A stretch of 64,000 nt of DNA from an uncultured Alphaproteobacteria bacterium (GTDB lineage: Bacteria > Pseudomonadota > Alphaproteobacteria > RF32 > CAG-239), in contig CALXTI010000002.1 of assembly GCA_944391395.1 (NCBI GenBank), forward strand, positions 1 through 64,000. Direction: 5' to 3'. This document shows positions 1 to 64,000 of this stretch, piece after piece (the first letter of the stretch is position 1; the number at the start of each line of letters is the position of its first letter). Both the position numbers and the translations under genes were made by a program. The notes under the pieces are model-generated. The model searched no databases and was not told the DNA's origin. It worked only from the letters and a program-made list of their open reading frames with translations.

Positions 1-10278: not shown

Positions 10279-11391
10279 ATGGCAGGCGGCAGGCACATAA
10301 AAAAAAACTTTCCGACACCCCGGCAAGAAAACGCGCTGGACGGAAATTATGCCGCCATTGACTTAGGCACAAACTCTTGTCGTCTGGTGATTGCAACACC
10401 GACAACAACCTCGTTTCATGTCGTGGAGACATTTTCCAAAATCACCCGTCTGGGCGAGGGAATTATCAACGATAACGAACTTTCAAAAGCCGCCATTCGC
10501 CGCACGGTAACGGCGTTAAAAGTGTGCCGCGGCGTTATAGACGAGTATGCGCCGATTGTCAAATCGCGTTTTGTGGCAACGGCGGCTTGCCGTCGGGCGA
10601 AAAACTGCAAAGAATTTGTTGATTTGGTTAAGAAAGAAGCCGGTATTGATTTGGAAATCATCTCTTCAAAAGAAGAATCCAGATTGGCGGTGGTCGGTTG
10701 TGTGCCGCTTTTGAACCGCAACATCAAAAGAATGTTGGTATTTGATATCGGCGGCGGGTCGACGGAAATTTCGCTGGCGCGTATTACCGACAGCGGCAAA
10801 ACGATTATTGAAGGGTTTGTTTCTCTGCCTTACGGCGTGGTTACGATTTCTGAAGCGTTCCCAAAAGACGATATGACCAGGCTTGCTTACACAACCATTA
10901 TGGAGCGCACGCAAAAACTTTTAACGGATTTTGATGAAGAGTTCGGTGTTTATGAAGGTATTAAAAATCAGGAAATACAAGTTATCGGAACTTCGGGAAC
11001 GGTAACGGTTTTGGGCGCGGTGCATCTTAATCTGCCGCGTTATAACCGTTCGGCCGTGGACGGTATTTCAATCTCGGGACCGGATTTGACCCGGGTGATT
11101 AACAAAATTAAAAATATCGGCGATGAGGGGCGGCGCAAACATCCGTGCATCGGCCCGCTGAAATCGGATTTAACAATTGCCGGATGCGCCATTATCGAAT
11201 CGTTGTTGACTTTTTGGCCCATTTCTGAAATAACCGTAGCCGACCGCGGCATCAGAGAGGGAATATTGCTGGATATGATGCATCATGAACGCCGGCAGGG
11301 ACGTCAACGCCGGCTACGCAATATTTATCATCGGCGTCGCCATTATGCCCGCAAAGACGGTCGCGCGGAAAAACATGTCAATTTAAATTAA
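10279..11391 (+). CDS. Ppx/GppA-family phosphatase (N-terminal actin-like domain) with an unusual polybasic C-terminal tail
   Basis: YAAIDLGTNSCRLVIA motif. Tail HHERRQGRQRRLRNIYHRRRHYARKDGR. Confidence 0.8.
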   Translation: MAGGRHIKKNFPTPRQENALDGNYAAIDLGTNSCRLVIATPTTTSFHVVETFSKITRLGEGIINDNELSKAAIRRTVTALKVCRGVIDEYAPIVKSRFVATAACRRAKNCKEFVDLVKKEAGIDLEIISSKEESRLAVVGCVPLLNRNIKRMLVFDIGGGSTEISLARITDSGKTIIEGFVSLPYGVVTISEAFPKDDMTRLAYTTIMERTQKLLTDFDEEFGVYEGIKNQEIQVIGTSGTVTVLGAVHLNLPRYNRSAVDGISISGPDLTRVINKIKNIGDEGRRKHPCIGPLKSDLTIAGCAIIESLLTFWPISEITVADRGIREGILLDMMHHERRQGRQRRLRNIYHRRRHYARKDGRAEKHVNLN

Positions 11392-11404
11392 AGGTACAAA
11401 GCTT

Positions 11405-12349
11405 ATGATTGAAAAAAAATATGCCGCCATAGATTTGGGAACGAATTCTTGTCGGTTGATGATTGCCGACGATAGCGGAAAATGTTTGTACCGCAATTCC
11501 ATTCCCACTAAATTAGGCGAAGGGCTTTATGCCGAAAAATGTTTTACGCCGGCGGCGGTTGAAAGAGGTTTGCAGGCGTTTGACGTCTATGCCGGCATCA
11601 TGAAAGAGTATGAGGTTGAAACTTATCGGGCTATTGCCACCGCTTCATGCCGGATGGCAAAAAACGGCGCGGATTTTGTGAAAAAAGTTGAAGAACGGAC
11701 GGGGATTAAGCTTGAAGTGATAGACGGCGTCGAAGAGGCGCGGTTGAATTTGAAAGGCGCATTGTTGAACGCTCCGACTTTTGCAAAATATGCCGTTGTT
11801 TATGATTTGGGCGGCGGGTCGACGGAAATTTCGCTGGCAACCAATGAAAACAATCCGCGGATTTTGCATACGGTTTCTGTTCCGTGGGGCGGACGCAACG
11901 CGGCGGAAGCTTTTGAGTTGGAAAGCTATAATCCGGAACGGACATGCCGTTTGGCCGGAGAAATAAAAAAATACGCCGATGATTTTGTTAGCAAGGCGCG
12001 TTTGACGGAATGCAAAAGCAAAAGCTGTCTGTTGGCAACTTCCAGCACGCCTTTGCGGTTGATTGCCCTGGCGGAACAATGGGAAAGTTACGACCGATTC
12101 AAGGCCGACGGCAAGACAATCTCATGTTCGGCGCTGGATGAAGCTGTTGAGCGTGTTTATCACATGAGCCCGGCGGAACGTTTGTCTTCGCCGTGCATCG
12201 GCGAAAATCGGGCGCCGATTTTTGTGGCGGCCTGTGTGATTTTTAAAACGATTTATGACGTTTTGGGTTTTGATGAACTGACGGCATCTTTAAAAAGCGC
12301 TCAAGACGGCATTATACGGGAGTTGATTGAAAATGGCAAAGCTGACTAA
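11405..12349 (+). CDS. Ppx/GppA-family phosphatase, a tandem paralog
   Basis: YAAIDLGTNSCRLMIADD and a second FDxGGGSTE motif. Confidence 0.8.
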   Translation: MIEKKYAAIDLGTNSCRLMIADDSGKCLYRNSIPTKLGEGLYAEKCFTPAAVERGLQAFDVYAGIMKEYEVETYRAIATASCRMAKNGADFVKKVEERTGIKLEVIDGVEEARLNLKGALLNAPTFAKYAVVYDLGGGSTEISLATNENNPRILHTVSVPWGGRNAAEAFELESYNPERTCRLAGEIKKYADDFVSKARLTECKSKSCLLATSSTPLRLIALAEQWESYDRFKADGKTISCSALDEAVERVYHMSPAERLSSPCIGENRAPIFVAACVIFKTIYDVLGFDELTASLKSAQDGIIRELIENGKAD

Positions 12350-13025
12350 ATCCGCCAAGTTGGTGCGCGGCAGAAAGAGTTTGACGGTTCGTGTCAAAAC
12401 CGCCAAATATCACAAGCCTTCGTCCAATCGTTGGTTGGAACGGCAGTTAAACGATCCGTATGTGGCCGAATCCAAACGTTTGGGTTATCGCTCGCGGGCG
12501 GCGTTTAAACTTATTCAATTAGATGAAAAATACAGGTTTTTGGGCAAAGGCAAAACGATTGTCGATTTGGGCTGCGCGCCTGGAGGATGGACGCAGGTGG
12601 CGGTTATGCGCAACAAAGGCAGCGGTCAGGTGGTCGGTATTGATATTTTAGAATGCGAGCCGGTGGAAGGGGCAAGTTTGATTTGTCAGGATTTTACCGC
12701 TGTCGACGCACCGGACAAGTTGAAGGCTCTGCTAAACGGTCCGGCTGATATTGTGATGAGCGACATGGCTGCCAACACGACCGGACACCAGCAGACCGAT
12801 CATTTGCGGACGATTGCCCTGGTTGAAGCGGCTTATCAATTTGCCAAAGAAGTGTTGGCCGAAGGAGGCATCTTTATTGCCAAAGTTTTTCAGGGCGGCG
12901 CCGAAAGCGGACTTTTGGCGGATATGAAGAAAAATTTTGCTAAAGTGTCGCATTTTAAGCCGGATGCCAGCCGGCAAGGGTCGCCGGAAACTTATGTGGT
13001 GGCGCAAGGATTTCGCGGAAATTAA
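12333..13025 (+). CDS. rlmE: 23S rRNA (uridine-2'-O)-methyltransferase RlmE/FtsJ with an alphaproteobacterial-type N-terminal extension
   Basis: RSRAAFKLIQLDEKYRFL...VDLGCAPGGWTQV plus N-terminus RKSLTVRVKTAKYHKPSSNRWLERQLNDPYV. The ORF-track start at 12327 is a TTG. ATG at 12333 is preferred. Confidence 0.85.
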   Translation: MAKLTKSAKLVRGRKSLTVRVKTAKYHKPSSNRWLERQLNDPYVAESKRLGYRSRAAFKLIQLDEKYRFLGKGKTIVDLGCAPGGWTQVAVMRNKGSGQVVGIDILECEPVEGASLICQDFTAVDAPDKLKALLNGPADIVMSDMAANTTGHQQTDHLRTIALVEAAYQFAKEVLAEGGIFIAKVFQGGAESGLLADMKKNFAKVSHFKPDASRQGSPETYVVAQGFRGN

Positions 13026-13087
13026 TTACCGCTTGACAAATGTACAAAAATAGCGTAAATTGTTCTTGAATAAAATATTTTTTAGAT

Positions 13088-13708
13088 ATGAAAAATTGTA
13101 TTATAGGAACGTTTAACGTTCCGGAAGAATTGACAGCCCGCCTGAAGGGGTTGAGTGAGCTCAACCCGTATGATTTTGTATCACAAATGTTTTGTGGTAC
13201 GGAAGAAAAGGGCATCCGCCTCAACAATGGAGGAAATGAAGTGATGCTTGATAAGAATAAAGCCTTTTACGGAAAAATTCTTATCGAGCCGGAATTTTTC
13301 CACAGCTTGCCGGCGGTGGAGCAAAAGCTTCACGGCGTGGAGGCTTTTATCATCAGCGGGACGCTGGTAGCCTCTAAAGAAAGGGTCTATGCGCTTTATA
13401 GGCCGTTTGAGGAGAAAATTTCGGTTATCGTAGAGAAATACGTGATACCGGAAGAAATCTCATATCGTCTTTTCAGACGGGTACGCTGTGTCCTTAGTGA
13501 AGACGGGGAGGGAAACCTCAAGCTCGAAATCATCAGGGTTTATAGCCTGATGCAAGATGGGCTTGGTCTGAAAGCCAAGCGGGACGAGGTTGTCGTTCGC
13601 AAATCTAAAGACGGCGCCATCGTCAAAGAGAAAAAATGGCTGTATAAACCGATGCATTTTGCAACTCGGGCGTATCCGGAAGTTGGCGAATATATCGGGA
13701 AGATATAA
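13088..13708 (+). CDS. Hypothetical protein, paralog 1 of a tandem three-gene uncharacterised family
   Basis: Shares a Y-x-P-F/L-x-E ... Y-V-I/F-P motif with the next two ORFs. Confidence 0.5.
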   Translation: MKNCIIGTFNVPEELTARLKGLSELNPYDFVSQMFCGTEEKGIRLNNGGNEVMLDKNKAFYGKILIEPEFFHSLPAVEQKLHGVEAFIISGTLVASKERVYALYRPFEEKISVIVEKYVIPEEISYRLFRRVRCVLSEDGEGNLKLEIIRVYSLMQDGLGLKAKRDEVVVRKSKDGAIVKEKKWLYKPMHFATRAYPEVGEYIGKI

Positions 13709-13723
13709 CCGTTGACGTTGAAA

Positions 13724-13757
13724 AAAAGGGGGAAAGCAAAAGCTTTCCCCCTTTTTT
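13724..13757 (+). terminator. Rho-independent terminator (aaggggga-aagcaaaagc-tttccccctt followed by TTTTTT)
   Basis: Perfect GC-rich stem with a T-run, seen directly. Confidence 0.65.
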
Positions 13758-14402
13758 ATGAACCATATTGACAAAAAAATGATTTGGTATAATATGACCA
13801 TAAAATTAAATTATTCAGATATGGATATACGTAGAATACAATTACCAAATGAAGTTCGCCTCCGTCTGGAAGGTCGAAAGGAAATGGATGCTTTGTATAT
13901 TGCCGGCTTAATCAAGCAGTATTGCAAAGAATATCTGTGCATTTCAAAAGGTTTTTTTGGCGAAATGTCGGTAAAAACCGAGTTTTATCGTCTGGTTCCG
14001 GAAAAACTTCGTTATCTGGAAAAACAACCGGGTTTTGTTTTTGTCGGGCAGGGTTCTGCTCCTGAAATTGCTTTTTACGTGCCGTTTGCCGAGTATGTTT
14101 ATTTTGTGCCGACGGATTATGTCGATACAAAAGTCGCTAAAAGTTCATTTTTACATTCACAAAGAGTGATGTATGAGCTAAAATCGACTTATTACGGCAG
14201 AGTGTGTGTGAAGGCTAACAGAGTTTTTTGCATCAGAAAAAAAGGCCTAAAAGCTATTTATGATGTGTTGATTGCGCATCATGTTACAACAGAAGAAATT
14301 CTCAAAAGAGAATTTTTTGAGCCGATGTATTTTGTAAAAGAGGATTATCTGAGTTGTTATGCGGAAGATTTTCCTTGTCATTGCGTCAGGAATTATGAAT
14401 AA
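13758..14402 (+). CDS. Hypothetical protein, paralog 2. The start is ambiguous: a TTGACA...TGgTATAAT promoter-like element sits at 13768-13793, inside the annotated 5' end.
   Basis: ORF of 214 aa carrying the family motif FYVPFAEYVYFVPTDY. Confidence 0.5.
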   Translation: MNHIDKKMIWYNMTIKLNYSDMDIRRIQLPNEVRLRLEGRKEMDALYIAGLIKQYCKEYLCISKGFFGEMSVKTEFYRLVPEKLRYLEKQPGFVFVGQGSAPEIAFYVPFAEYVYFVPTDYVDTKVAKSSFLHSQRVMYELKSTYYGRVCVKANRVFCIRKKGLKAIYDVLIAHHVTTEEILKREFFEPMYFVKEDYLSCYAEDFPCHCVRNYE

Positions 14403-14470
14403 TGTTGACAAAATGAACAAAACAGGGCAATATAATGCAGACAATATAAAAATATGTTAATTATTTAGTT

Positions 14471-15076
14471 ATGAAAGTAGAAAAAATAAAATTAACGGGC
14501 ATCGCCCGCAGAATGTGGGGCTACAAAATCCTAACACCGTCAACTGTCGGCAAGTTTGTTGAAAGTCATAAACTCGCTTTGGATCGCAGCCGTCGGGTTG
14601 TTTTTGATGCGTTCGGGCGTTTTGCATCCGTTCACATTTGCCCGGAGACGTACCAGCTGCTGGGTGAAGATATCAGAGCGATGCATGGTCGCGTCGGCTT
14701 TGTTTATCACGCCTGGATACAGTATTGTGCCGACGGAAAATGGCTGACAGACTGGGAGAATGATTTTCTGCTCTATTATGAACCGCTGACGGAAGAGGCT
14801 TATGTCTTTCCGAAACGGGTGGCGGAACTTAAAACCGTTCACGCCTGGTGGCGTTTGAAAAACAAACAAGTTGAATATCCCTTGTTTGAAAAGGACGGTG
14901 TTAAAATCAGCCGCAGTTTTCTTGTCAGAGGAAACTTGTTGTGCGCCTATCGGGACGTGGCTTCTTATCAGCCTCAGGAAAATGTCTGGCAGTGGAAGTA
15001 TTTTCCGCCGCTGCACTTTGTCTATGCGAAAGTGCCGACCCTCAAAGAACTTGAGGCCATGGCGCCGGAAGCATAA
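14471..15076 (+). CDS. Hypothetical protein, paralog 3
   Basis: Family motif LLYYEPLTEEAYVFP. Same strand and spacing as the other two paralogs. Confidence 0.5.
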   Translation: MKVEKIKLTGIARRMWGYKILTPSTVGKFVESHKLALDRSRRVVFDAFGRFASVHICPETYQLLGEDIRAMHGRVGFVYHAWIQYCADGKWLTDWENDFLLYYEPLTEEAYVFPKRVAELKTVHAWWRLKNKQVEYPLFEKDGVKISRSFLVRGNLLCAYRDVASYQPQENVWQWKYFPPLHFVYAKVPTLKELEAMAPEA

Positions 15077-15091
15077 GTCGAAACTTAAAAG

Positions 15092-15124
15092 AAAGGAGCT
15101 TGTTTTTAAGCTCCTTTTTTGTTG
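15092..15124 (+). terminator. Rho-independent terminator (aaaggagcttg-ttttt-aagctccttt followed by TTTTGTT)
   Basis: Seen directly. Confidence 0.6.
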
Positions 15125-15174
15125 CGTTTTTTTGTAAATCATATAAAATTTCTGTTTTGAAAGGGAAATAAAAT

Positions 15175-16386
15175 ATGCAAATCAGCGCGCGTTATCAGGC
15201 GGTTTTTGAAATATTGAGCGAGGTATTTAAAGATGAAAGGCCGGCAGATCATATCATCAACGACTATGTCCGCAAACGAAAATACATCGGTTCCAAAGAC
15301 CGGCGCTTTATCATTGATGCGGTATGGAACATTATCCGCCGGCGTTTAAGGCTTGCTTTTGAAACCCAAAGCCATGACGCGCGGCAGATTTTGCTGACGT
15401 ATTTGCAAGACGAGGATTTTGACCTTGTCGCCGACGGTTCGGAATACGGTTTGGCGGCGTTGAACAAAGAAGAAAAAGCACGGCTTAAAAACTTGACAGA
15501 TGACAAAGTTTATCCGAATTATGTTGAAGATGAATGTCCGAAATGGCTTTATGAAAAAATAAACAATCCGGCTTTGGTGCAAAGTTTGAACCAAACCGCG
15601 CCGGCGGATTTGCGGGTGAATATGGCGGACAGGCAAATGATAAAAAACCGTTTGCAAGGCGAGGGGTTGTTTTTTTCTATAACGCCTTATTCGCCGTTCG
15701 GTCTGCGGTCGGAAGAACGGATAAATCTTAATAATTGCATGAGCTATCAGGAAGGGCTGATTGAAGTACAAGACGAGGCTTCGCAACTGGCGGCGTTTTT
15801 ATGTTCGGTAACACCTGACGAAAAGGTGGTGGATTATTGCGCCGGAGCCGGCGGCAAAAGCCTGGCCATTGCCGCGTATAACCGCAACGAAGGCGTGATT
15901 TATGCGCACGATGCCGATTGGAACCGCATGGATGCGATTAAAGAACGGGCGGCGCGGCTCGGTATTCGCAATATCAGGTTGTTGAAAAATGTTGAAGACA
16001 CGGATTATGATTGCTTTATTTTGGACGCGCCGTGTTCGGGCAGCGGGACATGGCGGCGGTCGCCGGATGCCAAGTTTCGCTTAACGCCGGAAAAATTGCA
16101 AGATTTGAATAATGTGCAGGCTGAGATTTTGGAAACGGCTTATTGCCATACCAAAAAAGGCGGGCGGATTGTTTATATGACCTGTTCGGTCTTAAAAGAT
16201 GAAAATGAAAATATGGTTGAAGCATTTGCCGCACGGCATGCGGATTTGATGTTCGCCGACCATGCGGCGTTGTGGCAAAAGCGGTTGGATATGCCGTATC
16301 CGTTTCATGAAAAAAGATTTATCAGATTTTCGCCGCTTGCCACCAACACGGACGGTTTTTTCTTTTGCATGATGCGCAAAGCCTGA
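15175..16386 (+). CDS. RsmB/Sun-family (NOL1/NOP2) rRNA cytosine-C5 methyltransferase
   Basis: VVDYCAGAGGKS and FILDAPCSGSGTWRR motifs. Confidence 0.8.
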   Translation: MQISARYQAVFEILSEVFKDERPADHIINDYVRKRKYIGSKDRRFIIDAVWNIIRRRLRLAFETQSHDARQILLTYLQDEDFDLVADGSEYGLAALNKEEKARLKNLTDDKVYPNYVEDECPKWLYEKINNPALVQSLNQTAPADLRVNMADRQMIKNRLQGEGLFFSITPYSPFGLRSEERINLNNCMSYQEGLIEVQDEASQLAAFLCSVTPDEKVVDYCAGAGGKSLAIAAYNRNEGVIYAHDADWNRMDAIKERAARLGIRNIRLLKNVEDTDYDCFILDAPCSGSGTWRRSPDAKFRLTPEKLQDLNNVQAEILETAYCHTKKGGRIVYMTCSVLKDENENMVEAFAARHADLMFADHAALWQKRLDMPYPFHEKRFIRFSPLATNTDGFFFCMMRKA

Positions 16387-16506
16387 GTATATGCGCGCGG
16401 CAGTTGTTCGGAATGAAATTTTTTGTAATCATTCGTGTGTAGACATTTTTTGACAAGTTATGCTATTTTTTTGCCATCAAAAATTTAATATGAAAGGAAT
16501 AAAAAC

Positions 16507-17304
16507 ATGGCAAAAATTCATCCCTCGGCAGTAGTTGAAAATGGCGCGCAAATCGCTGATAGCGCGGAAATCGGTCCTTTTTGTTGGATTAGCTCGCGGG
16601 CAAAAATCGGCGAGAATGTTAAGTTGTTGGCGCGTGTCAGCGTGATGGGAAACACCACCATCGGTGAGGGGACAATCGTGTTTCCGGGGGCTTGTCTGGG
16701 CGGCGGGCCACAGGATCACGGCAATGAATTTCAGGAAGAAGCCAAGTTGATTATCGGCAAGCACAATATCATTCGCGAAAACGTGACAATGCAATGCGGC
16801 ACGCCGAAAGAACACTTTACCACCACGGTGGGCGACAACGGCATGTTTATGGTCAACTCGCACGTGGCGCATGACTGCGTGGTCGGCAACAATGTGATTA
16901 TGACCAACAACGCGGTTATCGGCGGTCATGTCCGTTTGGGCGACGGGGTTATCATCGGCGGCAACTCTGCCGTGCACCAATTCTGCCGAATCGGCCGCAA
17001 AGCGATGATTGGCGGTATGAGCGGCGTGGCGCGCGACGTTATTCCGTTCGGCATGGTAACCGGCGACCGTGGCAAATTGCGCGGATTAAACGTTATCGGC
17101 TTAAAGCGTAGCGGTATTGACGAATCGGCGGTTAAGGCGGTTACACGTGCTTATATGTTTTTGTTTAAGGGCAAAAACGGCACGTTTGAAGAGCGTCTGG
17201 CCGAAGCCCGTGAAAAATATAAAGACAATGAAATGATTATGGAACAAATCAGGTTTATTGATGAGGCTCTGGAAAGCCGGCGCAATTTGATGACGGCGGA
17301 ATAA
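16507..17304 (+). CDS. lpxA: Acyl-ACP:UDP-GlcNAc O-acyltransferase LpxA. It stands alone, with no adjacent fabZ or lpxB.
   Basis: Left-handed beta-helix hexapeptide repeats. The KIHPSAVVENGAQI N-terminus is typical of LpxA, as is the C-terminal helical domain. Confidence 0.9.
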   Translation: MAKIHPSAVVENGAQIADSAEIGPFCWISSRAKIGENVKLLARVSVMGNTTIGEGTIVFPGACLGGGPQDHGNEFQEEAKLIIGKHNIIRENVTMQCGTPKEHFTTTVGDNGMFMVNSHVAHDCVVGNNVIMTNNAVIGGHVRLGDGVIIGGNSAVHQFCRIGRKAMIGGMSGVARDVIPFGMVTGDRGKLRGLNVIGLKRSGIDESAVKAVTRAYMFLFKGKNGTFEERLAEAREKYKDNEMIMEQIRFIDEALESRRNLMTAE

Positions 17305-17332
17305 AACCCAAAACATCGTTTTAAGGAAACAA

Positions 17333-17368
17333 ACACCTTGCATTGATGCTGATGCAAGGTGTTTTTTT
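17333..17368 (+). terminator. Rho-independent terminator after lpxA (acaccttgcat...atgcaaggtgt followed by TTTTTTTG)
   Basis: Seen directly. Confidence 0.6.
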
Positions 17369-17511
17369 GTGCTTTTTATATAACCGATTATGAACATTGC
17401 GGCATCGGTAATACAAAAGATAAAATAAAGGTTGCAATATCGTTTTATTTGAGTATTATTTTGTATATTTATAACCTATGTTTAAATTTAACACAATTCG
17501 GAAATTGTTCA

Positions 17512-18492
17512 ATGGCGCAGGTGTCCGTTATCATACCGGTTTACAATGTGGAAAAATATCTTTCGCGGTGTTTGGATTCATTGCTGGCGCAAACATTTAC
17601 CGATTTTGAAGTGATTTGCGTCAATGACGGTTCAACCGACGGCAGCGGGCAGGTTCTACAAACTTATGCCGAAAAAGACGCCCGGATAAAAATCATCACA
17701 CAAGAGAATCGCGGTGTTTCCGCGGCAAGAAACGTCGGTTTGCGGGCGGTTGATGCGCCTTACGTTTGTTTTGTCGATGCCGACGATTATGCGCATCCGG
17801 AGATGCTTTCCTGCCTGATTGAGGTGATGGAAAAGGTAAAAGCCGATATCGCCAATTGTCTGATTGTCAAAACAAGCGCCGAAGAGGTTGTTGCTTTTCA
17901 GCCGCTGCGAGCGGATAAAATCAAAACACGGGTGTTTGCCGATCCGTTGGAAGCATTTATGAAAAACCGGCGGATACAGACGGGTTCTTATGCCAGATTA
18001 TATAAAAAAGAAATTCTGTCCGGCATTCGATTTGAGCCGAACACCCGTTATGAGGACATTCCGTTTGCCGTGCAGGTGATGAACAAAGCCAAAAGTCTGG
18101 TGCTTGTGTATGCGCCGCTTTATGTCTATTACCAACATTCGGAATCGTTTATTCATCAGCCTTTCAGCGAAGAAAAAGCGGCGGATTATTTTAAGGTGAT
18201 GCGCTTGGTGTGGGCGTATTGCCAACAGAATTGTCCGCAAAGGGCAGCGGATGTCAGGCGCTATATTTTAAACAGCCGGTTTAAGATGCTGACCAATCAG
18301 GCGGTACGGCGGCAGAAAGACAAAGCCGTGCAGCGGCGGATTTTTGCGCTTGTGCAGCAAACTGTCAAAGAAATGTATCAGGAAAAGATGCTGTCTTATG
18401 AGGGCTTAAAACTAAAACACAAAATCAGATTGTTTTTATTATTGCATTGTCGCACGCCGGAGCCATGCCGGGTGTGGTCAAATTTGATATAG
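17512..18492 (+). CDS. GT2-family glycosyltransferase
   Basis: VSVIIPVYNVEKYLSRCLDSLLAQTF...VICVNDGSTDGS...DADD motifs. The ORF-track start at 17359 is unlikely. ATG at 17512 gives the canonical N-terminus. Confidence 0.8.
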   Translation: MAQVSVIIPVYNVEKYLSRCLDSLLAQTFTDFEVICVNDGSTDGSGQVLQTYAEKDARIKIITQENRGVSAARNVGLRAVDAPYVCFVDADDYAHPEMLSCLIEVMEKVKADIANCLIVKTSAEEVVAFQPLRADKIKTRVFADPLEAFMKNRRIQTGSYARLYKKEILSGIRFEPNTRYEDIPFAVQVMNKAKSLVLVYAPLYVYYQHSESFIHQPFSEEKAADYFKVMRLVWAYCQQNCPQRAADVRRYILNSRFKMLTNQAVRRQKDKAVQRRIFALVQQTVKEMYQEKMLSYEGLKLKHKIRLFLLLHCRTPEPCRVWSNLI

Positions 18493-18503
18493 GAGAAAAT
18501 AAA

Positions 18504-18947
18504 ATGGCGACGTATTACATCGTAAGCGGCGGGTTTGACCCGATACACGAGGGACATATCGAGATGATAAAGGCCTCGGCTGAGGCTGGCGACGGTGTGA
18601 TTGTGCTGGCGAATTCAGACGCGTGGCTGTGCCGCAAGAAAGGCAAAAACTTTCATAACATGAAAACCCGCAAAGCGATTTTGGAAAACCTAAAAGGTGT
18701 TATCGACGTTTTGGAATTTAACGATGACGACAATTCGGCCTCGGATGGCATCCGTAAAGCACGGGCGAAATATCCCGATGCGCATTTGGTTTTTGCCAAC
18801 GGGGGCGACCGAGGCAAAGACAACATTCCGGAAATTCCGGCATGTCAGGAATGTCATGTTGATTTGGCATTCGGCGTCGGCGGCGAAAACAAGGCCAATT
18901 CTTCTTCCTGGATTTTGGAAAGGTGGCACAGCTTTGAAGCGGCGTAA
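18504..18947 (+). CDS. Cytidylyltransferase-like nucleotidyltransferase (HIGH-motif family). Small, about 148 aa.
   Basis: YYIVSGGFDPIHEGHIEMI N-terminus with a GGAGAAAATAAA ribosome-binding site. Confidence 0.65.
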   Translation: MATYYIVSGGFDPIHEGHIEMIKASAEAGDGVIVLANSDAWLCRKKGKNFHNMKTRKAILENLKGVIDVLEFNDDDNSASDGIRKARAKYPDAHLVFANGGDRGKDNIPEIPACQECHVDLAFGVGGENKANSSSWILERWHSFEAA

Positions 18948-18966
18948 GCTGAAATTGTTGTTTGAC

Positions 18967-20142
18967 ATGGAGCAACTGGCGGTTTCCGACGGCCGCGGCA
19001 CGGGCATTGCGCGCGTGGCGGCGGCGTTGTTGCACGGCCTCAAGGATTGTGCCGAAATTGAGCTTTTTCCGCTGGTAACTTCAACGCGCGGCGATGCGGC
19101 GGCTTATCTTGAGCGTGCCGGGTTTCAGGATTTGGCAAAAAAACTTGTTTATATGCCTTTTTTACGCAAAACCTGCAAATGGGATAATTGGTATAAAGCT
19201 TTGGTTTCAAAATTTTTAAGCGCTTGCTGCCGTTTGAAATACGGCAAAGCGCTTAAAACTTATGACGCGTATTTGTCGGTGTTCAGTCCGGTTTCGCCCG
19301 TGGTTTATGCAAGCGGGCTTAAGACATTTGCCTTTGTGCATGATTTGATTCCGATAAATCACCCCGAATTTTGCGATGCCAAGTTTGCGCGGAAGTATCG
19401 GCAATGGCTGGAACATCTGGCGGCAGATCAGGTGTTTGTCATTTCCGAATCGACGAAAAAGGATTTGCTCTCGTTCCGGCCGGATATGAAAGCAGATAAG
19501 ATTAAGGTGGTTTATTTGGGAGCAGATGCGACGTTCCGGCCGGTTACGGACGCGGCGGCGATATCCGCCGTGCGGGCAAAATACGGCATTCGGACGGAAA
19601 AATACATTCTGGCGGTGTCGGAGATTTCGCCGCGCAAAAATTTCGGGCATTTGCTGGAGGCGTTTGTCGCTTTTGCCGAACGGCTGAGGAAAGAAAAAAT
19701 TTCGTTGGTGCTGGCAGGACCGGTGCGGGAAGGTTTTTCTGCCGTGGCAGAAAAAATTAAAAATTTGAAAAAATATCAAGACATGATGGTGCAGACCGGA
19801 TTTGTCAATGACGCGGATATGCCGGCGCTTTACGGCGGGGCGGAAGTTTTTGTTTATCCGAGTTTGTATGAAGGATTTGGCTTGCCGGTTCTGGAGGCGA
19901 TGCAATGCGGCGTTCCGGTGATATGTGCCGAGAACAGCTCGCTGCCGGAAGTGGGCGGCAAAGCGGCGTGTTATGTCAGCGGCCGCGATGTAGGGGAAAC
20001 GGCTGACGCTTTGTATGAAATCTGCTCAAACGATGCTTTTCGGGCGGAATTGAAACAAAAATCCGTTCGTCAGGCGCAAAAGTTCGGCTGGCAGAAGTTT
20101 AATGAAAATGTGATAAAAACGATTTTGGAGACTATAAAATGA
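18967..20142 (+). CDS. GT4-family glycosyltransferase. An alternative TTG start at 18934 would overlap the upstream gene.
   Basis: C-terminal [20 protein letters not shown]4 motif and an N-terminal LLFDMEQL. Confidence 0.75.
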
Positions 20143-21215
20143 CAAAACAAAAAATTGCAATGATATCGGGTATCACCGGCCAGGACGGCTCCTATTTGGC
20201 AGAACTTTTGTTAGAAAAGGGCTATGAGGTTCATGGACTTGTTCGACGCAGTTCTTTATATAATGTTTCGCGTATTGAACACATTGTTGACAGATTATAT
20301 TTGCATTATGCGGATTTAACAGATTCCGTTAACCTGGTTCGACTGGTCAAAGAAATTGAACCGGACGAAATTTATAACCTCGGAGCTCAATCACATGTAA
20401 AAATTTCGTGGGATTGTCCGGAATTTACGGCAGAAACAGATGCATTAGGGACGCTGCGGTTGCTGGAAGCAATCCGGATTAACGGATTGGAGAAAAAAAC
20501 TCGTTTTTATCAAGCATCCACTTCAGAATTGTTCGGACTTATTCAGGAGCCGGTTCAATCTGAGAAAACGCCGTTTTATCCGCGTTCGCCTTATGGCGTG
20601 GCAAAGCTTTACGGCTATTGGATTACGGTCAATTATCGCGAAAGTTTCGGCATGTTTGCCTGCAACGGCATTTTGTTTAATCACGAAAGTCCCCGCCGCG
20701 GTGAAAATTTTGTTACCCGTAAAATTACTTTAGCCGCGACGCGTATTAAAGAAGGATTGCAGGATTGTTTGTATCTTGGCAACTTGGATGCCAAGCGTGA
20801 TTGGGGGCATGCCAAAGATTATGTTGAAGGAATGTGGCGGATGTTGCAGGCCGATAAGCCGGAAGATTATGTTCTGGCAACAGGAACAACGACTTCTATT
20901 CGTGATTTTGTTAATATGGTTTTTGATGAGTTGGGTATTGAACTTGAATGGCAAGGAAAAGGCGTGGATGAAAAAGCAATCGATAAAGAAACGGGGAAAG
21001 TCATTGTTGCCGTCAGTCCGGAGTTCTTCCGCCCGGCGGAAGTGGAACTCCTGCTCGGAGATTCAACAAAAGCCAAGACGAAACTTGGTTGGAAACCTCA
21101 ATATGATTTAAAAGCTTTGGCAAGAGAAATGGTCGCCGAAGATTTGAAATTGGCTCAAAAGGAAAAAATCCTTAAAGCTAACGGCTTTGAAATCAATACT
21201 AACTATATTGCCTAA
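20139..21215 (+). CDS. gmd: GDP-mannose 4,6-dehydratase
   Basis: [23 protein letters not shown] N-terminus ([28 protein letters not shown]) and overall Gmd sequence. Confidence 0.9.
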
Positions 21216-21226
21216 AGGATACAAGT

Positions 21227-23734
21227 ATGACAATTTGGATGGATTTGACAAATAGCTTAATGTCTTATAAGGGCAACGTCATCGGTATAATCCGAGCAGA
21301 ACTGATGCTTGCCAAAGAAATTCACAAGATAGATTCGCAAGTACGTTTTTCAATATGTACCAAGTATGGTCTTAAAGAAATTTCTCCCGATAAACTTGAT
21401 TGGCTGTGGCAAGCTGATGATTTGAACGATGCTTATCGAAAATTTCAAAATAAAAAGAAAACATTTATCGGAAAAGTTTCACAATATGTTACGCGTAAGA
21501 TTGATTCTCGTCTGTTTAGATTTTACAGAACAAAGAGAAATAAGTCCGTTTCGAAAAAAAGTTTTATTATATATCCGTATAAAAACGGTGATGTTGTTTT
21601 TTCGTGCGGTTGGTACGGAACAAAAAAGGAAGAATATTTTTCAAGGGTCTGCGCTCTTCTGCCATCGTTAAAACTGGTATATACCATATACGATTTATGT
21701 ATGGTTAAACCACAACTTCGTTATTTATATTATCCGCATGATATATATTTTGATCAATATTTGCTTTGGATTGTAAATAATTGTGATTATATAATTTACG
21801 GTGGCCACACGGCTCAGTCAGATGCTAGAGAATATTTTGGTAAGGCAAAATTAAACGCACCTGAAAGCGGATATGTGAAATGGGGCTGCGATATTAACCG
21901 GAAGAAGAAAAACGTTTCTGCCGAGCCAAAACAAGTGTTTGATAAATTCAATATATCCGTACCGTATGTTTTGGCTATCGGGTCGTTCGATTATAAAAAA
22001 TTGGCTGTCGGGTCGTTCGATTATAAAAAAAATTATGAAGTTTTATATCAAGCTTATTGTATGCTGAACCTGGCAAAAAAAGAAAATGTTCCGCAATTGG
22101 TTATTGTCGGGCGTTTTATTAAAGATGTTGAACAAAATTTACAAAATGCATTTCAGCAAAATCCGCTTGTCGAAAAGTGTGTTAAGATTGTCAGCTGCAG
22201 CGATGAAGAACTGGATGTTTTATATAAAAACTGTTTGTTTACCGTTTTGCCGACACTTTATGAAGGTTGGAGCTTAACACTTCCGGAAAGTTTGAGTTAC
22301 GGGAAATTGTGCTTGTGTTCAGATGTGGCTCCGTTGCGTGAAGCTGCCGGAGATTTGGCAGTATACGTAGATCCCAAACATCCTAAAGAATGGGCGGAAA
22401 ATATTATAAAATACAGCAAGAATAAAAATCTTTTGGCTGAACGTGAAAATTTGATTAGAAAAAATTGGAAGCCGGTTTTATGGAAAGACAGTGCTCAATC
22501 ATTATATAAAAAACTTGTTAAAATTGCGAAAACAAACAATTCTCACTTATATTACGAATTGGGATTGTTTCACATGCAAGGGGGTTTGTCGGGAATTCCT
22601 CGGACGCAGTTGATTTTGGCAAGACAATTATACAAAATAAATAAAAATATTACATTTTTCTTTATGAGCAAAGGACGATATTATGAATATTCTCATAAAC
22701 AGTTAAAACATCTATTGGGTCAAGAGCGCATTGATTTGGCATTGTCTTTGGATCAACAGGCTTATCGTATTTCTTTGCCGGAAGATATTCCGTTTAAGAA
22801 AGGCGATGTTGTTTTATCGGTAGGTATCGGTTATGATAAAAAATCATATGAAGCTTTGGCAGCAAAACATAAAGCTGCCGGCTTTAAGTATATTCAGTTA
22901 ATTTATGATTTTACCCCGATTACGGTACCGCATACGCATCCGCAAGAAAGAGTTAAAGCGTACCCAGATTTTCTAAATAAAATGTATACTTTATCTGATT
23001 TTGTTTTGTATGGCGGAAAAACGGCACAAAAAGACGGTTTAGAGTATCAGAAAAAAAACGGATTTGATGTTAAACCATCTGCGGCAGTCAAGTTCGGTTC
23101 TGATTTGGTTTCGTTAAAAACAACCAAGGAGCGTAAAGAAAAAGTCTTTGAAAAATATGGAATTACGGGTGAGTTTTTGTTGACTGTCGGAACAATAGAA
23201 GCGCGTAAAAATCATGCGTTGTTATATGAAGCTTATATTGAATTGATGCGTGATGAAAAATTTTCTGATAAGCTTCCTCAATTGGTGATATGCGGGCATC
23301 CCGGTTGGCGGACAGAGCATTTTCGACATGTTTTGTCAGTTGATACAAGGATTTTCAATAAAGTTATCATGATATCGCCTTCGGATGATGAACTTGATGT
23401 GTTATATCAGACTTGTAAATTTACATTGTTGGCAAGTCTTTATGAAGGATGGAGTTTGACGCTTCCGGAAAGTTTAAACTACGGAAAATTCTGTCTGGCA
23501 GCGGATACGCCATCTTTGACGGAAATCGGTGAGGATATTATTGATTATGCTAATCCGTATGATCCGTATGATTGGGCGGAAAAAATTCGATATTATGTAA
23601 CAACCCCGAAAGCTTTGTCTCAAAAGGAACGAGCTATAAAGCAGAAATGGGTGAATACGACATGGCAACAATGTGGTGAAAATATTAATCACATTATTTA
23701 TGACTTTTTACAAAAGGAAAAGAGCAATGACTAA
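21227..23734 (+). CDS. Two-domain GT4 glycosyltransferase (WbdA/WbpX-like candidate polymerising transferase, 835 aa)
   Basis: Two copies of the GT4 C-terminal signature (YEGWSLTLPESLSYGK and YEGWSLTLPESLNYGK). Confidence 0.75.
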   Translation: MTIWMDLTNSLMSYKGNVIGIIRAELMLAKEIHKIDSQVRFSICTKYGLKEISPDKLDWLWQADDLNDAYRKFQNKKKTFIGKVSQYVTRKIDSRLFRFYRTKRNKSVSKKSFIIYPYKNGDVVFSCGWYGTKKEEYFSRVCALLPSLKLVYTIYDLCMVKPQLRYLYYPHDIYFDQYLLWIVNNCDYIIYGGHTAQSDAREYFGKAKLNAPESGYVKWGCDINRKKKNVSAEPKQVFDKFNISVPYVLAIGSFDYKKLAVGSFDYKKNYEVLYQAYCMLNLAKKENVPQLVIVGRFIKDVEQNLQNAFQQNPLVEKCVKIVSCSDEELDVLYKNCLFTVLPTLYEGWSLTLPESLSYGKLCLCSDVAPLREAAGDLAVYVDPKHPKEWAENIIKYSKNKNLLAERENLIRKNWKPVLWKDSAQSLYKKLVKIAKTNNSHLYYELGLFHMQGGLSGIPRTQLILARQLYKINKNITFFFMSKGRYYEYSHKQLKHLLGQERIDLALSLDQQAYRISLPEDIPFKKGDVVLSVGIGYDKKSYEALAAKHKAAGFKYIQLIYDFTPITVPHTHPQERVKAYPDFLNKMYTLSDFVLYGGKTAQKDGLEYQKKNGFDVKPSAAVKFGSDLVSLKTTKERKEKVFEKYGITGEFLLTVGTIEARKNHALLYEAYIELMRDEKFSDKLPQLVICGHPGWRTEHFRHVLSVDTRIFNKVIMISPSDDELDVLYQTCKFTLLASLYEGWSLTLPESLNYGKFCLAADTPSLTEIGEDIIDYANPYDPYDWAEKIRYYVTTPKALSQKERAIKQKWVNTTWQQCGENINHIIYDFLQKEKSND
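21971..22030 (+). repeat. Perfect in-frame tandem duplication, 2 x 30 bp with 1 mismatch, inside the two-domain GT gene (AIGSFDYKKL / AVGSFDYKKN)
   Basis: ttggct[a/g]tcgggtcgttcgattataaaaaa appears twice in direct succession. Confidence 0.8.
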
Positions 23735-24641
23735 GGTGTTTGTTACAGGCGCCGGCGGATTTGTCGGTCGACAAATTATAAAAGAGTTGGCATCGTCAGG
23801 TGTTGACATTATGGCAATGGATAAATCCGACAGACTGGATAACATTGAAGGAATAAAGCTTTGTAAGATAGATTTGTCGGAACGTGATAAGTTAAAAGAA
23901 AGTCTTGCGGATTTTAAGCCGGACAGCATTATACACCTGGCTGCGATTGCTTCACCCGTATATGACCGGATTGGTGAATTGTATGAGATAAATGTCCGGG
24001 GTTCAGAAAATTTGCTTGATGCTGTTAAAAATTCTTGTAAAGCGGGGACGAGGGTTATTCTTACCAGTACTGCCGGGGTATATGGCAATTCTGACAAAGA
24101 ATTTATATCGGAAGATACGGAATTTAATCCGCAAAATCATTATTCATATAGTAAAATGGTTATGGAGTATCTCTCCCGGTCGTATGCCGACGATCTTGAT
24201 ATCAGAATAATTCGTCCGTTTAATATCATTGGGTATGGTCAAAGAGATGATTTTTTAATTCCAAAACTTGTCAAGGCATATGCCTTACATCAGCCTGTCT
24301 TGCAAGTGGGAAATTTGGCGACGGCGCGTGATTATGTAGATATTTTTTTCGCGGCAAAAATCTTTTGTAAAATGGCTTTGGATGATAATGTTTCCGATAA
24401 ATTGCTAAATATCTGTTCAGGGTATGGAACAACAGGAAATGATGTTTTAAGAATGTTGGAACAAATAACCGACTTTCGACCTAAAATAGATGTTGCGGAC
24501 GCTTTTCTGAGGAAAAACGAAATTATGCGTCTGGTCGGTGATGCTTCCTTATGCAATCGTTTTATCGGCAATGATATTCGTCCAATGGTTATGTATGACA
24601 TTTTATATTCAATGATACAAGGATATAAAAATGGGAACTAA
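23727..24641 (+). CDS. NAD-dependent sugar-nucleotide reductase, Rmd-like (GDP-4-keto-6-deoxy-D-mannose reductase)
   Basis: VFVTGAGGFVGRQI Rossmann N-terminus, YxxxK catalytic motif and RPFNIIGYGQ, similar to Rmd. Adjacent to gmd. Confidence 0.7.
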   Translation: MTKVFVTGAGGFVGRQIIKELASSGVDIMAMDKSDRLDNIEGIKLCKIDLSERDKLKESLADFKPDSIIHLAAIASPVYDRIGELYEINVRGSENLLDAVKNSCKAGTRVILTSTAGVYGNSDKEFISEDTEFNPQNHYSYSKMVMEYLSRSYADDLDIRIIRPFNIIGYGQRDDFLIPKLVKAYALHQPVLQVGNLATARDYVDIFFAAKIFCKMALDDNVSDKLLNICSGYGTTGNDVLRMLEQITDFRPKIDVADAFLRKNEIMRLVGDASLCNRFIGNDIRPMVMYDILYSMIQGYKNGN

Positions 24642-25749
24642 TGGTATGAAGTTTAAAAAAGCATATAAAAAGATATTTATATTTGCCATTGTTTGTTTAT
24701 TGTTTTTACCAATGACGTATTTACTGGGGGTTAAAGATAAAACGGTTGTTTATGGTGTTGAGGCAGGTGAAAATTTGCCAAGCCTTCAGGCATCTTCTTT
24801 TGTCAGCCGCGAATTTCAAACGAAATTTGAAAGGTGGTGGAATACTCATTTTGGGTTTCGTAAGTTTATGCTTAAATCAAAAAATCAATTCTATGATTGG
24901 GCTAATTTCGGAAAGATGCATACGGGATATTTTAATAATATTATAGAAGGTAAAGATAAATATGTTTTTGGGCGGTATTTCTTTTATTCAATGGCAAAAA
25001 ATTGTCCGTCCGTACCATCCTTTTCAAAATTATTACAATTTTACGATATTGCTCGGCATAAAGGGATTGAACTTTATTTTATTGTTGCGCCGAGCAAAGT
25101 GGTGACTTATGCGGAATATTTGCCGTTTAGATATAAATATTTTCTCGGTCAAGATTGTCATTTAAATCAAAAAATAGCTGCAAATATTGCTAAGATTGGT
25201 ATTCCCGTATATGATTCCCAACCGATGATTAATTATATGCATTCGACAGACGGGCTTGAACCGTTTCCGATAGGGGGCATACACTGGAATTTATACAGCG
25301 CCGGTTGGACTTTGGTTGAAGCTGCTAAAACTTTTGGTTGGGGTAAAATAGAAATTACTAAAATGGAAAAACAAGATACGCCGTATTTTTCGGAACAGGA
25401 TTTAACTAATTTGATGAATTTGTTTATTAAAAAGAAAAATGATATTGCGTATTATAGGCCGATATTTTCTTCAGAATTTGTTTTTGACGGGCAGACCACC
25501 ATTATCGGAGACAGTTTCTCTCATGGCTTTAGATTGTCTGTCGAAAATGCGCATTTAATTGGCAAAGATGGTTTGTTGCACTATGAAAATGCTCCATTGT
25601 CAGATGCTGATGCAATAAAGGTGTTGAATTCAAAACGGATTATTTTTGTGTATACGGATAATATATATCAGTCGAATCATCAATTTTATAAAAAGCTTGA
25701 TGTTCTTATTAAAAATGCAGGTTATATTTCAGAGAGTGCCGCAAAATGA
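24631..25749 (+). CDS. Membrane-anchored hypothetical protein with weak AlgX/AlgJ-like (SGNH O-acetyltransferase-like) motifs
   Basis: N-terminal transmembrane segment, PSKVVTYAEYLP and GGIHWN segments. Low-confidence domain call. Confidence 0.4.
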   Translation: MGTNGMKFKKAYKKIFIFAIVCLLFLPMTYLLGVKDKTVVYGVEAGENLPSLQASSFVSREFQTKFERWWNTHFGFRKFMLKSKNQFYDWANFGKMHTGYFNNIIEGKDKYVFGRYFFYSMAKNCPSVPSFSKLLQFYDIARHKGIELYFIVAPSKVVTYAEYLPFRYKYFLGQDCHLNQKIAANIAKIGIPVYDSQPMINYMHSTDGLEPFPIGGIHWNLYSAGWTLVEAAKTFGWGKIEITKMEKQDTPYFSEQDLTNLMNLFIKKKNDIAYYRPIFSSEFVFDGQTTIIGDSFSHGFRLSVENAHLIGKDGLLHYENAPLSDADAIKVLNSKRIIFVYTDNIYQSNHQFYKKLDVLIKNAGYISESAAK

Positions 25750-26795
25750 AAAAATATGATGTGGTTATTCCTTTGGGACAGTATTGTGCAACGGCCATGG
25801 CCTTAAAAGCTTGCGGTGTACGAAAGGCAAGCTATCCTTTTGATTGGAGCGCCGGCGTTCGGTATGAAAAATGCGGCTTTTGCGGTTTGGAAGGAAAAGT
25901 AAATTTAATTTGCAATGATTTTAAGGATGCTTTTAATTTTGAAGATTATGAAGAATTTTGGTCTCCGGAAAATAGGTCAAGAAGTGTTTTGAATACAAAG
26001 ACCGGATTACAATATGTGCATGATTTCCCTTGGAATAAAACCGTTAAAGATTTTTTTCCGGAATATCTGGAAAAATATGAGCGGCGTGTTGAAAGGTTGT
26101 ATCACGATATAAAACACGGGAAACATATTTTATTTGTTTTTGCAACAAGGCATAATCATGTCATAGGCTACGATATAATAACAAAATGTCAGCAGATGCT
26201 GATGCAAAAATTTCCGGATAAGGATTTGAATTTTTTGTATCTTTTCAGTGTCGAAGAATGTGGAGAAAAAGATTTTTACAATTTTGATATGAGTGAAAAT
26301 ATTCGTATTGTTTTATATAAAGATATAAACAAAGGAGAAGGCAATGGTTCCGTGTTGCAAAAAATATTTACCGCTTATATTAATCACAATATTACTTATG
26401 ATTTTGTGAAAGAAGATATTATTAATTATGGTCTGTCTATAAAAGAAAATTGGGGCAGATGGACCGATGGCGAATATGTCACATTAAAACTGCCGATGCC
26501 GTTTGTCCGAAAAGAAATACAAGTTGAATTTAAAATATTTCCTTATTTTTCGGAAAAAAGAAAAGAACAAAATTGTCAGCTTTTTATAAATGATGTTTTT
26601 TTTACAAATTGGCATTTTGAGCAAGGAAAGAAAAACCATTTTTCGTTTAATGTGTCTTCGGAAATAAATAATCGGGAATTTCTTGATTTGAAATTTATTA
26701 TAGATAATCCGATTTCGCAGGCAGAACAAGGAATTAACAATGATATGCGAAAGCTTGGTATCGGTTTTCAAAATATCATAATTGAGGAAATCTAA
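25746..26795 (+). CDS. Hypothetical protein, DUF1796-like (putative papain-fold enzyme), translationally coupled to the upstream gene
   Basis: YDVVIPLGQYCATAMALKACGVRKASYPFDW N-terminus. The ATGA start-stop overlap suggests coupling. Confidence 0.5.
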   Translation: MKKYDVVIPLGQYCATAMALKACGVRKASYPFDWSAGVRYEKCGFCGLEGKVNLICNDFKDAFNFEDYEEFWSPENRSRSVLNTKTGLQYVHDFPWNKTVKDFFPEYLEKYERRVERLYHDIKHGKHILFVFATRHNHVIGYDIITKCQQMLMQKFPDKDLNFLYLFSVEECGEKDFYNFDMSENIRIVLYKDINKGEGNGSVLQKIFTAYINHNITYDFVKEDIINYGLSIKENWGRWTDGEYVTLKLPMPFVRKEIQVEFKIFPYFSEKRKEQNCQLFINDVFFTNWHFEQGKKNHFSFNVSSEINNREFLDLKFIIDNPISQAEQGINNDMRKLGIGFQNIIIEEI

Positions 26796-27667
26796 AGATC
26801 TCCCCATCGTAAGTTATTGTAACGAAGGGATAGAGGTGCTGAAGCGACCATCAAACGCGATAAGCCTTTGCTTTTAATTTGTTTGTACCATACTCCCGAA
26901 GATTTTTTTGGCATAAAACCGTTAATCGAAAGTTGGAACTTAGGGTATAAATTCAAAATCGCAGATACGGAACCATGTAATAACGTTATCGGTATGCATT
27001 TAACCCTGATTGCTTATCAAGAATAAATATAGGGTTTCCGACCAATATAGACGCCATATCAAGTGATATAAAATATGGAAAATTATATAAGTGAAAATCA
27101 TTGTTTTTATAAGCCAAAACATATTCATCATGCAGGTGCTTGCAATATTGCAGAGACGGAAAATCTTTTGAAAATGCGGGGAGTTCTTTTTCGGTTTTTT
27201 TATGCAAAAATCCAAAGCACTAAACATCATTGTAAGTTGACATACTTTGCGGGGCGTCATATTACCGTAATTAGGCGTATGTGCATCATTAAAACACTCA
27301 TTTTCTGCCTTTCAATCAAAAACAGATGATCCGGTTTAGATATTATCATTGCAGATTGGATATGTTGCGATTGCTACTTTTTGTAAAATGTGTATTGTAT
27401 AATGTGTCTAGTATCATTGCAGACCGGATATTTGCAATCTTTTTATCTTTGGTACGCAGAAAAATCCAAATTTGTTTTTTGCGGTATATGGGAATGAGGT
27501 CGCAAGGAACGTTAACTACCAAGTAATATGAGCTTCCGCGATTGTATAAATGCATGAACAAGCCTCCGATGATTTAAGGCTAATTCCAATGAGATTTATT
27601 AGCAGAAGTTATTAGCAATTATTGATTTATAAAGAAAAAACCGCCAAAAATGACGGTTTGCATTCTG

Positions 27668-27742
27668 TGGCTGGGGTGGCTGGATTCGAACCAACGAATG
27701 TCGGCACCAAAAGCCGATGCCTTACCACTTGGCGACACCCCA
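27668..27742 (-). tRNA. tRNA-Gln (anticodon TTG)
   Basis: The reverse complement TGGGGTGTCGCCAAGTGGTAAGGC...GGTTCGAATCCAGCCACCCCAGCCA folds as a cloverleaf. Anticodon loop is TTTTGGT. Confidence 0.8.
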
Positions 27743-27826
27743 ATCTTTCAAGGCATGCGCTATATGTAGAATAAAAAAATATTAAATGCAAGAACTTTTT
27801 TTATCAGAGAATAATTTTTTTGCTTT

Positions 27827-27992
27827 ATGATTCAAACATAACACACATGCGTAAGCGAGTAGCTGTAGGCACACCAATCCAGTCGTTGGGTATCATGTTC
27901 ATGTTGAAGTAAAACGGCAAGCGAGTAGATATAGGTACATCGGTCCGGCCGCAGGATTGCGAAGCTTTTGGGTCGGGTGAGCGCAGTCCGGA
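27827..27992 (+). repeat. Copy A of a roughly 120-170 bp intergenic repeat family. It begins ATGATTCAAAC and contains an internal partial duplication of about 70 bp.
   Basis: Aligns with 48394-48507 and with the reverse complement of 28716-28833, for example ttgcgaagcttttgggtcgggtgagcgcagtccggaacgattaat. Confidence 0.65.
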
Positions 27993-28104
27993 ACGATTAA
28001 TGCTTCTTACATAAACCAATGAAAGTTTATTCTATTTTTGGCTTTTAAAATTAAAGAAAGCGGATTAAGGTAAATCTCCTTTAATCCGCTTTTTCATTGT
28101 GGCG

Positions 28105-28566
28105 TTACCGACCGTAGACGATGATGTATGCTTTTTCTCCCTTGTGAGAAAATACATACTTTACTTTTGTATCGTCCCGCCATGGCTGATCACATTCCGC
28201 CCAGCCGGCGATTCCTTCTTCATCCTTGAACTCTTTTTTTGTGAGTTCGGGATAGGTTACAAAGACCATTTCTTCGTTGTTGAAGAAAGCATCAAAATTG
28301 TCGTAACTTATACCGAAAGTTCCGTCGGCATAGGAAAAAAGGGTTGCCCAGTCTGCACCGCCGCTTTTGGCAATCTCCAAAACATAGGCATAGTGAGCCA
28401 TCTTAAGCTCCTGCACTACATTTTTTTCTATGGGGTAAGAAACTTCGTTTAAGACAACGTTTGAGTTTTTTACCCGAATGTCTTTAATTGCCGGCACAGC
28501 ATTGGCTGTATTGGCTGCTGTAAGGCCTATGGCGGCTATACAGCATATCATAAAAATTTTTTTCAT
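28105..28566 (-). CDS. Small secreted hypothetical protein of 153 aa
   Basis: Signal peptide MKKIFMICCIAAIGLTAANTANA. Flanked by inverted copies of the repeat family. Confidence 0.6.
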   Translation of the reverse strand: MKKIFMICCIAAIGLTAANTANAVPAIKDIRVKNSNVVLNEVSYPIEKNVVQELKMAHYAYVLEIAKSGGADWATLFSYADGTFGISYDNFDAFFNNEEMVFVTYPELTKKEFKDEEGIAGWAECDQPWRDDTKVKYVFSHKGEKAYIIVYGR

Positions 28567-28715
28567 AATTGTTTTGTTTTAATATGTTACCTTTATCTGT
28601 ATATCATATTTTGAGAATAATTTCAATATAAAATTTTGTCCATTCAACAAGGCGGAAATTATTTCAGATAAAGACGCATGTTTGCAAAACCATAAACTTT
28701 TACAGGCTTACACAA

Positions 28716-28833
28716 GCGGTATTAATTGTTCCGAGCTGTGTTCACCCGACCCAAAAGTTTCGCAAGCCTAACGGCTGGGCTGGTATGCCTACATCTACCT
28801 GCTCACGTAGGTGGTGTTATATTTGAATCATAA
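28716..28833 (-). repeat. Copy B of the intergenic repeat family, in inverted orientation
   Basis: Its reverse complement, atgattcaaatataacaccacctacgtgagcaggtagatgtaggcat...cttttgggtcgggtgaacacagctcggaacaattaat, matches copies A and C. Confidence 0.65.
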
Positions 28834-28835
28834 AA

Positions 28836-28862
28836 AAACCGTCCTTAAAAAGGACGGTTTGA
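28836..28862. terminator. Bidirectional hairpin terminator (aaaccgtcctt-aaaa-aggacggttt)
   Basis: Seen directly. It lies at the 3' end of the minus-strand SPFH gene. Confidence 0.55.
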
Positions 28863-28864
28863 AG

Positions 28865-30277
28865 TTACTCTTTTTTCAACAAGCTGACTATGGCTTCCAG
28901 GATTTTCTTTCCTTCTTCGGTTGAAGCAAGGCTCTCGAGGAAACCGGCTGCAGCGTATCCGCCTTTGGGCGAAAGCGCGTCGGCTGCATTTTTGACACCG
29001 TCGGCAACGTTTCCGGCACCGGCAATGATCTTAATGTCAGCTTCTTTCAGGTTATCCGCCTGTTTTAAGCCAACACGCTCATTGGCCTCAATTTGGCGTG
29101 TTTTAACCAGATAATCCTGGTAACCGGTATTTGAGCCGATCTCTTTGGCAAGTGCGGTTTGAGCCGTAACGGATGCCATTTGCATACGCTCCTCGGCATT
29201 TGCTTTGGCTTCGCCGACGGCCTTAATACCTTTTGCCTCATTTTCAGAGGCAATAAGCTGACCTTCAGATTCAACCGATTGCTTGGCTTTGGTCGCTTCG
29301 GCTTCAATGACCTGGGCTTTTTTGGCAATTTCGGCATTACGGGTCTTTTCGACTTCGGTAATGTCCATTTCTTTTTGCTTGGTCACTTTTGCCTCGTCTT
29401 TTATCTGTTGGTCTGCTTTTTCATTTTTAATACCGACAGATGCTTTGACTTCGGCTTCACGTTGACCGACAATTTCAAAAGCGTCTTGTTTCTTTAGGTC
29501 AACGGCCTGTTTTGCAAGAATTTCAGCTTCCTCGGCCGCCTGAGAGTTTTTGGCCACCGTGATGCGTGATTCTTTTTCAATATCTGATTTTTTCTTTTTC
29601 ATGATATTTTCAATCACGGTTTCATCTCTGGCATCGCGAATATCCATCAGTTCAATATTTTTAACGGTTTGGACACCCCAGTTGGCGAGCTGTTCACGAA
29701 CGGCATTCGTGAATTTTGAGCCATATTCGGCTCGTTCGCCCATAATCAGTTCCAATTCTTCGTTAGCCAATAAAGAACGAGATGCTCCTTCCAGAATTCC
29801 GGTCAGTTGGCTGCGCAGTTCATGAAAATCTTTAATGCGCGTTGCTGCCATTTTGTAGTTTGAAATTCGAAAGAACGCCTGGATATCGACCACAAAAGGC
29901 AGACGATCTTTGTCATAGGCGTTGTAATTGTTCAGGTCTATGTCAAAAACAGACAAAGGTAGAACCGAAACATTAACGCCTAAGATCGGTATCCATACCG
30001 GCCATTCATAGTAACTGTTCCCTGCGGAGACGTCGACCACTTCAGGCGTATCGTCAATATTACCATAGATTAGGGTTTTCTTGCCTTGTCGAACGATATG
30101 CACTTCATTGGGCGCAACAACGCGGCGCAATGAAAACATCCATTTGCAAAAAAACAAGAAAAGGATAAAAACAACAATCCCAGTGCCAAGCAAAATCCAG
30201 CTTGCTGTACTCATAATTAACATAATAGATATTTTTTTAAGGGTTAATAATAAATAAAAGTGAACCATATGTATCAT
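28865..30277 (-). CDS. SPFH/band-7 (flotillin/YqiK-like) membrane protein. The true start may be an internal Met (MLIMSTASW).
   Basis: N-terminal transmembrane segment, an SPFH core and a long Ala/Glu/Lys-rich coiled coil. Confidence 0.75.
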   Translation of the reverse strand: MIHMVHFYLLLTLKKISIMLIMSTASWILLGTGIVVFILFLFFCKWMFSLRRVVAPNEVHIVRQGKKTLIYGNIDDTPEVVDVSAGNSYYEWPVWIPILGVNVSVLPLSVFDIDLNNYNAYDKDRLPFVVDIQAFFRISNYKMAATRIKDFHELRSQLTGILEGASRSLLANEELELIMGERAEYGSKFTNAVREQLANWGVQTVKNIELMDIRDARDETVIENIMKKKKSDIEKESRITVAKNSQAAEEAEILAKQAVDLKKQDAFEIVGQREAEVKASVGIKNEKADQQIKDEAKVTKQKEMDITEVEKTRNAEIAKKAQVIEAEATKAKQSVESEGQLIASENEAKGIKAVGEAKANAEERMQMASVTAQTALAKEIGSNTGYQDYLVKTRQIEANERVGLKQADNLKEADIKIIAGAGNVADGVKNAADALSPKGGYAAAGFLESLASTEEGKKILEAIVSLLKKE

Positions 30278-30408
30278 TTATATGTAATTTTGTCAAGCTT
30301 GTTTTCGTCCAAATTTCAAAATTGTTTGTCGGGCTTTGATTTTTTTACGAAAATTAAAGAATAGCGATGTATCATCATAAAAACAATTTTTTTAGACGGG
30401 GAAATTTT

Positions 30409-31896
30409 ATGCTGCTTTTAAAACATTTGCCGATTCATTCATTTAATGAAAATGTTGCCTATGTTAACAAAGAATGCACGGCATACAAAGTTGATGACAT
30501 TCGGACGATTACCAGGGTGGAAATTCACGGAGGTGCGGTTCCGGTCGGGGCGTTTTTGCACGTCGTGGAAGACAACAAACTGGTTAAACCAGGCGAATTG
30601 GCTTTGAATACTGAGGCTTTTCGCGCGCTTGGTCTTCCCGAAGGGGCGAGAGTTTCTCTGGTCTTGACCGAAAAGCCGCAAAGCCTGTCAATCGTGCGCA
30701 AAAAAATTCGCGGCGGCGTGTTGGGTTTGAACGAATACCAATCCATCATCAATGACATCAAAATGCGCCAATATGCCGATATTGATGTTGCAGCATTTCT
30801 GACGGCCTGCCATTCGTTTTTTACGCCGGCGGAAGCTGTCGCATTGATTAAAGCCATTGCCTCGGAAAGAAATTTGTTTTGGGATGAGGAAGATATCGTA
30901 ACGGATAGTTATACACTGGGCAATGTTCCGGGCAGCAATACGGATGTGGTGGTAACTGCCATCGTGGCGGCGTACGGCTTACCCATACCAAAAACCGTGG
31001 CTTTTGAAAACGGCAACGGCGGAGTGTCGGGCATTATGCATATGTTTGCCGATATTGATAAAAAAACGGTGGAATTGCAAAAGCTGATTAAAGAGAATCG
31101 GGGAGCGGTCGTCAATGACAATATTTTGTCGGCGTGGCGCAGCTTGTCGGTTTTGCGTTCGGTCAGCCGTTATCTGGATTTGGATGATGAGTTTTTTGCC
31201 GTGGTGGAAATGCTTGCGGAAAAAATTTCAGCCGGTGTGACGCATTTGGTGGTGGACATACCGGTAGGACCAAATTCGTTGATTAAAAGCGCCCGACGGG
31301 CTGTTTACATGCGGAAGTTTTTGGAAAGCACCGGCGATTTGCTGAATGTTCGCATTGACGTGGTGGTAACCGACGGTCGCGAACCGATTGGTGCCGGCGT
31401 TGGTGCTTTGTTGGAAGCCCGTGATACAATGCAAATTTTGCATAACAAAGAAAACGCTCCTAAGGATTTGCGGGAAAAAGCGTTGTTCTTGGCCGGAAGA
31501 ATCCTGGAATTTGATCCCAAATTGCGCGGCGGGCAGGGGTATAATGCCGCCAAAGAGATTCTGGCTTCCGGTCGGGCGTTGGATGCGTTCGAAAAAATTG
31601 TTAACGCTCAAGGAAAGACGGTGTCGGTTGCCGATGTCGGCATGCTCAGCCGCGATGTTTTGGCGCAGTCAAGCGGAACAATTTCGGCGATTGATAACAA
31701 AATTATTCAAAAAATCGGTATGTTTGCCGGTATGGCGCAATATGCCGGCGCTGGTTTGTATTTGATGAAAAAGAACGGCGACAAAGTGGCCAAAGGCGAT
31801 GTTTTGTACCGGATTTACGCCTGTGATGCCGGCGCATTTGCTTTGGCGAACTCGTTTGCCGAAGCAAATTGCGGTTACGAAATCAGCCGGGATTAA
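30409..31896 (+). CDS. Thymidine/AMP phosphorylase-family protein (glycosyl transferase family 3 with an N-terminal extension). The ORF-track start is 30367.
   Basis: C-terminal PYNP_C-like KKNGDKVAKGDVLYRIYA. Size and architecture match the putative thymidine phosphorylase family of about 500 aa. Confidence 0.65.
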   Translation: MLLLKHLPIHSFNENVAYVNKECTAYKVDDIRTITRVEIHGGAVPVGAFLHVVEDNKLVKPGELALNTEAFRALGLPEGARVSLVLTEKPQSLSIVRKKIRGGVLGLNEYQSIINDIKMRQYADIDVAAFLTACHSFFTPAEAVALIKAIASERNLFWDEEDIVTDSYTLGNVPGSNTDVVVTAIVAAYGLPIPKTVAFENGNGGVSGIMHMFADIDKKTVELQKLIKENRGAVVNDNILSAWRSLSVLRSVSRYLDLDDEFFAVVEMLAEKISAGVTHLVVDIPVGPNSLIKSARRAVYMRKFLESTGDLLNVRIDVVVTDGREPIGAGVGALLEARDTMQILHNKENAPKDLREKALFLAGRILEFDPKLRGGQGYNAAKEILASGRALDAFEKIVNAQGKTVSVADVGMLSRDVLAQSSGTISAIDNKIIQKIGMFAGMAQYAGAGLYLMKKNGDKVAKGDVLYRIYACDAGAFALANSFAEANCGYEISRD

Positions 31897-31902
31897 TTTT
31901 TG

Positions 31903-32538
31903 TTATTGTCCATATCTATCGCCCATTGGCACACTCAACCAAATGTTGCAAGTTTTGGCGTCATCACAGAATTGGCAAACTTCGTGTATTTCAGACAAAC
32001 TGGCTGATGACAAACATTTTCCTATGTGACAATATGTGTTCCCATAAAAACTGCTGCTTTCGCTGTAATCGGAATTTTCTCCTGCCGTTTTGGTCATGGC
32101 GATGCGAAACAAATCTTCAGAAAATCCCTTGCTGGTTTGATATACATTTTGGCATATTTCGGCAGCGGAATCAGAGCTGATGGCATACGAAATTCCCATT
32201 GTGAGTCGGGTTCCGTCATCTTTAATACCATTGGTGGTTAAGAGAATTTTGTTGTTAAAAGCATCATAAAGATAATCGGAACTATCTTTATCCATATTTT
32301 CCGGAACAAGTCCGAGTTTAATAAAATAATTCTTTAGACGTACGGTTCCTTGAACGTTTTTCCATTCATGACGATATTGAATGAAACCGACCAGTATGGA
32401 GTTTAGTTGCTCCGTTTGTTTGTTGAGCTTGTATTTAAGCATGGCCTTGGCATAACCCGACATCGCCCCGACGCTTAATACTCCTATGATTGCTAATACA
32501 CCAAGCATTTCGACCATACTTCTACCATTTTCCCGCAT
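31903..32538 (-). CDS. Pseudopilin-like protein, paralog of 31-624. Leader MRENG, then RSMVEMLGVLAIIGVLS. Cys-rich C-terminus.
   Basis: Same N-terminal motif. GGGAGAAAA ribosome-binding site before the ATG at 32538. Confidence 0.55.
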   Translation of the reverse strand: MRENGRSMVEMLGVLAIIGVLSVGAMSGYAKAMLKYKLNKQTEQLNSILVGFIQYRHEWKNVQGTVRLKNYFIKLGLVPENMDKDSSDYLYDAFNNKILLTTNGIKDDGTRLTMGISYAISSDSAAEICQNVYQTSKGFSEDLFRIAMTKTAGENSDYSESSSFYGNTYCHIGKCLSSASLSEIHEVCQFCDDAKTCNIWLSVPMGDRYGQ

Positions 32539-32757
32539 TATTTTCTCCCAAAATTGCAAAAAACACCTATTTTCCCGATATTCTAAACCGTTTTTTTTTT
32601 TTGCAACTTTAAAGATTCTCCGCCCAATCTTTTCTTTATCCCAGGTTGTGGTTCTTATTATAACTTCTTGTTTTTTAGGATTATGTTTTTTTAAAGCATA
32701 AAAAGCTTTTTCACCGCTGAGGCGTTATAATGTTGGTTTTGTTTAAAAGTATTTGTT

Positions 32758-33414
32758 TTAGTGGTAATTACGGATAATGGAGCTCAAAACACCTTGAACT
32801 TTAACGCGTTTGGCATCAAGTTTACGCGTTTCGTAATCTTTATTGCAAGGAACAAGCCAGACTTCCGATCCTTTTTTTTGCAGAATTTTTAAGGTGGCCT
32901 CGGTGTTATCTACCAATGCAACGACAATTTCACCATTTTCGGCGTTGTCGGTTTTTTTTATCACGGCCGTATCTCCGTCCAGAATTCCGGCGTCTTTCAT
33001 CGAATCGCCTTCTATGCGCAGGGCATAAAACTGACCGCGGGCGACCATGTTGTACGGAATCGAAAGCGTTTCCGTCCGGTCGGCAATGGCCTCAATCGGC
33101 GTTCCGGCGGCAATTTTGCCGTAAAAAGGGATTTCTGCGGCGGCATGTTGTAAAGCATTCTCGCGTTTTTTTTCTTCTTCTAAGATGGCTCTGGGTTTGA
33201 ATTTCGGCATTCGGATAACTTCAAGTGCACGGGCTTTGTGCGGAAGTTTGCGGATAAACTCACGTTCTTCCAAGGCGTTAATCAAAGTATGGATGCCGGA
33301 TTTTGATTTTAAGCCGATGGCGTTTTTCATCTCTTCAAAAGAGGGAGAACAACCGGTTTCTTTGGTGGTTTTGTTGATGAAAAGCAAGAGTTTGTACTGT
33401 TTTTCGGTTAACAT
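32758..33414 (-). CDS. lexA: LexA repressor
   Basis: N-terminal winged-helix domain, Ala-Gly cleavage region and the S24 peptidase motifs GDSM and VWLVP. Confidence 0.9.
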   Translation of the reverse strand: MLTEKQYKLLLFINKTTKETGCSPSFEEMKNAIGLKSKSGIHTLINALEEREFIRKLPHKARALEVIRMPKFKPRAILEEEKKRENALQHAAAEIPFYGKIAAGTPIEAIADRTETLSIPYNMVARGQFYALRIEGDSMKDAGILDGDTAVIKKTDNAENGEIVVALVDNTEATLKILQKKGSEVWLVPCNKDYETRKLDAKRVKVQGVLSSIIRNYH

Positions 33415-33438
33415 CGGCGCCTCTGTTTGGTTGATTTT

Positions 33439-33453
33439 GTTCTAGTTTAGTTC
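33439..33453 (-). promoter_or_regulatory. Alphaproteobacterial-type LexA box GTTC-N7-GTTC, 25-39 bp upstream of the lexA start
   Basis: gttctagtttagttc sits in the lexA/lysS divergent intergenic region. Confidence 0.6.
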
Positions 33454-33579
33454 TTTTTATGCGCTTGTCAACTTTTTTCTTGTTATTTAAAAATGGTCTT
33501 ATTTATATAAAATGAGTTGAAAAATATGAATCATGCTTTTATAATCGCAAACCGAAAGTTTAATTATAGGTGAAAGATA

Positions 33580-35055
33580 ATGTCAACAGAAACAACAAAT
33601 ATTCATCGCGAGTCAAGATTAGCCAAACTGAAAACACTGCAGGAAAAGGGGTATAATCCATATCCGTACAAATTTGAACCCAACGCATATGCCGCGGATT
33701 TGCAGGAAAAATATAAAGACCTTGAAACCGGCGCCGATACCGAAGACCGGGTGACCATCGCCGGCCGCGCCATGGCCGTGCGTAACAGCGGCATGTTTAT
33801 TGATTTGAAAGATAAATCAGGAAAAATTCAGGTTTTCTGCCATAAAAATCATTTGCCGGAAGAAGATTTGGAGCGTTTGAAATGTTTGGATGTCGGAGAT
33901 ATCGTCGGTGTAACCGGGTATATCCGCCGGACACCCAGGGGCGAACTTTCGGTCGCTGCCGAAAAATTTGACATTATCGCCAAGTCTTTGCAGCCGCTGC
34001 CGGAAAAATTCCACGGTTTGACCGATGTTGAGGCGCGTTATCGCCAACGTTATGTTGATTTTATCATGAATGACGACAGCCGCAAAATTTTTGAAACAAG
34101 ATGCCGGATAACTTCGGCCATCCGCCGCTATTTTGAAGAACACGGCTTTTTGGAAGTGGAAACGCCGATGCTGCACCCGATTATGGGCGGCGCCAATGCC
34201 AAACCATTCATTACACATCACAACGCGCTTGATATGGATTTGTATTTGCGTATTGCGCCGGAACTTTATCTGAAACGTTTGGTGGTCGGCGGTTTTGACC
34301 GGGTTTTTGAAATCGGACGAAACTTCCGTAATGAAGGCATTGATAAGAGCCATAATCCGGAATTTACGGCTTTGGAAGCTTATCAGGCTTATGCCGATTA
34401 TAACACCATGGCCGAGCTTATTCCGGATTTGTTGGCATATGTCGCCAAAAGCGTTTTGGGAACAACGGAGGTTGAATTTAACGGTCATAAGATTGATTTG
34501 GGCAAACCGTTTGCCCGCAAGTCTATTGTTGACCTGGTTAAAGAGTACGCCGGTATTGATTTGATGCAGGCTCAAACCCTGGAAGAAGCGCAAGCCATGG
34601 CCAAATCCGCCGGTGTGGATGCTTCCGATTGCACTTCCTGGGGCAAAGTGGTGCAAGAAGTTTTTGATGCCAAGGTCGAGGCTAATCTGATTGATCCGAT
34701 TTTGGTGATGGATATGCCGCGCGATGTTTCGCCGTTGGCTAAAACACATCGCAGCAATCCGCGTTTGGTGGAACATTTTGATGCATATGTTGCCGGTATG
34801 GAAATGGGGTGCGCTTATTCCGAACTTTCCAACCCGCTGGAACAAAAAGAACGATTTGAGGCTCAGGTTGCCGCGCGCGAAGCCGGTGATGACGAGGCGC
34901 AAATGCTTGATGAAGATTTTGTAACGGCTTTGGAAAACGGTTTTCCGCCGTCAGGAGGCATGGGTATGGGTATTGACCGTCTGGCTATTTTCTTAACCGG
35001 TGCGGAAACCATCCGTGACGTGATTGCTTTTCCGACTTTGCGCAAAAGGGATTAA
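33580..35055 (+). CDS. lysS: Lysyl-tRNA synthetase, class II
   Basis: Class II motifs FRNEG and GMGIDRL. Confidence 0.9.
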
Positions 35056-35060
35056 AAAAT

Positions 35061-36086
35061 ATGGCAAGCAAGTGGCAAAGCTGTTGGAATGTCGTGGCTC
35101 CGTATTTTTCGGCGGGGCTTTTGGCTTTGCTTTTGCTGCTGTTTTTTGTTGCCGGGATTTTTGTCGGATATTTGAAGTTTAAGCCGGAAGAAAAAGCGCC
35201 GACATCGGCGGTGTTGGTCTTGCCCGATGAAGAACTGAGCGAAGAATATGTTTCGGAAGATGCCATCGGTGATTTTATTTTGCATCATGAATATTTTGCC
35301 GCTGATCCGGAAGTGTTGGAATCCGCGACCGTTCTCGATGAACCGCATGTAGAACAGGTTGAAAACAATCATCAGCGGATTATTCTGAATAAACTCGAAA
35401 CAGATGTGCCGTTGGTGGCGGTTGTGATTGATGATATGGGGATTAATCAGCCGCGCAGCAAGGATATTATCTCTTTGCAGGCGCCTTTGACATCTTCTTT
35501 CTTAACATACGGCAAAAATTTGGCGCAGTTGGCGGCGGAGGCCAAGGCGGCCGGGCATGAAATCATGATTCATGCGCCGATGGAGCCAAAGGTTAGGGCA
35601 AATTTGGCGCCGGATACTTTGATGACGGATATGGATGCGGCGACTATCGGCAATATGTTTGGAAACATGCTTAATCGTTTTGAAGGCATTGCGGTTGGCG
35701 GCATTAATAATCATATGGGAAGCAAATTTACCGAAGATAAAGAAAAACTCGGGGTTGTGATGAATATCTTAAAACAACATGATATGTTTTTCTTGGATTC
35801 AAAAACGACGGCTTCGTCTAAAGGCGAAGAGCTGGCAATGGAAGACGGGGTTAATTATGCTGCACGCGATGTATTTCTGGACAACGAAAATGATTATGAG
35901 TATATCATGAAACAGCTTGAGTTGACGGAAAAAATTGCGCAAAAAAAAGGATTTGCCGTGGCAATTTGCCACCCCAAAAGCCAGACTTATTTGGCTTTGA
36001 AGGAATGGTTAAAAACCTTGGGAAGTAAAAATATTGAGTTGGTGCATGTCAGTGAAATCGTGCAGGCAATCAATACGGCGCGGTAA
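35061..36086 (+). CDS. Divergent polysaccharide deacetylase family protein (YibQ-like) with an N-terminal transmembrane anchor
   Basis: VAVVIDDMG...APLTSSFLTYG...HAPMEP segments. Confidence 0.75.
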   Translation: MASKWQSCWNVVAPYFSAGLLALLLLLFFVAGIFVGYLKFKPEEKAPTSAVLVLPDEELSEEYVSEDAIGDFILHHEYFAADPEVLESATVLDEPHVEQVENNHQRIILNKLETDVPLVAVVIDDMGINQPRSKDIISLQAPLTSSFLTYGKNLAQLAAEAKAAGHEIMIHAPMEPKVRANLAPDTLMTDMDAATIGNMFGNMLNRFEGIAVGGINNHMGSKFTEDKEKLGVVMNILKQHDMFFLDSKTTASSKGEELAMEDGVNYAARDVFLDNENDYEYIMKQLELTEKIAQKKGFAVAICHPKSQTYLALKEWLKTLGSKNIELVHVSEIVQAINTAR

Positions 36087-36172
36087 AAAATAATTTTTTT
36101 TAAATAAAATGCAAAAAAGTTCTTGACCTAATCAAAAAATACCTTTATATATGCCTTTGTCTTAAAACATGT

Positions 36173-36247
36173 GGTCCCATCGTCTAATGGTTAGGACATC
36201 ACCCTTTCACGGTGGTAATATGGGTTCGAGTCCCGTTGGGATCACCA
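36173..36247 (+). tRNA. tRNA-Glu (anticodon TTC)
   Basis: GGTCCCATCGTCTAATGGTTAGGACATCACCCTTTCACGGTGGTAATATGGGTTCGAGTCCCGTTGGGATCACCA. Anticodon loop is CTTTCAC. Confidence 0.85.
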
Positions 36248-36251
36248 ATAC

Positions 36252-36290
36252 AAACGGCAGGTACAAAAACTGCCGTTTTGCTTTATTTTC
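36252..36290 (+). terminator. Rho-independent terminator after tRNA-Glu (aaacggcag...ctgccgttt followed by a T-rich tail)
   Basis: Seen directly. Confidence 0.6.
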
Positions 36291-36482
36291 CAAGACTTTC
36301 AGCGAGTTCGAAAGTCGTATTTTTGAAAATTGCAATTTGGGAAGTTTTTACGAACTCGTTTATAAAAAAGTCTTTATTTTTTAATATGTTGAGTAATTTT
36401 GAATTGCGCTCAATTTTTGTGTATAACCAGCAATTTGGTTTCTTTTTTTATTTTTTAGTATATAATTAATTGAGGAGTCACT

Positions 36483-36986
36483 ATGAAGATTATAAACATT
36501 AATGGGCCGATGAATGCAGGAAAGACAACGATTTCAAAACTGCTGGTTTCGGAATTGAAAGTAGCGTTGTTTATAGAGGTCGATGATTTGCTTTCTGATG
36601 AAGAACAAAAAGTTTTAGGGTTAAGCAGAGAAGAAGGATGGCGTGAAAGGATTAAAAGACTTAATACGATTCTTAGCCAAGAGAAAGAAAAAGCTCAATA
36701 TGAATATATAATTTTTGCTTATCCGATGACTGAAAAACTTTATTGGCAGTGGAAATCATTAGAAAATACCGAAACTGCGTTTATTAATATCACATTAGCT
36801 CCGCAACTTGAGATATGTTTGCAAAATCGTGGTGATAGAGAACTGAATGATAAAGAAAAAGACAGAATAAAAGAAATGTATCAGCAAGGTTATCATAATT
36901 CTGTTTTGGCTGATTTAATTATTGATAATAGCGCGCAATCGCCTAACGATACCTTACAACAAATTTTAGCGTTTTTGGGAAAATAA
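36483..36986 (+). CDS. Small P-loop kinase-like protein (AAA_33 / chloramphenicol-phosphotransferase-like fold)
   Basis: Walker A ININGPMNAGKTTISKLL at the N-terminus. Size about 167 aa. GAGGAG ribosome-binding site. Confidence 0.55.
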   Translation: MKIININGPMNAGKTTISKLLVSELKVALFIEVDDLLSDEEQKVLGLSREEGWRERIKRLNTILSQEKEKAQYEYIIFAYPMTEKLYWQWKSLENTETAFINITLAPQLEICLQNRGDRELNDKEKDRIKEMYQQGYHNSVLADLIIDNSAQSPNDTLQQILAFLGK

Positions 36987-36987
36987 A

Positions 36988-37458
36988 ATGATCGTCAGAA
37001 AGTTTAAAAAAGAAGATTTAGCGCAAGTGTTAGAATTATGTCGTGAAGTCAGGCAACATCATATTGATATTCTTAATGGTTATTTTACACAGCAAGATGA
37101 TCAATTTGAGCAACTTGGATTTCTTCAATCGCTTGAAGATGATAAAATGTGTGCTTTAGTTGCGGTTAATGATGATATTGTTTGTGGTTATTTGTTGGCT
37201 GAGAGGAAGTATTCGCCTTATTTAGAAGGTGCCAATGTTGTTCATATTGCTAATTTTGGTGTACAGAAAGATTTACGAGGTAAGGGTATTGGAAAAGAGT
37301 TGATGAACGCATTATTTGAAATATGTAAACAATGGAATGTGGATGAAATTCGGCTTGGGGTGTTTAATAAGAATGTTGATGCGTATCATTTTTATGAACA
37401 ATATGGTTTTGAACCGTTTGAACAACGAATGAATTTGCAGATGAAGAAAAAATTATAA
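36988..37458 (+). CDS. GNAT-family N-acetyltransferase
   Basis: VQKDLRGKGIGKELMNALFE acetyl-CoA-binding motif. Confidence 0.75.
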   Translation: MIVRKFKKEDLAQVLELCREVRQHHIDILNGYFTQQDDQFEQLGFLQSLEDDKMCALVAVNDDIVCGYLLAERKYSPYLEGANVVHIANFGVQKDLRGKGIGKELMNALFEICKQWNVDEIRLGVFNKNVDAYHFYEQYGFEPFEQRMNLQMKKKL

Positions 37459-37475
37459 TTTTTAGCTCGGAAGCT

Positions 37476-37527
37476 GTGAGTTAAGCATCACCAATAAAAA
37501 ACCTCTCTTGAAAAGAGAGGTTTTTTT
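37476..37527 (+). repeat. Copy 1 of the short repeat GTGA[G/A][T/A]TAAGCATC...AAGAGAGG, here fused to a complete hairpin terminator (aaaaacctctctt-gaaa-agagaggttttttt)
   Basis: Matches 38141-38175 and 38929-38966. Confidence 0.6.
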
Positions 37528-37697
37528 GTTGACCCTAGGGGCTCGAACCCAGGGTTCGTTCAATTCCGACTATGTTTCGCCGCGCAGCGCTGCCGCTTGC
37601 CTGCTCAAACAAGTCTCATTGCGTCTCCTTAAAAAAAACTTTCCCCGGAAGTTTTTTTGCGGCTGTCCGTTGGAATCACAAAAAAACAGAAGCTGTT

Positions 37698-38054
37698 TTA
37701 AGGCTTCTGTTTTGGAGATTCTGTTGATGCTTTTATAACAGGGAGAATGCAAGTAAAAGACAAGGTGAAAGCAAATGTTGCCGTTGCTATTGTTTCAAAG
37801 AGTCCCGTATAAACCCCAAGCATTCCTTCCGTTGCCATAAAGGCAAAAAGCACGCCTGAAAAAATCCAGCCTATCCCGGCATCGATAAGTTTCTCAGGTT
37901 TTATAAAAGCCAGCACTATTCCTAAGGCTGTAATTACGGCTACAAAGAAAATGATGCCTTTCCAATTAAACTCATGTGCTATTGATAAGCCCCATGCTAC
38001 AAAAAGTGTAAATAAAGGAGCCATTAAAATTAACAATATTTTTTTCATACGCAT
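37698..38054 (-). CDS. Small integral membrane protein (about four transmembrane helices)
   Basis: Hydrophobic profile of the 118-aa ORF. Confidence 0.45.
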   Translation of the reverse strand: MRMKKILLILMAPLFTLFVAWGLSIAHEFNWKGIIFFVAVITALGIVLAFIKPEKLIDAGIGWIFSGVLFAFMATEGMLGVYTGLFETIATATFAFTLSFTCILPVIKASTESPKQKP

Positions 38055-38140
38055 AAAAATTTAAATTATACAATAATCCTAATTTTGTATCATTATAGGC
38101 AAGTTTTTTTTATATGTAAATGAAATTTATTTTGAAAATT

Positions 38141-38175
38141 GTGAGATAAGCATCGCTTTTTAAGAGAGGTTTTTA
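38141..38175 (+). repeat. Copy 2 of the GTGAGATAAGCATCGCTTTTTAAGAGAGGTTTTT repeat
   Basis: Direct sequence identity with copies 1 and 3. Confidence 0.6.
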
Positions 38176-38179
38176 GATG

Positions 38180-38860
38180 CTAACGACAATGTTTTCGGAT
38201 TATTGCCGTTAAAGGTATTGTCCTTTTATTTGGTGTTTTCTTTCGTTCGTTTAATTCAAACAGCAAATCTTCTTTACACTGTTTTATTCTTTCATAAATA
38301 TTGGTGCGCAATTCTTCTTTTTTATCTGATTTGCATTTTAGCAGTAATTTTTCCACCATGTCGTCAACATTATTTGGTCGGACGGGTGGCGGAGGATTGT
38401 TTCTTGATTTTTCGGCGGCTTGCGTTATTTTTTCTTCCGGTAAAGTTAGGTTTTTATTTCCGCCATTCACATTAGGGATACAGCCAACAATGTATTTGCT
38501 ATCTACCGTTCCTTTTATGAGACTACCATATTTTTTCAGCAAACAAAATTCATCCATCGGTATGTCAAAAACGATTTTTGTGTCGGCATACCGCGCATTA
38601 TCATAACATGAAAAATCATCATGACGCATGCTTTCCCAAAACGAAGTTTCATTATAAACGGAGACCATTGATGTAATGTTTGAATAAGAACCGCCTTTTT
38701 GTAATGAAGATAAATGTGCGGCGTTTCTATTAAAAACAAGACCGTTTTTTTTGATACTGTTTACATGATCTTTATATAGACAGCGATGCACCAAACGAAC
38801 CCATCCTTTTTTCAGAGAGGGCAGGGTTTCTAATTTGTCGTATTGTTGCGCATTGTCCAT
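38180..38860 (-). CDS. Hypothetical protein of 226 aa with an internal poly-proline stretch (NNPPPPVRPNN)
   Basis: ORF with no recognised domain. Bracketed by direct copies of the short repeat. Confidence 0.5.
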   Translation of the reverse strand: MDNAQQYDKLETLPSLKKGWVRLVHRCLYKDHVNSIKKNGLVFNRNAAHLSSLQKGGSYSNITSMVSVYNETSFWESMRHDDFSCYDNARYADTKIVFDIPMDEFCLLKKYGSLIKGTVDSKYIVGCIPNVNGGNKNLTLPEEKITQAAEKSRNNPPPPVRPNNVDDMVEKLLLKCKSDKKEELRTNIYERIKQCKEDLLFELNERKKTPNKRTIPLTAIIRKHCR

Positions 38861-38928
38861 ATCGTTTCTCCTTTAAGCTGATAATAACATAAAAATATAA
38901 TTTAGTCTATTGAATTGGTTTGCAAACC

Positions 38929-38966
38929 GTGAATTAAGCATCGCTTTTAAAGAGAGGCATTTTTTA
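38929..38966 (+). repeat. Copy 3 of the GTGAATTAAGCATCGCTTTTAAAGAGAGGCATTTTTT repeat
   Basis: Direct sequence identity. Confidence 0.6.
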
Positions 38967-39151
38967 ATTCGGACGAGATTTTTTGCTCTGTTTTTGTTTG
39001 TTTTCCATTTATAAAAACGGTTGTTAAATTGATGTAAGATTGAAGTCCGTTGGTTGATTTAGTTTTTTTCTTTTGGTGATGCCGGTCAACCCTAATATTA
39101 AACTTGATTTGTTGAAATAAATTCCATACGATGTAAACCAAGGAGTTGGAT

Positions 39152-39610
39152 ATGAAAAAAATATTTTTTATTTTATCTTGTTGCATCATTGTTTCTCAAG
39201 CTCATGCCTATGTTAATTGTTATGAAGATGGTTATGGAAATAGGAATTGTTACGGAACGAATTCTGACGGAGACTTCGTAAATATTCGTTCTTCCAGAGA
39301 TTCTTTTGGAAACACCAATACGTTCGGCACCATAGGCGATGACTTTATGGACACACGTTCTTCCAGAGATTCTTTTGGAAACACCAATACATTTGGCACA
39401 ATAGGCGATGACTTTATAGATGTGCGTTCTTCCAGAGATTCTTTTGGAAATACCGATACGTTTGGCACCATAGGCGATGATTTTATAAACACACGTTCTT
39501 CCAGAGATTCTTTTGGAAATACCAATACGTTTGGCACCATAGGCGACGATTTTATAAACACGCGTTCTTCCAGAGATTCTTTTGGAAACACGACCATATA
39601 TGACTTTTAA
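39152..39610 (+). CDS. Secreted protein made of a signal peptide plus five tandem 20-aa repeats (RSSRDSFGNTNTFGTIGDDF)
   Basis: Signal peptide MKKIFFILSCCIIVSQAHA. AGGAG ribosome-binding site. Repeats are visible in the translation. Confidence 0.65.
   Translation: MKKIFFILSCCIIVSQAHAYVNCYEDGYGNRNCYGTNSDGDFVNIRSSRDSFGNTNTFGTIGDDFMDTRSSRDSFGNTNTFGTIGDDFIDVRSSRDSFGNTDTFGTIGDDFINTRSSRDSFGNTNTFGTIGDDFINTRSSRDSFGNTTIYDF
39287..39600 (+). repeat. Five near-identical 60-bp tandem repeats that encode the protein repeats
   Basis: cgttcttccagagattcttttggaaacaccaatacgtt[c/t]ggcaccataggcgatgactttat... reiterated. The antisense ORF 39250-39597 is an artefact of this repeat. Confidence 0.85.
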
Positions 39611-39695
39611 TAATTAATTTAACGAAATACAACATATAAACTTTGATATTATATTTTGCCTTATGATAAATTGAGAAACGGTAATACATGTGTGA

Positions 39696-40160
39696 ATGTT
39701 AAAGAAATATCATAATATGAAGATTGTTGAAATAAAAGAACGGACGCCGTTGTTGATTGAGAAATTGTTATGTGTTTGGGAAAATTCGGTTAAAGCGACG
39801 CATTTGTTTTTATCCGATAATGAAATAAACAACATTAAGCCGTATGTGCCGCAGGCTTTAAATAGTGTTCCTGTTTTGGTGATTGCGGAAAATGAAAAAG
39901 GAGAGCCGATAGGTTTTATGGGAGTTTCCGGCCAGATGCTTGAGATGTTATTTATCGCAAATGAAAACAGAGGGCAAGGGATAGGAAAACAGCTGCTGCA
40001 ATACGGTGTTGAAAACTATGCCGTAAACGAACTTACCGTCAATGAACAGAATCCTCTCGCCAAAGGTTTTTACGAGCATATGGGGTTTAAGGTTTATAAA
40101 AGAACGGAATTGGATGAGCAGGGAAACCCGTATCCGTTGTTATACATGAAAAGGGATTAA
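39696..40160 (+). CDS. GNAT-family N-acetyltransferase
   Basis: RGQGIGKQLLQYGVE motif and a size of 154 aa. Confidence 0.7.
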   Translation: MLKKYHNMKIVEIKERTPLLIEKLLCVWENSVKATHLFLSDNEINNIKPYVPQALNSVPVLVIAENEKGEPIGFMGVSGQMLEMLFIANENRGQGIGKQLLQYGVENYAVNELTVNEQNPLAKGFYEHMGFKVYKRTELDEQGNPYPLLYMKRD

Positions 40161-40490
40161 TAAAATCCGGTTTGAATACCCCTTTCGCAGCAAATATCGT
40201 ATCAGCGATTTTACAAAAATTTTCCGTGATTTAATCATACAATTTTAATATTTCATCAATATAATTTTATCCAGCTTGTAATTATAAACGTGGCTATTTT
40301 ACAGAAAGGCGGGGTTTGTGTCAAATTAGCCAAAAGTAGACGCATTTTTAAATGGAAAGAATTAACTTGCTGTTTTGCGTATTTTTTCATGAAAATAAGT
40401 ATTAAATTTGCAAAATCGAGTTGATTTTATCGTTGGTTTGTGTTATTCTGCATATATGATTTACAAAATTTTGTCTAAAGGAGTAAATAA

Positions 40491-41498
40491 ATGACACAGT
40501 TTATGTACGTTAATCCGGCAATGAAAAATCCTAAAACCGGAGATAATGTTCGTGAAACAGAAATTGCAAAATTAAAACAATTAAAAGAAGACGGTTATAC
40601 CATTATCGGTTTGGAGATGACCGTTTCCGAGTTGGCTGAATTGTGCGATAAAAACATAGACCCTCAACATACGGAAGGAAATGCTTTGCAATGTTGTGCC
40701 AAAGAAATTTATGAAAAAGCACCTGAGTTGTTGGGTTGGTTCAAATCAAAAGATCCTGAAAAAGTGGTGTTTGTAACAAATCGTGTGGACGTGGACTCTG
40801 TCGCGTCATATGTTTTAGCCGACAGATATTTGCAAGGTCAAGATTTGGGACCTAAAGAAAGTATTGAAAAAATCAATGAACATGATGCCTTCCAGGGATC
40901 CAAATGGGACGGGCCGAAACCGATTGAACAAGCTTTTGATCCGGAAAATAAAGTTGCCGCCCTGGCTTCATCTGTTAAAGTATTCATGGTAACGCCTCAA
41001 AACATTGAAGATGTCAAATCTTTTATTGATACAGGAAGTGTTAACGATACGATTATGAATAATTACAGGACGGTTCAGACGGGTATTATTGACCGCGTAA
41101 AATCTGGAGAAATCAAAACAGAGGTTGTGGGCGGTGTTGCATACGTTGAAACAACATTGCCTTGCGCCACCAATGTCGGGTATTCCATGGCTCCGGTTGT
41201 TGTGGCGGTTAATCCGGCGATGAAGCTCGGTTCGCAGGGTGAGCCTTTCCGCAAAGTCAGTATTTGTCAGCACGAGGTTGGATATGCTGATTTGAACGCC
41301 GTTGCCGATCAACTCAATCAAATAGAAGGCGGTTGGGGTGGAAGCCCAACATTTAAAGGTTCAAAACAAGGTGAAAACTGTAATGTCAGCTTATCTGACA
41401 TCAAAAAAGCTGTTTTTGCCAATTTGACACCTGAATATAAAGAAAAAGTTTCTTCCAATACCGGTCATACCAACGACGGTAAGAGCTTGGGAGAGTAA
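40491..41498 (+). CDS. Hypothetical protein of 335 aa. It shows very weak DHH/DHHA1-like motif resemblance (VDVDSVAS, GGWGG).
   Basis: AAAGGAG ribosome-binding site. No confident domain. Confidence 0.55.
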   Translation: MTQFMYVNPAMKNPKTGDNVRETEIAKLKQLKEDGYTIIGLEMTVSELAELCDKNIDPQHTEGNALQCCAKEIYEKAPELLGWFKSKDPEKVVFVTNRVDVDSVASYVLADRYLQGQDLGPKESIEKINEHDAFQGSKWDGPKPIEQAFDPENKVAALASSVKVFMVTPQNIEDVKSFIDTGSVNDTIMNNYRTVQTGIIDRVKSGEIKTEVVGGVAYVETTLPCATNVGYSMAPVVVAVNPAMKLGSQGEPFRKVSICQHEVGYADLNAVADQLNQIEGGWGGSPTFKGSKQGENCNVSLSDIKKAVFANLTPEYKEKVSSNTGHTNDGKSLGE

Positions 41499-41510
41499 CA
41501 TTCTATATAA

Positions 41511-41545
41511 AAGGTGCTGATAACCAATCGGCACCTTTTTGATAA
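41511..41545 (+). terminator. Hairpin (aaaggtgctgat...atcggcaccttt) with a T-rich tail, between 40491-41498 and the large gene
   Basis: Seen directly. Confidence 0.5.
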
Positions 41546-41563
41546 AAAAAACGGGGCAATAAA

Positions 41564-44500
41564 ATGAGTATAAGTGTTGATTTAGCAAAACGATATGAAA
41601 TTAAGAGTGAATATTATAAGGATTATGATGGGAAGGGCGAATATGATAATCATGTTGTGTCCATTGAGCCGAACGAAGATGATGTGGTTTCTTTCAATGG
41701 TGCAGAAGTGTGTCGCGGTCGTTTTTTAGGCCATCCGAATGATGATAAATCCTTATATTTGATTAAATCAAACACAAAACAATATCTCTACGAAGATGAT
41801 TGGTTGCTTATGGAGGGAGATAATCTTTTCATATATGGAGATTTGTGCATTCAGCAATGTGAAAATAAATGCTACATCGTTAATCTTAAAGATAATTCGG
41901 AAATTGCCTCTATTGATAACGTTTCTTTTAAAGGTTATGATGCCGAACATAAAGCATTTGCTTTTGGCGATAAGGTTTATGTGCTTGATGGTAATGAATT
42001 AACGGAATGTCAAGGTGAGGCCAAAGTACTTAAGTTTGATATGCCGACTTATGATATTAAAGCCGAAGCGTATACTGTAGGACTAGATGTTCGTCAGACC
42101 AATCAATACGAGTCGATTGCAAAACACACTTATGCGGCTGGCATACAAGATGCTAACGGAAACTTATTAGTATTTGAGCCAATATCCCAAAATACAGAAA
42201 TAGACAGGCAAGCATTAGTTGATATTTATGTGGGTAAATTGCTTGATTACAGAAGAACGCCGCAACAAAAAAAAGAGATTGACGGGATAAGGACGGCATA
42301 TTCAATACTGTATAACGAAGATATTTCTCGGCAAAAAGATGAAGGGGGATTTACTCCCTTTGAAAGACTATTATGCCATTCGCTGGAGAGATGTTTTCCA
42401 GCTTTAAAAGATTTTTATTTGGATGATTTAAAAAAGGCAACTGATGTAAACCCGAATATAGAACTAAATGTAGCATTCGTATCAAGATCATTGTTTTCTA
42501 AATCTTCCAATGACAAGTTGTCTGATGATGATATAAAATTAATGGCTGATTTTATCGCACGGAATCCGCACATAATATCTCGTTTTTCCAATGTAGAGTT
42601 TTTGCCGCTGGCAAAAGCATCGCCTGAAATGGTCGTCAATTGGGTTAAAGCTTCCGATTCATATGATAAGACAATCGAAAAATTGGAGAATTTAAAGGCG
42701 CTTGAAATACCGGCGCGTTTATTAGCATTTGAAATTTTACAGAAAAATGGTATAAAATTTTATTTTAAAGAAGATTTTGTATTGGCTCCTAATAAAGAGT
42801 TTTGGGAATGTGTTAAGGATAACGGGTTTGGTGAGCCATATAAAGCTTTTAATAAACTTTGTAATGCGCTTAAATGTTGTCATAATAAAGATAGCTTCTT
42901 CTATGTTACGACAAAAGAAATGCTTAGAGAGTTTTTGCAAGATAATCCTAAGTATGCTACCGGTTCCGGGCCAAACTGGTCTGAGGATGAATATGCCAAG
43001 TTTCTTGTTGAACACGGTCTCACAACAGATGAAAAGATGATCGCCAGGACGACAGAATTTGCGAAAATATCAAAAATTCAGCGTTCTCTTGATGCCATTC
43101 AATATGGTAAAAGAGATATTTCGTTAAACTGCAGACTTGAGGATATAGTTGATTTCACCGATTGCGATTACGCAGCACCGAGATACCATTTATCAAATGA
43201 GTCGAAAACAACGTTTCTTAATGAGATGCTGATTTATGGTAAAGGTAAAGAAGCCGCATATGCTTTGTCGCATGGTGCCTCGCCTTTTCAGAAAATTGAA
43301 TTTTTCAGAGGTAAAAAAACGGGGATGCCGTTTGCGGGAGTGTTTTTGCGCACAATGAAAGATAATTTTTCCGGTGTTCAATCTTTGATGAACGAGATTG
43401 CCCGAAATCTGGATGCCAAATCAGGTCAACAAATTATTGCCGACATCGAAAAATCTTTGGGGCAGAATCTGCGACAAATGCCGGAGGTTGTTCAAATTAT
43501 GAAAAATATGCGTGAGACATTTATGCACGCTAAATTTGAATATGAAAAAAAGCACAGAGAAGATCAAAAATATCAAAAGGAGCTGGATGAAAGCCGAAAG
43601 TTTAAGGCAGAACATCAGCAGGAAATAGATGAGTTGGATAAAGCGTATCGGATTGCAACCCGACAAAAAATTGATGAATATTTTCCCATATTTGATGGCG
43701 AAAAAACGTTTGACTTGGGAACACATTCTGTAAAGCTTGTTTTATACACTCAAGAAAATTTAGATCAAGTCAAAGAAAAAATCGTGGAACTTGAAGCTCA
43801 TCATCAGCTGGTTGATGAGATTGTTAAGAAATTGGTTGAAAAAAATGAAAATACCGGAAAATCGTTGGCTAATCGCTTTAATGAGCTTGGATATGATGTT
43901 GAGGTGGCAGATAACGGAGTTACGTATCGGCCAAAAGATAATCTCTACTATCCCGCTACGACTATACCTTTTTCCCAAGATACGCTTACAGATTTAGATG
44001 AATTTGTTGCGAAACAGGAAAAATATCGGCGGATTGAGCAAGAACAAAAGCTTGAAAAATTACGTCAAATAGCAACACAAGAAAAAAAACGGCAACAGAA
44101 AGAGCAATATGAAGCCATGGGCTTGCCTTCCGATGTGCAGGTGTGGCATCGTGTCGGTGCGGGAACAATGTGTGGAGATGGTTGGGTAATAAAATCTGAC
44201 GGCTCGTTTAGAGAACCGGATACATTTACTCCTAAAAAGAAGTTCAGTTCGGACGGGTTTAAATGTTGGAAACAAATTCTTCCCGGCGAAGTTGCGTTAT
44301 CTTGGAAAAAAGACAGTGCTGCTTCAGAACATGATTTTGAGGTTATTTACGTGCCACAAGAAGGTTTGAGTAATCAACAGAAAGAACAAATATTAAAAAT
44401 TGAAGAGGATATACAGGAAGAATGGAAAGACCGTAAGGGAATTTCATCCGGAGAACCATCGCCGTCCGTTGGTTATGGTTGGAATATTTGCGGCAGAAAA

Positions 44501-44671
44501 GAGCCTCTGTTAAGAGATGAGGAATATGAGTTTTCGCAACAAGATACGCAAGATGTTAAAAACATAAACACATCTGCAGACGAAGAAGCGGCAGATATAC
44601 CGGATCGCCCTGCCACGACTGAAGATTTAGCCGCACTTATGAAACATTTTGGAGGAAATGGTAGAAAATAG
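41564..44671 (+). CDS. Large hypothetical protein of 1035 aa with a central Lys/Glu/Gln-rich coiled-coil region. Effector-like.
   Basis: Long uninterrupted ORF with no P-loop or other recognisable catalytic motif. Confidence 0.6.
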   Translation: MSISVDLAKRYEIKSEYYKDYDGKGEYDNHVVSIEPNEDDVVSFNGAEVCRGRFLGHPNDDKSLYLIKSNTKQYLYEDDWLLMEGDNLFIYGDLCIQQCENKCYIVNLKDNSEIASIDNVSFKGYDAEHKAFAFGDKVYVLDGNELTECQGEAKVLKFDMPTYDIKAEAYTVGLDVRQTNQYESIAKHTYAAGIQDANGNLLVFEPISQNTEIDRQALVDIYVGKLLDYRRTPQQKKEIDGIRTAYSILYNEDISRQKDEGGFTPFERLLCHSLERCFPALKDFYLDDLKKATDVNPNIELNVAFVSRSLFSKSSNDKLSDDDIKLMADFIARNPHIISRFSNVEFLPLAKASPEMVVNWVKASDSYDKTIEKLENLKALEIPARLLAFEILQKNGIKFYFKEDFVLAPNKEFWECVKDNGFGEPYKAFNKLCNALKCCHNKDSFFYVTTKEMLREFLQDNPKYATGSGPNWSEDEYAKFLVEHGLTTDEKMIARTTEFAKISKIQRSLDAIQYGKRDISLNCRLEDIVDFTDCDYAAPRYHLSNESKTTFLNEMLIYGKGKEAAYALSHGASPFQKIEFFRGKKTGMPFAGVFLRTMKDNFSGVQSLMNEIARNLDAKSGQQIIADIEKSLGQNLRQMPEVVQIMKNMRETFMHAKFEYEKKHREDQKYQKELDESRKFKAEHQQEIDELDKAYRIATRQKIDEYFPIFDGEKTFDLGTHSVKLVLYTQENLDQVKEKIVELEAHHQLVDEIVKKLVEKNENTGKSLANRFNELGYDVEVADNGVTYRPKDNLYYPATTIPFSQDTLTDLDEFVAKQEKYRRIEQEQKLEKLRQIATQEKKRQQKEQYEAMGLPSDVQVWHRVGAGTMCGDGWVIKSDGSFREPDTFTPKKKFSSDGFKCWKQILPGEVALSWKKDSAASEHDFEVIYVPQEGLSNQQKEQILKIEEDIQEEWKDRKGISSGEPSPSVGYGWNICGRKEPLLRDEEYEFSQQDTQDVKNINTSADEEAADIPDRPATTEDLAALMKHFGGNGRK

Positions 44672-44706
44672 GTACAAAATTTAAATCGTTACAAGCAGAA
44701 GTTATA

Positions 44707-45765
44707 TCATTTTTTTAGAATATAAGAAACTCCCCGAGTTGTTCCAAGTTTTGTTAAAAATCCTTTTTTAACCAGATTTTGAACTGATTTTCGGATTGTT
44801 TCTGCATTTTTGCCTGTTTTTTGAACAATTTCAGGCATGCTTAATTCAGTTTTTTCGGTAAATAAGCCTAAAATTTCATGCGCTGTGGAAGATAATTTTT
44901 CTATATTTGTTTTTTGCAAATTTTGAATTTTATCTTCCAAAGCTCTTTTTTGTTTTTGCAAAGACGTTACAAAAAATGACAGCCATGGCTCATAATCTAT
45001 TTTATCACGCCATATTGTTTTTTGTGTGCCGCGAAGCGCTCTATAATATGCCTCCTTACTCGTCTCGATAATGGATTCCATAGATGCATAAGGCATGTAG
45101 CTGTAGTTGTTTTTAAGCATCAAAAGAACCGTTAAAGCACGAGACAGGCGCCCATTTCCATCTGTAAACGGATGAATGGATAAAAAATGTACGATAAACA
45201 CACCAATCGTGATGATAGGATGCAAAAAGCGATCCTTAAATGTGTCATTTGTCCATTGTATTAATTCCCGCATGAGCCTTGGTGTGTCAAACGGAGTAGC
45301 CGTCTCAAAAATAGTGCCAATTTCTTTACCTGATGCATTATATGCCGCAACTCTGTTGGAATCTGTTTTATATTCCCCGCGATGACGTTCATCTTTTGAT
45401 GAATATTTTAAAAGTATTTGATGTAACTGTTTGATATAGTTTTCCGTTAAGGGAATATCTTCATAGTTTTCAAATATTGTATTAATCAAATCCGAATAGC
45501 CGGCAACTTCTTCTTCATCTCTGGAGCTAAAAGATTTTTTGTTAATACGGCTAAACAACTCCTCAATTTCGGCATCACTCATCTTGTTGCCTTCTATTCT
45601 GTTGGAAGATCCAACAGATTCTATTGTGGCAATTCGTTTCATAATCCTTAGCTCTGCCGGGGTTAGTTTTAACACATCCGAACGCCAAGAACCAATAAAT
45701 TGATCTATCTCGGCAATTTTGTTTAACATATCCGGAGTTATTGTAATATCTTTTATTTTGGGCAT
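44707..45765 (-). CDS. Fic/DOC-family protein (HPFTDGNGR motif) with a C-terminal winged helix-turn-helix
   Basis: Canonical Fic motif HPFxDGNGRxxR. AAAGGAGA ribosome-binding site. Confidence 0.85.
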   Translation of the reverse strand: MPKIKDITITPDMLNKIAEIDQFIGSWRSDVLKLTPAELRIMKRIATIESVGSSNRIEGNKMSDAEIEELFSRINKKSFSSRDEEEVAGYSDLINTIFENYEDIPLTENYIKQLHQILLKYSSKDERHRGEYKTDSNRVAAYNASGKEIGTIFETATPFDTPRLMRELIQWTNDTFKDRFLHPIITIGVFIVHFLSIHPFTDGNGRLSRALTVLLMLKNNYSYMPYASMESIIETSKEAYYRALRGTQKTIWRDKIDYEPWLSFFVTSLQKQKRALEDKIQNLQKTNIEKLSSTAHEILGLFTEKTELSMPEIVQKTGKNAETIRKSVQNLVKKGFLTKLGTTRGVSYILKK

Positions 45766-45781
45766 ACTATCTCCTTTTGTT

Positions 45782-45855
45782 TTACCAGATATTACCAGAT
45801 ATTACCAGATAAGTCAAGATATAGTTACCAGATAGCGTAAAACAATTACCAGATA
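45782..45855. promoter_or_regulatory. Five copies of the direct repeat TTACCAGATA, three of them perfectly tandem at 10-bp periodicity, immediately upstream of the fic start
   Basis: ttaccagata at 45782, 45792, 45802, 45825 and 45846. Confidence 0.7.
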
Positions 45856-46041
45856 TTCCCGGATAAGGGTGTTTCAGCTAGAGAGCCTTGCGTGTAAAGT
45901 TTCTATTTAAAACTTATTTGCAATGATAGCGCTTTTGATTTTTGAGACCAAAGATTTATCGATACTTACGTTTTTTACTTGTGATGGGAGTGTCGTATCA
46001 GCTTTTTGAGTTTTCTTTATGATACAATGTTTGGATTAATC

Positions 46042-46236
46042 GATCGTTTAATGTTAACATCCACATTGTTACCATAACATATTTTTGTCTAATATGCAAC
46101 ATTTTTTACGCATTATCTATACAGCTTTTTTATTAATATTTTCTTAGTATCGTTTTTATTTTCTTTTTTTATTTGGATAAAAAATTGTCAATTTAAACCG
46201 TTAACATTAAACGATCTTTTAATGCTGCATTGCATG
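46042..46236. repeat. Perfect 17-bp inverted repeat (GATCGTTTAATGTTAAC / GTTAACATTAAACGATC) bracketing an AT-rich spacer of about 160 bp, upstream of the ankyrin gene
   Basis: The arms at 46042-46058 and 46220-46236 are exact reverse complements. Confidence 0.6.
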
Positions 46237-46266
46237 TAAAAGTCGACTATTTGGGAGGATAAAACA

Positions 46267-47694
46267 ATGAAATGGGATCCATATGAAAACGGTTATCTTG
46301 GGGAATTCTTTTCCGTAGATCAATATGATTCGAAAGACGAACCTTGCGTGGTCAAAGACGCGAGAGAATTAAAAGCCGGTACATCATATTCGGAACACAT
46401 GCTTGATTTGAACGAATTGATGGAAAAAGGTGTTGTTCACCGCGATGATAAAATAGATTTGTCCGAGATGCCGGAAATTGAAACCATTCAGGCGGCCAGC
46501 CAAGAGCAATTAGATATGTTAACGCCGGAATCTAAAAAGCAAATTAAGGCTATTCATTTAAGCAATAACACGCCGTTTGGTTGGAATGAGGAACTTGATT
46601 ATAACAACATTTACGGAATGGATACCAATTTGGATTTGTCTTCTTATGAAAATGTGAGCGAAGTTCAGACACATTTTTATGTAAACAATGATTTGGAAGA
46701 TATTGTTTTGCCCCCAAAAGTTACCGAGATTTTGTGTCAGCATTCCAAGATGGAAAATTTGCGAAAACACGGTAATCTTGAAGATATTAAGGTTGAGGCA
46801 TCTTCTACGGAAACAGCATTTGTTAGTTATTATGGCCGGGAAAAGAAAGGATGGGAATTTGCACAGGATTATTTAAGGACCGGCGATATTGAAAAACTTC
46901 ATGCGTTTAAGGAACATGGCGGGGATATGCAGCTGCTTTTATCGGAAGCAATCAAGAAAGGCAGTATAGATACTGTTCAGGAAGTCGTGGAAAACGGAGC
47001 GGATGTCAATAAAAACACCGTAGATTATTGCGGTGATACATTAAATTATCCGTTAGAAGAAGCCGTGTCGGAGGATACAAGAGATTATCAGCGCAGAGAT
47101 ATTGTGGAATATTTGATTGCTCAGGGCGCTAAGCTTGAAGGGCGGGAAGGCTCTTATTCTCCGTTAAGCATACAACTGCGACAAGAAGTTAAAGATTATA
47201 AATGTATTGATTTGTTGCTTAAATCCGGTGCGCCCGTAACCTCTGAGGATGTCAAATCCGCTCTTAGTGATGCTAAAGCATTTGAGGTGTTGATGAAAAA
47301 CGGATATCAACCAACCGACAGAGATATGAGCACATTTGTAAGGAGAAATTATGACGGTGCTCACGAGCAAGACCTTGAGGATAAGATAAAAATTGTGAAT
47401 TTAATGGTTCAAGCTCGTCCCGATGCTTTAAAAGAAGGTGGTGCGTTGAAAGACTTTGAATCTAAGTATCCAGAATTGCAACAATATCGCGCCAATATGA
47501 CAAAGGCTGCAGAAAATAGCGCGACACGCGATAATCGGGAATATTTGAAAGCCGTCATGGAAAAAGAAAAACAAAGACGTTATGTCCAACAAGAGCAAAT
47601 CGGTGAAAAAGCGGAAAATAAATCCGTTGCACCGGCTCAGAAAAATGCCGGTCTTCATGATTTGAAGAATCACAAAGACGATTTGGCAAAGTAG
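46267..47694 (+). CDS. Ankyrin-repeat-containing protein, effector-like
   Basis: Repeated ...G(A)DVN...LL..GA... ankyrin-like units in the central region. GGGAGGA ribosome-binding site. Confidence 0.65.
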   Translation: MKWDPYENGYLGEFFSVDQYDSKDEPCVVKDARELKAGTSYSEHMLDLNELMEKGVVHRDDKIDLSEMPEIETIQAASQEQLDMLTPESKKQIKAIHLSNNTPFGWNEELDYNNIYGMDTNLDLSSYENVSEVQTHFYVNNDLEDIVLPPKVTEILCQHSKMENLRKHGNLEDIKVEASSTETAFVSYYGREKKGWEFAQDYLRTGDIEKLHAFKEHGGDMQLLLSEAIKKGSIDTVQEVVENGADVNKNTVDYCGDTLNYPLEEAVSEDTRDYQRRDIVEYLIAQGAKLEGREGSYSPLSIQLRQEVKDYKCIDLLLKSGAPVTSEDVKSALSDAKAFEVLMKNGYQPTDRDMSTFVRRNYDGAHEQDLEDKIKIVNLMVQARPDALKEGGALKDFESKYPELQQYRANMTKAAENSATRDNREYLKAVMEKEKQRRYVQQEQIGEKAENKSVAPAQKNAGLHDLKNHKDDLAK

Positions 47695-47711
47695 TTTGTT
47701 GCTCATAAGAT

Positions 47712-47752
47712 TAAAAACGCATTGGTTTTGCAATCAATGCGTTTTTAATTTG
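47712..47752 (+). terminator. Hairpin terminator after the ankyrin gene (aaacgcattg...caatgcgttt followed by TTAATTT)
   Basis: Seen directly. Confidence 0.45.
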
Positions 47753-47850
47753 GCCATAACATCGAAAATAAAAAAATATTGACAAAAAGCCCAAAAAGAG
47801 GTGTATTGATTTTGTTTAAGAAGTTATTGTGAAATTAAATTGCAAAAGAT

Positions 47851-48321
47851 ATGAAAAAAATGAAAAAAGAAGCAGAGCTTGAATTTTTGATGAGCTCTGC
47901 CAAAGAAGAAAAAAGAGAATACTCAAAACAATTCGGGATTTGCACGCCGAATCTGAGTTATCTCATGGAAGAAAACCGTGAGATTTTTGACGAGATTATC
48001 TCGGAGTGCAAGAGAATTCCGGATACCGTCATGGCGGCTATGATTGAAGAGGAAAAATATCTTGACGTCATTATGGCAAGATGTCTTTCCGAAGACAATC
48101 AGGTAAAATTTGTAGAATATTGGCCGGAGAAGGTGGCGCAATATTTGCAAATTTTGGAGGCCAATCTTGAAGACGGCCGCGGCGCGTATCTCTGCCGGGA
48201 GGCAGAAGAAATATATGAGGAGATTCGGGAAGAAGATTCTTCTCTGCCGGAACTGAAGGTTCGCCTTTCCGGCACTCCGGCGATCAATTCGCCATTTGCC
48301 GTTCTGGCAAACGCGTTTTGA
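47851..48321 (+). CDS. Hypothetical acidic protein of 156 aa
   Basis: ORF followed by a strong terminator. No domain. Confidence 0.45.
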   Translation: MKKMKKEAELEFLMSSAKEEKREYSKQFGICTPNLSYLMEENREIFDEIISECKRIPDTVMAAMIEEEKYLDVIMARCLSEDNQVKFVEYWPEKVAQYLQILEANLEDGRGAYLCREAEEIYEEIREEDSSLPELKVRLSGTPAINSPFAVLANAF

Positions 48322-48336
48322 TTGAAAAAAACGAAT

Positions 48337-48373
48337 GAGAGAAACATCGTGTAAACGATGTTTCTCTTTTGTT
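48337..48373 (+). terminator. Rho-independent terminator (gagagaaacatcg-tgtaaa-cgatgtttctct followed by TTTGTTG)
   Basis: Seen directly. Confidence 0.65.
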
Positions 48374-48393
48374 GTCTTTAAAATATCCTTTTT

Positions 48394-48507
48394 ATGATTC
48401 GAACGTAACACTACCTGCGTATGCAGGTAGAGGTAGGCATGCCAACCCGGCCATAGGTTTGCAAAGCTTTGGGGTAGGGCGAACGAAGTTCGGAATGATA
48501 ACACTAT
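48394..48507 (+). repeat. Copy C of the intergenic repeat family (same family as 27827-27992 and 28716-28833). It contains the perfect hairpin ctacctgc-gtat-gcaggtag.
   Basis: atgattcgaacgtaacactacctgcgtatgcaggtagaggtaggcatgcc...gcaaagctttggggtagggcgaacgaagttcggaatgataa aligns with copies A and B. Confidence 0.65.
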
Positions 48508-48676
48508 TTGCGTAAGCCAGGGGAAGTTCATTTTGTAAACATAATCAATTAGCATCTTTTCTTATGGCGGTATTGATTCAATATTTTCCACAAGCCGATA
48601 AAAACCCTTGACTTAGGGTTAACTCTAATATTTATACGTGTATATGTCTTAATGATAACATTTTAGCGAGGTTTGT

Positions 48677-49768
48677 ATGAAAATGATTGGAGTTTTAAGT
48701 TCGTTTATTATCGGAGCTTTGGCGGCGAGCGCTGCTTTTTATTATTTTTGCCCGGGCAAGAAGGCGGAAATAAAGTCGCAGCCGGTTAAAGCGAATCCGA
48801 ATGAGATTGTTTTGAACAACGACTGGGACAAGACATTTGCAAAAAGCGACAAGGTGGATACGCACAAAGTTGTGTTTAAAAATCGTTTCGGCGTGCCGTT
48901 GGTCGGCGATTTGTATATGCCCAAAAACAGAGGAAACAAGCCGTTGGCGGCGATTGCGGTGTCCGGTCCGTTCGGTGCGGTCAAAGAACAGGTTTCCGGC
49001 CGTTATGCCCAGACATTGGCCGAACGCGGTTTTGTAACGTTGGCTTTTGACCCGTCGTTTACCGGTGAAAGCGGCGGGGCTGTTCGTGATGTTGCCTCAC
49101 CGGATATCAACACCGATGATTTCAGCGCCGCGGTTGACTATCTGACCACGTTGCCGGAGGTTAATGCCGATGCAATCGGCATTATCGGTATTTGCGGTTT
49201 CGGCGGTTTCGGTTTGAATGCCGCGGCGCAAGATACGCGCATAAAAGCGACGGTTACTTCCACCATGTATGACATGACGCGGGTGTCGGCACACGGCTAT
49301 AATGATTCCATGTCGGACGAAGACTTATATAAAATGCGTGAGGATTTGAACAATCAGCGCACGCAAGACGCCAAAACCGGCACTTTTGCCAAAGCGGCGC
49401 CATTGCCGGATAAATTGACCGGTGATGAACCGCAGTTTGTAAAAGACTATGTCAATTTTTATAAAACGCCGCTGGGTTTTCACAAACGTTCCATCGGTTC
49501 CAACGGGGCGTGGAACGCGACATCGGCTTTGTCTTTGATTACGCAGCCGATTTTGGCTTACAGCCATAGCATCAAAAATCCGGTGTTGATGATTCACGGT
49601 GAAAAAGCGCACAGCCGTTATTTTTCGGAAGACGCGTTTAAAAAACTGACGGGCGATAATAAAGAGTTGCTGATTGTCCCCGGTGCCAATCACACGGATT
49701 TGTATTATAAAATGGACGTGATTCCGTTTGACAAGATGGAGCAATTTTTCAGAGATAATTTGAAATAA
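48677..49768 (+). CDS. Alpha/beta hydrolase (dienelactone-hydrolase-like) with an N-terminal transmembrane anchor
   Basis: PLAAIAVSGPFGAVKEQ...VTLAFDPSFTGESGG alpha/beta-hydrolase-fold features. Confidence 0.65.
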   Translation: MKMIGVLSSFIIGALAASAAFYYFCPGKKAEIKSQPVKANPNEIVLNNDWDKTFAKSDKVDTHKVVFKNRFGVPLVGDLYMPKNRGNKPLAAIAVSGPFGAVKEQVSGRYAQTLAERGFVTLAFDPSFTGESGGAVRDVASPDINTDDFSAAVDYLTTLPEVNADAIGIIGICGFGGFGLNAAAQDTRIKATVTSTMYDMTRVSAHGYNDSMSDEDLYKMREDLNNQRTQDAKTGTFAKAAPLPDKLTGDEPQFVKDYVNFYKTPLGFHKRSIGSNGAWNATSALSLITQPILAYSHSIKNPVLMIHGEKAHSRYFSEDAFKKLTGDNKELLIVPGANHTDLYYKMDVIPFDKMEQFFRDNLK

Positions 49769-49788
49769 GCAAAATCTGAACGAAAGAT

Positions 49789-49822
49789 GAGCGGGCGCGG
49801 TTTTCAGGCTCGCTCTTTTTTT
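49789..49822 (+). terminator. Rho-independent terminator (gagcgggc...gctcgctc followed by TTTTTTT)
   Basis: Seen directly. Confidence 0.65.
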
Positions 49823-50148
49823 ACTTTAAGTGTCGGTATGGGGAAGTAATTTTTGATGTCCGGCGCTACAATGTAAAATTGCGAAGTTTGTACCACCAAC
49901 GCTTGAAAAACGATAGTTTATGATTCAATATTTTGCAAGGTTGCCAACCTTTTTGTAAAGCACGGTCGCCGGTCATTATCATGTCAACGCTGCCGAGTTT
50001 GTTAAGGTTTAAGGAGGTGCGGTACGATAATATGCGAGAAGTTTTCCGGTTTAAAAAGTTCTTCCGTTCAAGCAAGCGGGAGATTTCCGCAGCGGTGATA
50101 TCTTAAAACACGGTGTTTTTAAAAGTTATTAAAAAAACGGATTTATAT

Positions 50149-50877
50149 TTAAATATCCGGGGCAAAAAATTCCAAAAATTTTTGTTTGGCAGTTTGGTTG
50201 ATTTCGTGGCGCATACCGGCAATGATTTCGGTTTGCGGATAAATACCGATGCTTTCAAGAGCGGATTTGGTCAAGTTGATGCTTGACGGCGGAATGGCGC
50301 TGTCGTTGTCGCCCTGAATCAGCAAAATTTGCGGCGCGGAAACAATCAGACCGGTGTCAAAATCTTCGGTAATGACAAACGGAACTCCGGAAAACGATAT
50401 GGCTTTATTTAAAGGGTGCGGCGTGGTCAGCGCGGTCAGAACCGCCATCAACCCGCCTTGGGAAAATCCGGCGATACTGATGTTTTCATAGGGCATTCCT
50501 AAATCATTATGAATATTGTCTATCACCTCTTGCAGCACAGGCACGTTGTCAAGTGCGCCGTCCAACATTTTTTGATATATTTTGACATCAACCATTTGCG
50601 GACCGTAAACCGGTAAATCAAACCATTGATGTCCGCGAAACGGGGTTTTATCCGGCGAAGTCGGATAAAAAAACGCGGTGTCGGGAAGTTTGTCCTTAAA
50701 CGAGGCAGCCATTGTCTGCATCCGGGCGCCGTCTTGTCCGAATCCGTGAATGAGAATTAACGCGCGTTGCGGATTTTCGGGAATGTCGGATATAACTTCG
50801 GCGGCTTTGCTGCTGCTCAAATTAAGGCCGATGAATAAAGCGGCGGCGATAAGTACGAGGGCGAAAAGTTTTTTCAT
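50149..50877 (-). CDS. Secreted phospholipase/carboxylesterase-family alpha/beta hydrolase
   Basis: Signal peptide MKKLFALVLIAAALFIGLNLSSSKAA and the GFSQGG nucleophile motif. Confidence 0.75.
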   Translation of the reverse strand: MKKLFALVLIAAALFIGLNLSSSKAAEVISDIPENPQRALILIHGFGQDGARMQTMAASFKDKLPDTAFFYPTSPDKTPFRGHQWFDLPVYGPQMVDVKIYQKMLDGALDNVPVLQEVIDNIHNDLGMPYENISIAGFSQGGLMAVLTALTTPHPLNKAISFSGVPFVITEDFDTGLIVSAPQILLIQGDNDSAIPPSSINLTKSALESIGIYPQTEIIAGMRHEINQTAKQKFLEFFAPDI

Positions 50878-51005
50878 AATCTTTCTCCATATTTGACCCA
50901 TATTTTGAATTATACGTTTTTTTTCTTAAAATCGGATTAAGACGATCTGCCACATTTATTAAGCTAATATCTGTTTTTTTAATTTTTAAGATGAAAGGAA
51001 AACAG

Positions 51006-51605
51006 ATGATATACGGCTACATCCGCGTCAGTTCGGATAAACAGACGGTTGAAAATCAGCGTTTTGAAATCAATGAATTTATCAAAAAGAATGATTTACG
51101 GGTCGACCGTTGGGTACACGAAGTGATAAGCGGAGTTAAAAATTTTGAAGAGAGAAAATTAGGAAAGTTGCTTAAGGGGTTGAAAAAAGGCGATGTTCTC
51201 TTGTGTTCGGAGCTTTCGCGGTTGGGTCGCAATCTTTTACAAATCATGACAATCTTAAACATATGCATGCAAAAGGAAGTGCAAGTATGGACGATTAAAG
51301 ACAATTATCGTCTGGGTGCTGATATTCAGAGCAAGGTTTTGGCGTTTGCTTTCGGGCTTTCGGCGGAAATCGAGCGCAACCTTATTTCGCAGCGCACCAA
51401 AGAAGCACTGGCGCGTCTAAAAGCCGAAGGCAAAAAACTGGGTCGAAAACAGGGAACGCGCATTGCCAACAAAAAAATCAGCGGCAAAGAAGAATGGATT
51501 TTGCGGATGCTGGAGCAAAAAACACCGAAGGTGAAAATCGCGCAAGCGCTCGGAATATCCAGAATCACGCTCTATTGTTTTTTAAAAAGGTTTGAACGGG
51601 CGTGA
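51006..51605 (+). mobile_element. Small serine recombinase (resolvase/invertase family) with a C-terminal helix-turn-helix
   Basis: MIYGYIRVSSDKQ catalytic-serine N-terminus, about 200 aa. AAGGAAA ribosome-binding site. Confidence 0.85.
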
Positions 51606-51714
51606 GGGCGGATTTTGCAATCATGCTTTATATCTGGGGACAATGATTTAAAGTCGTTGTCCTCTTGATTTGAACTTGATAAAGTTTTTAAAAAATATAT
51701 GGCATTGGAGTTTG

Positions 51715-52614
51715 ATGATGTTGCAAAAAATCGCTTATGGCTGGGTATGGATTAAAAAATGTTTCTTTAGACTTGTTGTTGCCCTGTTGTTTCAAGATAA
51801 GAAAATCCGTAAACAAAAACTTAAAGCTTGGACGACGGCGGCCGAAAAGAAATATCTCAGACGTTATCTGTATGTTTTACAAGATGAGGGCGAACTTCCG
51901 CCGGCAAGATGCGATGATAAACGGATATGGGTATGTTGGCTGCAAGGCGAAGACAAGGCGCCGGAAGTCGTTAAAAAATGTCTGGAAAGCATCTGCCGCC
52001 ATTGCCCGGATTATACGATGACGGTTGTTTGCAACGATAATATCGCACAGTATGTTGATATGCCGGATTATATTTATGAAAAACATCGCAAGGGATATAT
52101 TACAAACACGCAATTTTCAGATTTGCTCCGACTGGCGCTCTTGAGCCAAAACGGCGGCATCTGGATTGATGCGACGGTTTTCCTTACGCAGGAACTTCCT
52201 GAAAAAATTTCCGGGGCGGACTTTTTTGCTTTTCATGCCCGAGCATATCTGCACGCCAACAGTTGGCTTTTGAAAGCGCAAAGAGGCAATGTGTTGATGC
52301 GCAACATGCGAAAGCTGATGTTTGAATACTGGCGGTGCGAAAATCATATGCTGAATTACTTTCTGTACCATTTGTTTTTTGATTTGATGACGGAAAATGA
52401 TGCCGAAAGCAAGGTTTTGTGGAACAATGTTCCGGTTATGTATGACGATGTTTGTTACGGGCTGGAACACAATTTTTTCACGCCGTTTGACGAGGCGTTG
52501 TGGCAAAAACTGCAGGCAGAAACCACAATTCATAAACTGACTTACAAGTATGATAAAAAACGCGATATCGCCGGGACTTTTCTGGAACGTTTTTTAAATG
52601 GTGATTTGTCCTAA
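51715..52614 (+). CDS. GT32-like glycosyltransferase (capsular-polysaccharide-synthesis / OCH1-like DXD family)
   Basis: SDLLRLALLSQNGGIWIDATVF matches the Gly_transf_sug motif. Confidence 0.6.
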   Translation: MMLQKIAYGWVWIKKCFFRLVVALLFQDKKIRKQKLKAWTTAAEKKYLRRYLYVLQDEGELPPARCDDKRIWVCWLQGEDKAPEVVKKCLESICRHCPDYTMTVVCNDNIAQYVDMPDYIYEKHRKGYITNTQFSDLLRLALLSQNGGIWIDATVFLTQELPEKISGADFFAFHARAYLHANSWLLKAQRGNVLMRNMRKLMFEYWRCENHMLNYFLYHLFFDLMTENDAESKVLWNNVPVMYDDVCYGLEHNFFTPFDEALWQKLQAETTIHKLTYKYDKKRDIAGTFLERFLNGDLS

Positions 52615-52637
52615 GTTTAGAAAATGGAGTGTTCGAA

Positions 52638-53690
52638 ATGAAAATCGTTAATGTTATGACAAGTCGGACTTTGGGCGGTATTGAACAAGCTTTTTTAGAT
52701 TATAACGCCGCGCTCGGTTTAAAAGGGCATGAGGTTTTGGCGGTGGTTTCCCGAAAGACAAAGCTTAAAGACGAACTGAGAAAACAATCCGGAGTGCGGG
52801 CTGTGTTTCTGCCGTTTAGCCGATATAATTATTTTTTGGTGCCGGTGCTTTATTTCAAGCTTAAAAAATTTGCGCCGGATTTGATTATATGCCACTCTAA
52901 AAGAGCGCTGCCGATTTTTGGACTGGTGGCAAAAATGTTAAAAATTAAAATCGCGGCGGTGGCGCATAATTCAAGATTTAAGCTTATCAACAAAGCCGAT
53001 GCGATTTTTTCAATCACTCAGTATCAGAAAAATTTGTTTGCTGACAAAGGCTATCCGGCGGAAAATATTTATGTTATTCCCAATATGATGGTGGAAAAAC
53101 GCGCGTTCAAACCTTTTCAAGGATTGCAAAATCCTCCGGTCATCGGCGCAATCGGTCGTTTTGATCCGATGAAAGGTTTTCCGGATTTTATCCGGGCGTT
53201 GGCGCTTTTGAAAGAACGAAACATTGCGTTTAGGGCAATTCTTGCCGGCAGCCGGCAGGAGCAGTATCCGCAGGAAGACGAATTAATCCGCCGCCTGATT
53301 CAGGAAAACGGTTTGGAAGACGTGGTGGCGCTTCCGGGGTGGATCAGCAATAAAGATGATTTTTATGCCAAAATCGACGTGTTTGTATTGCCGTCCGTTT
53401 ATGAGCCTTTCGGCATCGTTTTGTTGGAAGCGATGCTGCGTTCGCTGCCGGTGGTTTCGTCCACGGCGGAAGGTCCAAGCGAGATATTTGCCCGTCATCC
53501 GCAAGCGGCTTATTTGTATTCCAAAGGGGATTATGAAGCATTGGCGGCACGTCTGGAAGAAGTGTTGCACAATCCGGAACAGGCGGCAAAAACGGCGCGG
53601 AAAGGCTATGAACTTTGCCTGAATACATATTCGCTTGCGGCGGTCGCCGAAACGCTTGATAAGAGTATTCGGCACGTTGTTGGAAAATAA
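52638..53690 (+). CDS. GT4-family glycosyltransferase
   Basis: YEPFGIVLLEAMLRSLPVV GT4 C-terminal motif. Confidence 0.8.
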   Translation: MKIVNVMTSRTLGGIEQAFLDYNAALGLKGHEVLAVVSRKTKLKDELRKQSGVRAVFLPFSRYNYFLVPVLYFKLKKFAPDLIICHSKRALPIFGLVAKMLKIKIAAVAHNSRFKLINKADAIFSITQYQKNLFADKGYPAENIYVIPNMMVEKRAFKPFQGLQNPPVIGAIGRFDPMKGFPDFIRALALLKERNIAFRAILAGSRQEQYPQEDELIRRLIQENGLEDVVALPGWISNKDDFYAKIDVFVLPSVYEPFGIVLLEAMLRSLPVVSSTAEGPSEIFARHPQAAYLYSKGDYEALAARLEEVLHNPEQAAKTARKGYELCLNTYSLAAVAETLDKSIRHVVGK

Positions 53691-53705
53691 CCCGGGAGAA
53701 GATTT

Positions 53706-54719
53706 GTGCAAAAGCAGAATCCTTTAATTTCAGTTATTATTCCGGTATATAATGCCGGAAACTTTCTTGAATACACGCTTGAGGCTATCAAAAATCAGAC
53801 ATTCAAAAATTTTGAGGTTATCTGTGTCAATGACGGGTCAACAGATAATTCTCAGGAAATTTTGGAAAAATATGCGGCAAAAGATAAAAATTTCAGAATT
53901 TTTTATCAAAACAACCAAGGCGGAAGCGCCAGCCGTAATTTTGCTTTGGACAAGGTAAAAGGGCAATACATCGCTTTCTGTGACCATGACGACATCTATC
54001 ATCCGCAATATCTGGAAGTTTTATACCGGCATATGTGTGATACGGGGGCTGATATCAGTTGTTGCAGCTACCTTAAATTTGCCCTCCGGGGGGGGTACAA
54101 CTTTAAGGAGCGGTATACGGCGCCTTTTCCGGTTCGTTTCATGAGCGAATCTCCTTTTGAGGATAAATTTTGTCATAAAAAGAAAATCGGCACCTTGATG
54201 TGGCAGAAGCTTTATGCGGCTCCGTTGCTTGAAGGCATCCGCTTTTCTCTTAAACTTCCCGCCATTAACGATATTTTGTTTAATATTGAGGTTTTGCTTA
54301 ACAGCCGGAAAGCCGTGGTTTGTACGCAGGAGCTTATTGCCTATCGTCAGGGCGAAACTTCTCAGACATTGCAAAAGCTTTCGGAAAAACGTATTCAGGA
54401 GTACAGGGATTTGTTTTCGGAAATTGTTAATTTGGGCGAAAAATACCCCGGACGGCAAAAAGTTTTGGATAAAATTGCCACCCGTTATGCCTATGGCATG
54501 TTCGTCGACGAGGTGTTGCATCGTTACAACCCGCTTACGGAAACAGAGTTGTATGACACTCTTCGTCGATATCTGCAAGAAGTTCTTTCCGAACGGCATT
54601 TCAGATTTTTTAGCTTGGGAATCAAAAGAATGTTTTGGCTTTGGGCTTTTTGCCGAAAGAAAAATTCATTATTGCATCGAGGTTATTCTCATTTTAACAA
54701 AAAGGAGAGATGTCAATGA
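53706..54719 (+). CDS. GT2-family glycosyltransferase (GTG start)
   Basis: ISVIIPVYNAGNFLEYTLEAIKNQTF...VICVNDGSTDNS...CDHDD motifs. Confidence 0.8.
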   Translation: MQKQNPLISVIIPVYNAGNFLEYTLEAIKNQTFKNFEVICVNDGSTDNSQEILEKYAAKDKNFRIFYQNNQGGSASRNFALDKVKGQYIAFCDHDDIYHPQYLEVLYRHMCDTGADISCCSYLKFALRGGYNFKERYTAPFPVRFMSESPFEDKFCHKKKIGTLMWQKLYAAPLLEGIRFSLKLPAINDILFNIEVLLNSRKAVVCTQELIAYRQGETSQTLQKLSEKRIQEYRDLFSEIVNLGEKYPGRQKVLDKIATRYAYGMFVDEVLHRYNPLTETELYDTLRRYLQEVLSERHFRFFSLGIKRMFWLWAFCRKKNSLLHRGYSHFNKKERCQ

Positions 54720-55864
54720 GAAAAAATTTAATCAAATTGCTGACTTCTTTTATTGTCTATCGGCCGTGGCGCAAAAAAGCCAGAATGTTTTTGATGACGT
54801 TTCGTTGCAGAATGATTTTTGATTATGGTCTCTTGTCTTTCGGTGCCGTTGCAAAGAAGTCGGTTTTGCTGATTGAACCGAATATTTGTCATGGCGAAGT
54901 GCTGCCGGGGATGGCAAAATATTTTATGGATTTGGGTTATAAAGTCAGCGTTGTGTTGTCTGCCGAAAATTTTGCACAAAAGCCTTTTTGCCGTATGCCG
55001 GAAATTAAGGTATTTTGCCTGAATGAATTTTTGTTGAAAAGATTTTTGCAAAAACATGCCGATAAGGCAAAAACTTATGATAAATTGGTTTTGACGACTT
55101 CTGCGTTTTACAATTATCCGTCCGGTCATAAGAATTTTTGCGCACTGGACGCTTTTCTGTTGCGTAAGTTTGATAATCTGTACGTTGTTGAACATGAGCT
55201 TGCTCTGTGCAAAGATTTTAACGAAGAAGAATATTTGCGGCGGAACAGACTTATCGTATTGGGGAATTTTGACAAAGGCGTGATGGTTAATCCGCATTAT
55301 TTCGGCAAGCTTTCCCTGAAACCGAAAAATCGGAAGACAAATTTTATTGTGGTCGGGGGTTTATCGGCTCGGCGGAAAAATCATGAACAACTGTTTGAGG
55401 CGGTGGCGGCATTGATTAAAAAAGGCGCAACCGATTTTAAGGTGACGGTTGTCGGCCGCGGAGCGTTGCCGAAACTTCCGAAAGAAATTAAAAAATATAT
55501 TGATTTTAAAGGAATGCTTCATTTTCCGCGTATGTATCGGGAAATGGAAAAAGCGGATTTCTTTTTGCCGCTGTTGGACGGAACAAATCCCGACCACGAG
55601 CGGTATATTACAACCGCCGTGACCGGTTCGGCGCAGTTAATATACGGCTTTTTGACGCCGCCGCTTATTGAGCGGAAATTTGCCTCATTTTACGGATTTG
55701 ATGATAAAAATGCATGCGTTTATGACGCGGGCGATTTAGCTTTTGCCATGCAGACAGCAATGATGATGACGCCGGAAGAATACGAAATCATGAGAATTGC
55801 CTTAAAAAAACTCGCTGATGATGTTTATCGGCAATCCTTGAAAAATTTGAAGAGAATTTTATAA
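54716..55864 (+). CDS. Putative glycosyltransferase with a GT4-like C-terminal half. Annotated as hypothetical.
   Basis: IVVGGLSARRKNHEQLFEAVAAL resembles a GT4 C-domain beta-alpha unit. No EX7E motif was confirmed. Confidence 0.4.
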   Translation: MRKNLIKLLTSFIVYRPWRKKARMFLMTFRCRMIFDYGLLSFGAVAKKSVLLIEPNICHGEVLPGMAKYFMDLGYKVSVVLSAENFAQKPFCRMPEIKVFCLNEFLLKRFLQKHADKAKTYDKLVLTTSAFYNYPSGHKNFCALDAFLLRKFDNLYVVEHELALCKDFNEEEYLRRNRLIVLGNFDKGVMVNPHYFGKLSLKPKNRKTNFIVVGGLSARRKNHEQLFEAVAALIKKGATDFKVTVVGRGALPKLPKEIKKYIDFKGMLHFPRMYREMEKADFFLPLLDGTNPDHERYITTAVTGSAQLIYGFLTPPLIERKFASFYGFDDKNACVYDAGDLAFAMQTAMMMTPEEYEIMRIALKKLADDVYRQSLKNLKRIL

Positions 55865-55902
55865 GCTGCGATTTGTGTCGGAATATTTTATAAAGGACTA
55901 TC

Positions 55903-58155
55903 TTGATGTTTGAACTATCTTCTGAACATTGTACGGGGTGCGGCGCGTGCATGAATATTTGTCCGCAAAACGCTATTCAAATGCAAGCAAACAAAGAAGG
56001 GTTTTATTATCCGGTTATCGGCAAAGATTGTGTCGGCTGCGGTTTATGCCAGCGGGTGTGTCCGGTGTGTGCATCGTCGTCCGAGAGTTGTGCGGCGGTG
56101 CCGGCTTGTTATGCCGCGCAGGCCAAGGATGAAAATTTGCGCGCCGAAAGTTCTTCCGGCGGCGTATTCAGTTTGTTGGCGCAATATGTGTTTGAACGCG
56201 GCGGTTATGTCTGCGGTGTCAAGATGACGGCACCGGACGAAGCTTCACATGTTTTGCTTAAAGATGAAAAAGAGTTAAAAGCATTGCGCGGTTCAAAATA
56301 TGTGCAGAGCAAAACCGGATTGGTCTTTCGTGAAATTAAAAAACTTTTGGACGCGGGAACGGCAGTGCTGTTCAGCGGCACGCCGTGTCAGGTGGCCGGT
56401 TTAAAAAGTTTTCTGCAAAAAAGTTATGACAATTTGTTGACGGTTGATTTGGTCTGCCATGGTGCGCCCAGTCCGTTGGCGTTGAAAAAGTATGTTGAGG
56501 AACATGGCTGTCGGGGGATTATTAATTTCAGAGATAAAAGCCAAAGCTGGAAACATCAGAACATCAGTTATGGCTCAACACGTTTTTTGTATGACGAAGA
56601 TGATTATATGCGGGCGTTTTTATCCGATTTGAGCACGCGCAAAAGCTGCTCGTCGTGTCCGTTTGCCCGCTTGCCGAGGGAAGGGGATTTTACGCTCGGT
56701 GATTTTTGGGGAATCGGAAAGTACAATAAAAATCTGGATGACGACAAAGGCACGTCTTTGGTTTTGCTCAATACGCCGAAAGCGGAAAAGATATTTAAAA
56801 CTCTGCCGTTGAAATTGAAAAAGTCGGTGCCGTTTAAAATCGCCGTTAAAGGAAACGCGACGTTGCAAAAGTCGTATCCGGCACATATCAACCGCGAAGT
56901 GTTTTTTGAAGTTTTGCAAAATGACTCGTTTAAACAGGCGTTGTCGGCCGGGTTTGACGTGTCCAAAAACGTGGCGGTGTTGAACTTTTGGTCAACATTA
57001 AATTATGGTGCGATTTTGACGGCGTATGCGCTGCAAGAGGTTATTAAGCGAAACGGATTCAGGCCTTATCATGTTTATTATGTAAAATCTTGGGCGAGGG
57101 AAAAGTATTCGGAAAGTTTCAGCCGGCGTTTTGCCGAAAAATATTTGCAGATGACCCCCTATGTTGAGACGGTTCGTGATTTCAAAAAACTTAATGACGG
57201 TTTTGCCAGTTTTATTGTCGGCAGCGATCAGGTTTTCAATTTGGAATATATGGCCAAAGATATGGAAAAATATCTGCTGGGTTTTGTCCGACCGGAGAAA
57301 AGAAAAATCGCATTGGCGGCAAGTTTCGGCGATATCAAGCCCGACTTGATGAAAATAAATCAGAAATTGATGCAAATTTGTTTTGACCGTTTTCAGGCTT
57401 TGTCGGTACGCGAAAAACAAGGTGAAAGCGTTTTTAAGCAATGGTTCGGTTTGAAAGCAATGGCGGTGTTTGACCCGGTGTTCGCTTTGGATAAAAAAAC
57501 ATGGCAAAAACCGGCGGCAGATTCTAAAAAAGATTTTCCCAAACGTTTTATCGCAGCATATGTGTTGGATGACAATCCGGAATTTGAGGCGTTGTTGCAA
57601 AAACAAGCGCAAAGCCATCGGGCGGAAATCGTGCGGATTGACGAAAGTTTTGAAGTGGAAGATTGGTTAAAGGCTTTTGATAAAGCCTGCTTTGTGGTAA
57701 CGGATTCTTTCCACGGGGTTTGTTTTTCACTGATTTTTGAAAAGCATTTTATTTGTATCGGTAACAAGAGCAGGGGATTGGAGCGCTTTTGCTCGTTGTT
57801 TGCCGCTTTGGGGCTTGATAAAAAATTGATTGCTTTAAGCGATTATGCGCAAGCCAAAACGATTGCGCCGAATTATCGGCGCATAAAAAGCAAAATCAGC
57901 GAACAAGCGCTTAAGACGGAAAGTTTTTTGCTTAAGGCTTTGCAGACATCGGTTGAACCGGCAAAGCCGGGTGAAACGTCTGCAATGAGAAAGCTCTTGA
58001 AGAAAGAAGAAATCAAAAATAAATTATGTTACATCTTTCGGCGCTTATGTTCAAAAATATGTTTCGGTCAAAAACGAAAATATCATAAGAGTATGGCTGG
58101 AGCATTTAAGGCAGCCGGAAAAAATTGCCGAAAGTTGCGGAAATTTTTAAAGTAG
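55903..58155 (+). CDS. Fusion of an FrhB-like N-terminal domain (two 4Fe-4S ferredoxin motifs) with a polysaccharide pyruvyl transferase (CsaB/WcaK-like) domain
   Basis: CTGCGACMNICP and CVGCGLCQRVCP cluster motifs. The C-terminal region has a pyruvyl-transferase-like architecture. Confidence 0.65.
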   Translation: MMFELSSEHCTGCGACMNICPQNAIQMQANKEGFYYPVIGKDCVGCGLCQRVCPVCASSSESCAAVPACYAAQAKDENLRAESSSGGVFSLLAQYVFERGGYVCGVKMTAPDEASHVLLKDEKELKALRGSKYVQSKTGLVFREIKKLLDAGTAVLFSGTPCQVAGLKSFLQKSYDNLLTVDLVCHGAPSPLALKKYVEEHGCRGIINFRDKSQSWKHQNISYGSTRFLYDEDDYMRAFLSDLSTRKSCSSCPFARLPREGDFTLGDFWGIGKYNKNLDDDKGTSLVLLNTPKAEKIFKTLPLKLKKSVPFKIAVKGNATLQKSYPAHINREVFFEVLQNDSFKQALSAGFDVSKNVAVLNFWSTLNYGAILTAYALQEVIKRNGFRPYHVYYVKSWAREKYSESFSRRFAEKYLQMTPYVETVRDFKKLNDGFASFIVGSDQVFNLEYMAKDMEKYLLGFVRPEKRKIALAASFGDIKPDLMKINQKLMQICFDRFQALSVREKQGESVFKQWFGLKAMAVFDPVFALDKKTWQKPAADSKKDFPKRFIAAYVLDDNPEFEALLQKQAQSHRAEIVRIDESFEVEDWLKAFDKACFVVTDSFHGVCFSLIFEKHFICIGNKSRGLERFCSLFAALGLDKKLIALSDYAQAKTIAPNYRRIKSKISEQALKTESFLLKALQTSVEPAKPGETSAMRKLLKKEEIKNKLCYIFRRLCSKICFGQKRKYHKSMAGAFKAAGKNCRKLRKFLK

Positions 58156-58173
58156 AAATGAGAGGAGACAGAG

Positions 58174-58797
58174 ATGTTTAAATATTTATTGTACATAGTT
58201 GTTATTGTTGCGGTTGTCGGGTTGTTTTCCGGCGGGTTTCATTTGTATCGGGTGGCACAAAAAAACAAAAAAGAAATGGCGCCTTATCAAGGAGCGCCGA
58301 TTGCGCTTAAAGGCGATTTCGGGAAAGTTCTGGTGGTGTATTATTCATTGACCGGCAACACCAAAGATATTGCCGAACGCATCGCTTCCAAAACGCAGGC
58401 GGATTTGTATGAGATTAAAACCGCTGACAAAATAGATACAACCCCTTGGTTTTATCTTAAGGTGCGTTCCCAGCTCAAAAACGGAAAGTATCCGGCATTA
58501 ATCGGAGATATGCCTGATTTTTTGAAATATGACTGGGTTTTTGTAGGATTTCCGGTCTGGTGGTATACGGCGGCAACTCCGGGGCTGGCTTTTTTACAAG
58601 AAGCCGATTTCCAAGGCAAAAAGGTGGTGCCGTTTTCAACCCAGGGCAGCAATGCGGGAACGTTTTTGAAAGATTTTACCGCGCAGGCGAAAAACGCCGA
58701 TATTCAACCGGCAGAATCGTTTAATAATCTGCCGGATAAATATGATGCGGCGGTGGATAACAAAATTGCCGTGTGGTTGAACAATCTACTTGAGTAA
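58174..58797 (+). CDS. Flavodoxin-like protein with an N-terminal transmembrane anchor
   Basis: VLVVYYSLTGNTKDIAERIA FMN-binding N-terminus. GAGAGGAG ribosome-binding site. Confidence 0.7.
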   Translation: MFKYLLYIVVIVAVVGLFSGGFHLYRVAQKNKKEMAPYQGAPIALKGDFGKVLVVYYSLTGNTKDIAERIASKTQADLYEIKTADKIDTTPWFYLKVRSQLKNGKYPALIGDMPDFLKYDWVFVGFPVWWYTAATPGLAFLQEADFQGKKVVPFSTQGSNAGTFLKDFTAQAKNADIQPAESFNNLPDKYDAAVDNKIAVWLNNLLE

Positions 58798-58800
58798 TAA

Positions 58801-58832
58801 AAAAAAACCGGAAACATCTTCCGGTTTTTTTA
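58801..58832. terminator. Bidirectional terminator between the convergent flavodoxin genes (aaaaccggaa-acatc-ttccggtttt)
   Basis: Seen directly. Confidence 0.65.
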
Positions 58833-58849
58833 TAATTGCCGCGGCGGGG

Positions 58850-59440
58850 TTATCGGGCATAACCCAAATCTTCCAACCAGCTGCCGATGCCCATGGTGCG
58901 GCTGCCGTAGCCTGTCCATGGATTGTCGGAAACTTTGCAGCCGTTGCATTGAGCGGTTAAGTCTTTGACCGTGTTCTGGACGCCTCCTCCGCCGTGGGTG
59001 ATGAACGGTACAACGGTTTTGCCAGACAAGTCGTTTTCTGCCAAAAACGAACTGACAGCCGGCGCGATGGTTCCCCACCAATTCGGCGAGCCGATGAAAA
59101 CCACGTCATATTGAGCGATGTTGTCAACCTTGCTTTTCAGCTCGGGCTTGAAACCTTCGTTGATTTCTTGTTTGGCTTGAGTGGTGGTGGCGTGGTATTC
59201 TTCCGGATAAGGCTGTACGGTTTCAATCCGGAAAATGTCGCCGCCAACTTCTTCATGGATTTTTTCGGCCACTTCTTTGGTGTTGCCCGACCATGAATAA
59301 TAAGCGATTAAAATTTTGGGCGCGTTTTGGGTCATTGTTAAATCCTCCGTTGCTGTTGCGGTGTTTGCGTTGCCGGTTTCGGTGGCTTGGGCGGCGGCGG
59401 AAGCCAGCAGGGCGCAAAACAGAGCCATAATTTTTTTCAT
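58850..59440 (-). CDS. Secreted flavodoxin-like protein
   Basis: Signal peptide followed by ILIAYYSWSGNTKEVAEKI. AAAGGAGAAAAAT ribosome-binding site. Confidence 0.7.
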   Translation of the reverse strand: MKKIMALFCALLASAAAQATETGNANTATATEDLTMTQNAPKILIAYYSWSGNTKEVAEKIHEEVGGDIFRIETVQPYPEEYHATTTQAKQEINEGFKPELKSKVDNIAQYDVVFIGSPNWWGTIAPAVSSFLAENDLSGKTVVPFITHGGGGVQNTVKDLTAQCNGCKVSDNPWTGYGSRTMGIGSWLEDLGYAR

Positions 59441-59493
59441 ATTTTTCTCCTTTATATCAGTTTATATTGCGTTTTTTATTATTATTTTGTTTT

Positions 59494-59524
59494 ACTCTAA
59501 TCTTTAGAGTTGACTTTAAGTCAA
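59494..59524 (-). promoter_or_regulatory. Candidate MerR-type promoter for the minus-strand flavodoxin gene. It is TTGACT, then a 19-bp spacer, then TAGAGT, overlain by the palindromes TTGACTTTAAGTCAA and ACTCTAATCTTTAGAGT.
   Basis: Palindromes and the 19-nt spacing are seen directly. A divergent merR gene follows. Confidence 0.4.
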
Positions 59525-59600
59525 GAGTTTTTTCATACTCTGTATATAAATCTTGAATCGGATAAAAAAAGATTGGAGTTGGCTTTAAGTTAAACAGGCG

Positions 59601-59629
59601 TTGACAATAAGGGCGAATCGCGTTATATC
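59601..59629 (+). promoter_or_regulatory. Sigma70-like promoter for merR (TTGACA, 17-nt spacer, TATATC)
   Basis: Seen directly, about 20 nt upstream of the merR ribosome-binding site. Confidence 0.45.
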
Positions 59630-59649
59630 TTTCCCTCAAGGAGGAGAAA

Positions 59650-60102
59650 ATGGGTTACACAATCGGGCAGGTTGCCAAAAGAATGGGGCTGACGGCTCAT
59701 ACTTTGAGATATTACGACAAAGAAGGGTTGTTGCCGACCATGCGCAAAAGCAGTTCCGGTTTGCGGGTTTTTACCGCCGAAGACATTGAATGGCTGATTA
59801 TCATTGAATGTTTAAAGGGTTGCGGTATGCACTTAAAAGACATTAAGCATTATATTGATATGTGCCGCGAAGGGGACGCTACTCTTGCCGAAAGACTGGA
59901 AATGTTTAAAAAACAGAAAGAACATTTGGAAGAGCAGTTGGCGCAGCTTAAGAAACATATGGAAAAAGTGGATTATAAAATCGCTTATTATACGGAGGCG
60001 GTTAAAAAGGGCAGTATTGATAAGGCGAAGAGCAACGCCTGTCTGAAAGCGGAAAAAGAACGGATTTTTGGTCCGGAGATTAAAGCCGTTACCAAAGCTT
60101 AA
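59650..60102 (+). CDS. MerR-family transcriptional regulator
   Basis: YTIGQVAKRMGLTAHTLRYYDKEGLL helix-turn-helix N-terminus and a coiled-coil dimerisation region. Confidence 0.85.
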   Translation: MGYTIGQVAKRMGLTAHTLRYYDKEGLLPTMRKSSSGLRVFTAEDIEWLIIIECLKGCGMHLKDIKHYIDMCREGDATLAERLEMFKKQKEHLEEQLAQLKKHMEKVDYKIAYYTEAVKKGSIDKAKSNACLKAEKERIFGPEIKAVTKA

Positions 60103-60114
60103 ATTTTTTATGAT

Positions 60115-60147
60115 AAAAAAAACGGCGGTTTTCCGCTGTTTTTTTAA
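60115..60147 (+). terminator. Hairpin terminator after merR (aacggcggttttccgctgtt followed by TTTTTT)
   Basis: Seen directly. One mismatch in the stem. Confidence 0.45.
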
Positions 60148-60273
60148 TTTAGAAAAAGAAAAAATCAGGGGAAAAACAAAAAAAATATTTTCCTTAAGCG
60201 TTCCTTAAGTTTGTAATGTTGAATTGAAGATGTAAACAAAACAACATTAATTTTATTTTTTAGGAGAAAAGTT

Positions 60274-60648
60274 ATGAAAAATGTTTTATCTGTTGCGGCA
60301 ATGGCTGTTGTTTTAGGTTTTGCTTCCGCTTCCATGGCACAAGGCTTTAACGGTCCGGCTCAGACCGGCGGTTTTCAGGGCCCGGGCTTGTCTTCCACCA
60401 CGGTGGCCGAAGCTTTGAAAATGGGTGATGATACGGCCGTGGTTTTGGAAGGCAAAATTGAAAAGAGCCTTGGTAAAGAACAATATATGTTTTCAGATGC
60501 CACCGGTTCGGTTACGATTGAAATTGATAATGACGACTGGCGCGGTGTGACGGTGACCCCGAATGATACGGTTATCATCCGCGGCGAAGTTGAAAAAGAT
60601 TTCTTCAAGACCGAAATTGACGTGGATGCGATTGAACTTAAAAAATAA
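60274..60648 (+). CDS. ygiW: YgiW/YdeI (BOF) family periplasmic OB-fold protein
   Basis: Signal peptide, size about 124 aa, YMFSDATGSVTIEID...TVTPNDTVIIRGEV. Confidence 0.7.
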   Translation: MKNVLSVAAMAVVLGFASASMAQGFNGPAQTGGFQGPGLSSTTVAEALKMGDDTAVVLEGKIEKSLGKEQYMFSDATGSVTIEIDNDDWRGVTVTPNDTVIIRGEVEKDFFKTEIDVDAIELKK

Positions 60649-60660
60649 GGTGAAAAGTTC

Positions 60661-61317
60661 ATGAGAATACTCCTGATTGAGGATGACAATTTAATCGGCG
60701 ACGGGATTAAAACCGGACTTGAAAAAAGTGGTTTTCAAGTGGATTGGTTTGATAACGGAACCGATGGCGAAGAGGCGCTTTTTCAAGCGCCTTACGCCGC
60801 TGTCATCCTTGATTTGGGGCTACCGGAAGTGGATGGTTTGACAATTTTGAAACATTGGCGTGACAACAACAAAACCGAGCCGGTTTTGATTTTGACTGCC
60901 AGAGGCGACGTGGACAGCCGGATTTTAGGCTTAAACAAAGGGGCAGATGATTATCTGGCAAAGCCGTTTTCCTTAAAAGAAGTTATTGCCCGCTTGAACG
61001 CGCTTATCCGCCGGCAAAGCGGTTATGCCGCGGCGGAGTTGGCGTTTAAGGACATTCGTTTTAATCCGGCGACAAAGCAGGTCAGCAAAGACGGTGTCGG
61101 GGTGGAATTGGCGCCGCGGGAAGTTGCGTTGTTGGAACTGTTGTTGCTTAATAAAAATCGGGTGTTGTCCAAAGCCGTTATTGAAGAGAAACTTTATTCT
61201 TGGGATGATGACGTGCAAAGCAACGCCGTGGAAGTGCATGTGCATCATCTGCGCAAAAAATTGGGCAAAGATGTGGTCAAGACCATCAACAAAATCGGCT
61301 ATGTGATGGAGGAGTAA
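60661..61317 (+). CDS. qseB: OmpR-family response regulator (QseB/PmrA-like)
   Basis: MRILLIEDD receiver domain plus a winged-helix C-terminus. Sits downstream of ygiW. Confidence 0.8.
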   Translation: MRILLIEDDNLIGDGIKTGLEKSGFQVDWFDNGTDGEEALFQAPYAAVILDLGLPEVDGLTILKHWRDNNKTEPVLILTARGDVDSRILGLNKGADDYLAKPFSLKEVIARLNALIRRQSGYAAAELAFKDIRFNPATKQVSKDGVGVELAPREVALLELLLLNKNRVLSKAVIEEKLYSWDDDVQSNAVEVHVHHLRKKLGKDVVKTINKIGYVMEE

Positions 61318-61363
61318 CTATTGCGGCGTCTTGTTTTAACGGCGGCTGCGGGAAGTGTGTCAT

Positions 61364-62710
61364 ATGAAAAAGTTTAGCCTGAAAACTCGATTGATGCTTA
61401 TGTTTACGGTGGTGTTTGTGCTTATCGGCGCTGCTGCCGGCGCTTTGTCGTGGAAGGAAACCAAAGAAAGCGTTGATGAGTTTTTTGATTCTTATCAGAT
61501 GGCTTTGGCACGCAGTCTGGCTTCCGCCGATTGGAGTCATGTCAACTCTGAAATCAGGGCGCAGACACACAGAGCCTTAAAAGATATCCGTGATGCCGAT
61601 GATGATGACGATGCCATCGGTTTTGCCGTGTTTGACAATCAAGGGCGGCGGATTTTTGATGATAACGAAGAAGGCAAGGAGTTTTCATTTAACACGCAAA
61701 CGGGCGCCTTTTTTAATGAGATGAACGATGATGATTTGTGGCGGGTGATACGGGTAAAATCCGCTGACGGAAAGTTTATCATCGCGGTCGGACAGGAGTT
61801 GGAATACCGCAGCGACATTGCCTGGGATATGATTGAAGAATTTATGACGCCATGGCTGTGGGGACTGGCGGCGCTCTTGATTTTGATGCTGCTGGTGATT
61901 GTGCGTGAGTTTCGGCCGTTGCGGCGTTTGGTGGGCGATATTAAGCGGCGTCGGCCGGAAGATTTGTCGCCGCTTGCCGCCGATGGCCTGCCGACAGAAA
62001 TTACGCCTTTAGTGGGGGCGGTTAACGGTTTGTTGTTTAAGATTGAAAACACGTTTCAACGAGAAAGGCGTTTTGTGGCTGATGCGGCACATGAATTGCG
62101 CACGCCTTTGACAGCCTTAAATGTGCAGTTGGAAGTTTTGGAAATGTCGGCCGATGACCAAAAAAGCAGGGAAAAAGCGGTGCAAAATTTGTCACAAGGC
62201 TTAAAACGCGCCGCGCATTTGGTGGAGCAGTTGTTGGCGTTGTCAAGGTTGGATGCGTCGTTGGCTGCCGATGAGCAGAAAAAAGAAGTTTTGGAGTGGG
62301 GCAAAATCTGTCGTTCAATTTGCGATGAATATGCCGAAGCGGCGGCTGAAAAGAATATCAAATTTGTTTGCGAAGTCGGCAAAGAGGGACCGATTGACGA
62401 AGGTAATCCGGCGTTGGCGGCGACAATCGTGCGCAATCTGGTTGAAAACGCAGTCAAATACAGTTCGGAAGGAGCAGTGGTGTCGCTTAAAACAACAAAT
62501 GGTAGATTGAGCGTTACCAACAGTGGTGTTAAGGTGGATGAAGAGCATCTTTCCAAACTCGGGCAGCGTTTTTACCGTCCGTCCGGTCAAAATGAAAAGG
62601 GCAGCGGGTTAGGGCTTTCCATCGTGAAATTGATTGCGGAATATTACGGCTGCGCTTTGTCTTTTAAAAACACGGAACCGGGCTTTTGCGTTATGGTTGA
62701 GCGCGCCTGA
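61364..62710 (+). CDS. qseC: Sensor histidine kinase (QseC/PmrB-like)
   Basis: Two transmembrane segments, the H-box FVADAAHELRTPLTAL and an HATPase domain. Confidence 0.8.
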   Translation: MKKFSLKTRLMLMFTVVFVLIGAAAGALSWKETKESVDEFFDSYQMALARSLASADWSHVNSEIRAQTHRALKDIRDADDDDDAIGFAVFDNQGRRIFDDNEEGKEFSFNTQTGAFFNEMNDDDLWRVIRVKSADGKFIIAVGQELEYRSDIAWDMIEEFMTPWLWGLAALLILMLLVIVREFRPLRRLVGDIKRRRPEDLSPLAADGLPTEITPLVGAVNGLLFKIENTFQRERRFVADAAHELRTPLTALNVQLEVLEMSADDQKSREKAVQNLSQGLKRAAHLVEQLLALSRLDASLAADEQKKEVLEWGKICRSICDEYAEAAAEKNIKFVCEVGKEGPIDEGNPALAATIVRNLVENAVKYSSEGAVVSLKTTNGRLSVTNSGVKVDEEHLSKLGQRFYRPSGQNEKGSGLGLSIVKLIAEYYGCALSFKNTEPGFCVMVERA

Positions 62711-62713
62711 ATA

Positions 62714-62753
62714 AAAACAAACAGCCGTTGCTTAAAGCAGCGGCTGTTTGTTT
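62714..62753. terminator. Bidirectional terminator (aaacaaacagccg...cggctgtttgttt)
   Basis: Seen directly, between convergent genes. Confidence 0.65.
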
Positions 62754-63147
62754 AATCCCACGCAGGCAGCATCAGTTTGTGGTTGTCAGCTCTTTTGAGG
62801 AAAAAAACTTTTTCATCAAAAGTGATTTTTGCAAACCTTCCGCACGGGCTGTCACAGGAAAAAACCCGGATGTCAATTTTGCAGGAACGGTTTGCATCAT
62901 TTGGATCGCTTAGCACCTTTTTTTGATGCATTATCATGCTATAACGCCTGGCTTTCATTGTTTTGACGACACACAAATTTTCATTTCTTTTGGCAAACCT
63001 GTTTAAGGTTTCGGCAAAATTTTTGAGGTAAGTGTGTTCAAAACAATTTTCATCATCCGGTAACGTTACTCTGGAGATAAATGCTTTTACCTCCATTGCA
63101 TCGTTTGATAACGATGGCAATTTTTTTGTTAAGTATTCTTCTTCCAT
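62752..63147 (-). CDS. Hypothetical protein of 131 aa
   Basis: ORF only. No domain. Confidence 0.4.
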   Translation of the reverse strand: MEEEYLTKKLPSLSNDAMEVKAFISRVTLPDDENCFEHTYLKNFAETLNRFAKRNENLCVVKTMKARRYSMIMHQKKVLSDPNDANRSCKIDIRVFSCDSPCGRFAKITFDEKVFFLKRADNHKLMLPAWD

Positions 63148-63213
63148 GCCTAATAATATTTAAATTTTTACATTTCTGAACGTATTATATCTATGATTTG
63201 GCAAAATGCAAGT

Positions 63214-63996
63214 CTAAATCTTCAGCGGCGGAGGAAGCTGGATGCGTTTGAACGCCATGGCGTGGTAGCGGTTTATGACCCACTCAACGGTTTTTTCTTC
63301 CGCACCGGCAGAGATGATTTCTTCTTTCGGCAGGTGTTTATCAAGATAAAGCGTCAGAATTTTATCCAACACCGAATAAGGCGGCAGCGTGTTCTCGTCT
63401 TTTTGATTGAGCGCAAGTTCGGCGCTCGGGGCGCGTACAATTACTTCGCTCGGCAGTACGCGGTTTAGATTGTTGCGCCATTTGGCAAGTTCAAAAACCT
63501 GGGTTTTGTATAAGCTTCCGATTGGCGCTAATCCGCCGCAGGTATCGCCGTACAAGGTGCAATAACCGGTGGCGATTTCAGAGCGGTTGCCGCAAGCCAA
63601 CACCAAACCGCCGAACTGGTTGGACCAAGCCATCAGGATTTTGCCGCGGGCGCGCGCCTGCAGATTTTCCAGCACGATGCCTTTGGGTTGTTCACCGAAT
63701 GCTTGACGTAAGAAGTCGGTTTCGGCGGAAATCAGAGCATCTATGTCCAGCTCGTGATATTGCAGTTGATTAAGATGAGAAATCTCTCGAGCAATTTCCA
63801 AACTTAACGGCGAGGTGTATTTGGTGCGCATCATGATTGCGGTTACGTTTTGTCCGCCCAAAGCGTCGGCGGCAAGCACCGCCGTCAAAGCGGAATCAAT
63901 ACCGCCGGAAAGCCCTAAAATAACGTTTTGAAAGTTGTTTTGCCGGCAGTATTGCCGCAAACCGTCTTTTAATTTTTCCCAAATTTGTTCATGCAT
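63214..63996 (-). CDS. nadE: NH3-dependent NAD+ synthetase
   Basis: VILGLSGGIDSAL PP-loop motif and overall NadE sequence. The start codon falls at the window edge. Confidence 0.85.
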   Translation of the reverse strand: MHEQIWEKLKDGLRQYCRQNNFQNVILGLSGGIDSALTAVLAADALGGQNVTAIMMRTKYTSPLSLEIAREISHLNQLQYHELDIDALISAETDFLRQAFGEQPKGIVLENLQARARGKILMAWSNQFGGLVLACGNRSEIATGYCTLYGDTCGGLAPIGSLYKTQVFELAKWRNNLNRVLPSEVIVRAPSAELALNQKDENTLPPYSVLDKILTLYLDKHLPKEEIISAGAEEKTVEWVINRYHAMAFKRIQLPPPLKI

Positions 63997-64000
63997 GGTT

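Follow-up and report, generated by a model that had tools for sequence, protein, structure and literature searches.

Three adjacent genes between rlmE and rsmB, here called A, B and C, are very probably old paralogs of a single orphan family of soluble proteins of about 200 amino acids, which is found in one clade, occupies the slot directly upstream of rsmB and has been reduced by loss to one to three copies per lineage. They lie in the window, a stretch of 64,000 nucleotides from an uncultured alphaproteobacterium, and all are on the + strand. Gene A (positions 13088 to 13708) encodes 206 amino acids, gene B (13821 to 14402) 193 from its probable start and gene C (14471 to 15076) 201; they define the A-, B- and C-types of the family. 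The flanking genes, also on the + strand, were identified by Pfam as rlmE/ftsJ, encoding a 23S rRNA methyltransferase (12327 to 13025; PF01728 FtsJ, 6.9e-57), and rsmB, of the 16S rRNA m5C methyltransferase family (15175 to 16386; PF01189 RsmB/F, 2.9e-37).

The mechanically called open reading frame of gene B (13758 to 14402) is longer and would encode 214 amino acids. However, translation most likely starts at the ATG at 13821 (MDIRRIQLP...) and not at 13758, since the intervening 63 nt contain the T-tract of the terminator of A and a -35/-10 promoter-like pair, M22 of the longer B product aligns with M1 of both A and C, and a second gene caller gave a protein of 195 amino acids from the codon equivalent to the 13821 start.

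In the first-pass annotation the trio had been called tandem paralogs from inspection of the translations, and this was borne out: the open reading frames were recovered at 13088-13708, 13758-14402 and 14471-15076, and pairwise BLASTP gave 25% identity over 142 amino acids both for A and B (E = 2e-07) and for B and C (E = 2e-08). A and C did not match significantly by themselves (E = 0.11) and are connected via B and via the family profile. The first of two shared blocks picked out by eye (LYRPFEE../FYVPFAE../LYYEPLTEE..) proved to be correctly aligned; in the three-way alignment it holds an invariant Y-x-P-x-x-E, the Y and P of which are kept across the wider family. The second block does correspond to a homologous region, but its register was about ten residues off: 'FYGKILIEPEFF' in A pairs with 'FFGEMSVKTEFY' in B and not with 'FYRLVPEKLRY'. 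Invariant or near-invariant columns are G17, F77, Y103, P105, R148, L157, A159, D162, P180 and F183. Protein lengths, core residues and promoter and terminator anatomy are kept down to about 20 to 30% identity. Internal duplication was rejected as an origin: when the three thirds of the sequence (N-terminal, middle and C-terminal) were compared pairwise in hhalign, no probability exceeded 0.4%.

Neither A, B and C nor 17 to 20 diverse members had a credible match in Pfam, NCBIfam, PHROGs or PADLOC. No Pfam family was matched by any of 17 members at E up to 0.1, and PHROGs returned only isolated matches (E of 0.0024 or weaker). Against PADLOC-DB, two single-member matches were obtained for 20 members (E = 0.011 and 0.06) and none for A, B or C. 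A profile search of PDB sequences gave no match at E up to 10 and a fold search placed the family with no known structure, so the earlier observation that the proteins carry no recognisable domain holds for curated libraries, PDB sequences and folds alike. Two profile searches yielded 13 to 15 matches among 5.8 billion clusters, and an exhaustive HMMER scan yielded 12 clusters among 1.84 billion representatives, one of them spurious; none of the matches for which such information is given has a name or a Pfam domain. P0020 (1229 amino acids, 22 matched stretches) was discarded as a spurious relative because it is a low-complexity repeat protein. By these searches the family is an orphan confined to one clade of uncultured Alphaproteobacteria. 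Its novelty consists only in the fact that it could not be placed in any known family.

The hosts are metagenome-assembled genomes of uncultured Alphaproteobacteria, in which the family occurs in a handful of lineages. In every family locus with readable flanks the downstream neighbour is rsmB, with a C-type gene directly upstream of it, and C orthologs or relatives were found in every related locus fetched, the genome scan for family members having been run with a C-type alignment. The upstream neighbour is rlmE in most related loci, except L008 (GlyRS and a HAD-like gene) and L016 (a response regulator). Comparison with related genomes, as had been recommended, showed the slot upstream of rsmB to be filled in every related lineage examined, with one copy (L008, L009, L016, L017 and L025), two (L001-7, L010-15 and L018/19) or three (L020-23, as in the window). 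Orthologs of A show 60 to 99% identity. The closest distant relative of B, P0017 (31 to 33% identity), is encoded by the first of the two family genes in L014. One member in L018 is shortened to 167 amino acids.

The first-pass description of a lineage-specific expanded family between rlmE and rsmB is supported, with the nuance that the trio does not look like a recent insertion or expansion in this genome. A neighbour-joining tree and an identity table suggest that A, B and C are old subtypes, differentially lost. One genome with an RsmB of only 72% identity carries both a B-type and a C-type gene, so the types would be older than the lineages; the window has simply kept all three. As the same slot is filled across lineages whose RsmB is only 68 to 72% identical, the family appears to have been inherited vertically in a fixed place, with lineage-specific loss leaving one, two or three copies.

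Comparison of orthologous loci shows that the family diverges far faster than its neighbours. Relative to L001, RlmE is 97%, RsmB 94% and CcrM 88% identical, whereas A is 61% and C 63.5% identical. Relative to L014, RlmE (90.5%) and LpxA (87.5%) are conserved and B and C have fallen to 31% and 30%, while hyp190, another local orphan, is still 49% identical. Nucleotide identity between species is 87 to 92% for rlmE, 87 to 96% for rsmB and 78 to 83% for the background, against 46 to 79% for the middle of the locus. Within the species, B and C are 99 to 100% conserved (100% amino acid identity between strains for B), and gene A is the sole strong hotspot of divergence between strains (78 to 95% nucleotide identity versus 98.5 to 99.3% overall), its alleles forming a recombination mosaic. 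The ratio dN/dS was 0.10 to 0.38 overall (reported also as about 0.1 to 0.4), 0.18 to 0.38 for A and 0.10 to 0.27 for C, values that are limited by the few substitutions within the species and by saturated dS (above 1) between species. They clearly point to purifying selection, and are two to five times those of the neighbouring genes. No segment had a value above 1, and the fast divergence could thus reflect relaxed constraint instead of an arms race.

Structure prediction, also suggested at the outset, gave high-confidence AF2 models for C (pLDDT 89.2, pTM 0.84) and A (pLDDT 81.0, pTM 0.77), with secondary-structure elements in identical order, and the fold search assigned neither to a known fold. 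Judged by these models and by dN/dS, the family proteins are real and folded; they are mixed alpha/beta, mostly beta. If the models are right, they represent a compact alpha/beta architecture of about 200 amino acids with no full-length counterpart among solved structures. A membrane or secreted location was dismissed for want of a hydrophobic segment: the highest 19-residue Kyte-Doolittle mean was 1.30 or less and no signal peptide-like N-terminus was seen in the proteins examined, which are predicted to be soluble and cytoplasmic. The pI of members ranges from 4.9 to 9.2, and hence there is no uniform electrostatic signature. No catalytic-looking residue is invariant, and the proteins may lack enzymatic activity.

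Our best guess, offered with low confidence, is that these are soluble, non-enzymatic recognition proteins engaged in a fast-evolving interaction. A fixed slot, fast divergence and a mosaic member form the pattern expected of such proteins. As binding modules they would co-evolve rapidly with a partner, which could be an invading genetic element or some other molecule that varies between strains. In A, specificity may be set by the variable N-terminal stretch of about 120 residues, and the C-terminal half, which is conserved and rich in beta structure (R148, A159, D162, P180 and F183 in C numbering), may serve as a common scaffold. A conflict-type role is what we infer beyond this. The fuller version, in which an unseen fold acts as a stand-alone recognition protein in genetic conflict, the three subtypes have different targets and the N-terminal half of A determines specificity, is doubtful; examples would be a single-gene sensor or excluder of phages or mobile elements, or a marker of strain self and non-self. 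Speaking against a conflict role, B and C are essentially invariant within the species, no relative turned up in viral, phage or plasmid sequences, the family is not adjoined by any gene for defence or a toxin, and neither the content nor the position of the slot shows the type of variation found in defence islands.

Capsule and O-antigen loci and defence-island hotspots are known for a pattern in which conserved flanks enclose variable genes and, by recombining homologously, allow these to be exchanged. The family locus resembles these in its similar flanks (rlmE and rsmB), hyperdivergent middle, mosaic A gene and varying copy number. It differs in that a single protein family is always found in the slot in place of changing systems, and in having no known defence, surface-structure or mobility gene. 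Membership of the defence proteins in PADLOC-DB was not found, and the neighbours are housekeeping genes.

Besides recognition, other roles can be considered. The proteins might assist ribosome biogenesis or rRNA modification as lineage-specific accessory factors, binding rRNA, pre-30S particles or RsmB, in which case the link with rsmB would be functional; we regard this as unlikely. Small transcription regulators, with an N-terminal winged-helix-like module (predicted beta-alpha-alpha-beta-beta, residues 4 to 56 of C) binding DNA and a C-terminal beta domain sensing a signal or oligomerising, are a rather improbable reading. The comparison would be with LexA/CI, DtxR or MerR/excisionase-type proteins. 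LexA and phage CI-type repressors, proteins of about 200 amino acids that join a winged helix to a C-terminal S24 beta domain, are among the closest known systems, as are SH3-like small beta-barrels (KOW, Sm/Hfq and the DtxR C-terminal domain). A LexA/CI-like S24 repressor was rejected: neither PF01726 nor PF00717 was matched by A, B, C or 17 members, the family profile aligned to the LexA profile in hhalign with a probability of 0.1% (E = 0.6), neither Ser nor Lys is among the conserved columns, as the S24 Ser-Lys catalytic dyad would demand, and a structural match to the S24 beta domain was sought and not found. Likewise, a five-stranded barrel with a significant structural match and KOW/Sm motifs was not seen. 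NTF2-like, SnoaL-like and ketosteroid-isomerase-fold proteins (for example PDB 3en8, 4kvh and 3dxo) also rank among the closest known systems, and R148 and D162 could line a pocket on a curved beta-sheet in distant relatives of NTF2/SnoaL that bind small molecules or act as enzymes. This reading is quite improbable. No Pfam NTF2-clan family was matched by any of 17 members (E up to 0.1).

Two further explanations were considered. Dispensable, weakly constrained genes, in which divergence, copy loss and allele mosaics merely reflect near-neutral evolution, would account for a dN/dS two to five times that of the neighbours yet never above 1, for repeated loss to one to three copies per lineage and for the shortened member in L018. 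This is nevertheless improbable, since no lineage with readable flanks lacks an intact copy in the slot, protein length, core residues and promoter and terminator anatomy persist even at about 20 to 30% identity, dN/dS of 0.10 to 0.38 indicates purifying selection, the models are predicted to fold with high confidence and B and C hardly vary within the species. It is largely refuted, and very improbable, that the genes were left behind or carried in between two housekeeping genes by a mobile element or prophage, or that they are immunity genes orphaned from a polymorphic toxin system. It is true that tandem, fast-evolving, unannotated genes for about 200 amino acids with promoters of their own resemble immunity-gene arrays or prophage 'moron' genes, and that for B the G+C content is low (0.34 to 0.38, with 0.38 in gene B of the window). 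However, the block is not bordered by repeats, no gene for an integrase, a transposase or a toxin adjoins it, and no tRNA gene lies within 11 kb. No relative of A, B or the C-type profile was found among IMG/VR viral contigs, tblastn with C retrieved nothing from GenBank phages or PLSDB plasmids, and PHROGs, PADLOC and the Pfam Imm families gave no credible match for A, B, C or 17 to 20 members. In all loci, a setting downstream of Rhs, CdiA or a T6SS effector was lacking, and occupation of the same chromosomal slot where RsmB is only 68 to 72% identical argues for vertical inheritance.

The family of candidate recognition proteins is so restricted that 15 billion public proteins contain only about a dozen clusters of it at 50% identity. 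A fixed slot with one to three old subtypes, several-fold faster divergence and one mosaic member is unusual in a housekeeping neighbourhood, and with it the family offers a defined target for tests in poorly known bacteria. Its practical importance is modest for now, given that its hosts are uncultured and that metagenome-derived genomes commonly contain orphan families of such a size.

Each family gene looks like its own transcription unit, putatively expressed from a promoter with a TTGACA-type -35 and usually with its own terminator. In a consensus scan the site of A (13033 to 13061, + strand) was TTGACA-17-TAAATT (10/12 matches), and that of B (13768 to 13795, +) TTGACA-16-TAATAT, with an alternative -10 TATAAT at 13788-13793. 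The B site is part of a 21-nt direct repeat common to the region upstream of C. The site of C (14405 to 14436, +; TTGACA and TATAAT, matching TTGACAAAA) lies directly 3' of the stop codon of B and, having a long spacer (20 nt), is the weakest of the three predicted promoters; an equivalent element precedes the C-type genes in L001 and L009. Of the family genes inspected in related loci, all except one are preceded by a TTGACA(A)AA -35-like element in the corresponding position. A family-specific promoter motif was rejected, as TTGACAAAA occurs in total no more often than expected by chance and also lies upstream of two genes of the window that are unrelated to the family.

Strong terminators had been described around the trio, and this is correct after A and after C but not for the gaps between rlmE and A and between B and C, where none was found in the window. 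The intrinsic hairpin after A (13722 to 13757, +) has a perfect 16-bp stem (100% complementary), a 4-nt loop and a T-tract, and is kept after A in L001. That after C (15089 to 15120, +) is bidirectional in a scan of both strands and separates C from rsmB; in each of the related loci inspected, the last family gene is likewise followed by a corresponding hairpin. Independent promoter-like sites and terminators occur in every species inspected. Rfam revealed no structured RNA at the locus, its matches in the window being three tRNAs, all elsewhere. An antisense open reading frame (14540-15142) was discounted as a gene, having no family match and no conservation in L008. The leaders of the family genes are AT-rich, about 45 to 60 nt long and have no Shine-Dalgarno sequence; rsmB, placed beyond the terminator of C, has its own (AAAGGAAA).

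The three consecutive orphan genes A, B and C, which encode proteins of ~200 aa, belong to a real, clade-restricted paralogous family of folded, soluble proteins that occupies a fixed slot, varies in copy number and shows accelerated divergence. Gene A (13088-13708, 206 aa), gene B (13758-14402, 214 aa as a mechanical ORF, with a probable start at ATG 13821) and gene C (14471-15076, 201 aa) follow one another on the + strand in the mechanical ORF list, exactly where the first-pass annotation had placed them. They are bracketed by ORFs of 232 and 403 aa, which match FtsJ/RlmE (PF01728, 6.9e-57) and RsmB/F (PF01189, 2.9e-37), as expected from the description of the flanks as rRNA-methyltransferase genes. 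The three had also been called paralogs, and pairwise BLASTP bears this out for A with B (E=2e-07) and B with C (E=2e-08), both at 25% identity over 142 residues. The direct match of A to C has E=0.11, and these two are linked through B and through a profile of all three sequences, which retrieves orthologs of all three types (E 1e-39 to 1e-82). The first sequence block reported as shared is in the correct register and holds an invariant Y-x-P-x-x-E in the three-way alignment, of which Y and P are still conserved family-wide; the second lies in a homologous region, with its register off by about 10 residues.

The family has an extremely narrow distribution. Querying 5.8 billion clusters with B in a word-indexed search returned a single copy (98% identical), and the three-sequence profile matched 13 proteins. 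When 1.84 billion representatives were scanned exhaustively by HMMER with a 16-sequence profile, 12 clusters matched, one of which (P0020) is a spurious repeat protein and was rejected as a member; a 20-sequence profile added only two members to the earlier matches. These counts uphold the proposal that the family is lineage-specific. Where such information is given, none of the matches is named or has a Pfam domain. The C-type gene was found in three species-representative genomes, each an 'uncultured Alphaproteobacteria bacterium'. CcrM is typical of Alphaproteobacteria, and the CcrM-like methyltransferase with a RAMA domain that adjoins the locus is consistent with the alphaproteobacterial assignment.

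In every related locus with readable flanks, the family lies directly upstream of rsmB. The slot holds A, B and C in strains of the window species (L020-L023), A-type and C-type genes in L001-L007, a B-like and a C-like gene (P0017 and P0016) in L010-L015, two divergent members in L018/19 and one family gene in L009, L025/26 and L017. The triplet is thus kept among strains of the window species and gives way to one or two genes in the other loci. The upstream neighbour is usually rlmE; L008 has a HAD-like and a glycyl-tRNA-synthetase-like gene there, and L016 a response regulator. An HMM search of six-frame ORFs from the window and part of the related loci found no members outside the slot. 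A-types, B-types and C-types group separately in an identity table and in a neighbour-joining tree, which is only indicative at such divergence. The B-type group consists of window B and the first gene of L014 (33% identity), and identity in the C-type group falls to 28-30%. Gene order agrees with the tree, the C type always being last and adjoining rsmB, which suggests that the three types are old, that the window has kept all three and that differential loss has occurred. The first-pass annotation spoke of an inserted, expanded family; a recent insertion or expansion is not supported, given such old subtypes in the same slot.

Compared with L001, amino acid identity to the window is 97% for RlmE, 94% for RsmB, 89% for Ppx1 and 88% for CcrM, against 61% for A and 63.5% for C. 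For L014 it is 90.5% (RlmE), 87.5% (LpxA), 72% (RsmB) and 49% (hyp190, another local orphan protein), against 31% for B and 30% for C, and for L017 86% (RlmE) against ≤ 24% for family genes. Nucleotide identity between species is 87-92% for rlmE, 87-96% for rsmB, 78-83% for the background and 46-79% for family genes, rising to 88% over the final ~140 nt of A. Nei-Gojobori dN/dS, for which counts are small within species and dS is saturated between species, was 0.18-0.38 for A, 0.10-0.27 for C and roughly 0-0.17 for neighbours; this identifies A and C as coding genes under purifying selection, more relaxed than that on their neighbours.

Within the species, on a background of 98.5-99.3% nucleotide identity across 12.8-14.6 kb, the only strong divergence hotspot is gene A (78-95% nucleotide identity), with edges at the gene borders (13069-13744 for the window versus L020 and L021). 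A shares 81.6% amino acid identity with its L020 allele, with dS of 0.21 versus ≤ 0.09 in the flanks. This family member has recombining alleles: the L021 allele is identical to that of the window in codons 1-120 and to that of L020 in codons 120-206. Scanned in 40-codon windows, the A alleles nowhere had pN/pS > 1. Similar flanks, a hyperdivergent middle and a mosaic A show recombination inside and around the locus, with divergent A alleles retained. Between the window and L001, dS is 0.56 for rlmE (12333-13025) and 0.24 for rsmB (15175-16386) versus 1.2-1.5 for surrounding genes, which suggests that recombination tracts exchanged between species lie in the flanks.

From their sequence signals, A, B and C each look like a separate transcription unit. 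On the + strand, A has a promoter-like site (13033-13061, TTGACA-17-TAAATT) and a hairpin after it (13722-13757, perfect 16-bp stem and T-tract), B has TTGACA at 13768 with a -10-like TAATAT/TATAAT, and C has TTGACA at 14405 and TATAAT at 14431, with rsmB lying beyond a hairpin terminator (15089-15120). ATG 13758 immediately adjoins the T-tract of A's terminator, the first 63 nt of B's mechanical ORF contain its promoter-like elements, M22 (ATG 13821, MDIRRIQLP...) lines up with M1 of A and C, and another gene caller starts a 195-aa protein at the equivalent codon in L022 and L023; the true start of B is, on these grounds, most probably 13821. In other inspected species, a TTGACA(A)AA -35 precedes every family gene but the second one of L018, the leaders are AT-rich, ~45-60 nt long and lack a Shine-Dalgarno sequence, and a terminator usually follows the gene; this -35 motif also occurs elsewhere and is not specific to the family. 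Unlike family genes, rsmB has a Shine-Dalgarno sequence (AAAGGAAA). Leaders in the window (13062-13087, 13796-13820 and 14437-14470) are AT-rich and lack one, those of A and B sharing ...AGATATG, which hints at a different translation-initiation mode or low translation efficiency. A 21-nt direct repeat (TTATGAAYMATRTTGACAAAA; 13756-13776 and 14393-14413, 86% identical) lies at the 5' end of each of these two units (B and C), includes their -35-like elements and may be a remnant of the tandemly duplicated unit. No tRNA genes, Rfam matches or repeats were found at the borders of the A/B/C block. An antisense ORF without a Pfam match (14540-15142, - strand, 200 aa) fully overlaps gene C; L009 has an antisense ORF of 162 aa, and L008 has none of at least 120 aa. 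The ORF in the window is probably a side effect of codon usage.

Modelling by AlphaFold2 from the family alignment was confident for both C (pLDDT 89.2, pTM 0.84) and A (pLDDT 81.0, pTM 0.77), and the two models have a common order of elements: a strand, two helices, a beta-hairpin, two short helices, a run of strands (nine in C and eight in A, four of them long) and, at the C-terminus, further helices. Foldseek against BFVD gave no match at E ≤ 0.001, and the best structural matches of the A and C models disagree, so the fold is treated as unplaced, with a partial resemblance of the models to the NTF2-like sheet. Comparisons with LexA/S24 repressors, PADLOC defence proteins, polymorphic-toxin immunity proteins, phage or plasmid families and SH3-like RNA binders gave no support for membership. 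The family is new only insofar as these comparisons and searches assigned it to no known family or fold, in line with the earlier remark that no domain was recognizable. A LexA-like reading was rejected (profile-profile probability 0.1%; Ser-Lys dyad not conserved). No internal duplication was detectable in the family proteins, and hydrophobic segments and signal-peptide-like N-termini are absent from all members (top 19-residue Kyte-Doolittle mean 1.30). The conserved columns (G17, F77, Y103, P105, R148, L157, A159, D162, P180 and F183) are mostly hydrophobic or structural, which argues against a conventional active site.

We infer that each gene is expressed independently and that the proteins are non-enzymatic. 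Our preferred reading, held tentatively and at less than even chance, is that they serve as recognition or binding proteins in an interaction that evolves fast, in which the N-terminal half of A would be the variable specificity region. Invariant adjacency to rsmB would suit an accessory factor linked to rsmB or the ribosome, but separate transcription units, fast evolution and barrel matches at noise level make this doubtful. A winged-helix regulator is less probable than that; the topology of the models would be compatible, but sequence and structure comparisons did not confirm it. Near-neutral, dispensable genes rank below both, and a ligand binder of NTF2-like type is lower still. That these genes are mobile-element or immunity cargo is highly improbable, being largely refuted by viral, phage and plasmid searches and by the housekeeping flanks. 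Uncultured bacteria commonly carry orphan families; this one goes beyond a routine 'hypothetical protein' because its confident models have no full-length PDB match and because its fixed slot with apparently old subtypes is accompanied by a within-species mosaic of A.

After rsmB, the window (16507-33414) has an lpxA-like acyltransferase gene and then about 16 kb of ORFs, which correspond to glycosyltransferase and sugar-nucleotide genes in related loci; lexA (32758-33414, - strand) closes this stretch. The gene directly after rsmB is lexA in L001-L006, and the lpxA-like gene follows rsmB in L008, L009, L014 and L017. The A/B/C locus thus adjoins a variable island of polysaccharide type. The hyp190 gene (8484-9056, 190 aa) has no Pfam family and is conserved in related loci, with 49-73% identity and dN/dS of ~0.1; some of these loci have an extra unannotated 310-aa gene after it, absent from the window. 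Two tandem Ppx/GppA-family paralogs (10279-11391 and 11405-12349, ~33% identical) stay paired in every related locus, and the second evolves faster (55-76% versus 83-90% identity between species).

Follow-up and report, generated by a model that had tools for sequence, protein, structure and literature searches.

The bcr1 repeat of the Bacillus cereus group is about 155 bp long, flanked by TTTAT, represented by many partial copies, transcribed and marked by compensatory changes (PMC6542083, PMC6199540, PMC3184786). Among IS200/IS605-family elements, TTTAT is also the target, or transposon-adjacent motif (TAM), of ISGst2, as TTCAT is of ISGst5, and gene-less derivatives termed PATEs exist (bioRxiv 10.1101/2023.03.14.532601). 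PATEs, for example those related to ISGst1 and ISGst5 in Geobacillus stearothermophilus, lack terminal inverted repeats, insert in a fixed orientation beside a short motif, carry hairpins near both ends on one strand as well as a target-like motif at their own right end, and are mobilised in trans. In IS608-type elements the left and right ends resemble each other. Class C (IIC) group II introns insert, with a single orientation, immediately 3' of intrinsic terminator hairpins.

Here we describe a repeat of about 140 nt, present in three copies within 64,000 nt of contiguous DNA (the window) from an uncultured gut alphaproteobacterium. It forms an undescribed family within a class of small bacterial mobile repeats that is already known, and probably constitutes a mobile, bcr1-like, non-autonomous, modular interspersed family in a clade of uncultured gut Alphaproteobacteria. 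Like bcr1 (of group A, bcr1-bcr3), it is some 130-155 bp long, intergenic and multi-copy, with TTTAT on both sides; its distribution is not conserved in close relatives, and partial copies are many. Both repeats have a predicted multi-stem fold, with some compensatory changes that in the present family are suggestive only; both frequently lie in UTR-like positions, and a mobilising enzyme has been identified for neither (PMC6542083, PMC6199540, PMC3184786, PMC3446304). Their hosts differ, bcr1 belonging to the Firmicutes, and blastn of our repeat against 72,556 PLSDB plasmids, a set said to include B. cereus plasmids bearing bcr1 (a repeat known here by description), gave no match. Strong association with terminator T-tails, and a closing helix formed by a near-palindromic core, are features of the present repeat that the cited papers do not attribute to bcr1.

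Copies A, B and C in the window

The window holds copies A (+), B (-) and C (+), in the orientations of the original prediction. A degenerate 24-nt core pattern matched exactly these three places (0.00 matches expected, from 100 shuffles), and nhmmer and a covariance model recovered them with E-values of 1e-18 to 1e-47. Each opens, as predicted, with ATGATTC(A/G)AA. The 3' ends first proposed were too tight, conservation continuing through ..GTAAGCC..AAGTTTAT.

Copy A contains the partial duplication previously noted in it. An extra 5' module, or half-copy (27824..27889, +; direct-repeat family D7), matches model positions 7-73 (nhmmer, E=7e-11), starts at TTTAT|GATTCAAAC and contains an H1-like hairpin. 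Directly after it comes a full-length unit with a degenerate 5' end (27889..28030, +; covariance model R1, 86.2 bits, E=7e-18, and alignments), which ends in ..GAAAGTTTAT. A tRNA-Gln(UUG) gene (27668..27742, -; ARAGORN and Rfam) is separated by 82 nt from copy A's outer end, and beyond this gene the gene content differs among strains (L001-L010).

Copy B, also full-length (28692..28834, -; R1 111.6 bits, E=6e-24), sits on the T-tail of an intrinsic terminator. The terminator hairpin (28836..28860, -; terminator scan, -11.2 kcal/mol, ending at a T-run) belongs to a Band_7/flotillin gene (28865-30277, -), and the last bases of its T-run are the 5' TTTAT of the repeat. In a related species (L017) the flotillin terminator ends in ..TTTTTTTAT, with no repeat after it. 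About 125 nt separate the 3' end of copy B from a downstream 153-aa ORF (28105..28566, -; ORF list), which has a signal-peptide-like N-terminus, the basis for its description as a putative secreted protein, a weak DUF2613 match as its only Pfam hit, and a place between A and B as context rather than as part of the repeat. The coordinates do place A and B as an inverted pair around this gene, but the suggestion that the three form a composite element finds no backing: all 22 contigs that carry the gene show it in the same flotillin/tRNA-Gln context, never with the A-gene-B unit inverted or elsewhere, and A and B are only about 66% identical.

Copy C, likewise full-length (48391..48531, +; R1 116.8 bits, E=3e-25), includes the perfect 8-bp H1 hairpin ctacctgc-gtat-gcaggtag expected of it and ends in ..GAAGTTCAT; the L011 allele is distinguished from it by a few SNPs. 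It begins 22 nt downstream of the terminator of a 156-aa gene (48337..48368, +; terminator scan). Relative to strains without it, copy C is no independent insertion: it is absent from them along with the 156-aa gene, as an 816-bp block (47768..48583, +; from the alignment, with junctions read directly) made up of a promoter, the gene, its terminator, copy C and 52 nt more. Both the window and L011 carry the block, and L012 and L014 lack it; L013 has copy C but its sequence begins inside the block. As to the "tRNA-Glu island" in which copy C had been placed, gene content around the copy does vary among strains, but the tRNA-Glu gene lies 12 kb from the copy. The notion that the motif TGATTCAATATTTT bounds the indel of a 419-aa gene was also checked, and rejected.

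Further copies, unit boundaries and insertion sites

The family extends beyond the three copies to which the original prediction allowed it might be confined. The collection numbers at least 16 copies from three lineages, that of the window included, and the intergenic contexts in which they lie are unrelated. Diverged copies (58-88% identical) occur in two other lineages of uncultured gut Alphaproteobacteria, one with a genome GC content of about 35% and the other of about 50-54%; roughly 13 are in six contigs (L023-L028) deposited as "UNVERIFIED Bacteriophage sp.", and one is in a genome with 35% GC (L039). Carriers comprise the window's species, BRZ and ONAT22 assemblies, and the two species to which Logan contig SRR31240021_297 and ENA contig ERZ17292905 k87_8539789 respectively belong. 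Two exact-pattern scans of genome and metagenome contig collections returned no copies, or only two chance matches in plant-like DNA; these patterns came from the three window copies alone, and the L023 copy subsequently revealed that they had been too stringent. Three scans of viral contigs found no copy, and tblastx of L023 against the window gave no usable similarity. Repeats are 77-81% identical between genomes, as against 62-75% within a genome, and orthologous proteins are only about 57% identical. Such identities fit either a conserved master copy that has seeded others repeatedly or strong constraint.

Units measure 127-143 nt, the family being about 130-145 bp long. Each canonical copy has TTTAT, or a variant of it with one base changed, as its boundary on either side, with unrelated flanks beyond, and similarity between copies ends at T(T)TAT both left and right. 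Every copy has TTTAT on its left, and its final bases on the right are T(T/C)TAT, the family ends being 5' TTTAT|GATTCGAACGTCTGC.. and 3' ..GGTGGAAGTTTAT; in about half of the copies the left and right pentamers differ from each other, which is compatible both with a simple target-site duplication and with its absence. The 5' module runs from GATTCGAAC through a GNRA-capped hairpin (GUCUGC-GUAA-GCAGGY) to a GC-rich arm, and the 3' module comprises, in order, UGCGAAGCUU, GGGCG, GUUCGGAAU, a terminal hairpin and GGAAG. Terminal inverted repeats are absent, the 5' end (GATTCGAACG..) being unrelated to the reverse complement of the 3' end (ATAAACTTCCACC), and the inverted partner of the 5' end, GTTCGGAAT, is internal, about 40 nt inside the 3' end. 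One subterminal hairpin (GTCTGC-GTAA-GCAGGT) lies 9 nt inside the left boundary and another, of unrelated sequence (CCACCGG-TGTTAG-CCGGTGG), 3 nt before the right TTTAT. Some copies keep both ends with the middle swapped (L025 6563, L025 1563, L026 2214 and L028 1224). Fragments of the 5' part were also seen, and the 5' module has been duplicated independently, as in L024, where the duplication spans 44 nt of the same module that is doubled in copy A. The pair of copies in L024 represents a local duplication of roughly 467 bp.

Copies have a single orientation at their T-rich TTTAT insertion sites, and these sites are very often the T-tails of intrinsic terminators. Seven of 16 directly adjoin a hairpin that has a folding energy of -11 kcal/mol or below and ends at the T-run; an eighth was judged by eye to do the same. 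An insertion at such a site spares both hairpin and U-tract and is probably tolerated. No consistent strand bias of the copies was seen. The sole clean pair of filled and empty sites lies upstream of rpsD, where L030 (80% protein identity) reads terminator+TTTTTGCATAAGATAATGC and both L025 and L029 read terminator+TTTTTTTTAT, an insert of 112 nt, and TTTTAT+GTAAGATAATGC. The T-run plus AT stands on both sides of this discrete insert and once in the empty relative, at a terminator T-tail; the 3' half of this copy is atypical. Strains L025 and L029 cease to be homologous within a motif like the 5' end. None of the window's own copies has a clean empty site, C being absent only within the 816-bp block and the A/B segment being wholly different in the nearest species, nor did the canonical L023 copy provide a second one, as it forms part of a composite insert of 650 nt flanked by convergent genes. 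No copies were found across some 300 kb of syntenic sequence in relatives (67-83% protein identity), and model R1 found none in L017-L021. The prediction of a mobile repeat thus agrees with the many unrelated contexts in three lineages, the swapped middles and fragments, the filled and empty rpsD sites and the lack of copies in syntenic relatives.

Its description as MITE/REP-like holds insofar as the repeat behaves like a small mobile one. Classical MITEs (Correia/NEMIS, RUP, ERIC), BOX and SPRITE are likewise small, non-coding, multi-copy, intergenic and foldable. Pneumococcal BOX is modular with a variable number of modules, and SPRITE is associated with the 3' ends of genes (PMC3184786, PMC3049150), traits also seen here. 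A classical MITE is nevertheless not supported because terminal inverted repeats are lacking; moreover, the boundary is TTTAT rather than TA or another short duplication. REP, BIME and REPIN sequences are GC-rich palindromes of 20-40 nt that often have a RAYT association and occur as inverted doublets, and a REP-like nature is unsupported because the unit is far longer, at about 140 nt with several helices and no simple palindrome. With class C group II introns the repeat shares oriented insertion next to terminator hairpins; it is five to ten times too small, lacks a GUGYG 5' end and domains V/VI, and has no Rfam group II match.

A candidate route of mobilization

Comparison with PATEs suggests one mechanism that we consider possible, if clearly short of an even chance: single-strand "peel-and-paste" transposition of the IS200/IS605 type, of which the repeat would be a PATE-like derivative. 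The absence of terminal inverted repeats, oriented insertion beside a short motif, hairpins near both ends on one strand and a target-like motif at the right end are common to both. The left TTTAT would serve as target (TAM), the right TTTAT as the element's own end motif (TEM), and the subterminal hairpins as features recognized by the transposase. Whatever the mechanism, mobilization probably occurs in trans, as for PATEs, through an enzyme encoded elsewhere in the genome. Copies located inside transcripts may additionally act at the RNA level. In contrast to PATEs, the left and right hairpins are dissimilar, copies show no strand bias and Rfam no match, and no tnpA, tnpB or iscB was found in the approximately 200 kb of sequence at hand. 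A crude motif screen of about 200 kb of carrier sequence likewise detected no HUH or Zn-ribbon motifs, and Pfam searches of selected island ORFs gave no transposase, the only hit being a 204-aa serine resolvase (50991-51605). No covariation of presumed guide bases with TTTAT was visible.

The interior of the repeat is conserved more strongly than is usual in decaying transposon relics; such conservation would also suit a DNA element bound by protein, or a functional RNA. A more elaborate form of the IS200/IS605 model, which we regard as rather improbable, has a gene-less derivative that homes to terminator tails, its 3' module acting as an omega-RNA scaffold for a TnpB/IscB-type nuclease supplied in trans, with recognition of TTTAT. 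If true, these uncultured gut Alphaproteobacteria would carry dispersed RNA-guided "homing" cassettes. In a related alternative, the near-palindromic TTCGAA core would be the crossover site of an undescribed cassette-exchange system.

The common TTTAT boundary ties this family to the long-unexplained bcr1 and to IS200/IS605 elements that target TTTAT, and suggests a shared mechanism for "TIR-less MITEs". The preference for T-tails would represent a transposable element choosing a site that spares the hairpin, the U-tract and presumably termination. The work adds an undescribed interspersed repeat family from poorly known uncultured bacteria of the human gut, and its covariance model and boundary definition can be used to annotate their intergenic regions.

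Fold of the repeat and competing explanations

In the predicted single-strand fold of the repeat, 5' GAUUCGAAC pairs with GUUCGGAAU as a closing helix that encloses two or three inner helices; there is also a 3' hairpin. This common fold is a hand-built model that replaced the output of RNAalifold on the raw MAFFT alignment, which had poor structure and a covariation term of -0.04. A long-range helix between central AGCUUC and GAAGUU of the 3' tail was dropped in favor of a local hairpin, P4; it is probably an artefact because AAGCUU is palindromic and the tail resembles the center. Checked for covariation as proposed for these copies, the model has modest statistical support, with 81% of cells paired versus 32-46% when partners were slid, and 17 compensatory cells versus 10.5 +/- 2.8 in shuffles (14 of 500 shuffles reached the observed value). 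Covariation for the modeled fold is suggestive only; in L026a the closing helix is fully compensated (CGCUUUAAA/UUUAAAGCG). In agreement with the earlier inability to assign the repeat to a known family, Rfam searches at E<=5-10 of the window and L024-L027 placed nothing over any copy; only tRNAs passed.

Such a fold could instead be the product of paralogous small RNA genes, or a cis-acting UTR element, with TATGAT/TATGTT as a -10 box. Pairing well above the slid controls with some compensation, an interior conserved across genomes of 35-53% GC, and TTGACA-18-TATGTT upstream of the L024 copies all accord with this explanation. For about half of the copies a co-oriented gene ends shortly upstream, making read-through transcription possible, and repeats of the bcr type frequently belong to UTRs (PMC3446304). 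Against it, the terminator scan flagged no intrinsic terminator at the 3' ends of A, B and C, terminator-abutting copies leave no space for a -35 box, and the TATGAT box falls within the closing helix. Single-sequence folds are no more stable than shuffles (z of -0.4 to -1.0), and pairing differs little by strand (81.7% on this strand, 74.1% on the complement). Variants that keep only their ends around a replaced middle are unlike an RNA gene, close relatives lack copies at orthologous sites, and even at E<=5-10 Rfam has no match. We therefore judge RNA genes or UTR elements unlikely as the primary identity of the repeat.

Less probable still is a role as recombination sites, in which the core GATTCGAAC (TTCGAA) and its partner GTTCGGAAT bind, or are crossed over by, a recombinase such as the nearby serine resolvase, and repeats bound exchangeable cassettes: the 153-aa gene between A and B, and the 156-aa gene with C. 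The two arms change together in L026a (GCTTTAAA twice) and L026b (GGTTTGAA twice), which fits a pair of binding sites as well as a helix. Core-like motifs also occur at the 816-bp block junctions (ATCGAAA| and GATTCAATA|), the L025/L029 break falls within one like the 5' end, and the nearest species differs completely between flotillin and tRNA-Gln, an interval that has A and B at its edges. A precedent is bcr5, whose repeats flank a resolvase-containing cluster (PMC3184786). However, most copies are solitary in housekeeping regions with neither cassette nor recombinase near, the insertion at rpsD is simple and comprises only the repeat, and the A-gene-B unit was seen in a single orientation and context. 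The core-like junction motifs are short and at chance level in the window (10 versus 5.8 +/- 2.5). Integron attC sites were ruled out because the cores RYYYAAC/GTTRRRY are absent from the repeat ends.

That no family exists at all, the copies reflecting local segmental duplication, chance or a small coding sequence (mini-ORF ATG ATT CRA AYR TAA), is already refuted and highly improbable: an ATG-initiated ORF of 4-6 codons does occur in A, B, C and L023, and the L024 pair did arise by local duplication, but at least 16 copies in different contexts and three lineages stand against a chance expectation of 0.00. A mini-ORF or leader peptide was itself ruled out, there being no Shine-Dalgarno sequence and no reading frame kept across copies, with the start codon lost in L026a and L027 (ACG and GTG, with other changes).

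The mobile, bcr1-like family remains our preferred reading, and the deposited names of some carriers call for a separate remark. Contigs L023-L028 are bacterial chromosome, with recJ, rpsD, opp, parC, rsmI and tsaB present, and a phage origin of these GenBank matches was rejected because the contigs carry such housekeeping genes. Several fecal-virome GenBank records labeled "UNVERIFIED Bacteriophage sp." are, then, fragments of bacterial chromosomes.

A modular repeat bounded by TTTAT

The three repeat copies of the window belong to a previously undescribed family of an established type: small repeats that are structured, probably mobile and devoid of terminal inverted repeats. Their degenerate 24-nt core (TTGCRAARCTTTKGGGTMGGGYGA) had exactly three matches in the window versus 0.00 expected from shuffles, and reading and alignment of the three stretches bore out the shared unit. 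Profile and covariance-model searches placed copy A at 27889–28030 (+), with an additional 5' half-copy before it (27824–27889), copy B at 28692–28834 (–) and copy C at 48391–48531 (+). The family is real, and the original prediction characterized it correctly in outline. The common start ATGATTC(A/G)AA, the perfect hairpin of copy C and the partial duplication inside copy A were confirmed, and A and B indeed bracket a 153-aa ORF in inverted orientation, with A 82 nt from tRNA-Gln. The predicted 3' ends did not hold, as conservation extends ~35 nt further, through ..GTAAGCC..AAGTTTAT.

Copy-to-copy similarity starts with G(A/T)TTY(G/A)AAC directly after T(T)TAT, stops with ..GG(Y)GGAAG directly before TTTAT, and gives way outside to unrelated flanks. 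The copies have no terminal inverted repeats; instead of being terminal, the 5' end's inverted partner (GTTCGGAAT) is set back ~40 nt from the 3' end. The unit is modular. Its 5' module was duplicated independently in copy A (66 nt, diverged) and in contig L024 (44 nt, exact), both duplications stop at the same internal point, and solitary 5' fragments are also present.

Exact-protein look-ups and a flotillin-based scan identified the window's host as an uncultured gut alphaproteobacterium of 42% GC. Initial DNA patterns, which were too strict, gave no real match in genome and metagenome collections; a 'distant'-mode blastn search of the INPHARED phage set yielded diverged copies in six human faecal contigs deposited as 'UNVERIFIED Bacteriophage sp.' (L023–L028; GenBank MT836276, MT835966, MT835876, MT836861, MT836501 and MT837069). 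These contigs (49–54% GC) are fragments of bacterial (alphaproteobacterial) chromosome, not phage: among their genes are recJ, rpsD, those of an opp-type ABC transporter, parC, rsmI, tsaB and a PAS kinase. They may have reached the virome as contamination, or as DNA packaged by transduction or by a gene transfer agent. A covariance model trained on ten copies found the canonical copies plus four variants with the two ends kept and different middles, and a further canonical copy lies in a 35% GC genome (L039) whose orthologous protein is only 57% identical. Far from being confined to three copies, the family numbers at least 16, from three lineages. The repeat is not a catalogued RNA: at gathering thresholds, Rfam 15 recognized only three tRNAs in the window, and no hit overlapped a copy there at E≤10 or, in four related loci, at E≤5.

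Insertion sites and distribution

The units are discrete, TTTAT-bounded and conserved at their ends; they are patchily distributed and placed in a specific orientation on T-rich sites, often terminator tails. In syntenic loci taken around a 706-aa protein and a TPR protein, both neighbours of copies, another contig (L029) of the species represented by L025 has copies, and none occur in ~300 kb of orthologous sequence from relatives at 67–83% protein identity. Upstream of rpsD the filled/empty comparison is clean: an 80% relative shows a terminator hairpin then TTTTTGCATAAGATAATGC, with no unit, and the copy-bearing species shows the same hairpin, TTTTTTTTAT, a 112-nt unit, TTTTAT and GTAAGATAATGC. 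Seven of 16 copies adjoin a hairpin of –11 kcal/mol or stronger ending at a T-run, as does an eighth by eye. Among the terminator-abutting copies is B, which adjoins the terminator of the flotillin gene; in the nearest species the equivalent terminator ends ..TTTTTTTAT without a repeat after it. Between-genome identity (77–81%) is not below within-genome identity (62–75%), a pattern not expected under neutral vertical descent; repeated seeding from a conserved master copy, or strong constraint, would fit it.

No clean empty site for A, B or C was found among the relatives compared. Copy C is missing from L012 and L014, strain relatives, only within an absent 816-bp block (47768–48583; promoter, 156-aa gene, terminator and copy C) that the window and L011 share. 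The entire interval from flotillin terminator to tRNA-Gln promoter is different in the nearest species, where an MBL-fold gene and a 340-aa gene replace the window content. Because the A-gene-B unit has constant context and orientation in 22 contigs, A and B are ~66% identical and no clean empty site exists, the composite-element-like ('composite transposon') geometry noted originally is an arrangement, not a demonstrated mobile unit.

Proposed fold and possible route of mobility

The proposed fold, written on the L023 copy, comprises P1 (GAUUCGAAC with GUUCGGAAU), H1 (GUCUGC-GUAA-GCAGGU, alternative 3' partner GCAGAC), P3 (GCCCAGCC with GGCCGGGC), P4 (AGGCU-UGCGU-AGCUU) and a terminal hairpin, P5. 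Across 17 distinct sequences, 81% of cells were paired versus 32–46% with partners slid 1–3 columns, and compensatory cells numbered 17 versus 10.5 ± 2.8 in shuffles, 14 of 500 of which reached the observed value. The best single compensation case is a copy in L026, with closing helix CGCUUUAAA/UUUAAAGCG. With a P1 core this close to a palindrome (TTCGAA, TTTAAA), coordinated changes in the two arms fit a pair of binding-site copies as well as they fit a helix. Pairing has a small advantage on this strand over the complement (81.7 versus 74.1%), and the stability of single-sequence folds is not unusual.

Guided by two precedents, bcr1 and IS200/IS605, we infer that the repeat would be mobilized in trans. 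The ~155-bp bcr1 repeat of the Bacillus cereus group has TTTAT on its flanks and numerous partial copies, is transcribed and shows compensatory changes (PMC6542083, PMC6199540, PMC3184786); bcr-type repeats frequently form part of UTRs (PMC3446304). IS200/IS605 elements lack inverted repeats and insert 3' of a short motif, TTTAT for ISGst2 and TTCAT for ISGst5, and their gene-less derivatives, PATEs, are moved in trans (bioRxiv 10.1101/2023.03.14.532601). The repeat matches this boundary logic and has a hairpin near both ends, but its two hairpins are dissimilar, and the window and related sequence covered yielded no transposase. On these grounds the repeat is probably mobile and bcr1-like, with an IS200/IS605-type mechanism as a possible but less probable specific reading. 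The TTTAT boundaries and terminator-tail preference are of mild interest.

A role as recombination sites is suggested by the palindromic core, by L025/L029 homology ending inside a 5'-end-like motif and by core-like junctions of the 816-bp block, but this reading accounts for few of the solitary copies, and motifs as short as these are no commoner than chance would give. The repeats may instead be an sRNA or cis-acting RNA family, a role for which some copies may have been co-opted, but window copies have no flagged 3' terminator, variants have swapped middles, orthologous sites lack copies and a –10-like box lies inside the closing helix.

Variable neighbourhoods and other repeats

The 816-bp block junctions, ATCGAAA/A and GATTCAATA/TTTT (slashes mark junctions), look like the 5' core of the repeat, and window 49919 has a further occurrence of the motif TGATTCAATATTTT. 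A 419-aa gene, intact in L011 (4217–5476) and L013, survives as remnants in the window (49866–50075) and L012, an internal deletion without repeat motif at its bounds. L025 (12380–13075) and L029 (14826–15186), one species by their 706-aa proteins (100% identical), cease to be homologous directly after GAGCTTTTATGA(A/G)TCGTCAGAT, 3' of an ABC ATPase gene, and past the break each has a different repeat copy. This ABC-parC interval appears to be a hot spot, since it also holds prophage-like genes in L033–L035 and L037. Beyond tRNA-Gln (L001–L010; window side 26800–27660) lie strain-variable genes (DNA methylase, UvrD/AAA helicase, DUF1796, or a large serine recombinase with dUTPase), as is typical of integration hot spots; at this place the window has ~860 nt of AT-rich non-coding sequence.

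A ~45-nt unit with TTTAT bounds like those of the main repeat, TTCAGAGCTTTTATGArYCGTCrGATCrGGArTTTTTAT, occurs in L023 (3745–3790), L025 (~12430–12470) and L029 (~14880–14920); it is a miniature derivative of that repeat or else belongs to a second family. At window 37520–37700 (–), a terminator hairpin together with TTTTTTTGT/GATTCCAACG...CCGGGGAAAG/TTTTTTTT resembles a miniature, 40-nt form of the repeat. Just 3' of it, a tRNA-like T-arm, GGGTTCGAGCCCC, called by neither ARAGORN nor Rfam, may be a tRNA fragment or an att-site scar near the tRNA-Glu region.

A 141-nt inverted repeat (6–146 and 32423–32563, 71% complementary) coincides with the 5' ends of paralogous ORFs 10–624 (+) and 31903–32559 (–), neither of which matches Pfam; LexA is encoded at 32758–33414. 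Four overlapping 138-nt copies with 69-nt spacing at 39272–39616 represent five tandem 69-nt units, 78–89% identical, inside ORF 39146–39610.

Follow-up and report, generated by a model that had tools for sequence, protein, structure and literature searches.

A low-GC accessory gene block in the variable slot behind tRNA-Glu(UUC) of an uncultured gut alphaproteobacterium

Islands linked to tRNA genes, inserted at tRNA 3' ends by P4-type tyrosine integrases or persisting as decayed remnants, are the closest described systems to the locus reported here. The duplication of a tRNA 3' end is a hallmark of tyrosine integrases. In the present study, we analyzed a DNA stretch of 64,000 nt (the window) and found a block that likewise lies immediately 3' of a tRNA gene, deviates in GC content and codon usage, and carries mosaic accessory cargo in a slot that varies between species, with partial tRNA 3'-end duplications in relatives. 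It differs from such islands in lacking an integrase, an intact flanking direct repeat and evidence of excision, and in being fixed across all assemblies available for the species. We consider the region from ~36.36 to ~47.8 kb to be a decayed, fixed island of accessory genes downstream of tRNA-Glu(UUC), with a probability of roughly 70%.

Several other systems were compared with individual genes. Islands of the Legionella/Coxiella type combine ankyrin and Fic effectors, and the present locus likewise places ankyrin-like repeats near a Fic domain in a host-associated bacterium. However, its Fic protein belongs to the self-inhibited class that binds DNA, the evidence for ankyrin repeats is marginal, and the analysis detected neither a secretion system nor a translocation signal or a eukaryote-like domain. 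SoFic, a single-gene anti-phage system (PADLOC/DefenseFinder; Shewanella oneidensis), belongs to a class that acts in abortive-infection phage defence (PMC12249575). The island Fic protein shares its full-length profile match and architecture, with the motif HPFxDGNGRxxR intact, but scores 60 bits against a cutoff of 550 for the NCBIfam equivalog, which marks it as a distant member. It also has five 10-nt repeats at its promoter and no small antitoxin-like gene downstream, the next gene being only 35 nt away. The DHH/DHHA1 phosphoesterases (NrnA, PggH, GdpP, PAP phosphatase, RecJ) resemble a 335-aa island protein, which is unmatched by Pfam DHH and DHHA1 and reads D-P-Q-H in place of the DHH signature. 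Mpi is the master DNA invertase of Bacteroides fragilis (PMC10403206). A 204-aa protein in the window passes the curated Mpi family cutoff over its full length, has a C-terminal HTH, and is likewise a small serine recombinase beside a surface-polysaccharide operon. By contrast, it is encoded by an alphaproteobacterium, the operon has no invertible promoter next to it, and an inverted repeat before the ankyrin gene is the one candidate target that the window offers. The coordinates of all features are collected in Table 1.

Table 1. Features of the tRNA-Glu locus, with positions in the window and the basis of each assignment.
Feature	Position	Strand	Basis
tRNA-Glu (anticodon UUC), encoded CCA, anchor of the variable slot	36173-36247	+	ARAGORN; Rfam tRNA, 60.8 bits
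tRNA-gene terminator, hairpin and T-run	36252-36289	+	read from sequence: AAACGGCAG..CTGCCGTTTT
Conserved element with inverted repeat (GAGTTCG..38 nt..CGAACTC)	36300-36362	+	comparison with relatives
Two-gene unit: P-loop kinase (167 aa) and GNAT acetyltransferase (156 aa)	36483-37458	+	Pfam
Island-specific intergenic repeat of ~45 nt, copy 1, ending in a strong terminator hairpin	37462-37527	+	fold z=-4.9
Possible decayed copy of tRNA-Glu 3' end (relic attR), behind the kinase-GNAT unit	37664-37681	+	tentative
Small membrane protein, 118 aa, orphan	37698-38054	-	ORF
Intergenic repeat of ~45 nt, copies 2 and 3	38127-38176, 38915-38964
226-aa protein	38180-38860	-	ORF
Secreted protein, signal peptide followed by tandem 23-aa repeats	39146-39610	+	TRF
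Second GNAT acetyltransferase, YjaB-like	39696-40160	+	Pfam Acetyltransf_10
335-aa phosphoesterase, divergent DHH/DHHA1 fold	40491-41498	+	fold
1035-aa protein	41564-44671	+	predicted layout
Fic protein of SoFic type, with inhibitory helix (N-terminal), Fic core and winged helix (C-terminal)	44707-45765	-	PADLOC, Pfam
TTACCAGATA array, five copies immediately before the Fic start codon	45781-45855	+	5 found, 0.7 expected
Inverted repeat of 24 nt (17 nt perfect) enclosing 141 nt	46035-46223		arms 46035-46058 / 46200-46223
475-aa protein, weak ankyrin repeats (residues ~222-330)	46267-47694	+	Pfam Ank, E 1.5e-4
Terminator hairpin after the ankyrin gene, end of low-GC block	47710-47749	+	18-nt arms, 94% complementary
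Repeat element copy of ~160 nt, just right of the island	48389-48542	+
Two alpha/beta hydrolases: 363 aa (+), 250 aa (-)	48677-50901		Pfam
Mpi-family master DNA invertase, small serine recombinase, 204 aa	50991-51605	+	Pfam Resolvase and HTH_7

Composition of the block and the tRNA-Glu slot

The GC content was 0.32-0.40 in the island and 0.43-0.50 in the flanks, and the mean GC3 of the island genes was 0.33, compared with a background of 0.49 (Mann-Whitney p=1.4e-6). The GC3 step was abrupt at both edges, with background values restored from 47851. These measurements bore out an AT-richness that the earlier note had seen only by eye. They also shortened the proposed island from 15.4 kb (36173-51605) to a low-GC block of 11.5 kb, from ~36.36 kb to ~47.8 kb. 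The compositional island thus excludes a 156-aa gene (GC3 0.48), both hydrolases (0.56 and 0.52) and the recombinase (0.49). Its right boundary is defined by composition alone, and the whole sequence from the right of the tRNA to the window end is non-syntenic with relatives. A second low-GC block at 20.1-26.8 kb in the window corresponds to a polysaccharide cluster; therefore, low GC alone is no proof of recent transfer in this genome.

The tRNA-Glu gene was confirmed where the island had been said to start. It was observed that the order lexA-lysS-deacetylase-tRNA-Glu was conserved in nine related species, while the DNA 3' of the tRNA was different in each. The position of the terminator after the tRNA was kept in relatives, and the inverted-repeat element that follows was kept behind tRNA-Glu in five of them. 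Its 7-bp stem was retained in five of six species with one compensatory change, and its core occurred in two further copies in one relative and one in another, upstream of other genes. The near-perfect 11-bp inverted repeat described earlier does exist (arms CGAGTTCG at 36303-36310 and CGAACTCG at 36351-36358; 10/11 when extended). Its conservation in other species and its dispersal elsewhere in a relative's genome led us to reject it as an island terminus; judged by these comparisons, it is an ancestral, dispersed element of the locus. Since similarity to relatives stops at ~36360, we placed the left island edge at this element.

In relatives, the GC content frequently falls after tRNA-Glu and contigs frequently break there, and the genes in the slot are of mobile-element type (C5 and N6 DNA methylases, MT-A70, RhuM/Fic, HTH_17). 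An exact 17-nt copy of the tRNA-Glu 3' end was found in each of three relatives, 0.23, 0.89 and 7.0 kb downstream. These duplications make the tRNA-Glu 3' end a clade-wide integration hotspot. The genes after the tRNA therefore do not form a conserved core order of uniform composition, which favours an island, and the proposal of a tRNA-anchored, compositionally foreign accessory block stands.

In the window itself, no intact direct repeat of the tRNA-Glu 3' end was found at any right boundary, and no integrase domain was found in any island ORF using Pfam, NCBIfam and PHROGs, nor an integrase elsewhere in the window. Integration at tRNA-Glu in this genome is accordingly inferred from the relatives. 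A site at 37666 matches CCCGTTGGGATCACCA at 13 of 16 positions in the same orientation as the tRNA, compared with a best of 11-12 in each of 30 shuffles, and is tentatively regarded as a relic attR. An empty site was sought among relatives and none was found, the relatives being too distant (deacetylase 48-63% identical). Two further samples, L173 and L174, carried the same block with 98.9% identity over 39054-48165, and the block was present in every available assembly of the species. Collectively, these observations are consistent with a process in which mobile DNA integrates repeatedly at the tRNA-Glu 3' end in the clade, so that each species gathers different foreign DNA behind the same conserved genes. 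Tyrosine-type integrases would perform this step, as the integration duplicates the tRNA 3' end. In the present species, the inserted DNA has probably lost its integrase and att repeats and is now fixed and immobile.

Gene content and possible roles of the cargo

The kinase-GNAT pair and the second GNAT (by Pfam), the secreted repeat protein (by TRF) and the small hypothetical proteins were all recovered as first described. The start of the first GNAT gene overlaps the kinase stop, and the GC3 values are 0.28 (kinase) and 0.25 (GNAT). The kinase matched Pfam AAA_18/SKI weakly and the GNAT matched Acetyltransf_1 (E 3e-19), with all NCBIfam matches below threshold; the pair probably modifies a small molecule. 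The second GNAT scored 127 bits against NCBIfam PRK10514 (cutoff 134). No Pfam match was obtained for the proteins of 118, 226, 154, 335, 1035 and 156 aa (the last encoded beyond the block); the 118-aa membrane protein also lacked matches in NCBIfam, PADLOC and PHROGs, and the 226-aa protein had no family match in four libraries. The repeats of the secreted protein consist of a 69-nt unit in 4.4 copies (39287-39591), and the copy number in another sample (L174) differed by one unit. The intergenic repeat GTGARWTAAGCATCRC occurred at 37476, 38141 and 38929 (three found, 0.03 expected). This family and those at 45782-45855 and 46042-46236 proved real and confined to the island.

The pairing of the 335-aa and 1035-aa genes was confirmed. 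The 1035-aa protein has a predicted β-rich N-terminus, a helical middle with a coiled coil and a C-terminal domain of ~130 aa (residues ~850-985), although its structure model was poor (pLDDT 63). Only about five full-length relatives were found, whereas the C-terminal domain occurred in 248 cluster representatives, and six of nine scanned were DEAH/HrpA-type helicases. This domain had no PDB or Pfam match and, from its distribution, is an undescribed domain that also occurs in DEAH helicases.

The Fic protein was present as noted, with Pfam Fic (E 7e-18) and winged-helix (HTH_24) matches. The PADLOC SoFic model covered residues 6-349 (E 1.3e-50), and PHROG 5978 (E 2e-58) and PDB 8uqu (E 1e-38) also matched. 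The translation shows the motifs HPFTDGNGRLSR and SNRIEG. On these matches the protein is a full-length, SoFic-type (abortive-infection) protein and a predicted AMP-transferase. The TTACCAGATA array is likely an operator upstream of the fic gene, and we infer that the protein's own winged helix binds it.

The full-length SoFic match raises the question of whether the block is a dedicated anti-phage defence island at the hotspot, comprising SoFic, the DHH-fold protein together with the 1035-aa protein, and possibly the kinase and GNAT. The GNAT weakly matches the PADLOC candidate PDC-M11A, DHH enzymes cleave nucleotides and oligonucleotides, in other proteins the C-terminal domain of the 1035-aa product is joined to DEAH helicases, a 335-aa homologue in one relative lies two genes away from another Fic protein, and DNA methylases and RhuM/Fic occupy the same slot in relatives. 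However, only one of the 11 genes matches a validated defence family, PADLOC matched neither the 335-aa nor the 1035-aa protein, these two genes are not obligately linked, and the secreted repeat, membrane and ankyrin proteins are unsuited to such a role. We regard a dedicated defence island as doubtful, while the cargo still seems better suited to phage defence and the modification of small molecules than to acting on a host as effectors.

Origin of the block

The accessory island favoured here would be a mosaic of several small units assembled stepwise rather than one element: the kinase-GNAT pair with the possible relic att; the orphan membrane and secreted-repeat proteins; the second GNAT; the DHH-fold phosphoesterase with its 1035-aa neighbour; the SoFic-type Fic protein; and a clade-specific modular ankyrin protein, preceded by a stretch with repeats on either side. 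In support of a mosaic, the 335-aa and 1035-aa genes sit together near tRNA-Arg in rumen contigs and occur apart elsewhere. Homologues of the 335-aa protein in the closest relatives share 77-85% identity with it, in the vertical range set by lexA (79%) and LysRS (91%), suggesting that part of the cargo may stem from a clade-wide gene pool and not from outside.

A vertically inherited, fast-evolving and weakly expressed block, with AT-richness due to relaxed selection, would agree with the ~70 close clusters of 335-aa homologues in related MAGs (50-85% identity), the clade-specific N-terminal module of the ankyrin protein, the fixation in three other assemblies of the species and the lack of mobility genes. 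Judged by LysRS, the nearest relatives have a genome GC of ~0.30, which makes low GC a native trait in part of the clade. However, the relatives carry homologues of island genes at other, unrelated places (beside nrdD and close to tRNA-Arg or tRNA-Glu(CUC)), and the abrupt GC3 steps, the unrelated genes after tRNA-Glu in each species and the att-type duplications in three of them make vertical inheritance improbable.

The ankyrin protein, the recombinase and the right flank

The ankyrin-repeat protein of the earlier note was retained on its Pfam match, with a weak signal. Residues 12-192 form a clade-specific N-terminal module; of 22 related proteins, many share it at 66-70% identity but differ in their C-terminal parts. 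The 24-nt inverted repeat ends 44 nt before the ankyrin start codon and is a candidate invertible promoter or structured leader; no inversion was observed, the orientation being the same in all three assemblies covering the segment.

The serine recombinase was present as described but does not bound the island. It scored 316 bits (E 8e-95) against NCBIfam NF009949 'master DNA invertase Mpi family' (cutoff 272) and matched a PHROG 'DNA invertase' (E 8e-46), with the DNA invertase 4m6f as best PDB match. We rejected it as the island integrase on account of this family, its host-like composition, its distance of 3.2 kb from the compositional edge and its place directly upstream of a polysaccharide operon (51670-58155). 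By these matches it is a phase-variation DNA invertase of the Mpi type, which goes with the operon and has no demonstrated link to the island.

A single 15.4-kb mobile island of host-targeting Fic and ankyrin effectors, moved by this recombinase, could draw on the tRNA at one end with a recombinase gene within 15 kb, the two domains, and an ankyrin protein with conserved N-terminus and variable C-termini as in secreted polymorphic proteins, but is hardly tenable, and 'effector-rich' is not supported, given that the recombinase has none of the additional domains found in large serine integrases, it and the three preceding genes are host-like in composition, no repeats flank 36173-51605, the duplications in relatives point to tyrosine integrases, the Fic protein is built like SoFic defence proteins, including the internal inhibitory helix and a DNA-binding domain, the Legionella AnkC effector model gave the ankyrin protein 17 bits (cutoff 450), and no secretion signal or machinery was seen.

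Both alpha/beta hydrolases were confirmed and, with host-like or higher GC, lie outside the low-GC block; homologues of the 363-aa enzyme, 80-82% identical, occurred in many rumen contigs with unrelated flanks. The repeats reported at 48394-48507 are real and belong to the ~160-nt element just right of the island, which is 75% identical to 28678-28836 (-) and 27824-28031 (+) of the window and 76% identical to positions 5654-5799 of L010.

The low-GC block beyond tRNA-Glu

An earlier note had placed a tRNA-Glu gene at the left edge of a genomic island, and this placement was borne out by both ARAGORN and Rfam, which agreed on a tRNA-Glu(UUC) gene. It was observed that the GC content fell from 0.44–0.51 to 0.32–0.34 in the first few hundred bases after this gene, stayed between 0.30 and 0.44 up to ~47.8 kb and returned to 0.39–0.53 afterwards. 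The GC content of the island was 0.32–0.40 against 0.43–0.50 in the flanks, and the deviation was restricted to 36.4–47.8 kb. The mean GC3 was 0.33 for the island genes and 0.49 for the rest of the window (Mann-Whitney, p = 1.4e-6). Individual ORFs from 36483 to 47694 had GC3 values of 0.25–0.37, with the second GNAT as the exception (0.44), and almost all remaining genes of the window lay within 0.44–0.61. The GC3 values of the 156-aa gene (0.48), both hydrolases (0.56 and 0.52) and the recombinase (0.49) did not differ from the background; therefore, the compositional island ends at ~47.8 kb and not at the recombinase. These results indicated a compositional island of ~11.5 kb, from ~36.36 to 47.8 kb, of which the recombinase is not the boundary. 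Of the longer, recombinase-bounded island proposed before, the tRNA-adjoining block with a composition shift stood, and the extent and the right boundary did not. In summary, the region represents a genuine yet ordinary accessory island linked to a tRNA, which was probably assembled from several units and is without mobility genes of its own. The coordinates of the features are collected in the table.

Table. Features of the window and of the compared contigs.
Feature	Sequence	Position	Strand	Remarks
tRNA-Glu(UUC)	window	36173-36247	+	
Inverted-repeat element	window	36300-36362		
Inverted-repeat element	L169	20-60 and 6170-6227		
Inverted-repeat element	L170	106-146		
Tandem-repeat protein	window	39287-39591		
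Domain of the 1035-aa protein	window	44096-44533		residues ~845-990
Fic protein	window	44707-45765	minus	Pfam Fic and HTH_24
24-nt inverted repeat	window	46035/46200		
Segment before the ankyrin gene	window	46035-46223		
~160-nt element	window	48389-48542		
~160-nt element, two inverted copies	window	27824-28836		
~160-nt element	L010	5654-5799		
153-aa secreted-protein gene	window	28105-28566		
363-aa hydrolase	window	48677-49768		
204-aa recombinase	window	50991-51605		Pfam Resolvase and HTH_7
Recombinase and polysaccharide operon together	window	50991-58155		
19-nt inverted repeat segment	L175	5747-5930		
19-nt inverted repeat segment	L179	5758-5941		
Polysaccharide cluster (second low-GC block)	window	20139-27660		
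71-aa ORF	window	27346-27561	minus	
tRNA-Gln	window	27668-27742	minus	

The tRNA-Glu locus in related species

The window belongs to an uncultured gut alphaproteobacterium; its LysRS shares 80–91% identity with the LysRS of MAGs from human and animal guts that carry the label Alphaproteobacteria. Nine related species showed tRNA-Glu(UUC) directly after the deacetylase gene and in the same orientation, with lexA-lysS ahead in most of them, and the similarity of the relatives to the window stopped ~110 nt past the tRNA. No counterparts of the window genes lying between the tRNA and the window end were found in the 8–10 kb after the tRNA in these nine species. The content beyond the tRNA differed relative by relative, the GC was often lower there, and several contigs ended just past the tRNA. 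The Pfam-nameable genes, such as HTH_17, C5 methylase, Dam-type methylase and a RhuM/Fic protein in L012, or C5 methylase and MT-A70 in L007, looked like mobile-element cargo. A core gene order conserved among relatives with no compositional shift, which the earlier note had named as evidence against an island, was thus not what we observed, as the nine species differ after the tRNA and the GC shifts.

A partially duplicated tRNA classically signals site-specific integration at the tRNA 3' end, as carried out by tyrosine integrases. In three relatives (L006, L009 and L168), 17 nt of the tRNA-Glu 3' end (TCCCGTTGGGATCACCA) were repeated exactly, at 0.23, 0.89 and 7.0 kb past the tRNA, and the copy in L168 reached into the T-arm. 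These duplications indicated that tRNA-Glu is a recurrent integration site in the clade.

L168, the closest relative, carries a different tRNA-Glu (CUC) with an identical 3' end and a ~40-nt copy 7.0 kb downstream (L168 2739-9822). The repeat pair brackets eight mostly orphan genes, including one GNAT, among which no integrase was recognisable; a homologue of the 335-aa protein lies just outside the tRNA-end repeat. The MAGs nearest by LysRS (91% identity; L003, L004 and L168) had a local GC of 0.29–0.34 compared with 0.44–0.47 in the window, a large base-composition shift between close relatives.

Like known tRNA-associated genomic islands, the block in the window adjoins a tRNA, deviates in composition and is absent from the same locus in relatives; unlike them, it has neither flanking tRNA-derived direct repeats nor an integrase or other mobility gene. 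The ORFs at 36.4–47.8 kb encoded no domain of an integrase or transposase. Following a check proposed in the earlier note, a repeated tRNA-Glu 3' end was searched for at the right boundary with exact, mismatch-tolerant and sliding-score methods, and none was found at any candidate right border. At 51106, within the recombinase gene, a 12/16 match was no better than in shuffled sequence, and a 17/25 match of the tRNA 3' end to the tandem-repeat gene (repeat family D3) was likewise at the shuffled-sequence level. The best secondary match (13/16) lay inside the island at 37666. It occupied the gap that follows the kinase-GNAT pair, ran in the same direction as the tRNA end and exceeded the best match (11–12) in all 30 of 30 shuffles. 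Judged from this match, the site may tentatively be regarded as the decayed attR left by an older, small insertion.

The inverted repeat that had been described just after the tRNA exists; it is not a terminus of the island, because it is both conserved and dispersed. The ~110 nt that follow the tRNA and contain the repeat were conserved in L003, L007, L009, L012 and L015, with 88% identity to L012, and five of six species retained the 7-bp stem, in which one compensatory change was seen. The element's core (TTTTTGAAAAT..GGGAA.TTTTACGAACTCGTT) occurred twice as direct copies in the related contig L169 and once in L170. The copies in L169 flank 6.1 kb encoding a 335-aa homologue, an ankyrin-like 358-aa protein, Peptidase_M15, a GNAT and an inositol phosphatase. 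These results indicated a dispersed intergenic element of the clade, located at the point where the similarity to relatives ends; it could be a promoter, an operator or a recombination site.

The same island was present in contigs from two further samples (L173 and L174), which were 98.9% identical to the window over 39054-48165 and showed a difference of one repeat unit in the tandem-repeat gene. A contig identical to that of the window was also contained in an ENA metagenome assembly (L001). Exact-protein look-ups yielded no same-species strain without the island, as L001, L173 and L174 all carry it. A genome scan with LysRS gave only relatives at genus or family distance, and a metagenome scan with the 363-aa hydrolase gave many 80% homologues in unrelated contexts; no island-free allele was found in either. 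Based on the identity of L173 and L174, the island is fixed, at least among the available assemblies.

Genes carried by the island

The gene list proposed previously was confirmed by Pfam. The 167-aa P-loop kinase showed weak AAA_18/SKI matches, and its stop codon overlaps the GNAT start. The other genes named by Pfam were the second GNAT, the Fic protein with a C-terminal winged helix, the 475-aa protein (marginal ankyrin) and, outside the low-GC block, the two alpha/beta hydrolases and the recombinase. The 118-, 226-, 154-, 335-, 1035- and 156-aa products had no Pfam match, and those of them scanned against NCBIfam, PADLOC or PHROGs gave marginal matches at most. The tandem-repeat gene contains 4.4 copies of a 69-nt unit; its secreted product had 154, 152 and 129 aa in different samples (L174 among them), and the contigs of other assemblies broke within the array.

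The 335-aa protein gave a confident predicted fold (pLDDT 93), which was the two-domain fold of DHH/DHHA1 phosphoesterases. Its invariant residues (DPQH, RxDxD, D and WGGS) were compatible with that family but non-canonical, the canonical motifs being DxD, D, DHH and GGGH. The family comprised 142 members, mainly from related MAGs. These results suggested that the 335-aa protein represents a new, divergent branch of DHH-fold enzymes. For the 1035-aa protein, about five full-length relatives were found. Its C-terminal ~130 residues form an undescribed domain (consensus WVI.PDG..R...EG..W.QI.PGE.VL.W.K...AA.HEF.V..P..GLT.AQL) that was found in 248 cluster representatives, both standing alone and at the C-terminus of DEAH/HrpA-type helicases, which made up six of the nine domain carriers scanned. 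The domain profile had no match in PDB or Pfam. The full-length model (pLDDT 63) was not interpretable, and Foldseek returned only generic propeller-plus-solenoid structures with TM < 0.2. The 335-aa and 1035-aa genes occurred together 1.4 kb downstream of tRNA-Arg in rumen contigs. Elsewhere, the 335-aa homologues were followed by unrelated 358–365-aa proteins or an aminotransferase, and a 1042-aa homologue of the 1035-aa protein was present without the 335-aa gene. Because the two genes were also found apart, they are not an obligate operon.

The Fic protein possesses a Fic core and a C-terminal winged helix and matched a SoFic profile over its full length (PADLOC model PDLC03963, residues 6-349, E 1.3e-50). 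It also matched PHROG 5978 and, over its full length, the solved Fido protein 8uqu (E 1e-38), and it scored below the NCBIfam SoFic equivalog (60 bits vs 550). In the translation, we read the catalytic motif HxFx(D/E)GNGRxxR as HPFTDGNGRLSR and the inhibitory motif (S/T)xxxE(G/N) as SNRIEG. SoFic mediates abortive-infection phage defence through AMPylation (PMC12249575). The motifs and domains suggested that the protein belongs to a self-inhibited, DNA-binding class and would not be a translocated effector. Five copies of the repeat TTACCAGATA abut the Fic start codon, and we infer that they are a putative operator.

The 475-aa protein reached 22.4 bits for Pfam Ank (cutoff 21.1), while Ank_2, Ank_3 and Ank_4 were below their cutoffs; compared with the Legionella T4SS_AnkC model, it scored 17 bits against a cutoff of 450. 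It showed neither clear ankyrin repeats nor membership of a known effector family. Residues 12-192 form a clade-specific module. The search found 22 related proteins; many of them share the module at 66–70% identity, and their C-terminal parts differ. With a Fic protein of the self-inhibited, DNA-binding class and an ankyrin protein this marginal and this far from AnkC, the idea of an effector-rich island was not supported. A tRNA, a recombinase, a Fic gene and an ankyrin gene do not together make an effector island; the recombinase class and the Fic architecture need to be checked.

This clade of gut Alphaproteobacteria is uncultured, and hardly any annotation exists for it. The cargo of the hotspot, including the SoFic-type gene, the DHH-fold branch and the helicase-associated domain, provides concrete candidates for studies of defence and phase variation. 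A further reading links two proposals: the divergent DHH phosphoesterase, the 1035-aa protein and the adjacent SoFic would constitute a new nucleotide- or nucleic-acid-directed phage-defence module, and the 189-bp segment before the ankyrin gene would be an invertible promoter flipped by the Mpi-family invertase. We consider this reading improbable, with a chance of roughly one in eight. If true, the second proposal would mean that Bacteroides-style global phase variation also operates in gut Alphaproteobacteria and acts on a target other than polysaccharide.

The Mpi-family invertase and the repeat-flanked segments

Global phase variation of the Mpi type is known from Bacteroidales, and an alphaproteobacterial member of the family would therefore be of interest. 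The 204-aa recombinase matched the NCBIfam 'master DNA invertase Mpi family' (NF009949) over residues 6-201 with 316.3 bits (cutoff 272), and it also matched a PHROG DNA-invertase family as well as solved DNA invertases and resolvases. Large serine recombinases have at least 400 aa, with recombinase and zinc-ribbon domains following the catalytic domain; this protein has 204 aa and carries only the two domains listed in the table. In Bacteroides fragilis, Mpi flips capsular-polysaccharide promoters (PMC10403206). In the window, 64 nt separate the gene from a downstream polysaccharide operon, which encodes a capsule-synthesis protein (Caps_synth), three glycosyltransferases (GT1, GT2 and GT1-like) and a pyruvyl transferase. 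As an Mpi-type invertase with host-like GC3 outside the low-GC block, the recombinase gave no support to its proposed role as island boundary. It is not an integrase, and distance is its sole link to the island.

Of the repeat pairs in the window, only that of the segment before the ankyrin gene resembled an invertible promoter, and no such pair adjoined the polysaccharide operon. The segment consists of a perfect 17-nt inverted repeat with 141 nt between the arms, ending 44 nt before the ankyrin start codon. The orientation was the same in three assemblies, and no inversion was found at this position or at the homologous position in the related contigs L175–L178, where every copy had the same orientation. 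In two other species (L175 and L179), an inverted repeat, with 19-nt arms separated by 146 nt, was located ~70 nt before the start of homologues of the N-terminal module, and its inner half co-varied in a compensatory manner between the two. A promoter-like site lies upstream of this segment and a terminator-like hairpin after it, and no Rfam match was found for it. Judged from these features, the segment in L175 and L179 may be a leader RNA or an inverton, and a structured leader would fit equally well. What is notable here is the DHH-fold enzyme beside a SoFic gene, the helicase-associated domain and an alphaproteobacterial Mpi-family invertase with one candidate target.

The short repeat families that had been reported for the region proved genuine and were absent from the rest of the window. 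GTGARWTAAGCATCRC was present in three copies against 0.03 expected, and the repeat at the Fic start codon in five copies against 0.7 expected; a 24-nt inverted repeat was also found. The repeats at 48394-48507, to the right of the island, were part of a ~160-nt element with two more copies in the window, which are inverted, with arms of about 100 nt that are 82% identical, and one copy in the relative L010. The inverted copies enclose a 153-aa secreted-protein gene adjoining tRNA-Gln. The four sequences revealed no convincing conserved structure, and Rfam gave no match for the element; the Rfam scan returned only tRNAs, at the gathering score or at E ≤ 1. The ~160-nt element is a candidate MITE-like element, invertible cassette or RNA gene. 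Around the 250-aa hydrolase, an AT-rich inverted repeat of 15 nt (50128/50969) was judged to be due to chance.

The 363-aa hydrolase had 80–82% identical homologues in dozens of rumen contigs (L088–L167), with flanks unrelated to the window, suggesting that this gene is probably horizontally mobile too. Its composition differs from that of the low-GC block, and it therefore has a different history. The homologues often adjoined flavodoxin-like genes, and in L097 one occurred together with homologues of the 250-aa hydrolase and the invertase.

A second low-GC block (0.34–0.37) in the window is a polysaccharide cluster with genes for a GDP-mannose dehydratase, an 835-aa double glycosyltransferase, an epimerase and DUF1796. 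It is followed by a gene-free stretch of ~870 nt beside tRNA-Gln. The 71-aa ORF resembles the N-terminus of a tyrosine integrase and may be an integrase remnant.

Follow-up and report, generated by a model that had tools for sequence, protein, structure and literature searches.

The fic gene and its product

The window, by which we mean the whole stretch of 64,000 nucleotides that was analysed, carries a fic gene preceded by an array of short direct repeats, inside which a promoter is predicted (Table 1). The neighbours of fic are GNAT acetyltransferase and ankyrin-repeat genes and genes of unknown function, and the GC content between 36 and 48 kb is 0.34–0.37, against 0.42–0.46 in the surroundings. 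No clear terminator was found after fic.

Table 1. Coordinates of the features of the fic locus within the window
Feature	Coordinates	Strand	Basis and remarks
fic cassette, conserved (array, promoter and gene), ~1.18 kb	44697..45874	-	blastn against 14 genome loci
fic, 352 aa	44707..45765	-	ORF; Pfam Fic PF02661, E 6.8e-18; PADLOC SoFic PDLC03963, E 1.3e-50; phrog_5978, E 1.8e-58
C-terminal wHTH codons, residues ~291-350	44716..44895	-	AF2 secondary structure, pLDDT 83-90
Fic active-site motif codons, H198-PFTDGNG-R206	45148..45174	-	from translation
Inhibitory-helix motif codons, S54-N-R-I-E58-G59	45589..45606	-	fits (S/T)xxxE(G/N); from translation
RBS AAGGAG	45771..45776	-	read from sequence; 5 nt before ATG
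Proximal operator (putative), three perfect tandem TATCTGGTAA	45782..45811	-	spans promoter spacer, -10 and predicted transcription start
TG-extended -10, TGgTAATAT	45789..45797	-	promoter scan; junction of tandem copies 2 and 3 counted from -35
-35 hexamer TTGACT	45812..45817	-	within degenerate unit 45812-45821; 17-nt spacer to -10
Distal single TATCTGGTAA copy	45825..45834	-	-69 from ATG, just 5' of -35
Distal tandem pair, exact 45846-45855 and degenerate TATCCGGGAA 45856-45865	45846..45865	-	-90 and -100

The match of the Fic protein to the PADLOC SoFic profile is full length, residues 6–349 lying on profile positions 17–350 of 361. The inhibitory-helix motif, which follows the class II definition (PMC9755527), is located N-terminal to the Fic core, and its residues are invariant across 52 homologues. 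The active site HPFTDGNGRLSR (residues 198–209) agrees with HxFx(D/E)GNGRxxR; H198, P199, F200, D202, G203, N204, G205 and R206 are invariant columns in the same homologues. In the AF2 model (mean pLDDT 79.7) the C-terminal part consists of helices at 293–301, 310–317 and 321–333 and a two-strand wing at 337–350 (KLGTTRGVSY), the last of the helices being the predicted recognition helix (AETIRKSVQNLVK). This C-terminus is matched by CasR/Csa3 wHTH models (E ~1e-6) and weakly, below the curated cut-off, by Pfam HTH_24 and MarR_2, and no ORF of the window other than fic matches the wHTH HMM. A Foldseek search with the model returned full-length matches to SoFic (3zcn), CbFic2 (8cil), CccR (7xux) and Dde_2494 (4rgl), while the nearest solved structure by sequence is 8uqu from Bordetella bronchiseptica (E 1e-38). 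Judged by its motifs and its modelled fold, the protein belongs to the class II Fic proteins that end in a winged helix (SoFic/CccR/CbFic2 type), and its sequence predicts a potentially toxic AMPylase of the SoFic anti-phage type.

Organisation of the repeat array

The unit TTACCAGATA on the plus strand, which reads TATCTGGTAA on the sense strand of fic, occurs in five exact copies at 45782–45791, 45792–45801, 45802–45811, 45825–45834 and 45846–45855. The count of five given by the sequence-only reading is confirmed, and these are the only exact occurrences in the 64 kb. When up to one mismatch to TTACCAGATA was allowed, nine matches were obtained, against 2.3 ± 1.5 in shuffled sequences, and none of the 100 shuffles reached nine. 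All five copies are real, yet that reading had missed two degenerate copies that lie in register, AGTCAAGATA at 45812–45821, which contains the -35 hexamer, and TTCCCGGATA at 45856–45865 (TATCCGGGAA on the fic strand). A literature search for the unit sequence returned chance primer matches only and none in this context.

The exact copies start 10, 10, 23 and 21 bp apart. A spacing of one helical turn, proposed earlier for the whole block, holds for the three tandem copies only; the other two, at 23 and 21 bp, are about two turns apart and roughly in helical phase. With the degenerate units included, all copies are direct and the spacings are 10, 10, 23, 21 and 10. Counted from the fic ATG, the array occupies -26 to -100; the 16 nt left before the ATG (45766–45781, a gap that includes the RBS) had been given as about 15 bp. 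Since the copies are all direct and none is inverted, the term half-sites, under which they had been described, is doubtful. Direct repeats throughout would call for head-to-tail binding or for flexibly tethered wHTH domains, for which there is no precedent among Fic proteins.

A predicted promoter within the array

The promoter scan predicted a sigma-70-type promoter inside the array, so that the repeated boxes overlap the predicted -35 and -10 of fic's own promoter. The 17-nt spacer corresponds to almost two repeat units, each junction between units yields TGgTAATAT, an extended -10, and the third tandem unit overlies the expected transcription start, predicted at about 45782 ± 2. Because the spacer, the -10 and the +1 all lie in the three proximal units, any protein that occupied these units would sit on all three.

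The -35 hexamer TTGACT is 100% conserved in the seven relatives compared (7/7), in which the repeat positions are 87% and the spacers 55% conserved. This promoter architecture is not universal in the wider set of loci, as one locus has no -35 (L002) and two others have no TTGAC (L128 and L025).

Conservation of the array with fic

A protein scan with one genome per species yielded 14 loci, from gut MAGs labelled Alphaproteobacteria and one labelled Mailhella. Thirteen of the 14 encode a full-length Fic with 70–91% identity, and the fourteenth (L014) only a fragment that covers residues 92–218. All 13 full-length loci carry arrays of TATCTGG(T/G)AA units on the fic strand with a like layout, namely one to four distal units, TTGAC(T/A), two or three tandem units, RBS and ATG. 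Three further lineages found by exact protein look-up (68–73% identity) also have direct-repeat arrays, and same-strand direct-repeat arrays are therefore present in 16 of 16 protein-selected full-length relatives, at 68–91% identity.

The positions of the units are shared as well. The proximal triple stands likewise at -46, -36 and -26 from the ATG in L001, L003–L005, L011, L034, L051 and L134, most relatives have a copy at -69 to -71, and a counterpart of the distal pair is found at -91 and -101 in L001, L004, L005, L034, L051 and L134. The sequence-only reading had named absence of the repeats from orthologous loci as part of what would refute it; they are present in every orthologous locus examined, and the operator idea was not refuted. 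It had also called an array of this kind before a Fic gene unusual, but in this clade it is the rule.

The fic cassette and its genomic contexts

Analysis by blastn indicates that DNA similarity to every relative is confined to fic, ~110 bp upstream and 10 bp downstream of it, and the ORFs that flank this cassette are unrelated between loci. In three relatives (L001, L003 and L004) a lambda-type portal gene (PF05136) stands on one side of the cassette and the genes for the S49 prohead protease, the decoration protein and the major capsid protein on the other, which is a classical moron position. In other relatives it adjoins integrase, HNH or AbiU2-like genes, or a serine recombinase, and the sole gene that always accompanies the array is fic. 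This comparison of loci shows that the gene, its predicted promoter and the putative operator travel as one cassette of ~1.2 kb.

A prophage context was rejected for the copy in the window. A tblastn search with the portal, protease, D and E proteins of L001 gave no match around it, and a PHROGs search nearby gave matches only to fic itself and to acetyltransferases; similarity to portal, protease or capsid proteins is absent there.

Arrays identified from the DNA side

When metagenome and viral contigs were scanned blind for a pair of adjoining units (ATCTGGKAAWATCTGGKAA), at least 138 loci were retrieved. By a rough estimate tens of them are chance hits, and many are indeed simple satellites or chance matches (e.g. 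L107, L125, L018 and L053). A Fic relative is encoded in at least 19 of these loci, and in at least 15 the array lies directly upstream of it on the same strand. The 15 comprise 11 found by tblastn, two truncated ORFs with the N-terminus of the subfamily (L087 and L117), and L076 and L104, which were counted for the array read upstream of fic, their scan match lying elsewhere in the locus.

Several of the Fic proteins found by the scan are only 25–29% identical to the window protein (L017/L040/L117, L023, L044/L087 and L057), and L123 likewise has a related wHTH. Since this subfamily was found via the motif, the association between array and gene gives a biased estimate there. Its wHTH is only 30–40% identical to that of the window protein and keeps the wing GTTRG and the start of the recognition helix, (E/R)T(I/L)R. 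In these loci the last unit ends ...GGTAATG, of which ATG is the start codon, and the junction -10 sits 6 nt before the ATG. By sequence this geometry fits a leaderless mRNA, whose predicted start is the A of the ATG, and the placement gives independent support for the unit junction acting as a -10.

The scan also uncovered pairs of units 2–12 nt past phage portal stop codons, whatever the cargo, examples of which are a convergent, unrelated Fic and an AAA_14 ATPase. An array can thus stand with no cognate fic immediately behind it, and such pairs could be relics, sites of a regulon or something else. Arrays were found in addition before a few unrelated genes and beside tRNA genes in viral contigs (L030, L130, L127/L146 and L151). 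L076 carries a 1+2 array on both sides of fic. In L104 an array is followed by an AAA ATPase gene and then by an 80-aa C-terminal fragment of Fic, which suggests that the cargo was replaced inside a former fic cassette; it follows that at least some of the arrays without cargo are relics of fic cassettes.

Hints of co-variation between unit and protein

All four copies in one fic lineage (P0057, 73% identity) read TAT(T/C)AGGTAA, a concerted change of T to A at position 5, and the wHTH of the same lineage shows an R-to-K replacement in helix 3 and, at the tip of the wing, a G to A change that is unique. Concerted change of the operator was seen in this single lineage.

More distant Fic-wHTH genes are associated with other short repeats around their promoters. 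The second fic gene of L011 has an AGATTA/TAATCT palindrome on its -10, and further such repeats belong to the Fic genes of L014 (TCGTAACA/TGTTACG), L154 (TTCGCCTA/TAGGCGAA) and L155 (TTCTGCA/TGCAGAA). L072 has five tandem ATCTGG(C/T)AA units upstream of the gene for a non-Fic ATPase-wHTH protein (461 aa); the wHTH at the C-terminus of this protein contains a comparable helix 3 (SERTLRLDL). The search for residue-to-base co-variation gave no clean pattern among these proteins, as domain-wise identities do not separate proteins with the same motif from those with another; the hints are limited to the (T/S)T(R/K)G motif of the wing and to the single lineage with AGG. This line of sequence evidence is suggestive, not decisive.

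Nature of the array

It is very likely that the array is a regulatory element at the fic promoter to which a protein binds. It is probably, by sequence, model and analogy, an autoregulatory operator bound by the winged helix of Fic itself. An operator for Fic's own wHTH had been offered in the sequence-only reading as one of two options, and it is now the best-supported one, because the array is kept with fic, overlaps the predicted promoter and travels with fic, and because two relatives, CccR and SoFic, bind their own promoters. The layout of direct repeats only, where CccR reads an inverted one, counts against it, as do the low identity of the wHTH in the distant subfamily, the unit pairs with no fic behind them and the loci that lack the -35 or a TTGAC.

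Binding by a different regulator, encoded by the host as a global factor or by a phage, appears quite unlikely to us. Such a protein would account for the unit pairs that follow portal genes with cargo other than fic and for the arrays before unrelated genes or beside tRNA genes (L030, L130, L127/L146 and L151), and OmpR/PhoB-type proteins are known to bind direct repeats of 10–11 bp. However, the array accompanies fic where the flanks are unrelated and in MAGs labelled as different phyla, and it precedes Fic genes only 25–29% identical in unrelated metagenomes. The only gene common to these loci is fic, and no other ORF of the window has this type of wHTH. The concerted change of all copies in the P0057 fic lineage and the Fic fragment of L104, by which some cargo-less arrays are relics of the cassette, also speak against a different regulator.

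We regard as decidedly unlikely that the array serves, instead or in addition, for recombination or as a cassette boundary through which morons in phage head modules are exchanged, a role that does not exclude the operator. It would agree with the unit pairs 2–12 nt behind the portal stop codon regardless of cargo, with the 1+2 arrays on both sides of the L076 fic and with the end of cassette similarity just beyond the array. Against this, the cassette is not accompanied by a recombinase, the copy in the window lies outside a phage, as judged from portal, protease and capsid similarity, and the strict phasing with promoter and start codon argues for a role in transcription; the similarity at the flanks could reflect homologous recombination between operators that already existed.

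That the units are merely reiterated promoter elements, or a tract prone to slippage that serves phase variation of fic, is very improbable, even though every junction makes an extended -10 and the proximal copy number ranges from 2 to 5 among lineages. The -35 abuts the first unit, and the 17-nt spacer to the second junction therefore stays unchanged when units downstream are added or lost. Conservation extends to the isolated distal copies (-69 and -123), although these form no -10. In P0057 the change of TGG to AGG in every copy loses the TG of the extended -10 and keeps the unit, and nearly all close relatives have three proximal copies.

The other option of the sequence-only reading, iterons of a degenerate plasmid or island origin together with the AT-rich block that it placed at 46042–46236, was rejected as extremely improbable: the repeats are direct, in helical phase and close to an AT-rich stretch in a region (36–48 kb) of lower GC than its surroundings, but no Rep or other replication gene was present among the ORFs scanned between 33.5 and 49.8 kb, the block (46035–46223) lies outside the cassette, whose boundary is at ~45874, and is missing from every related locus by blastn, orientation and distance to the fic ATG are constant with a promoter inside the array, the units have 10 bp where iterons typically have 17–22 bp, and the cumulative GC skew increases monotonically along the window with no turn. 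The inverted repeat that brackets the block (46035–46058 and 46200–46223, 24 nt) had been called perfect and is 92% complementary.

Other candidates were set aside. A structured RNA was dropped, as the Rfam scan of 44–48 kb gave only a sub-threshold chance match to a snoRNA and the folding signal of 46020–46266 (z = -2.4) is due to the inverted repeat alone. CtrA boxes (TTAA-N7-TTAA, period 11), DnaA boxes (TTATCCACA) and IHF sites (WATCAA-N4-TTR) were considered too; the unit fits none of them, and the motif occurs also outside Alphaproteobacteria.

Proposed mechanism and significance

The sequences and the model show the array, its promoter consensus, its conservation and joint transfer with fic, the fold of the protein and the return of the motif before distant Fic-wHTH genes; we infer that Fic is the binder, that repression is the effect and that the distal sites have a supporting role. 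In the proposed autoregulation, the Fic wHTH would bind each TATCTGG(T/G)AA unit head to tail. The three proximal sites would fill the 17-nt spacer, form the extended -10 and cover the predicted start; as they overlie the promoter, their occupancy should exclude RNA polymerase, so that fic would be under negative autoregulation. Cooperativity would probably come from the distal sites, the single one at -69 and the pair at -90/-100, placed 21–23 bp apart (about two turns); the N-terminal helix, which joins the dimers of SoFic and CccR, perhaps links Fic dimers here as well. Wherever the cassette lands, a class II AMPylase that is potentially toxic would thus be kept at a low, buffered level.

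A further idea, which we consider unlikely, is that the array is a DNA scaffold on which several Fic proteins assemble head to tail, and which would hold the toxin inactive, deAMPylating or sequestered, until infection. Such a scaffold would extend the DNA-dependent switch of CbFic2 to a dedicated cis element. The pair of units may at the same time be a portable module for regulation and recombination at the moron slot behind the portal gene, reused by other architectures such as that of L072.

With regard to the autoregulatory operator, Fic proteins of the SoFic type count as one of the more common anti-phage systems that consist of a single gene, and an operator that is conserved and easy to recognise offers a handle on how their toxicity is controlled and released. 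Five to seven head-to-tail TATCTGG(T/G)AA units would be wrapped around the promoter and would move with the gene into phages and islands. The array predicts the DNA specificity of this wHTH clade and suggests a binding mode unlike that of the only footprinted relative, CccR. Mobility of the cassette with its own operator would explain the safe transfer of a toxic gene between hosts.

Comparison with known systems

Plasmid iterons share with the window array the phased direct repeats, the adjacent winged-helix gene and, often, autoregulation. They differ from it in that the array has no Rep, no origin features, units of 10 bp only and a fixed position relative to promoter and start codon. Head-to-tail direct repeats with a period of 10–11 bp are bound by the OmpR/PhoB-type response regulators and by GlpR of the DeoR family, which uses tandem operators: here too winged helices recognise direct repeats from one side of the helix, and several contiguous sites overlap the promoter. 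These proteins, however, function purely in transcription and carry no enzymatic toxin domain.

Among the Fic proteins, CbFic2 of Coxiella burnetii (8cil) shares the Fic-wHTH arrangement with the window protein, with a fold match over the full length, and its wHTH binds DNA. Dimerisation induced by DNA switches CbFic2 from an AMPylase to a deAMPylase, and neither a specific operator nor autoregulation was reported for it (PMC10628234).

SoFic (mloA) of Shewanella oneidensis has the same order of N-terminal helix, Fic domain and wHTH. In dimeric form only, it binds the first 100 bp 5' of its gene (bioRxiv 10.64898/2026.07.09.737422), while its binding motif and operator layout are not defined; the SoFic family gives phage defence (bioRxiv 10.1101/2022.05.11.491447; PMC12249575). 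The window fic is not followed by an AS1-like small gene, the next ORF being 35 bp away, and the N-terminal part of its product has no DUF4172 Pfam hit, which the L011 paralogue does have.

The C-terminal HTH of CccR (YPK_0951) from Yersinia pseudotuberculosis allows this protein to repress its own promoter, as evidenced by footprint, EMSA, ITC and a 3.3-fold derepression in the mutant (PMC9755527). Its footprint, AGATAATCAT-N26-ATGATAATCT, lies over the -35/-10, binding needs the C-terminal domain and dimerisation, and the operator is bound by a back-to-back dimer with 2:1 stoichiometry (PMC9755527). CccR, the sole footprinted relative, reads an inverted repeat as a symmetric dimer. Both it and the window Fic are class II proteins with a C-terminal HTH, in both systems 10-bp boxes overlap the -35/-10 of the protein's own promoter, a predicted one in the window, and the CccR structure (7xux) aligns with the AF2 model of the window protein over 373 columns, whereas the sequence similarity is low (E 1.9e-8). 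The operators differ, as that of CccR is one inverted repeat with a 26-bp spacer and the putative one of the window is made of five to seven direct repeats of an unrelated unit, three of them contiguous with a 10-bp period; two inverted 10-bp boxes ~26 bp apart are not found in the window array. CccR is in addition a T6SS effector, and the window fic has no T6SS context. Autorepression by a Fic wHTH is already published for CccR; what is new is the probable operator of many head-to-tail sites that forms the predicted promoter, and its travel with the gene as a cassette.

Repeat units with and without a fic gene

Beyond the window, the 10-bp TATCTGG(T/G)AA-type direct repeat of the putative fic operator (hereafter, the unit) was followed in loci found through the Fic protein and in those from a scan of metagenome and viral contigs for two adjacent units. 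In gut lambda-like phages and prophages, a variable slot separates the portal stop codon from the S49 prohead protease. Its alternative occupants are the fic cassette (array, promoter and fic), an AAA_14 ATPase (about 440 aa) and a convergent, unrelated Fic (385 aa). A unit pair, TATCTGG(G/T)AATATCTGGTAA, lies 2-12 nt 3' of the portal stop in all such slots among the matches listed, irrespective of the cargo. [quoted passage not shown]

Five tandem ATCTGG(C/T)AA units were also detected in L072, immediately 5' of the gene for a non-Fic, ATPase-like protein of 461 aa, which ends in a wHTH with the recognition helix SERTLRLDL; the pairing of wHTH and unit therefore recurs in a second protein architecture. 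Additionally, TATCTGGTAA unit pairs directly adjoin tRNA genes in viral contigs, and Fic is absent from the fetched stretches of these loci.

Positions of repeat arrays and associated features
Feature	Locus	Positions	Remarks
Arrays flanking fic	L076	383-434; 1531-1572	reverse complement
Array, ATPase, wHTH fragment	L104	8391-10093
Sites in portal slots	L001	2870-3000
	L038	1227-1246
	L045	636-655
	L092, L148, L150 and others from the unit-pair scan
ORF of 461-aa protein	L072	617-2026	minus strand; array just upstream
tRNA-adjacent unit pairs	L127/L146	63-81	viral contig
	L140	4073-4156	viral contig
	L151	1701-1719	viral contig
P0057 units	L157-L160	about 30-100 nt upstream of fic	L157 gene start 2501
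Paralogue repeats	L011	1700-1790	AGATTA..TAATCT; DUF4172-Fic-wHTH protein
	L014	700-795	TCGTAACA/TGTTACG; 347-aa Fic, Fic domain C-terminal
Low-GC region	window	36000-48000
Inverted repeat arms	window	46035-46058; 46200-46223
Ankyrin-repeat gene	window	46267-47694
69-nt tandem repeat	window	39287-39591	within ORF 39146-39610

Surroundings of fic in the window

The window fic lies in a region of lower GC (0.34-0.37 versus 0.42-0.46), which also encodes GNAT acetyltransferases, a kinase-like P-loop protein, a 1035-aa protein with no family match and an ankyrin-repeat protein. This region is probably an accessory island; no integrase was found among the ORFs scanned. A 24-nt inverted repeat (92% complementary), enclosing 141 nt of AT-rich DNA 5' of the ankyrin-repeat gene, occurs once in the window and beyond the limits of the fic cassette, and Rfam gave no match to this block. 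A tandem repeat (69-nt period, 4.4 copies, 90% matches) falls within an ORF whose 154-aa product has no Pfam family.

Promoter repeats of other Fic genes

In the P0057 fic lineage (73% identity), which neighbours DUF3768 and serine recombinase genes, TAT(T/C)AGGTAA takes the place of the unit in every copy, and the wHTH carries R to K in helix 3 and G to A at the wing tip. A more distant subfamily (L017/L040/L117, L023, L044/L087 and L057), which shares no more than 25-29% identity with the window protein, has tandem arrays that terminate in ...GGTAATG, this ATG being the start codon. An RBS is lacking, and these data suggest leaderless mRNAs initiated from a -10 that the unit junction forms. 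Fic paralogues adjoining the cassette in L011 and L014 each have their own, different promoter repeats, which suggests that autoregulation is a general feature of HTH-bearing Fic proteins.
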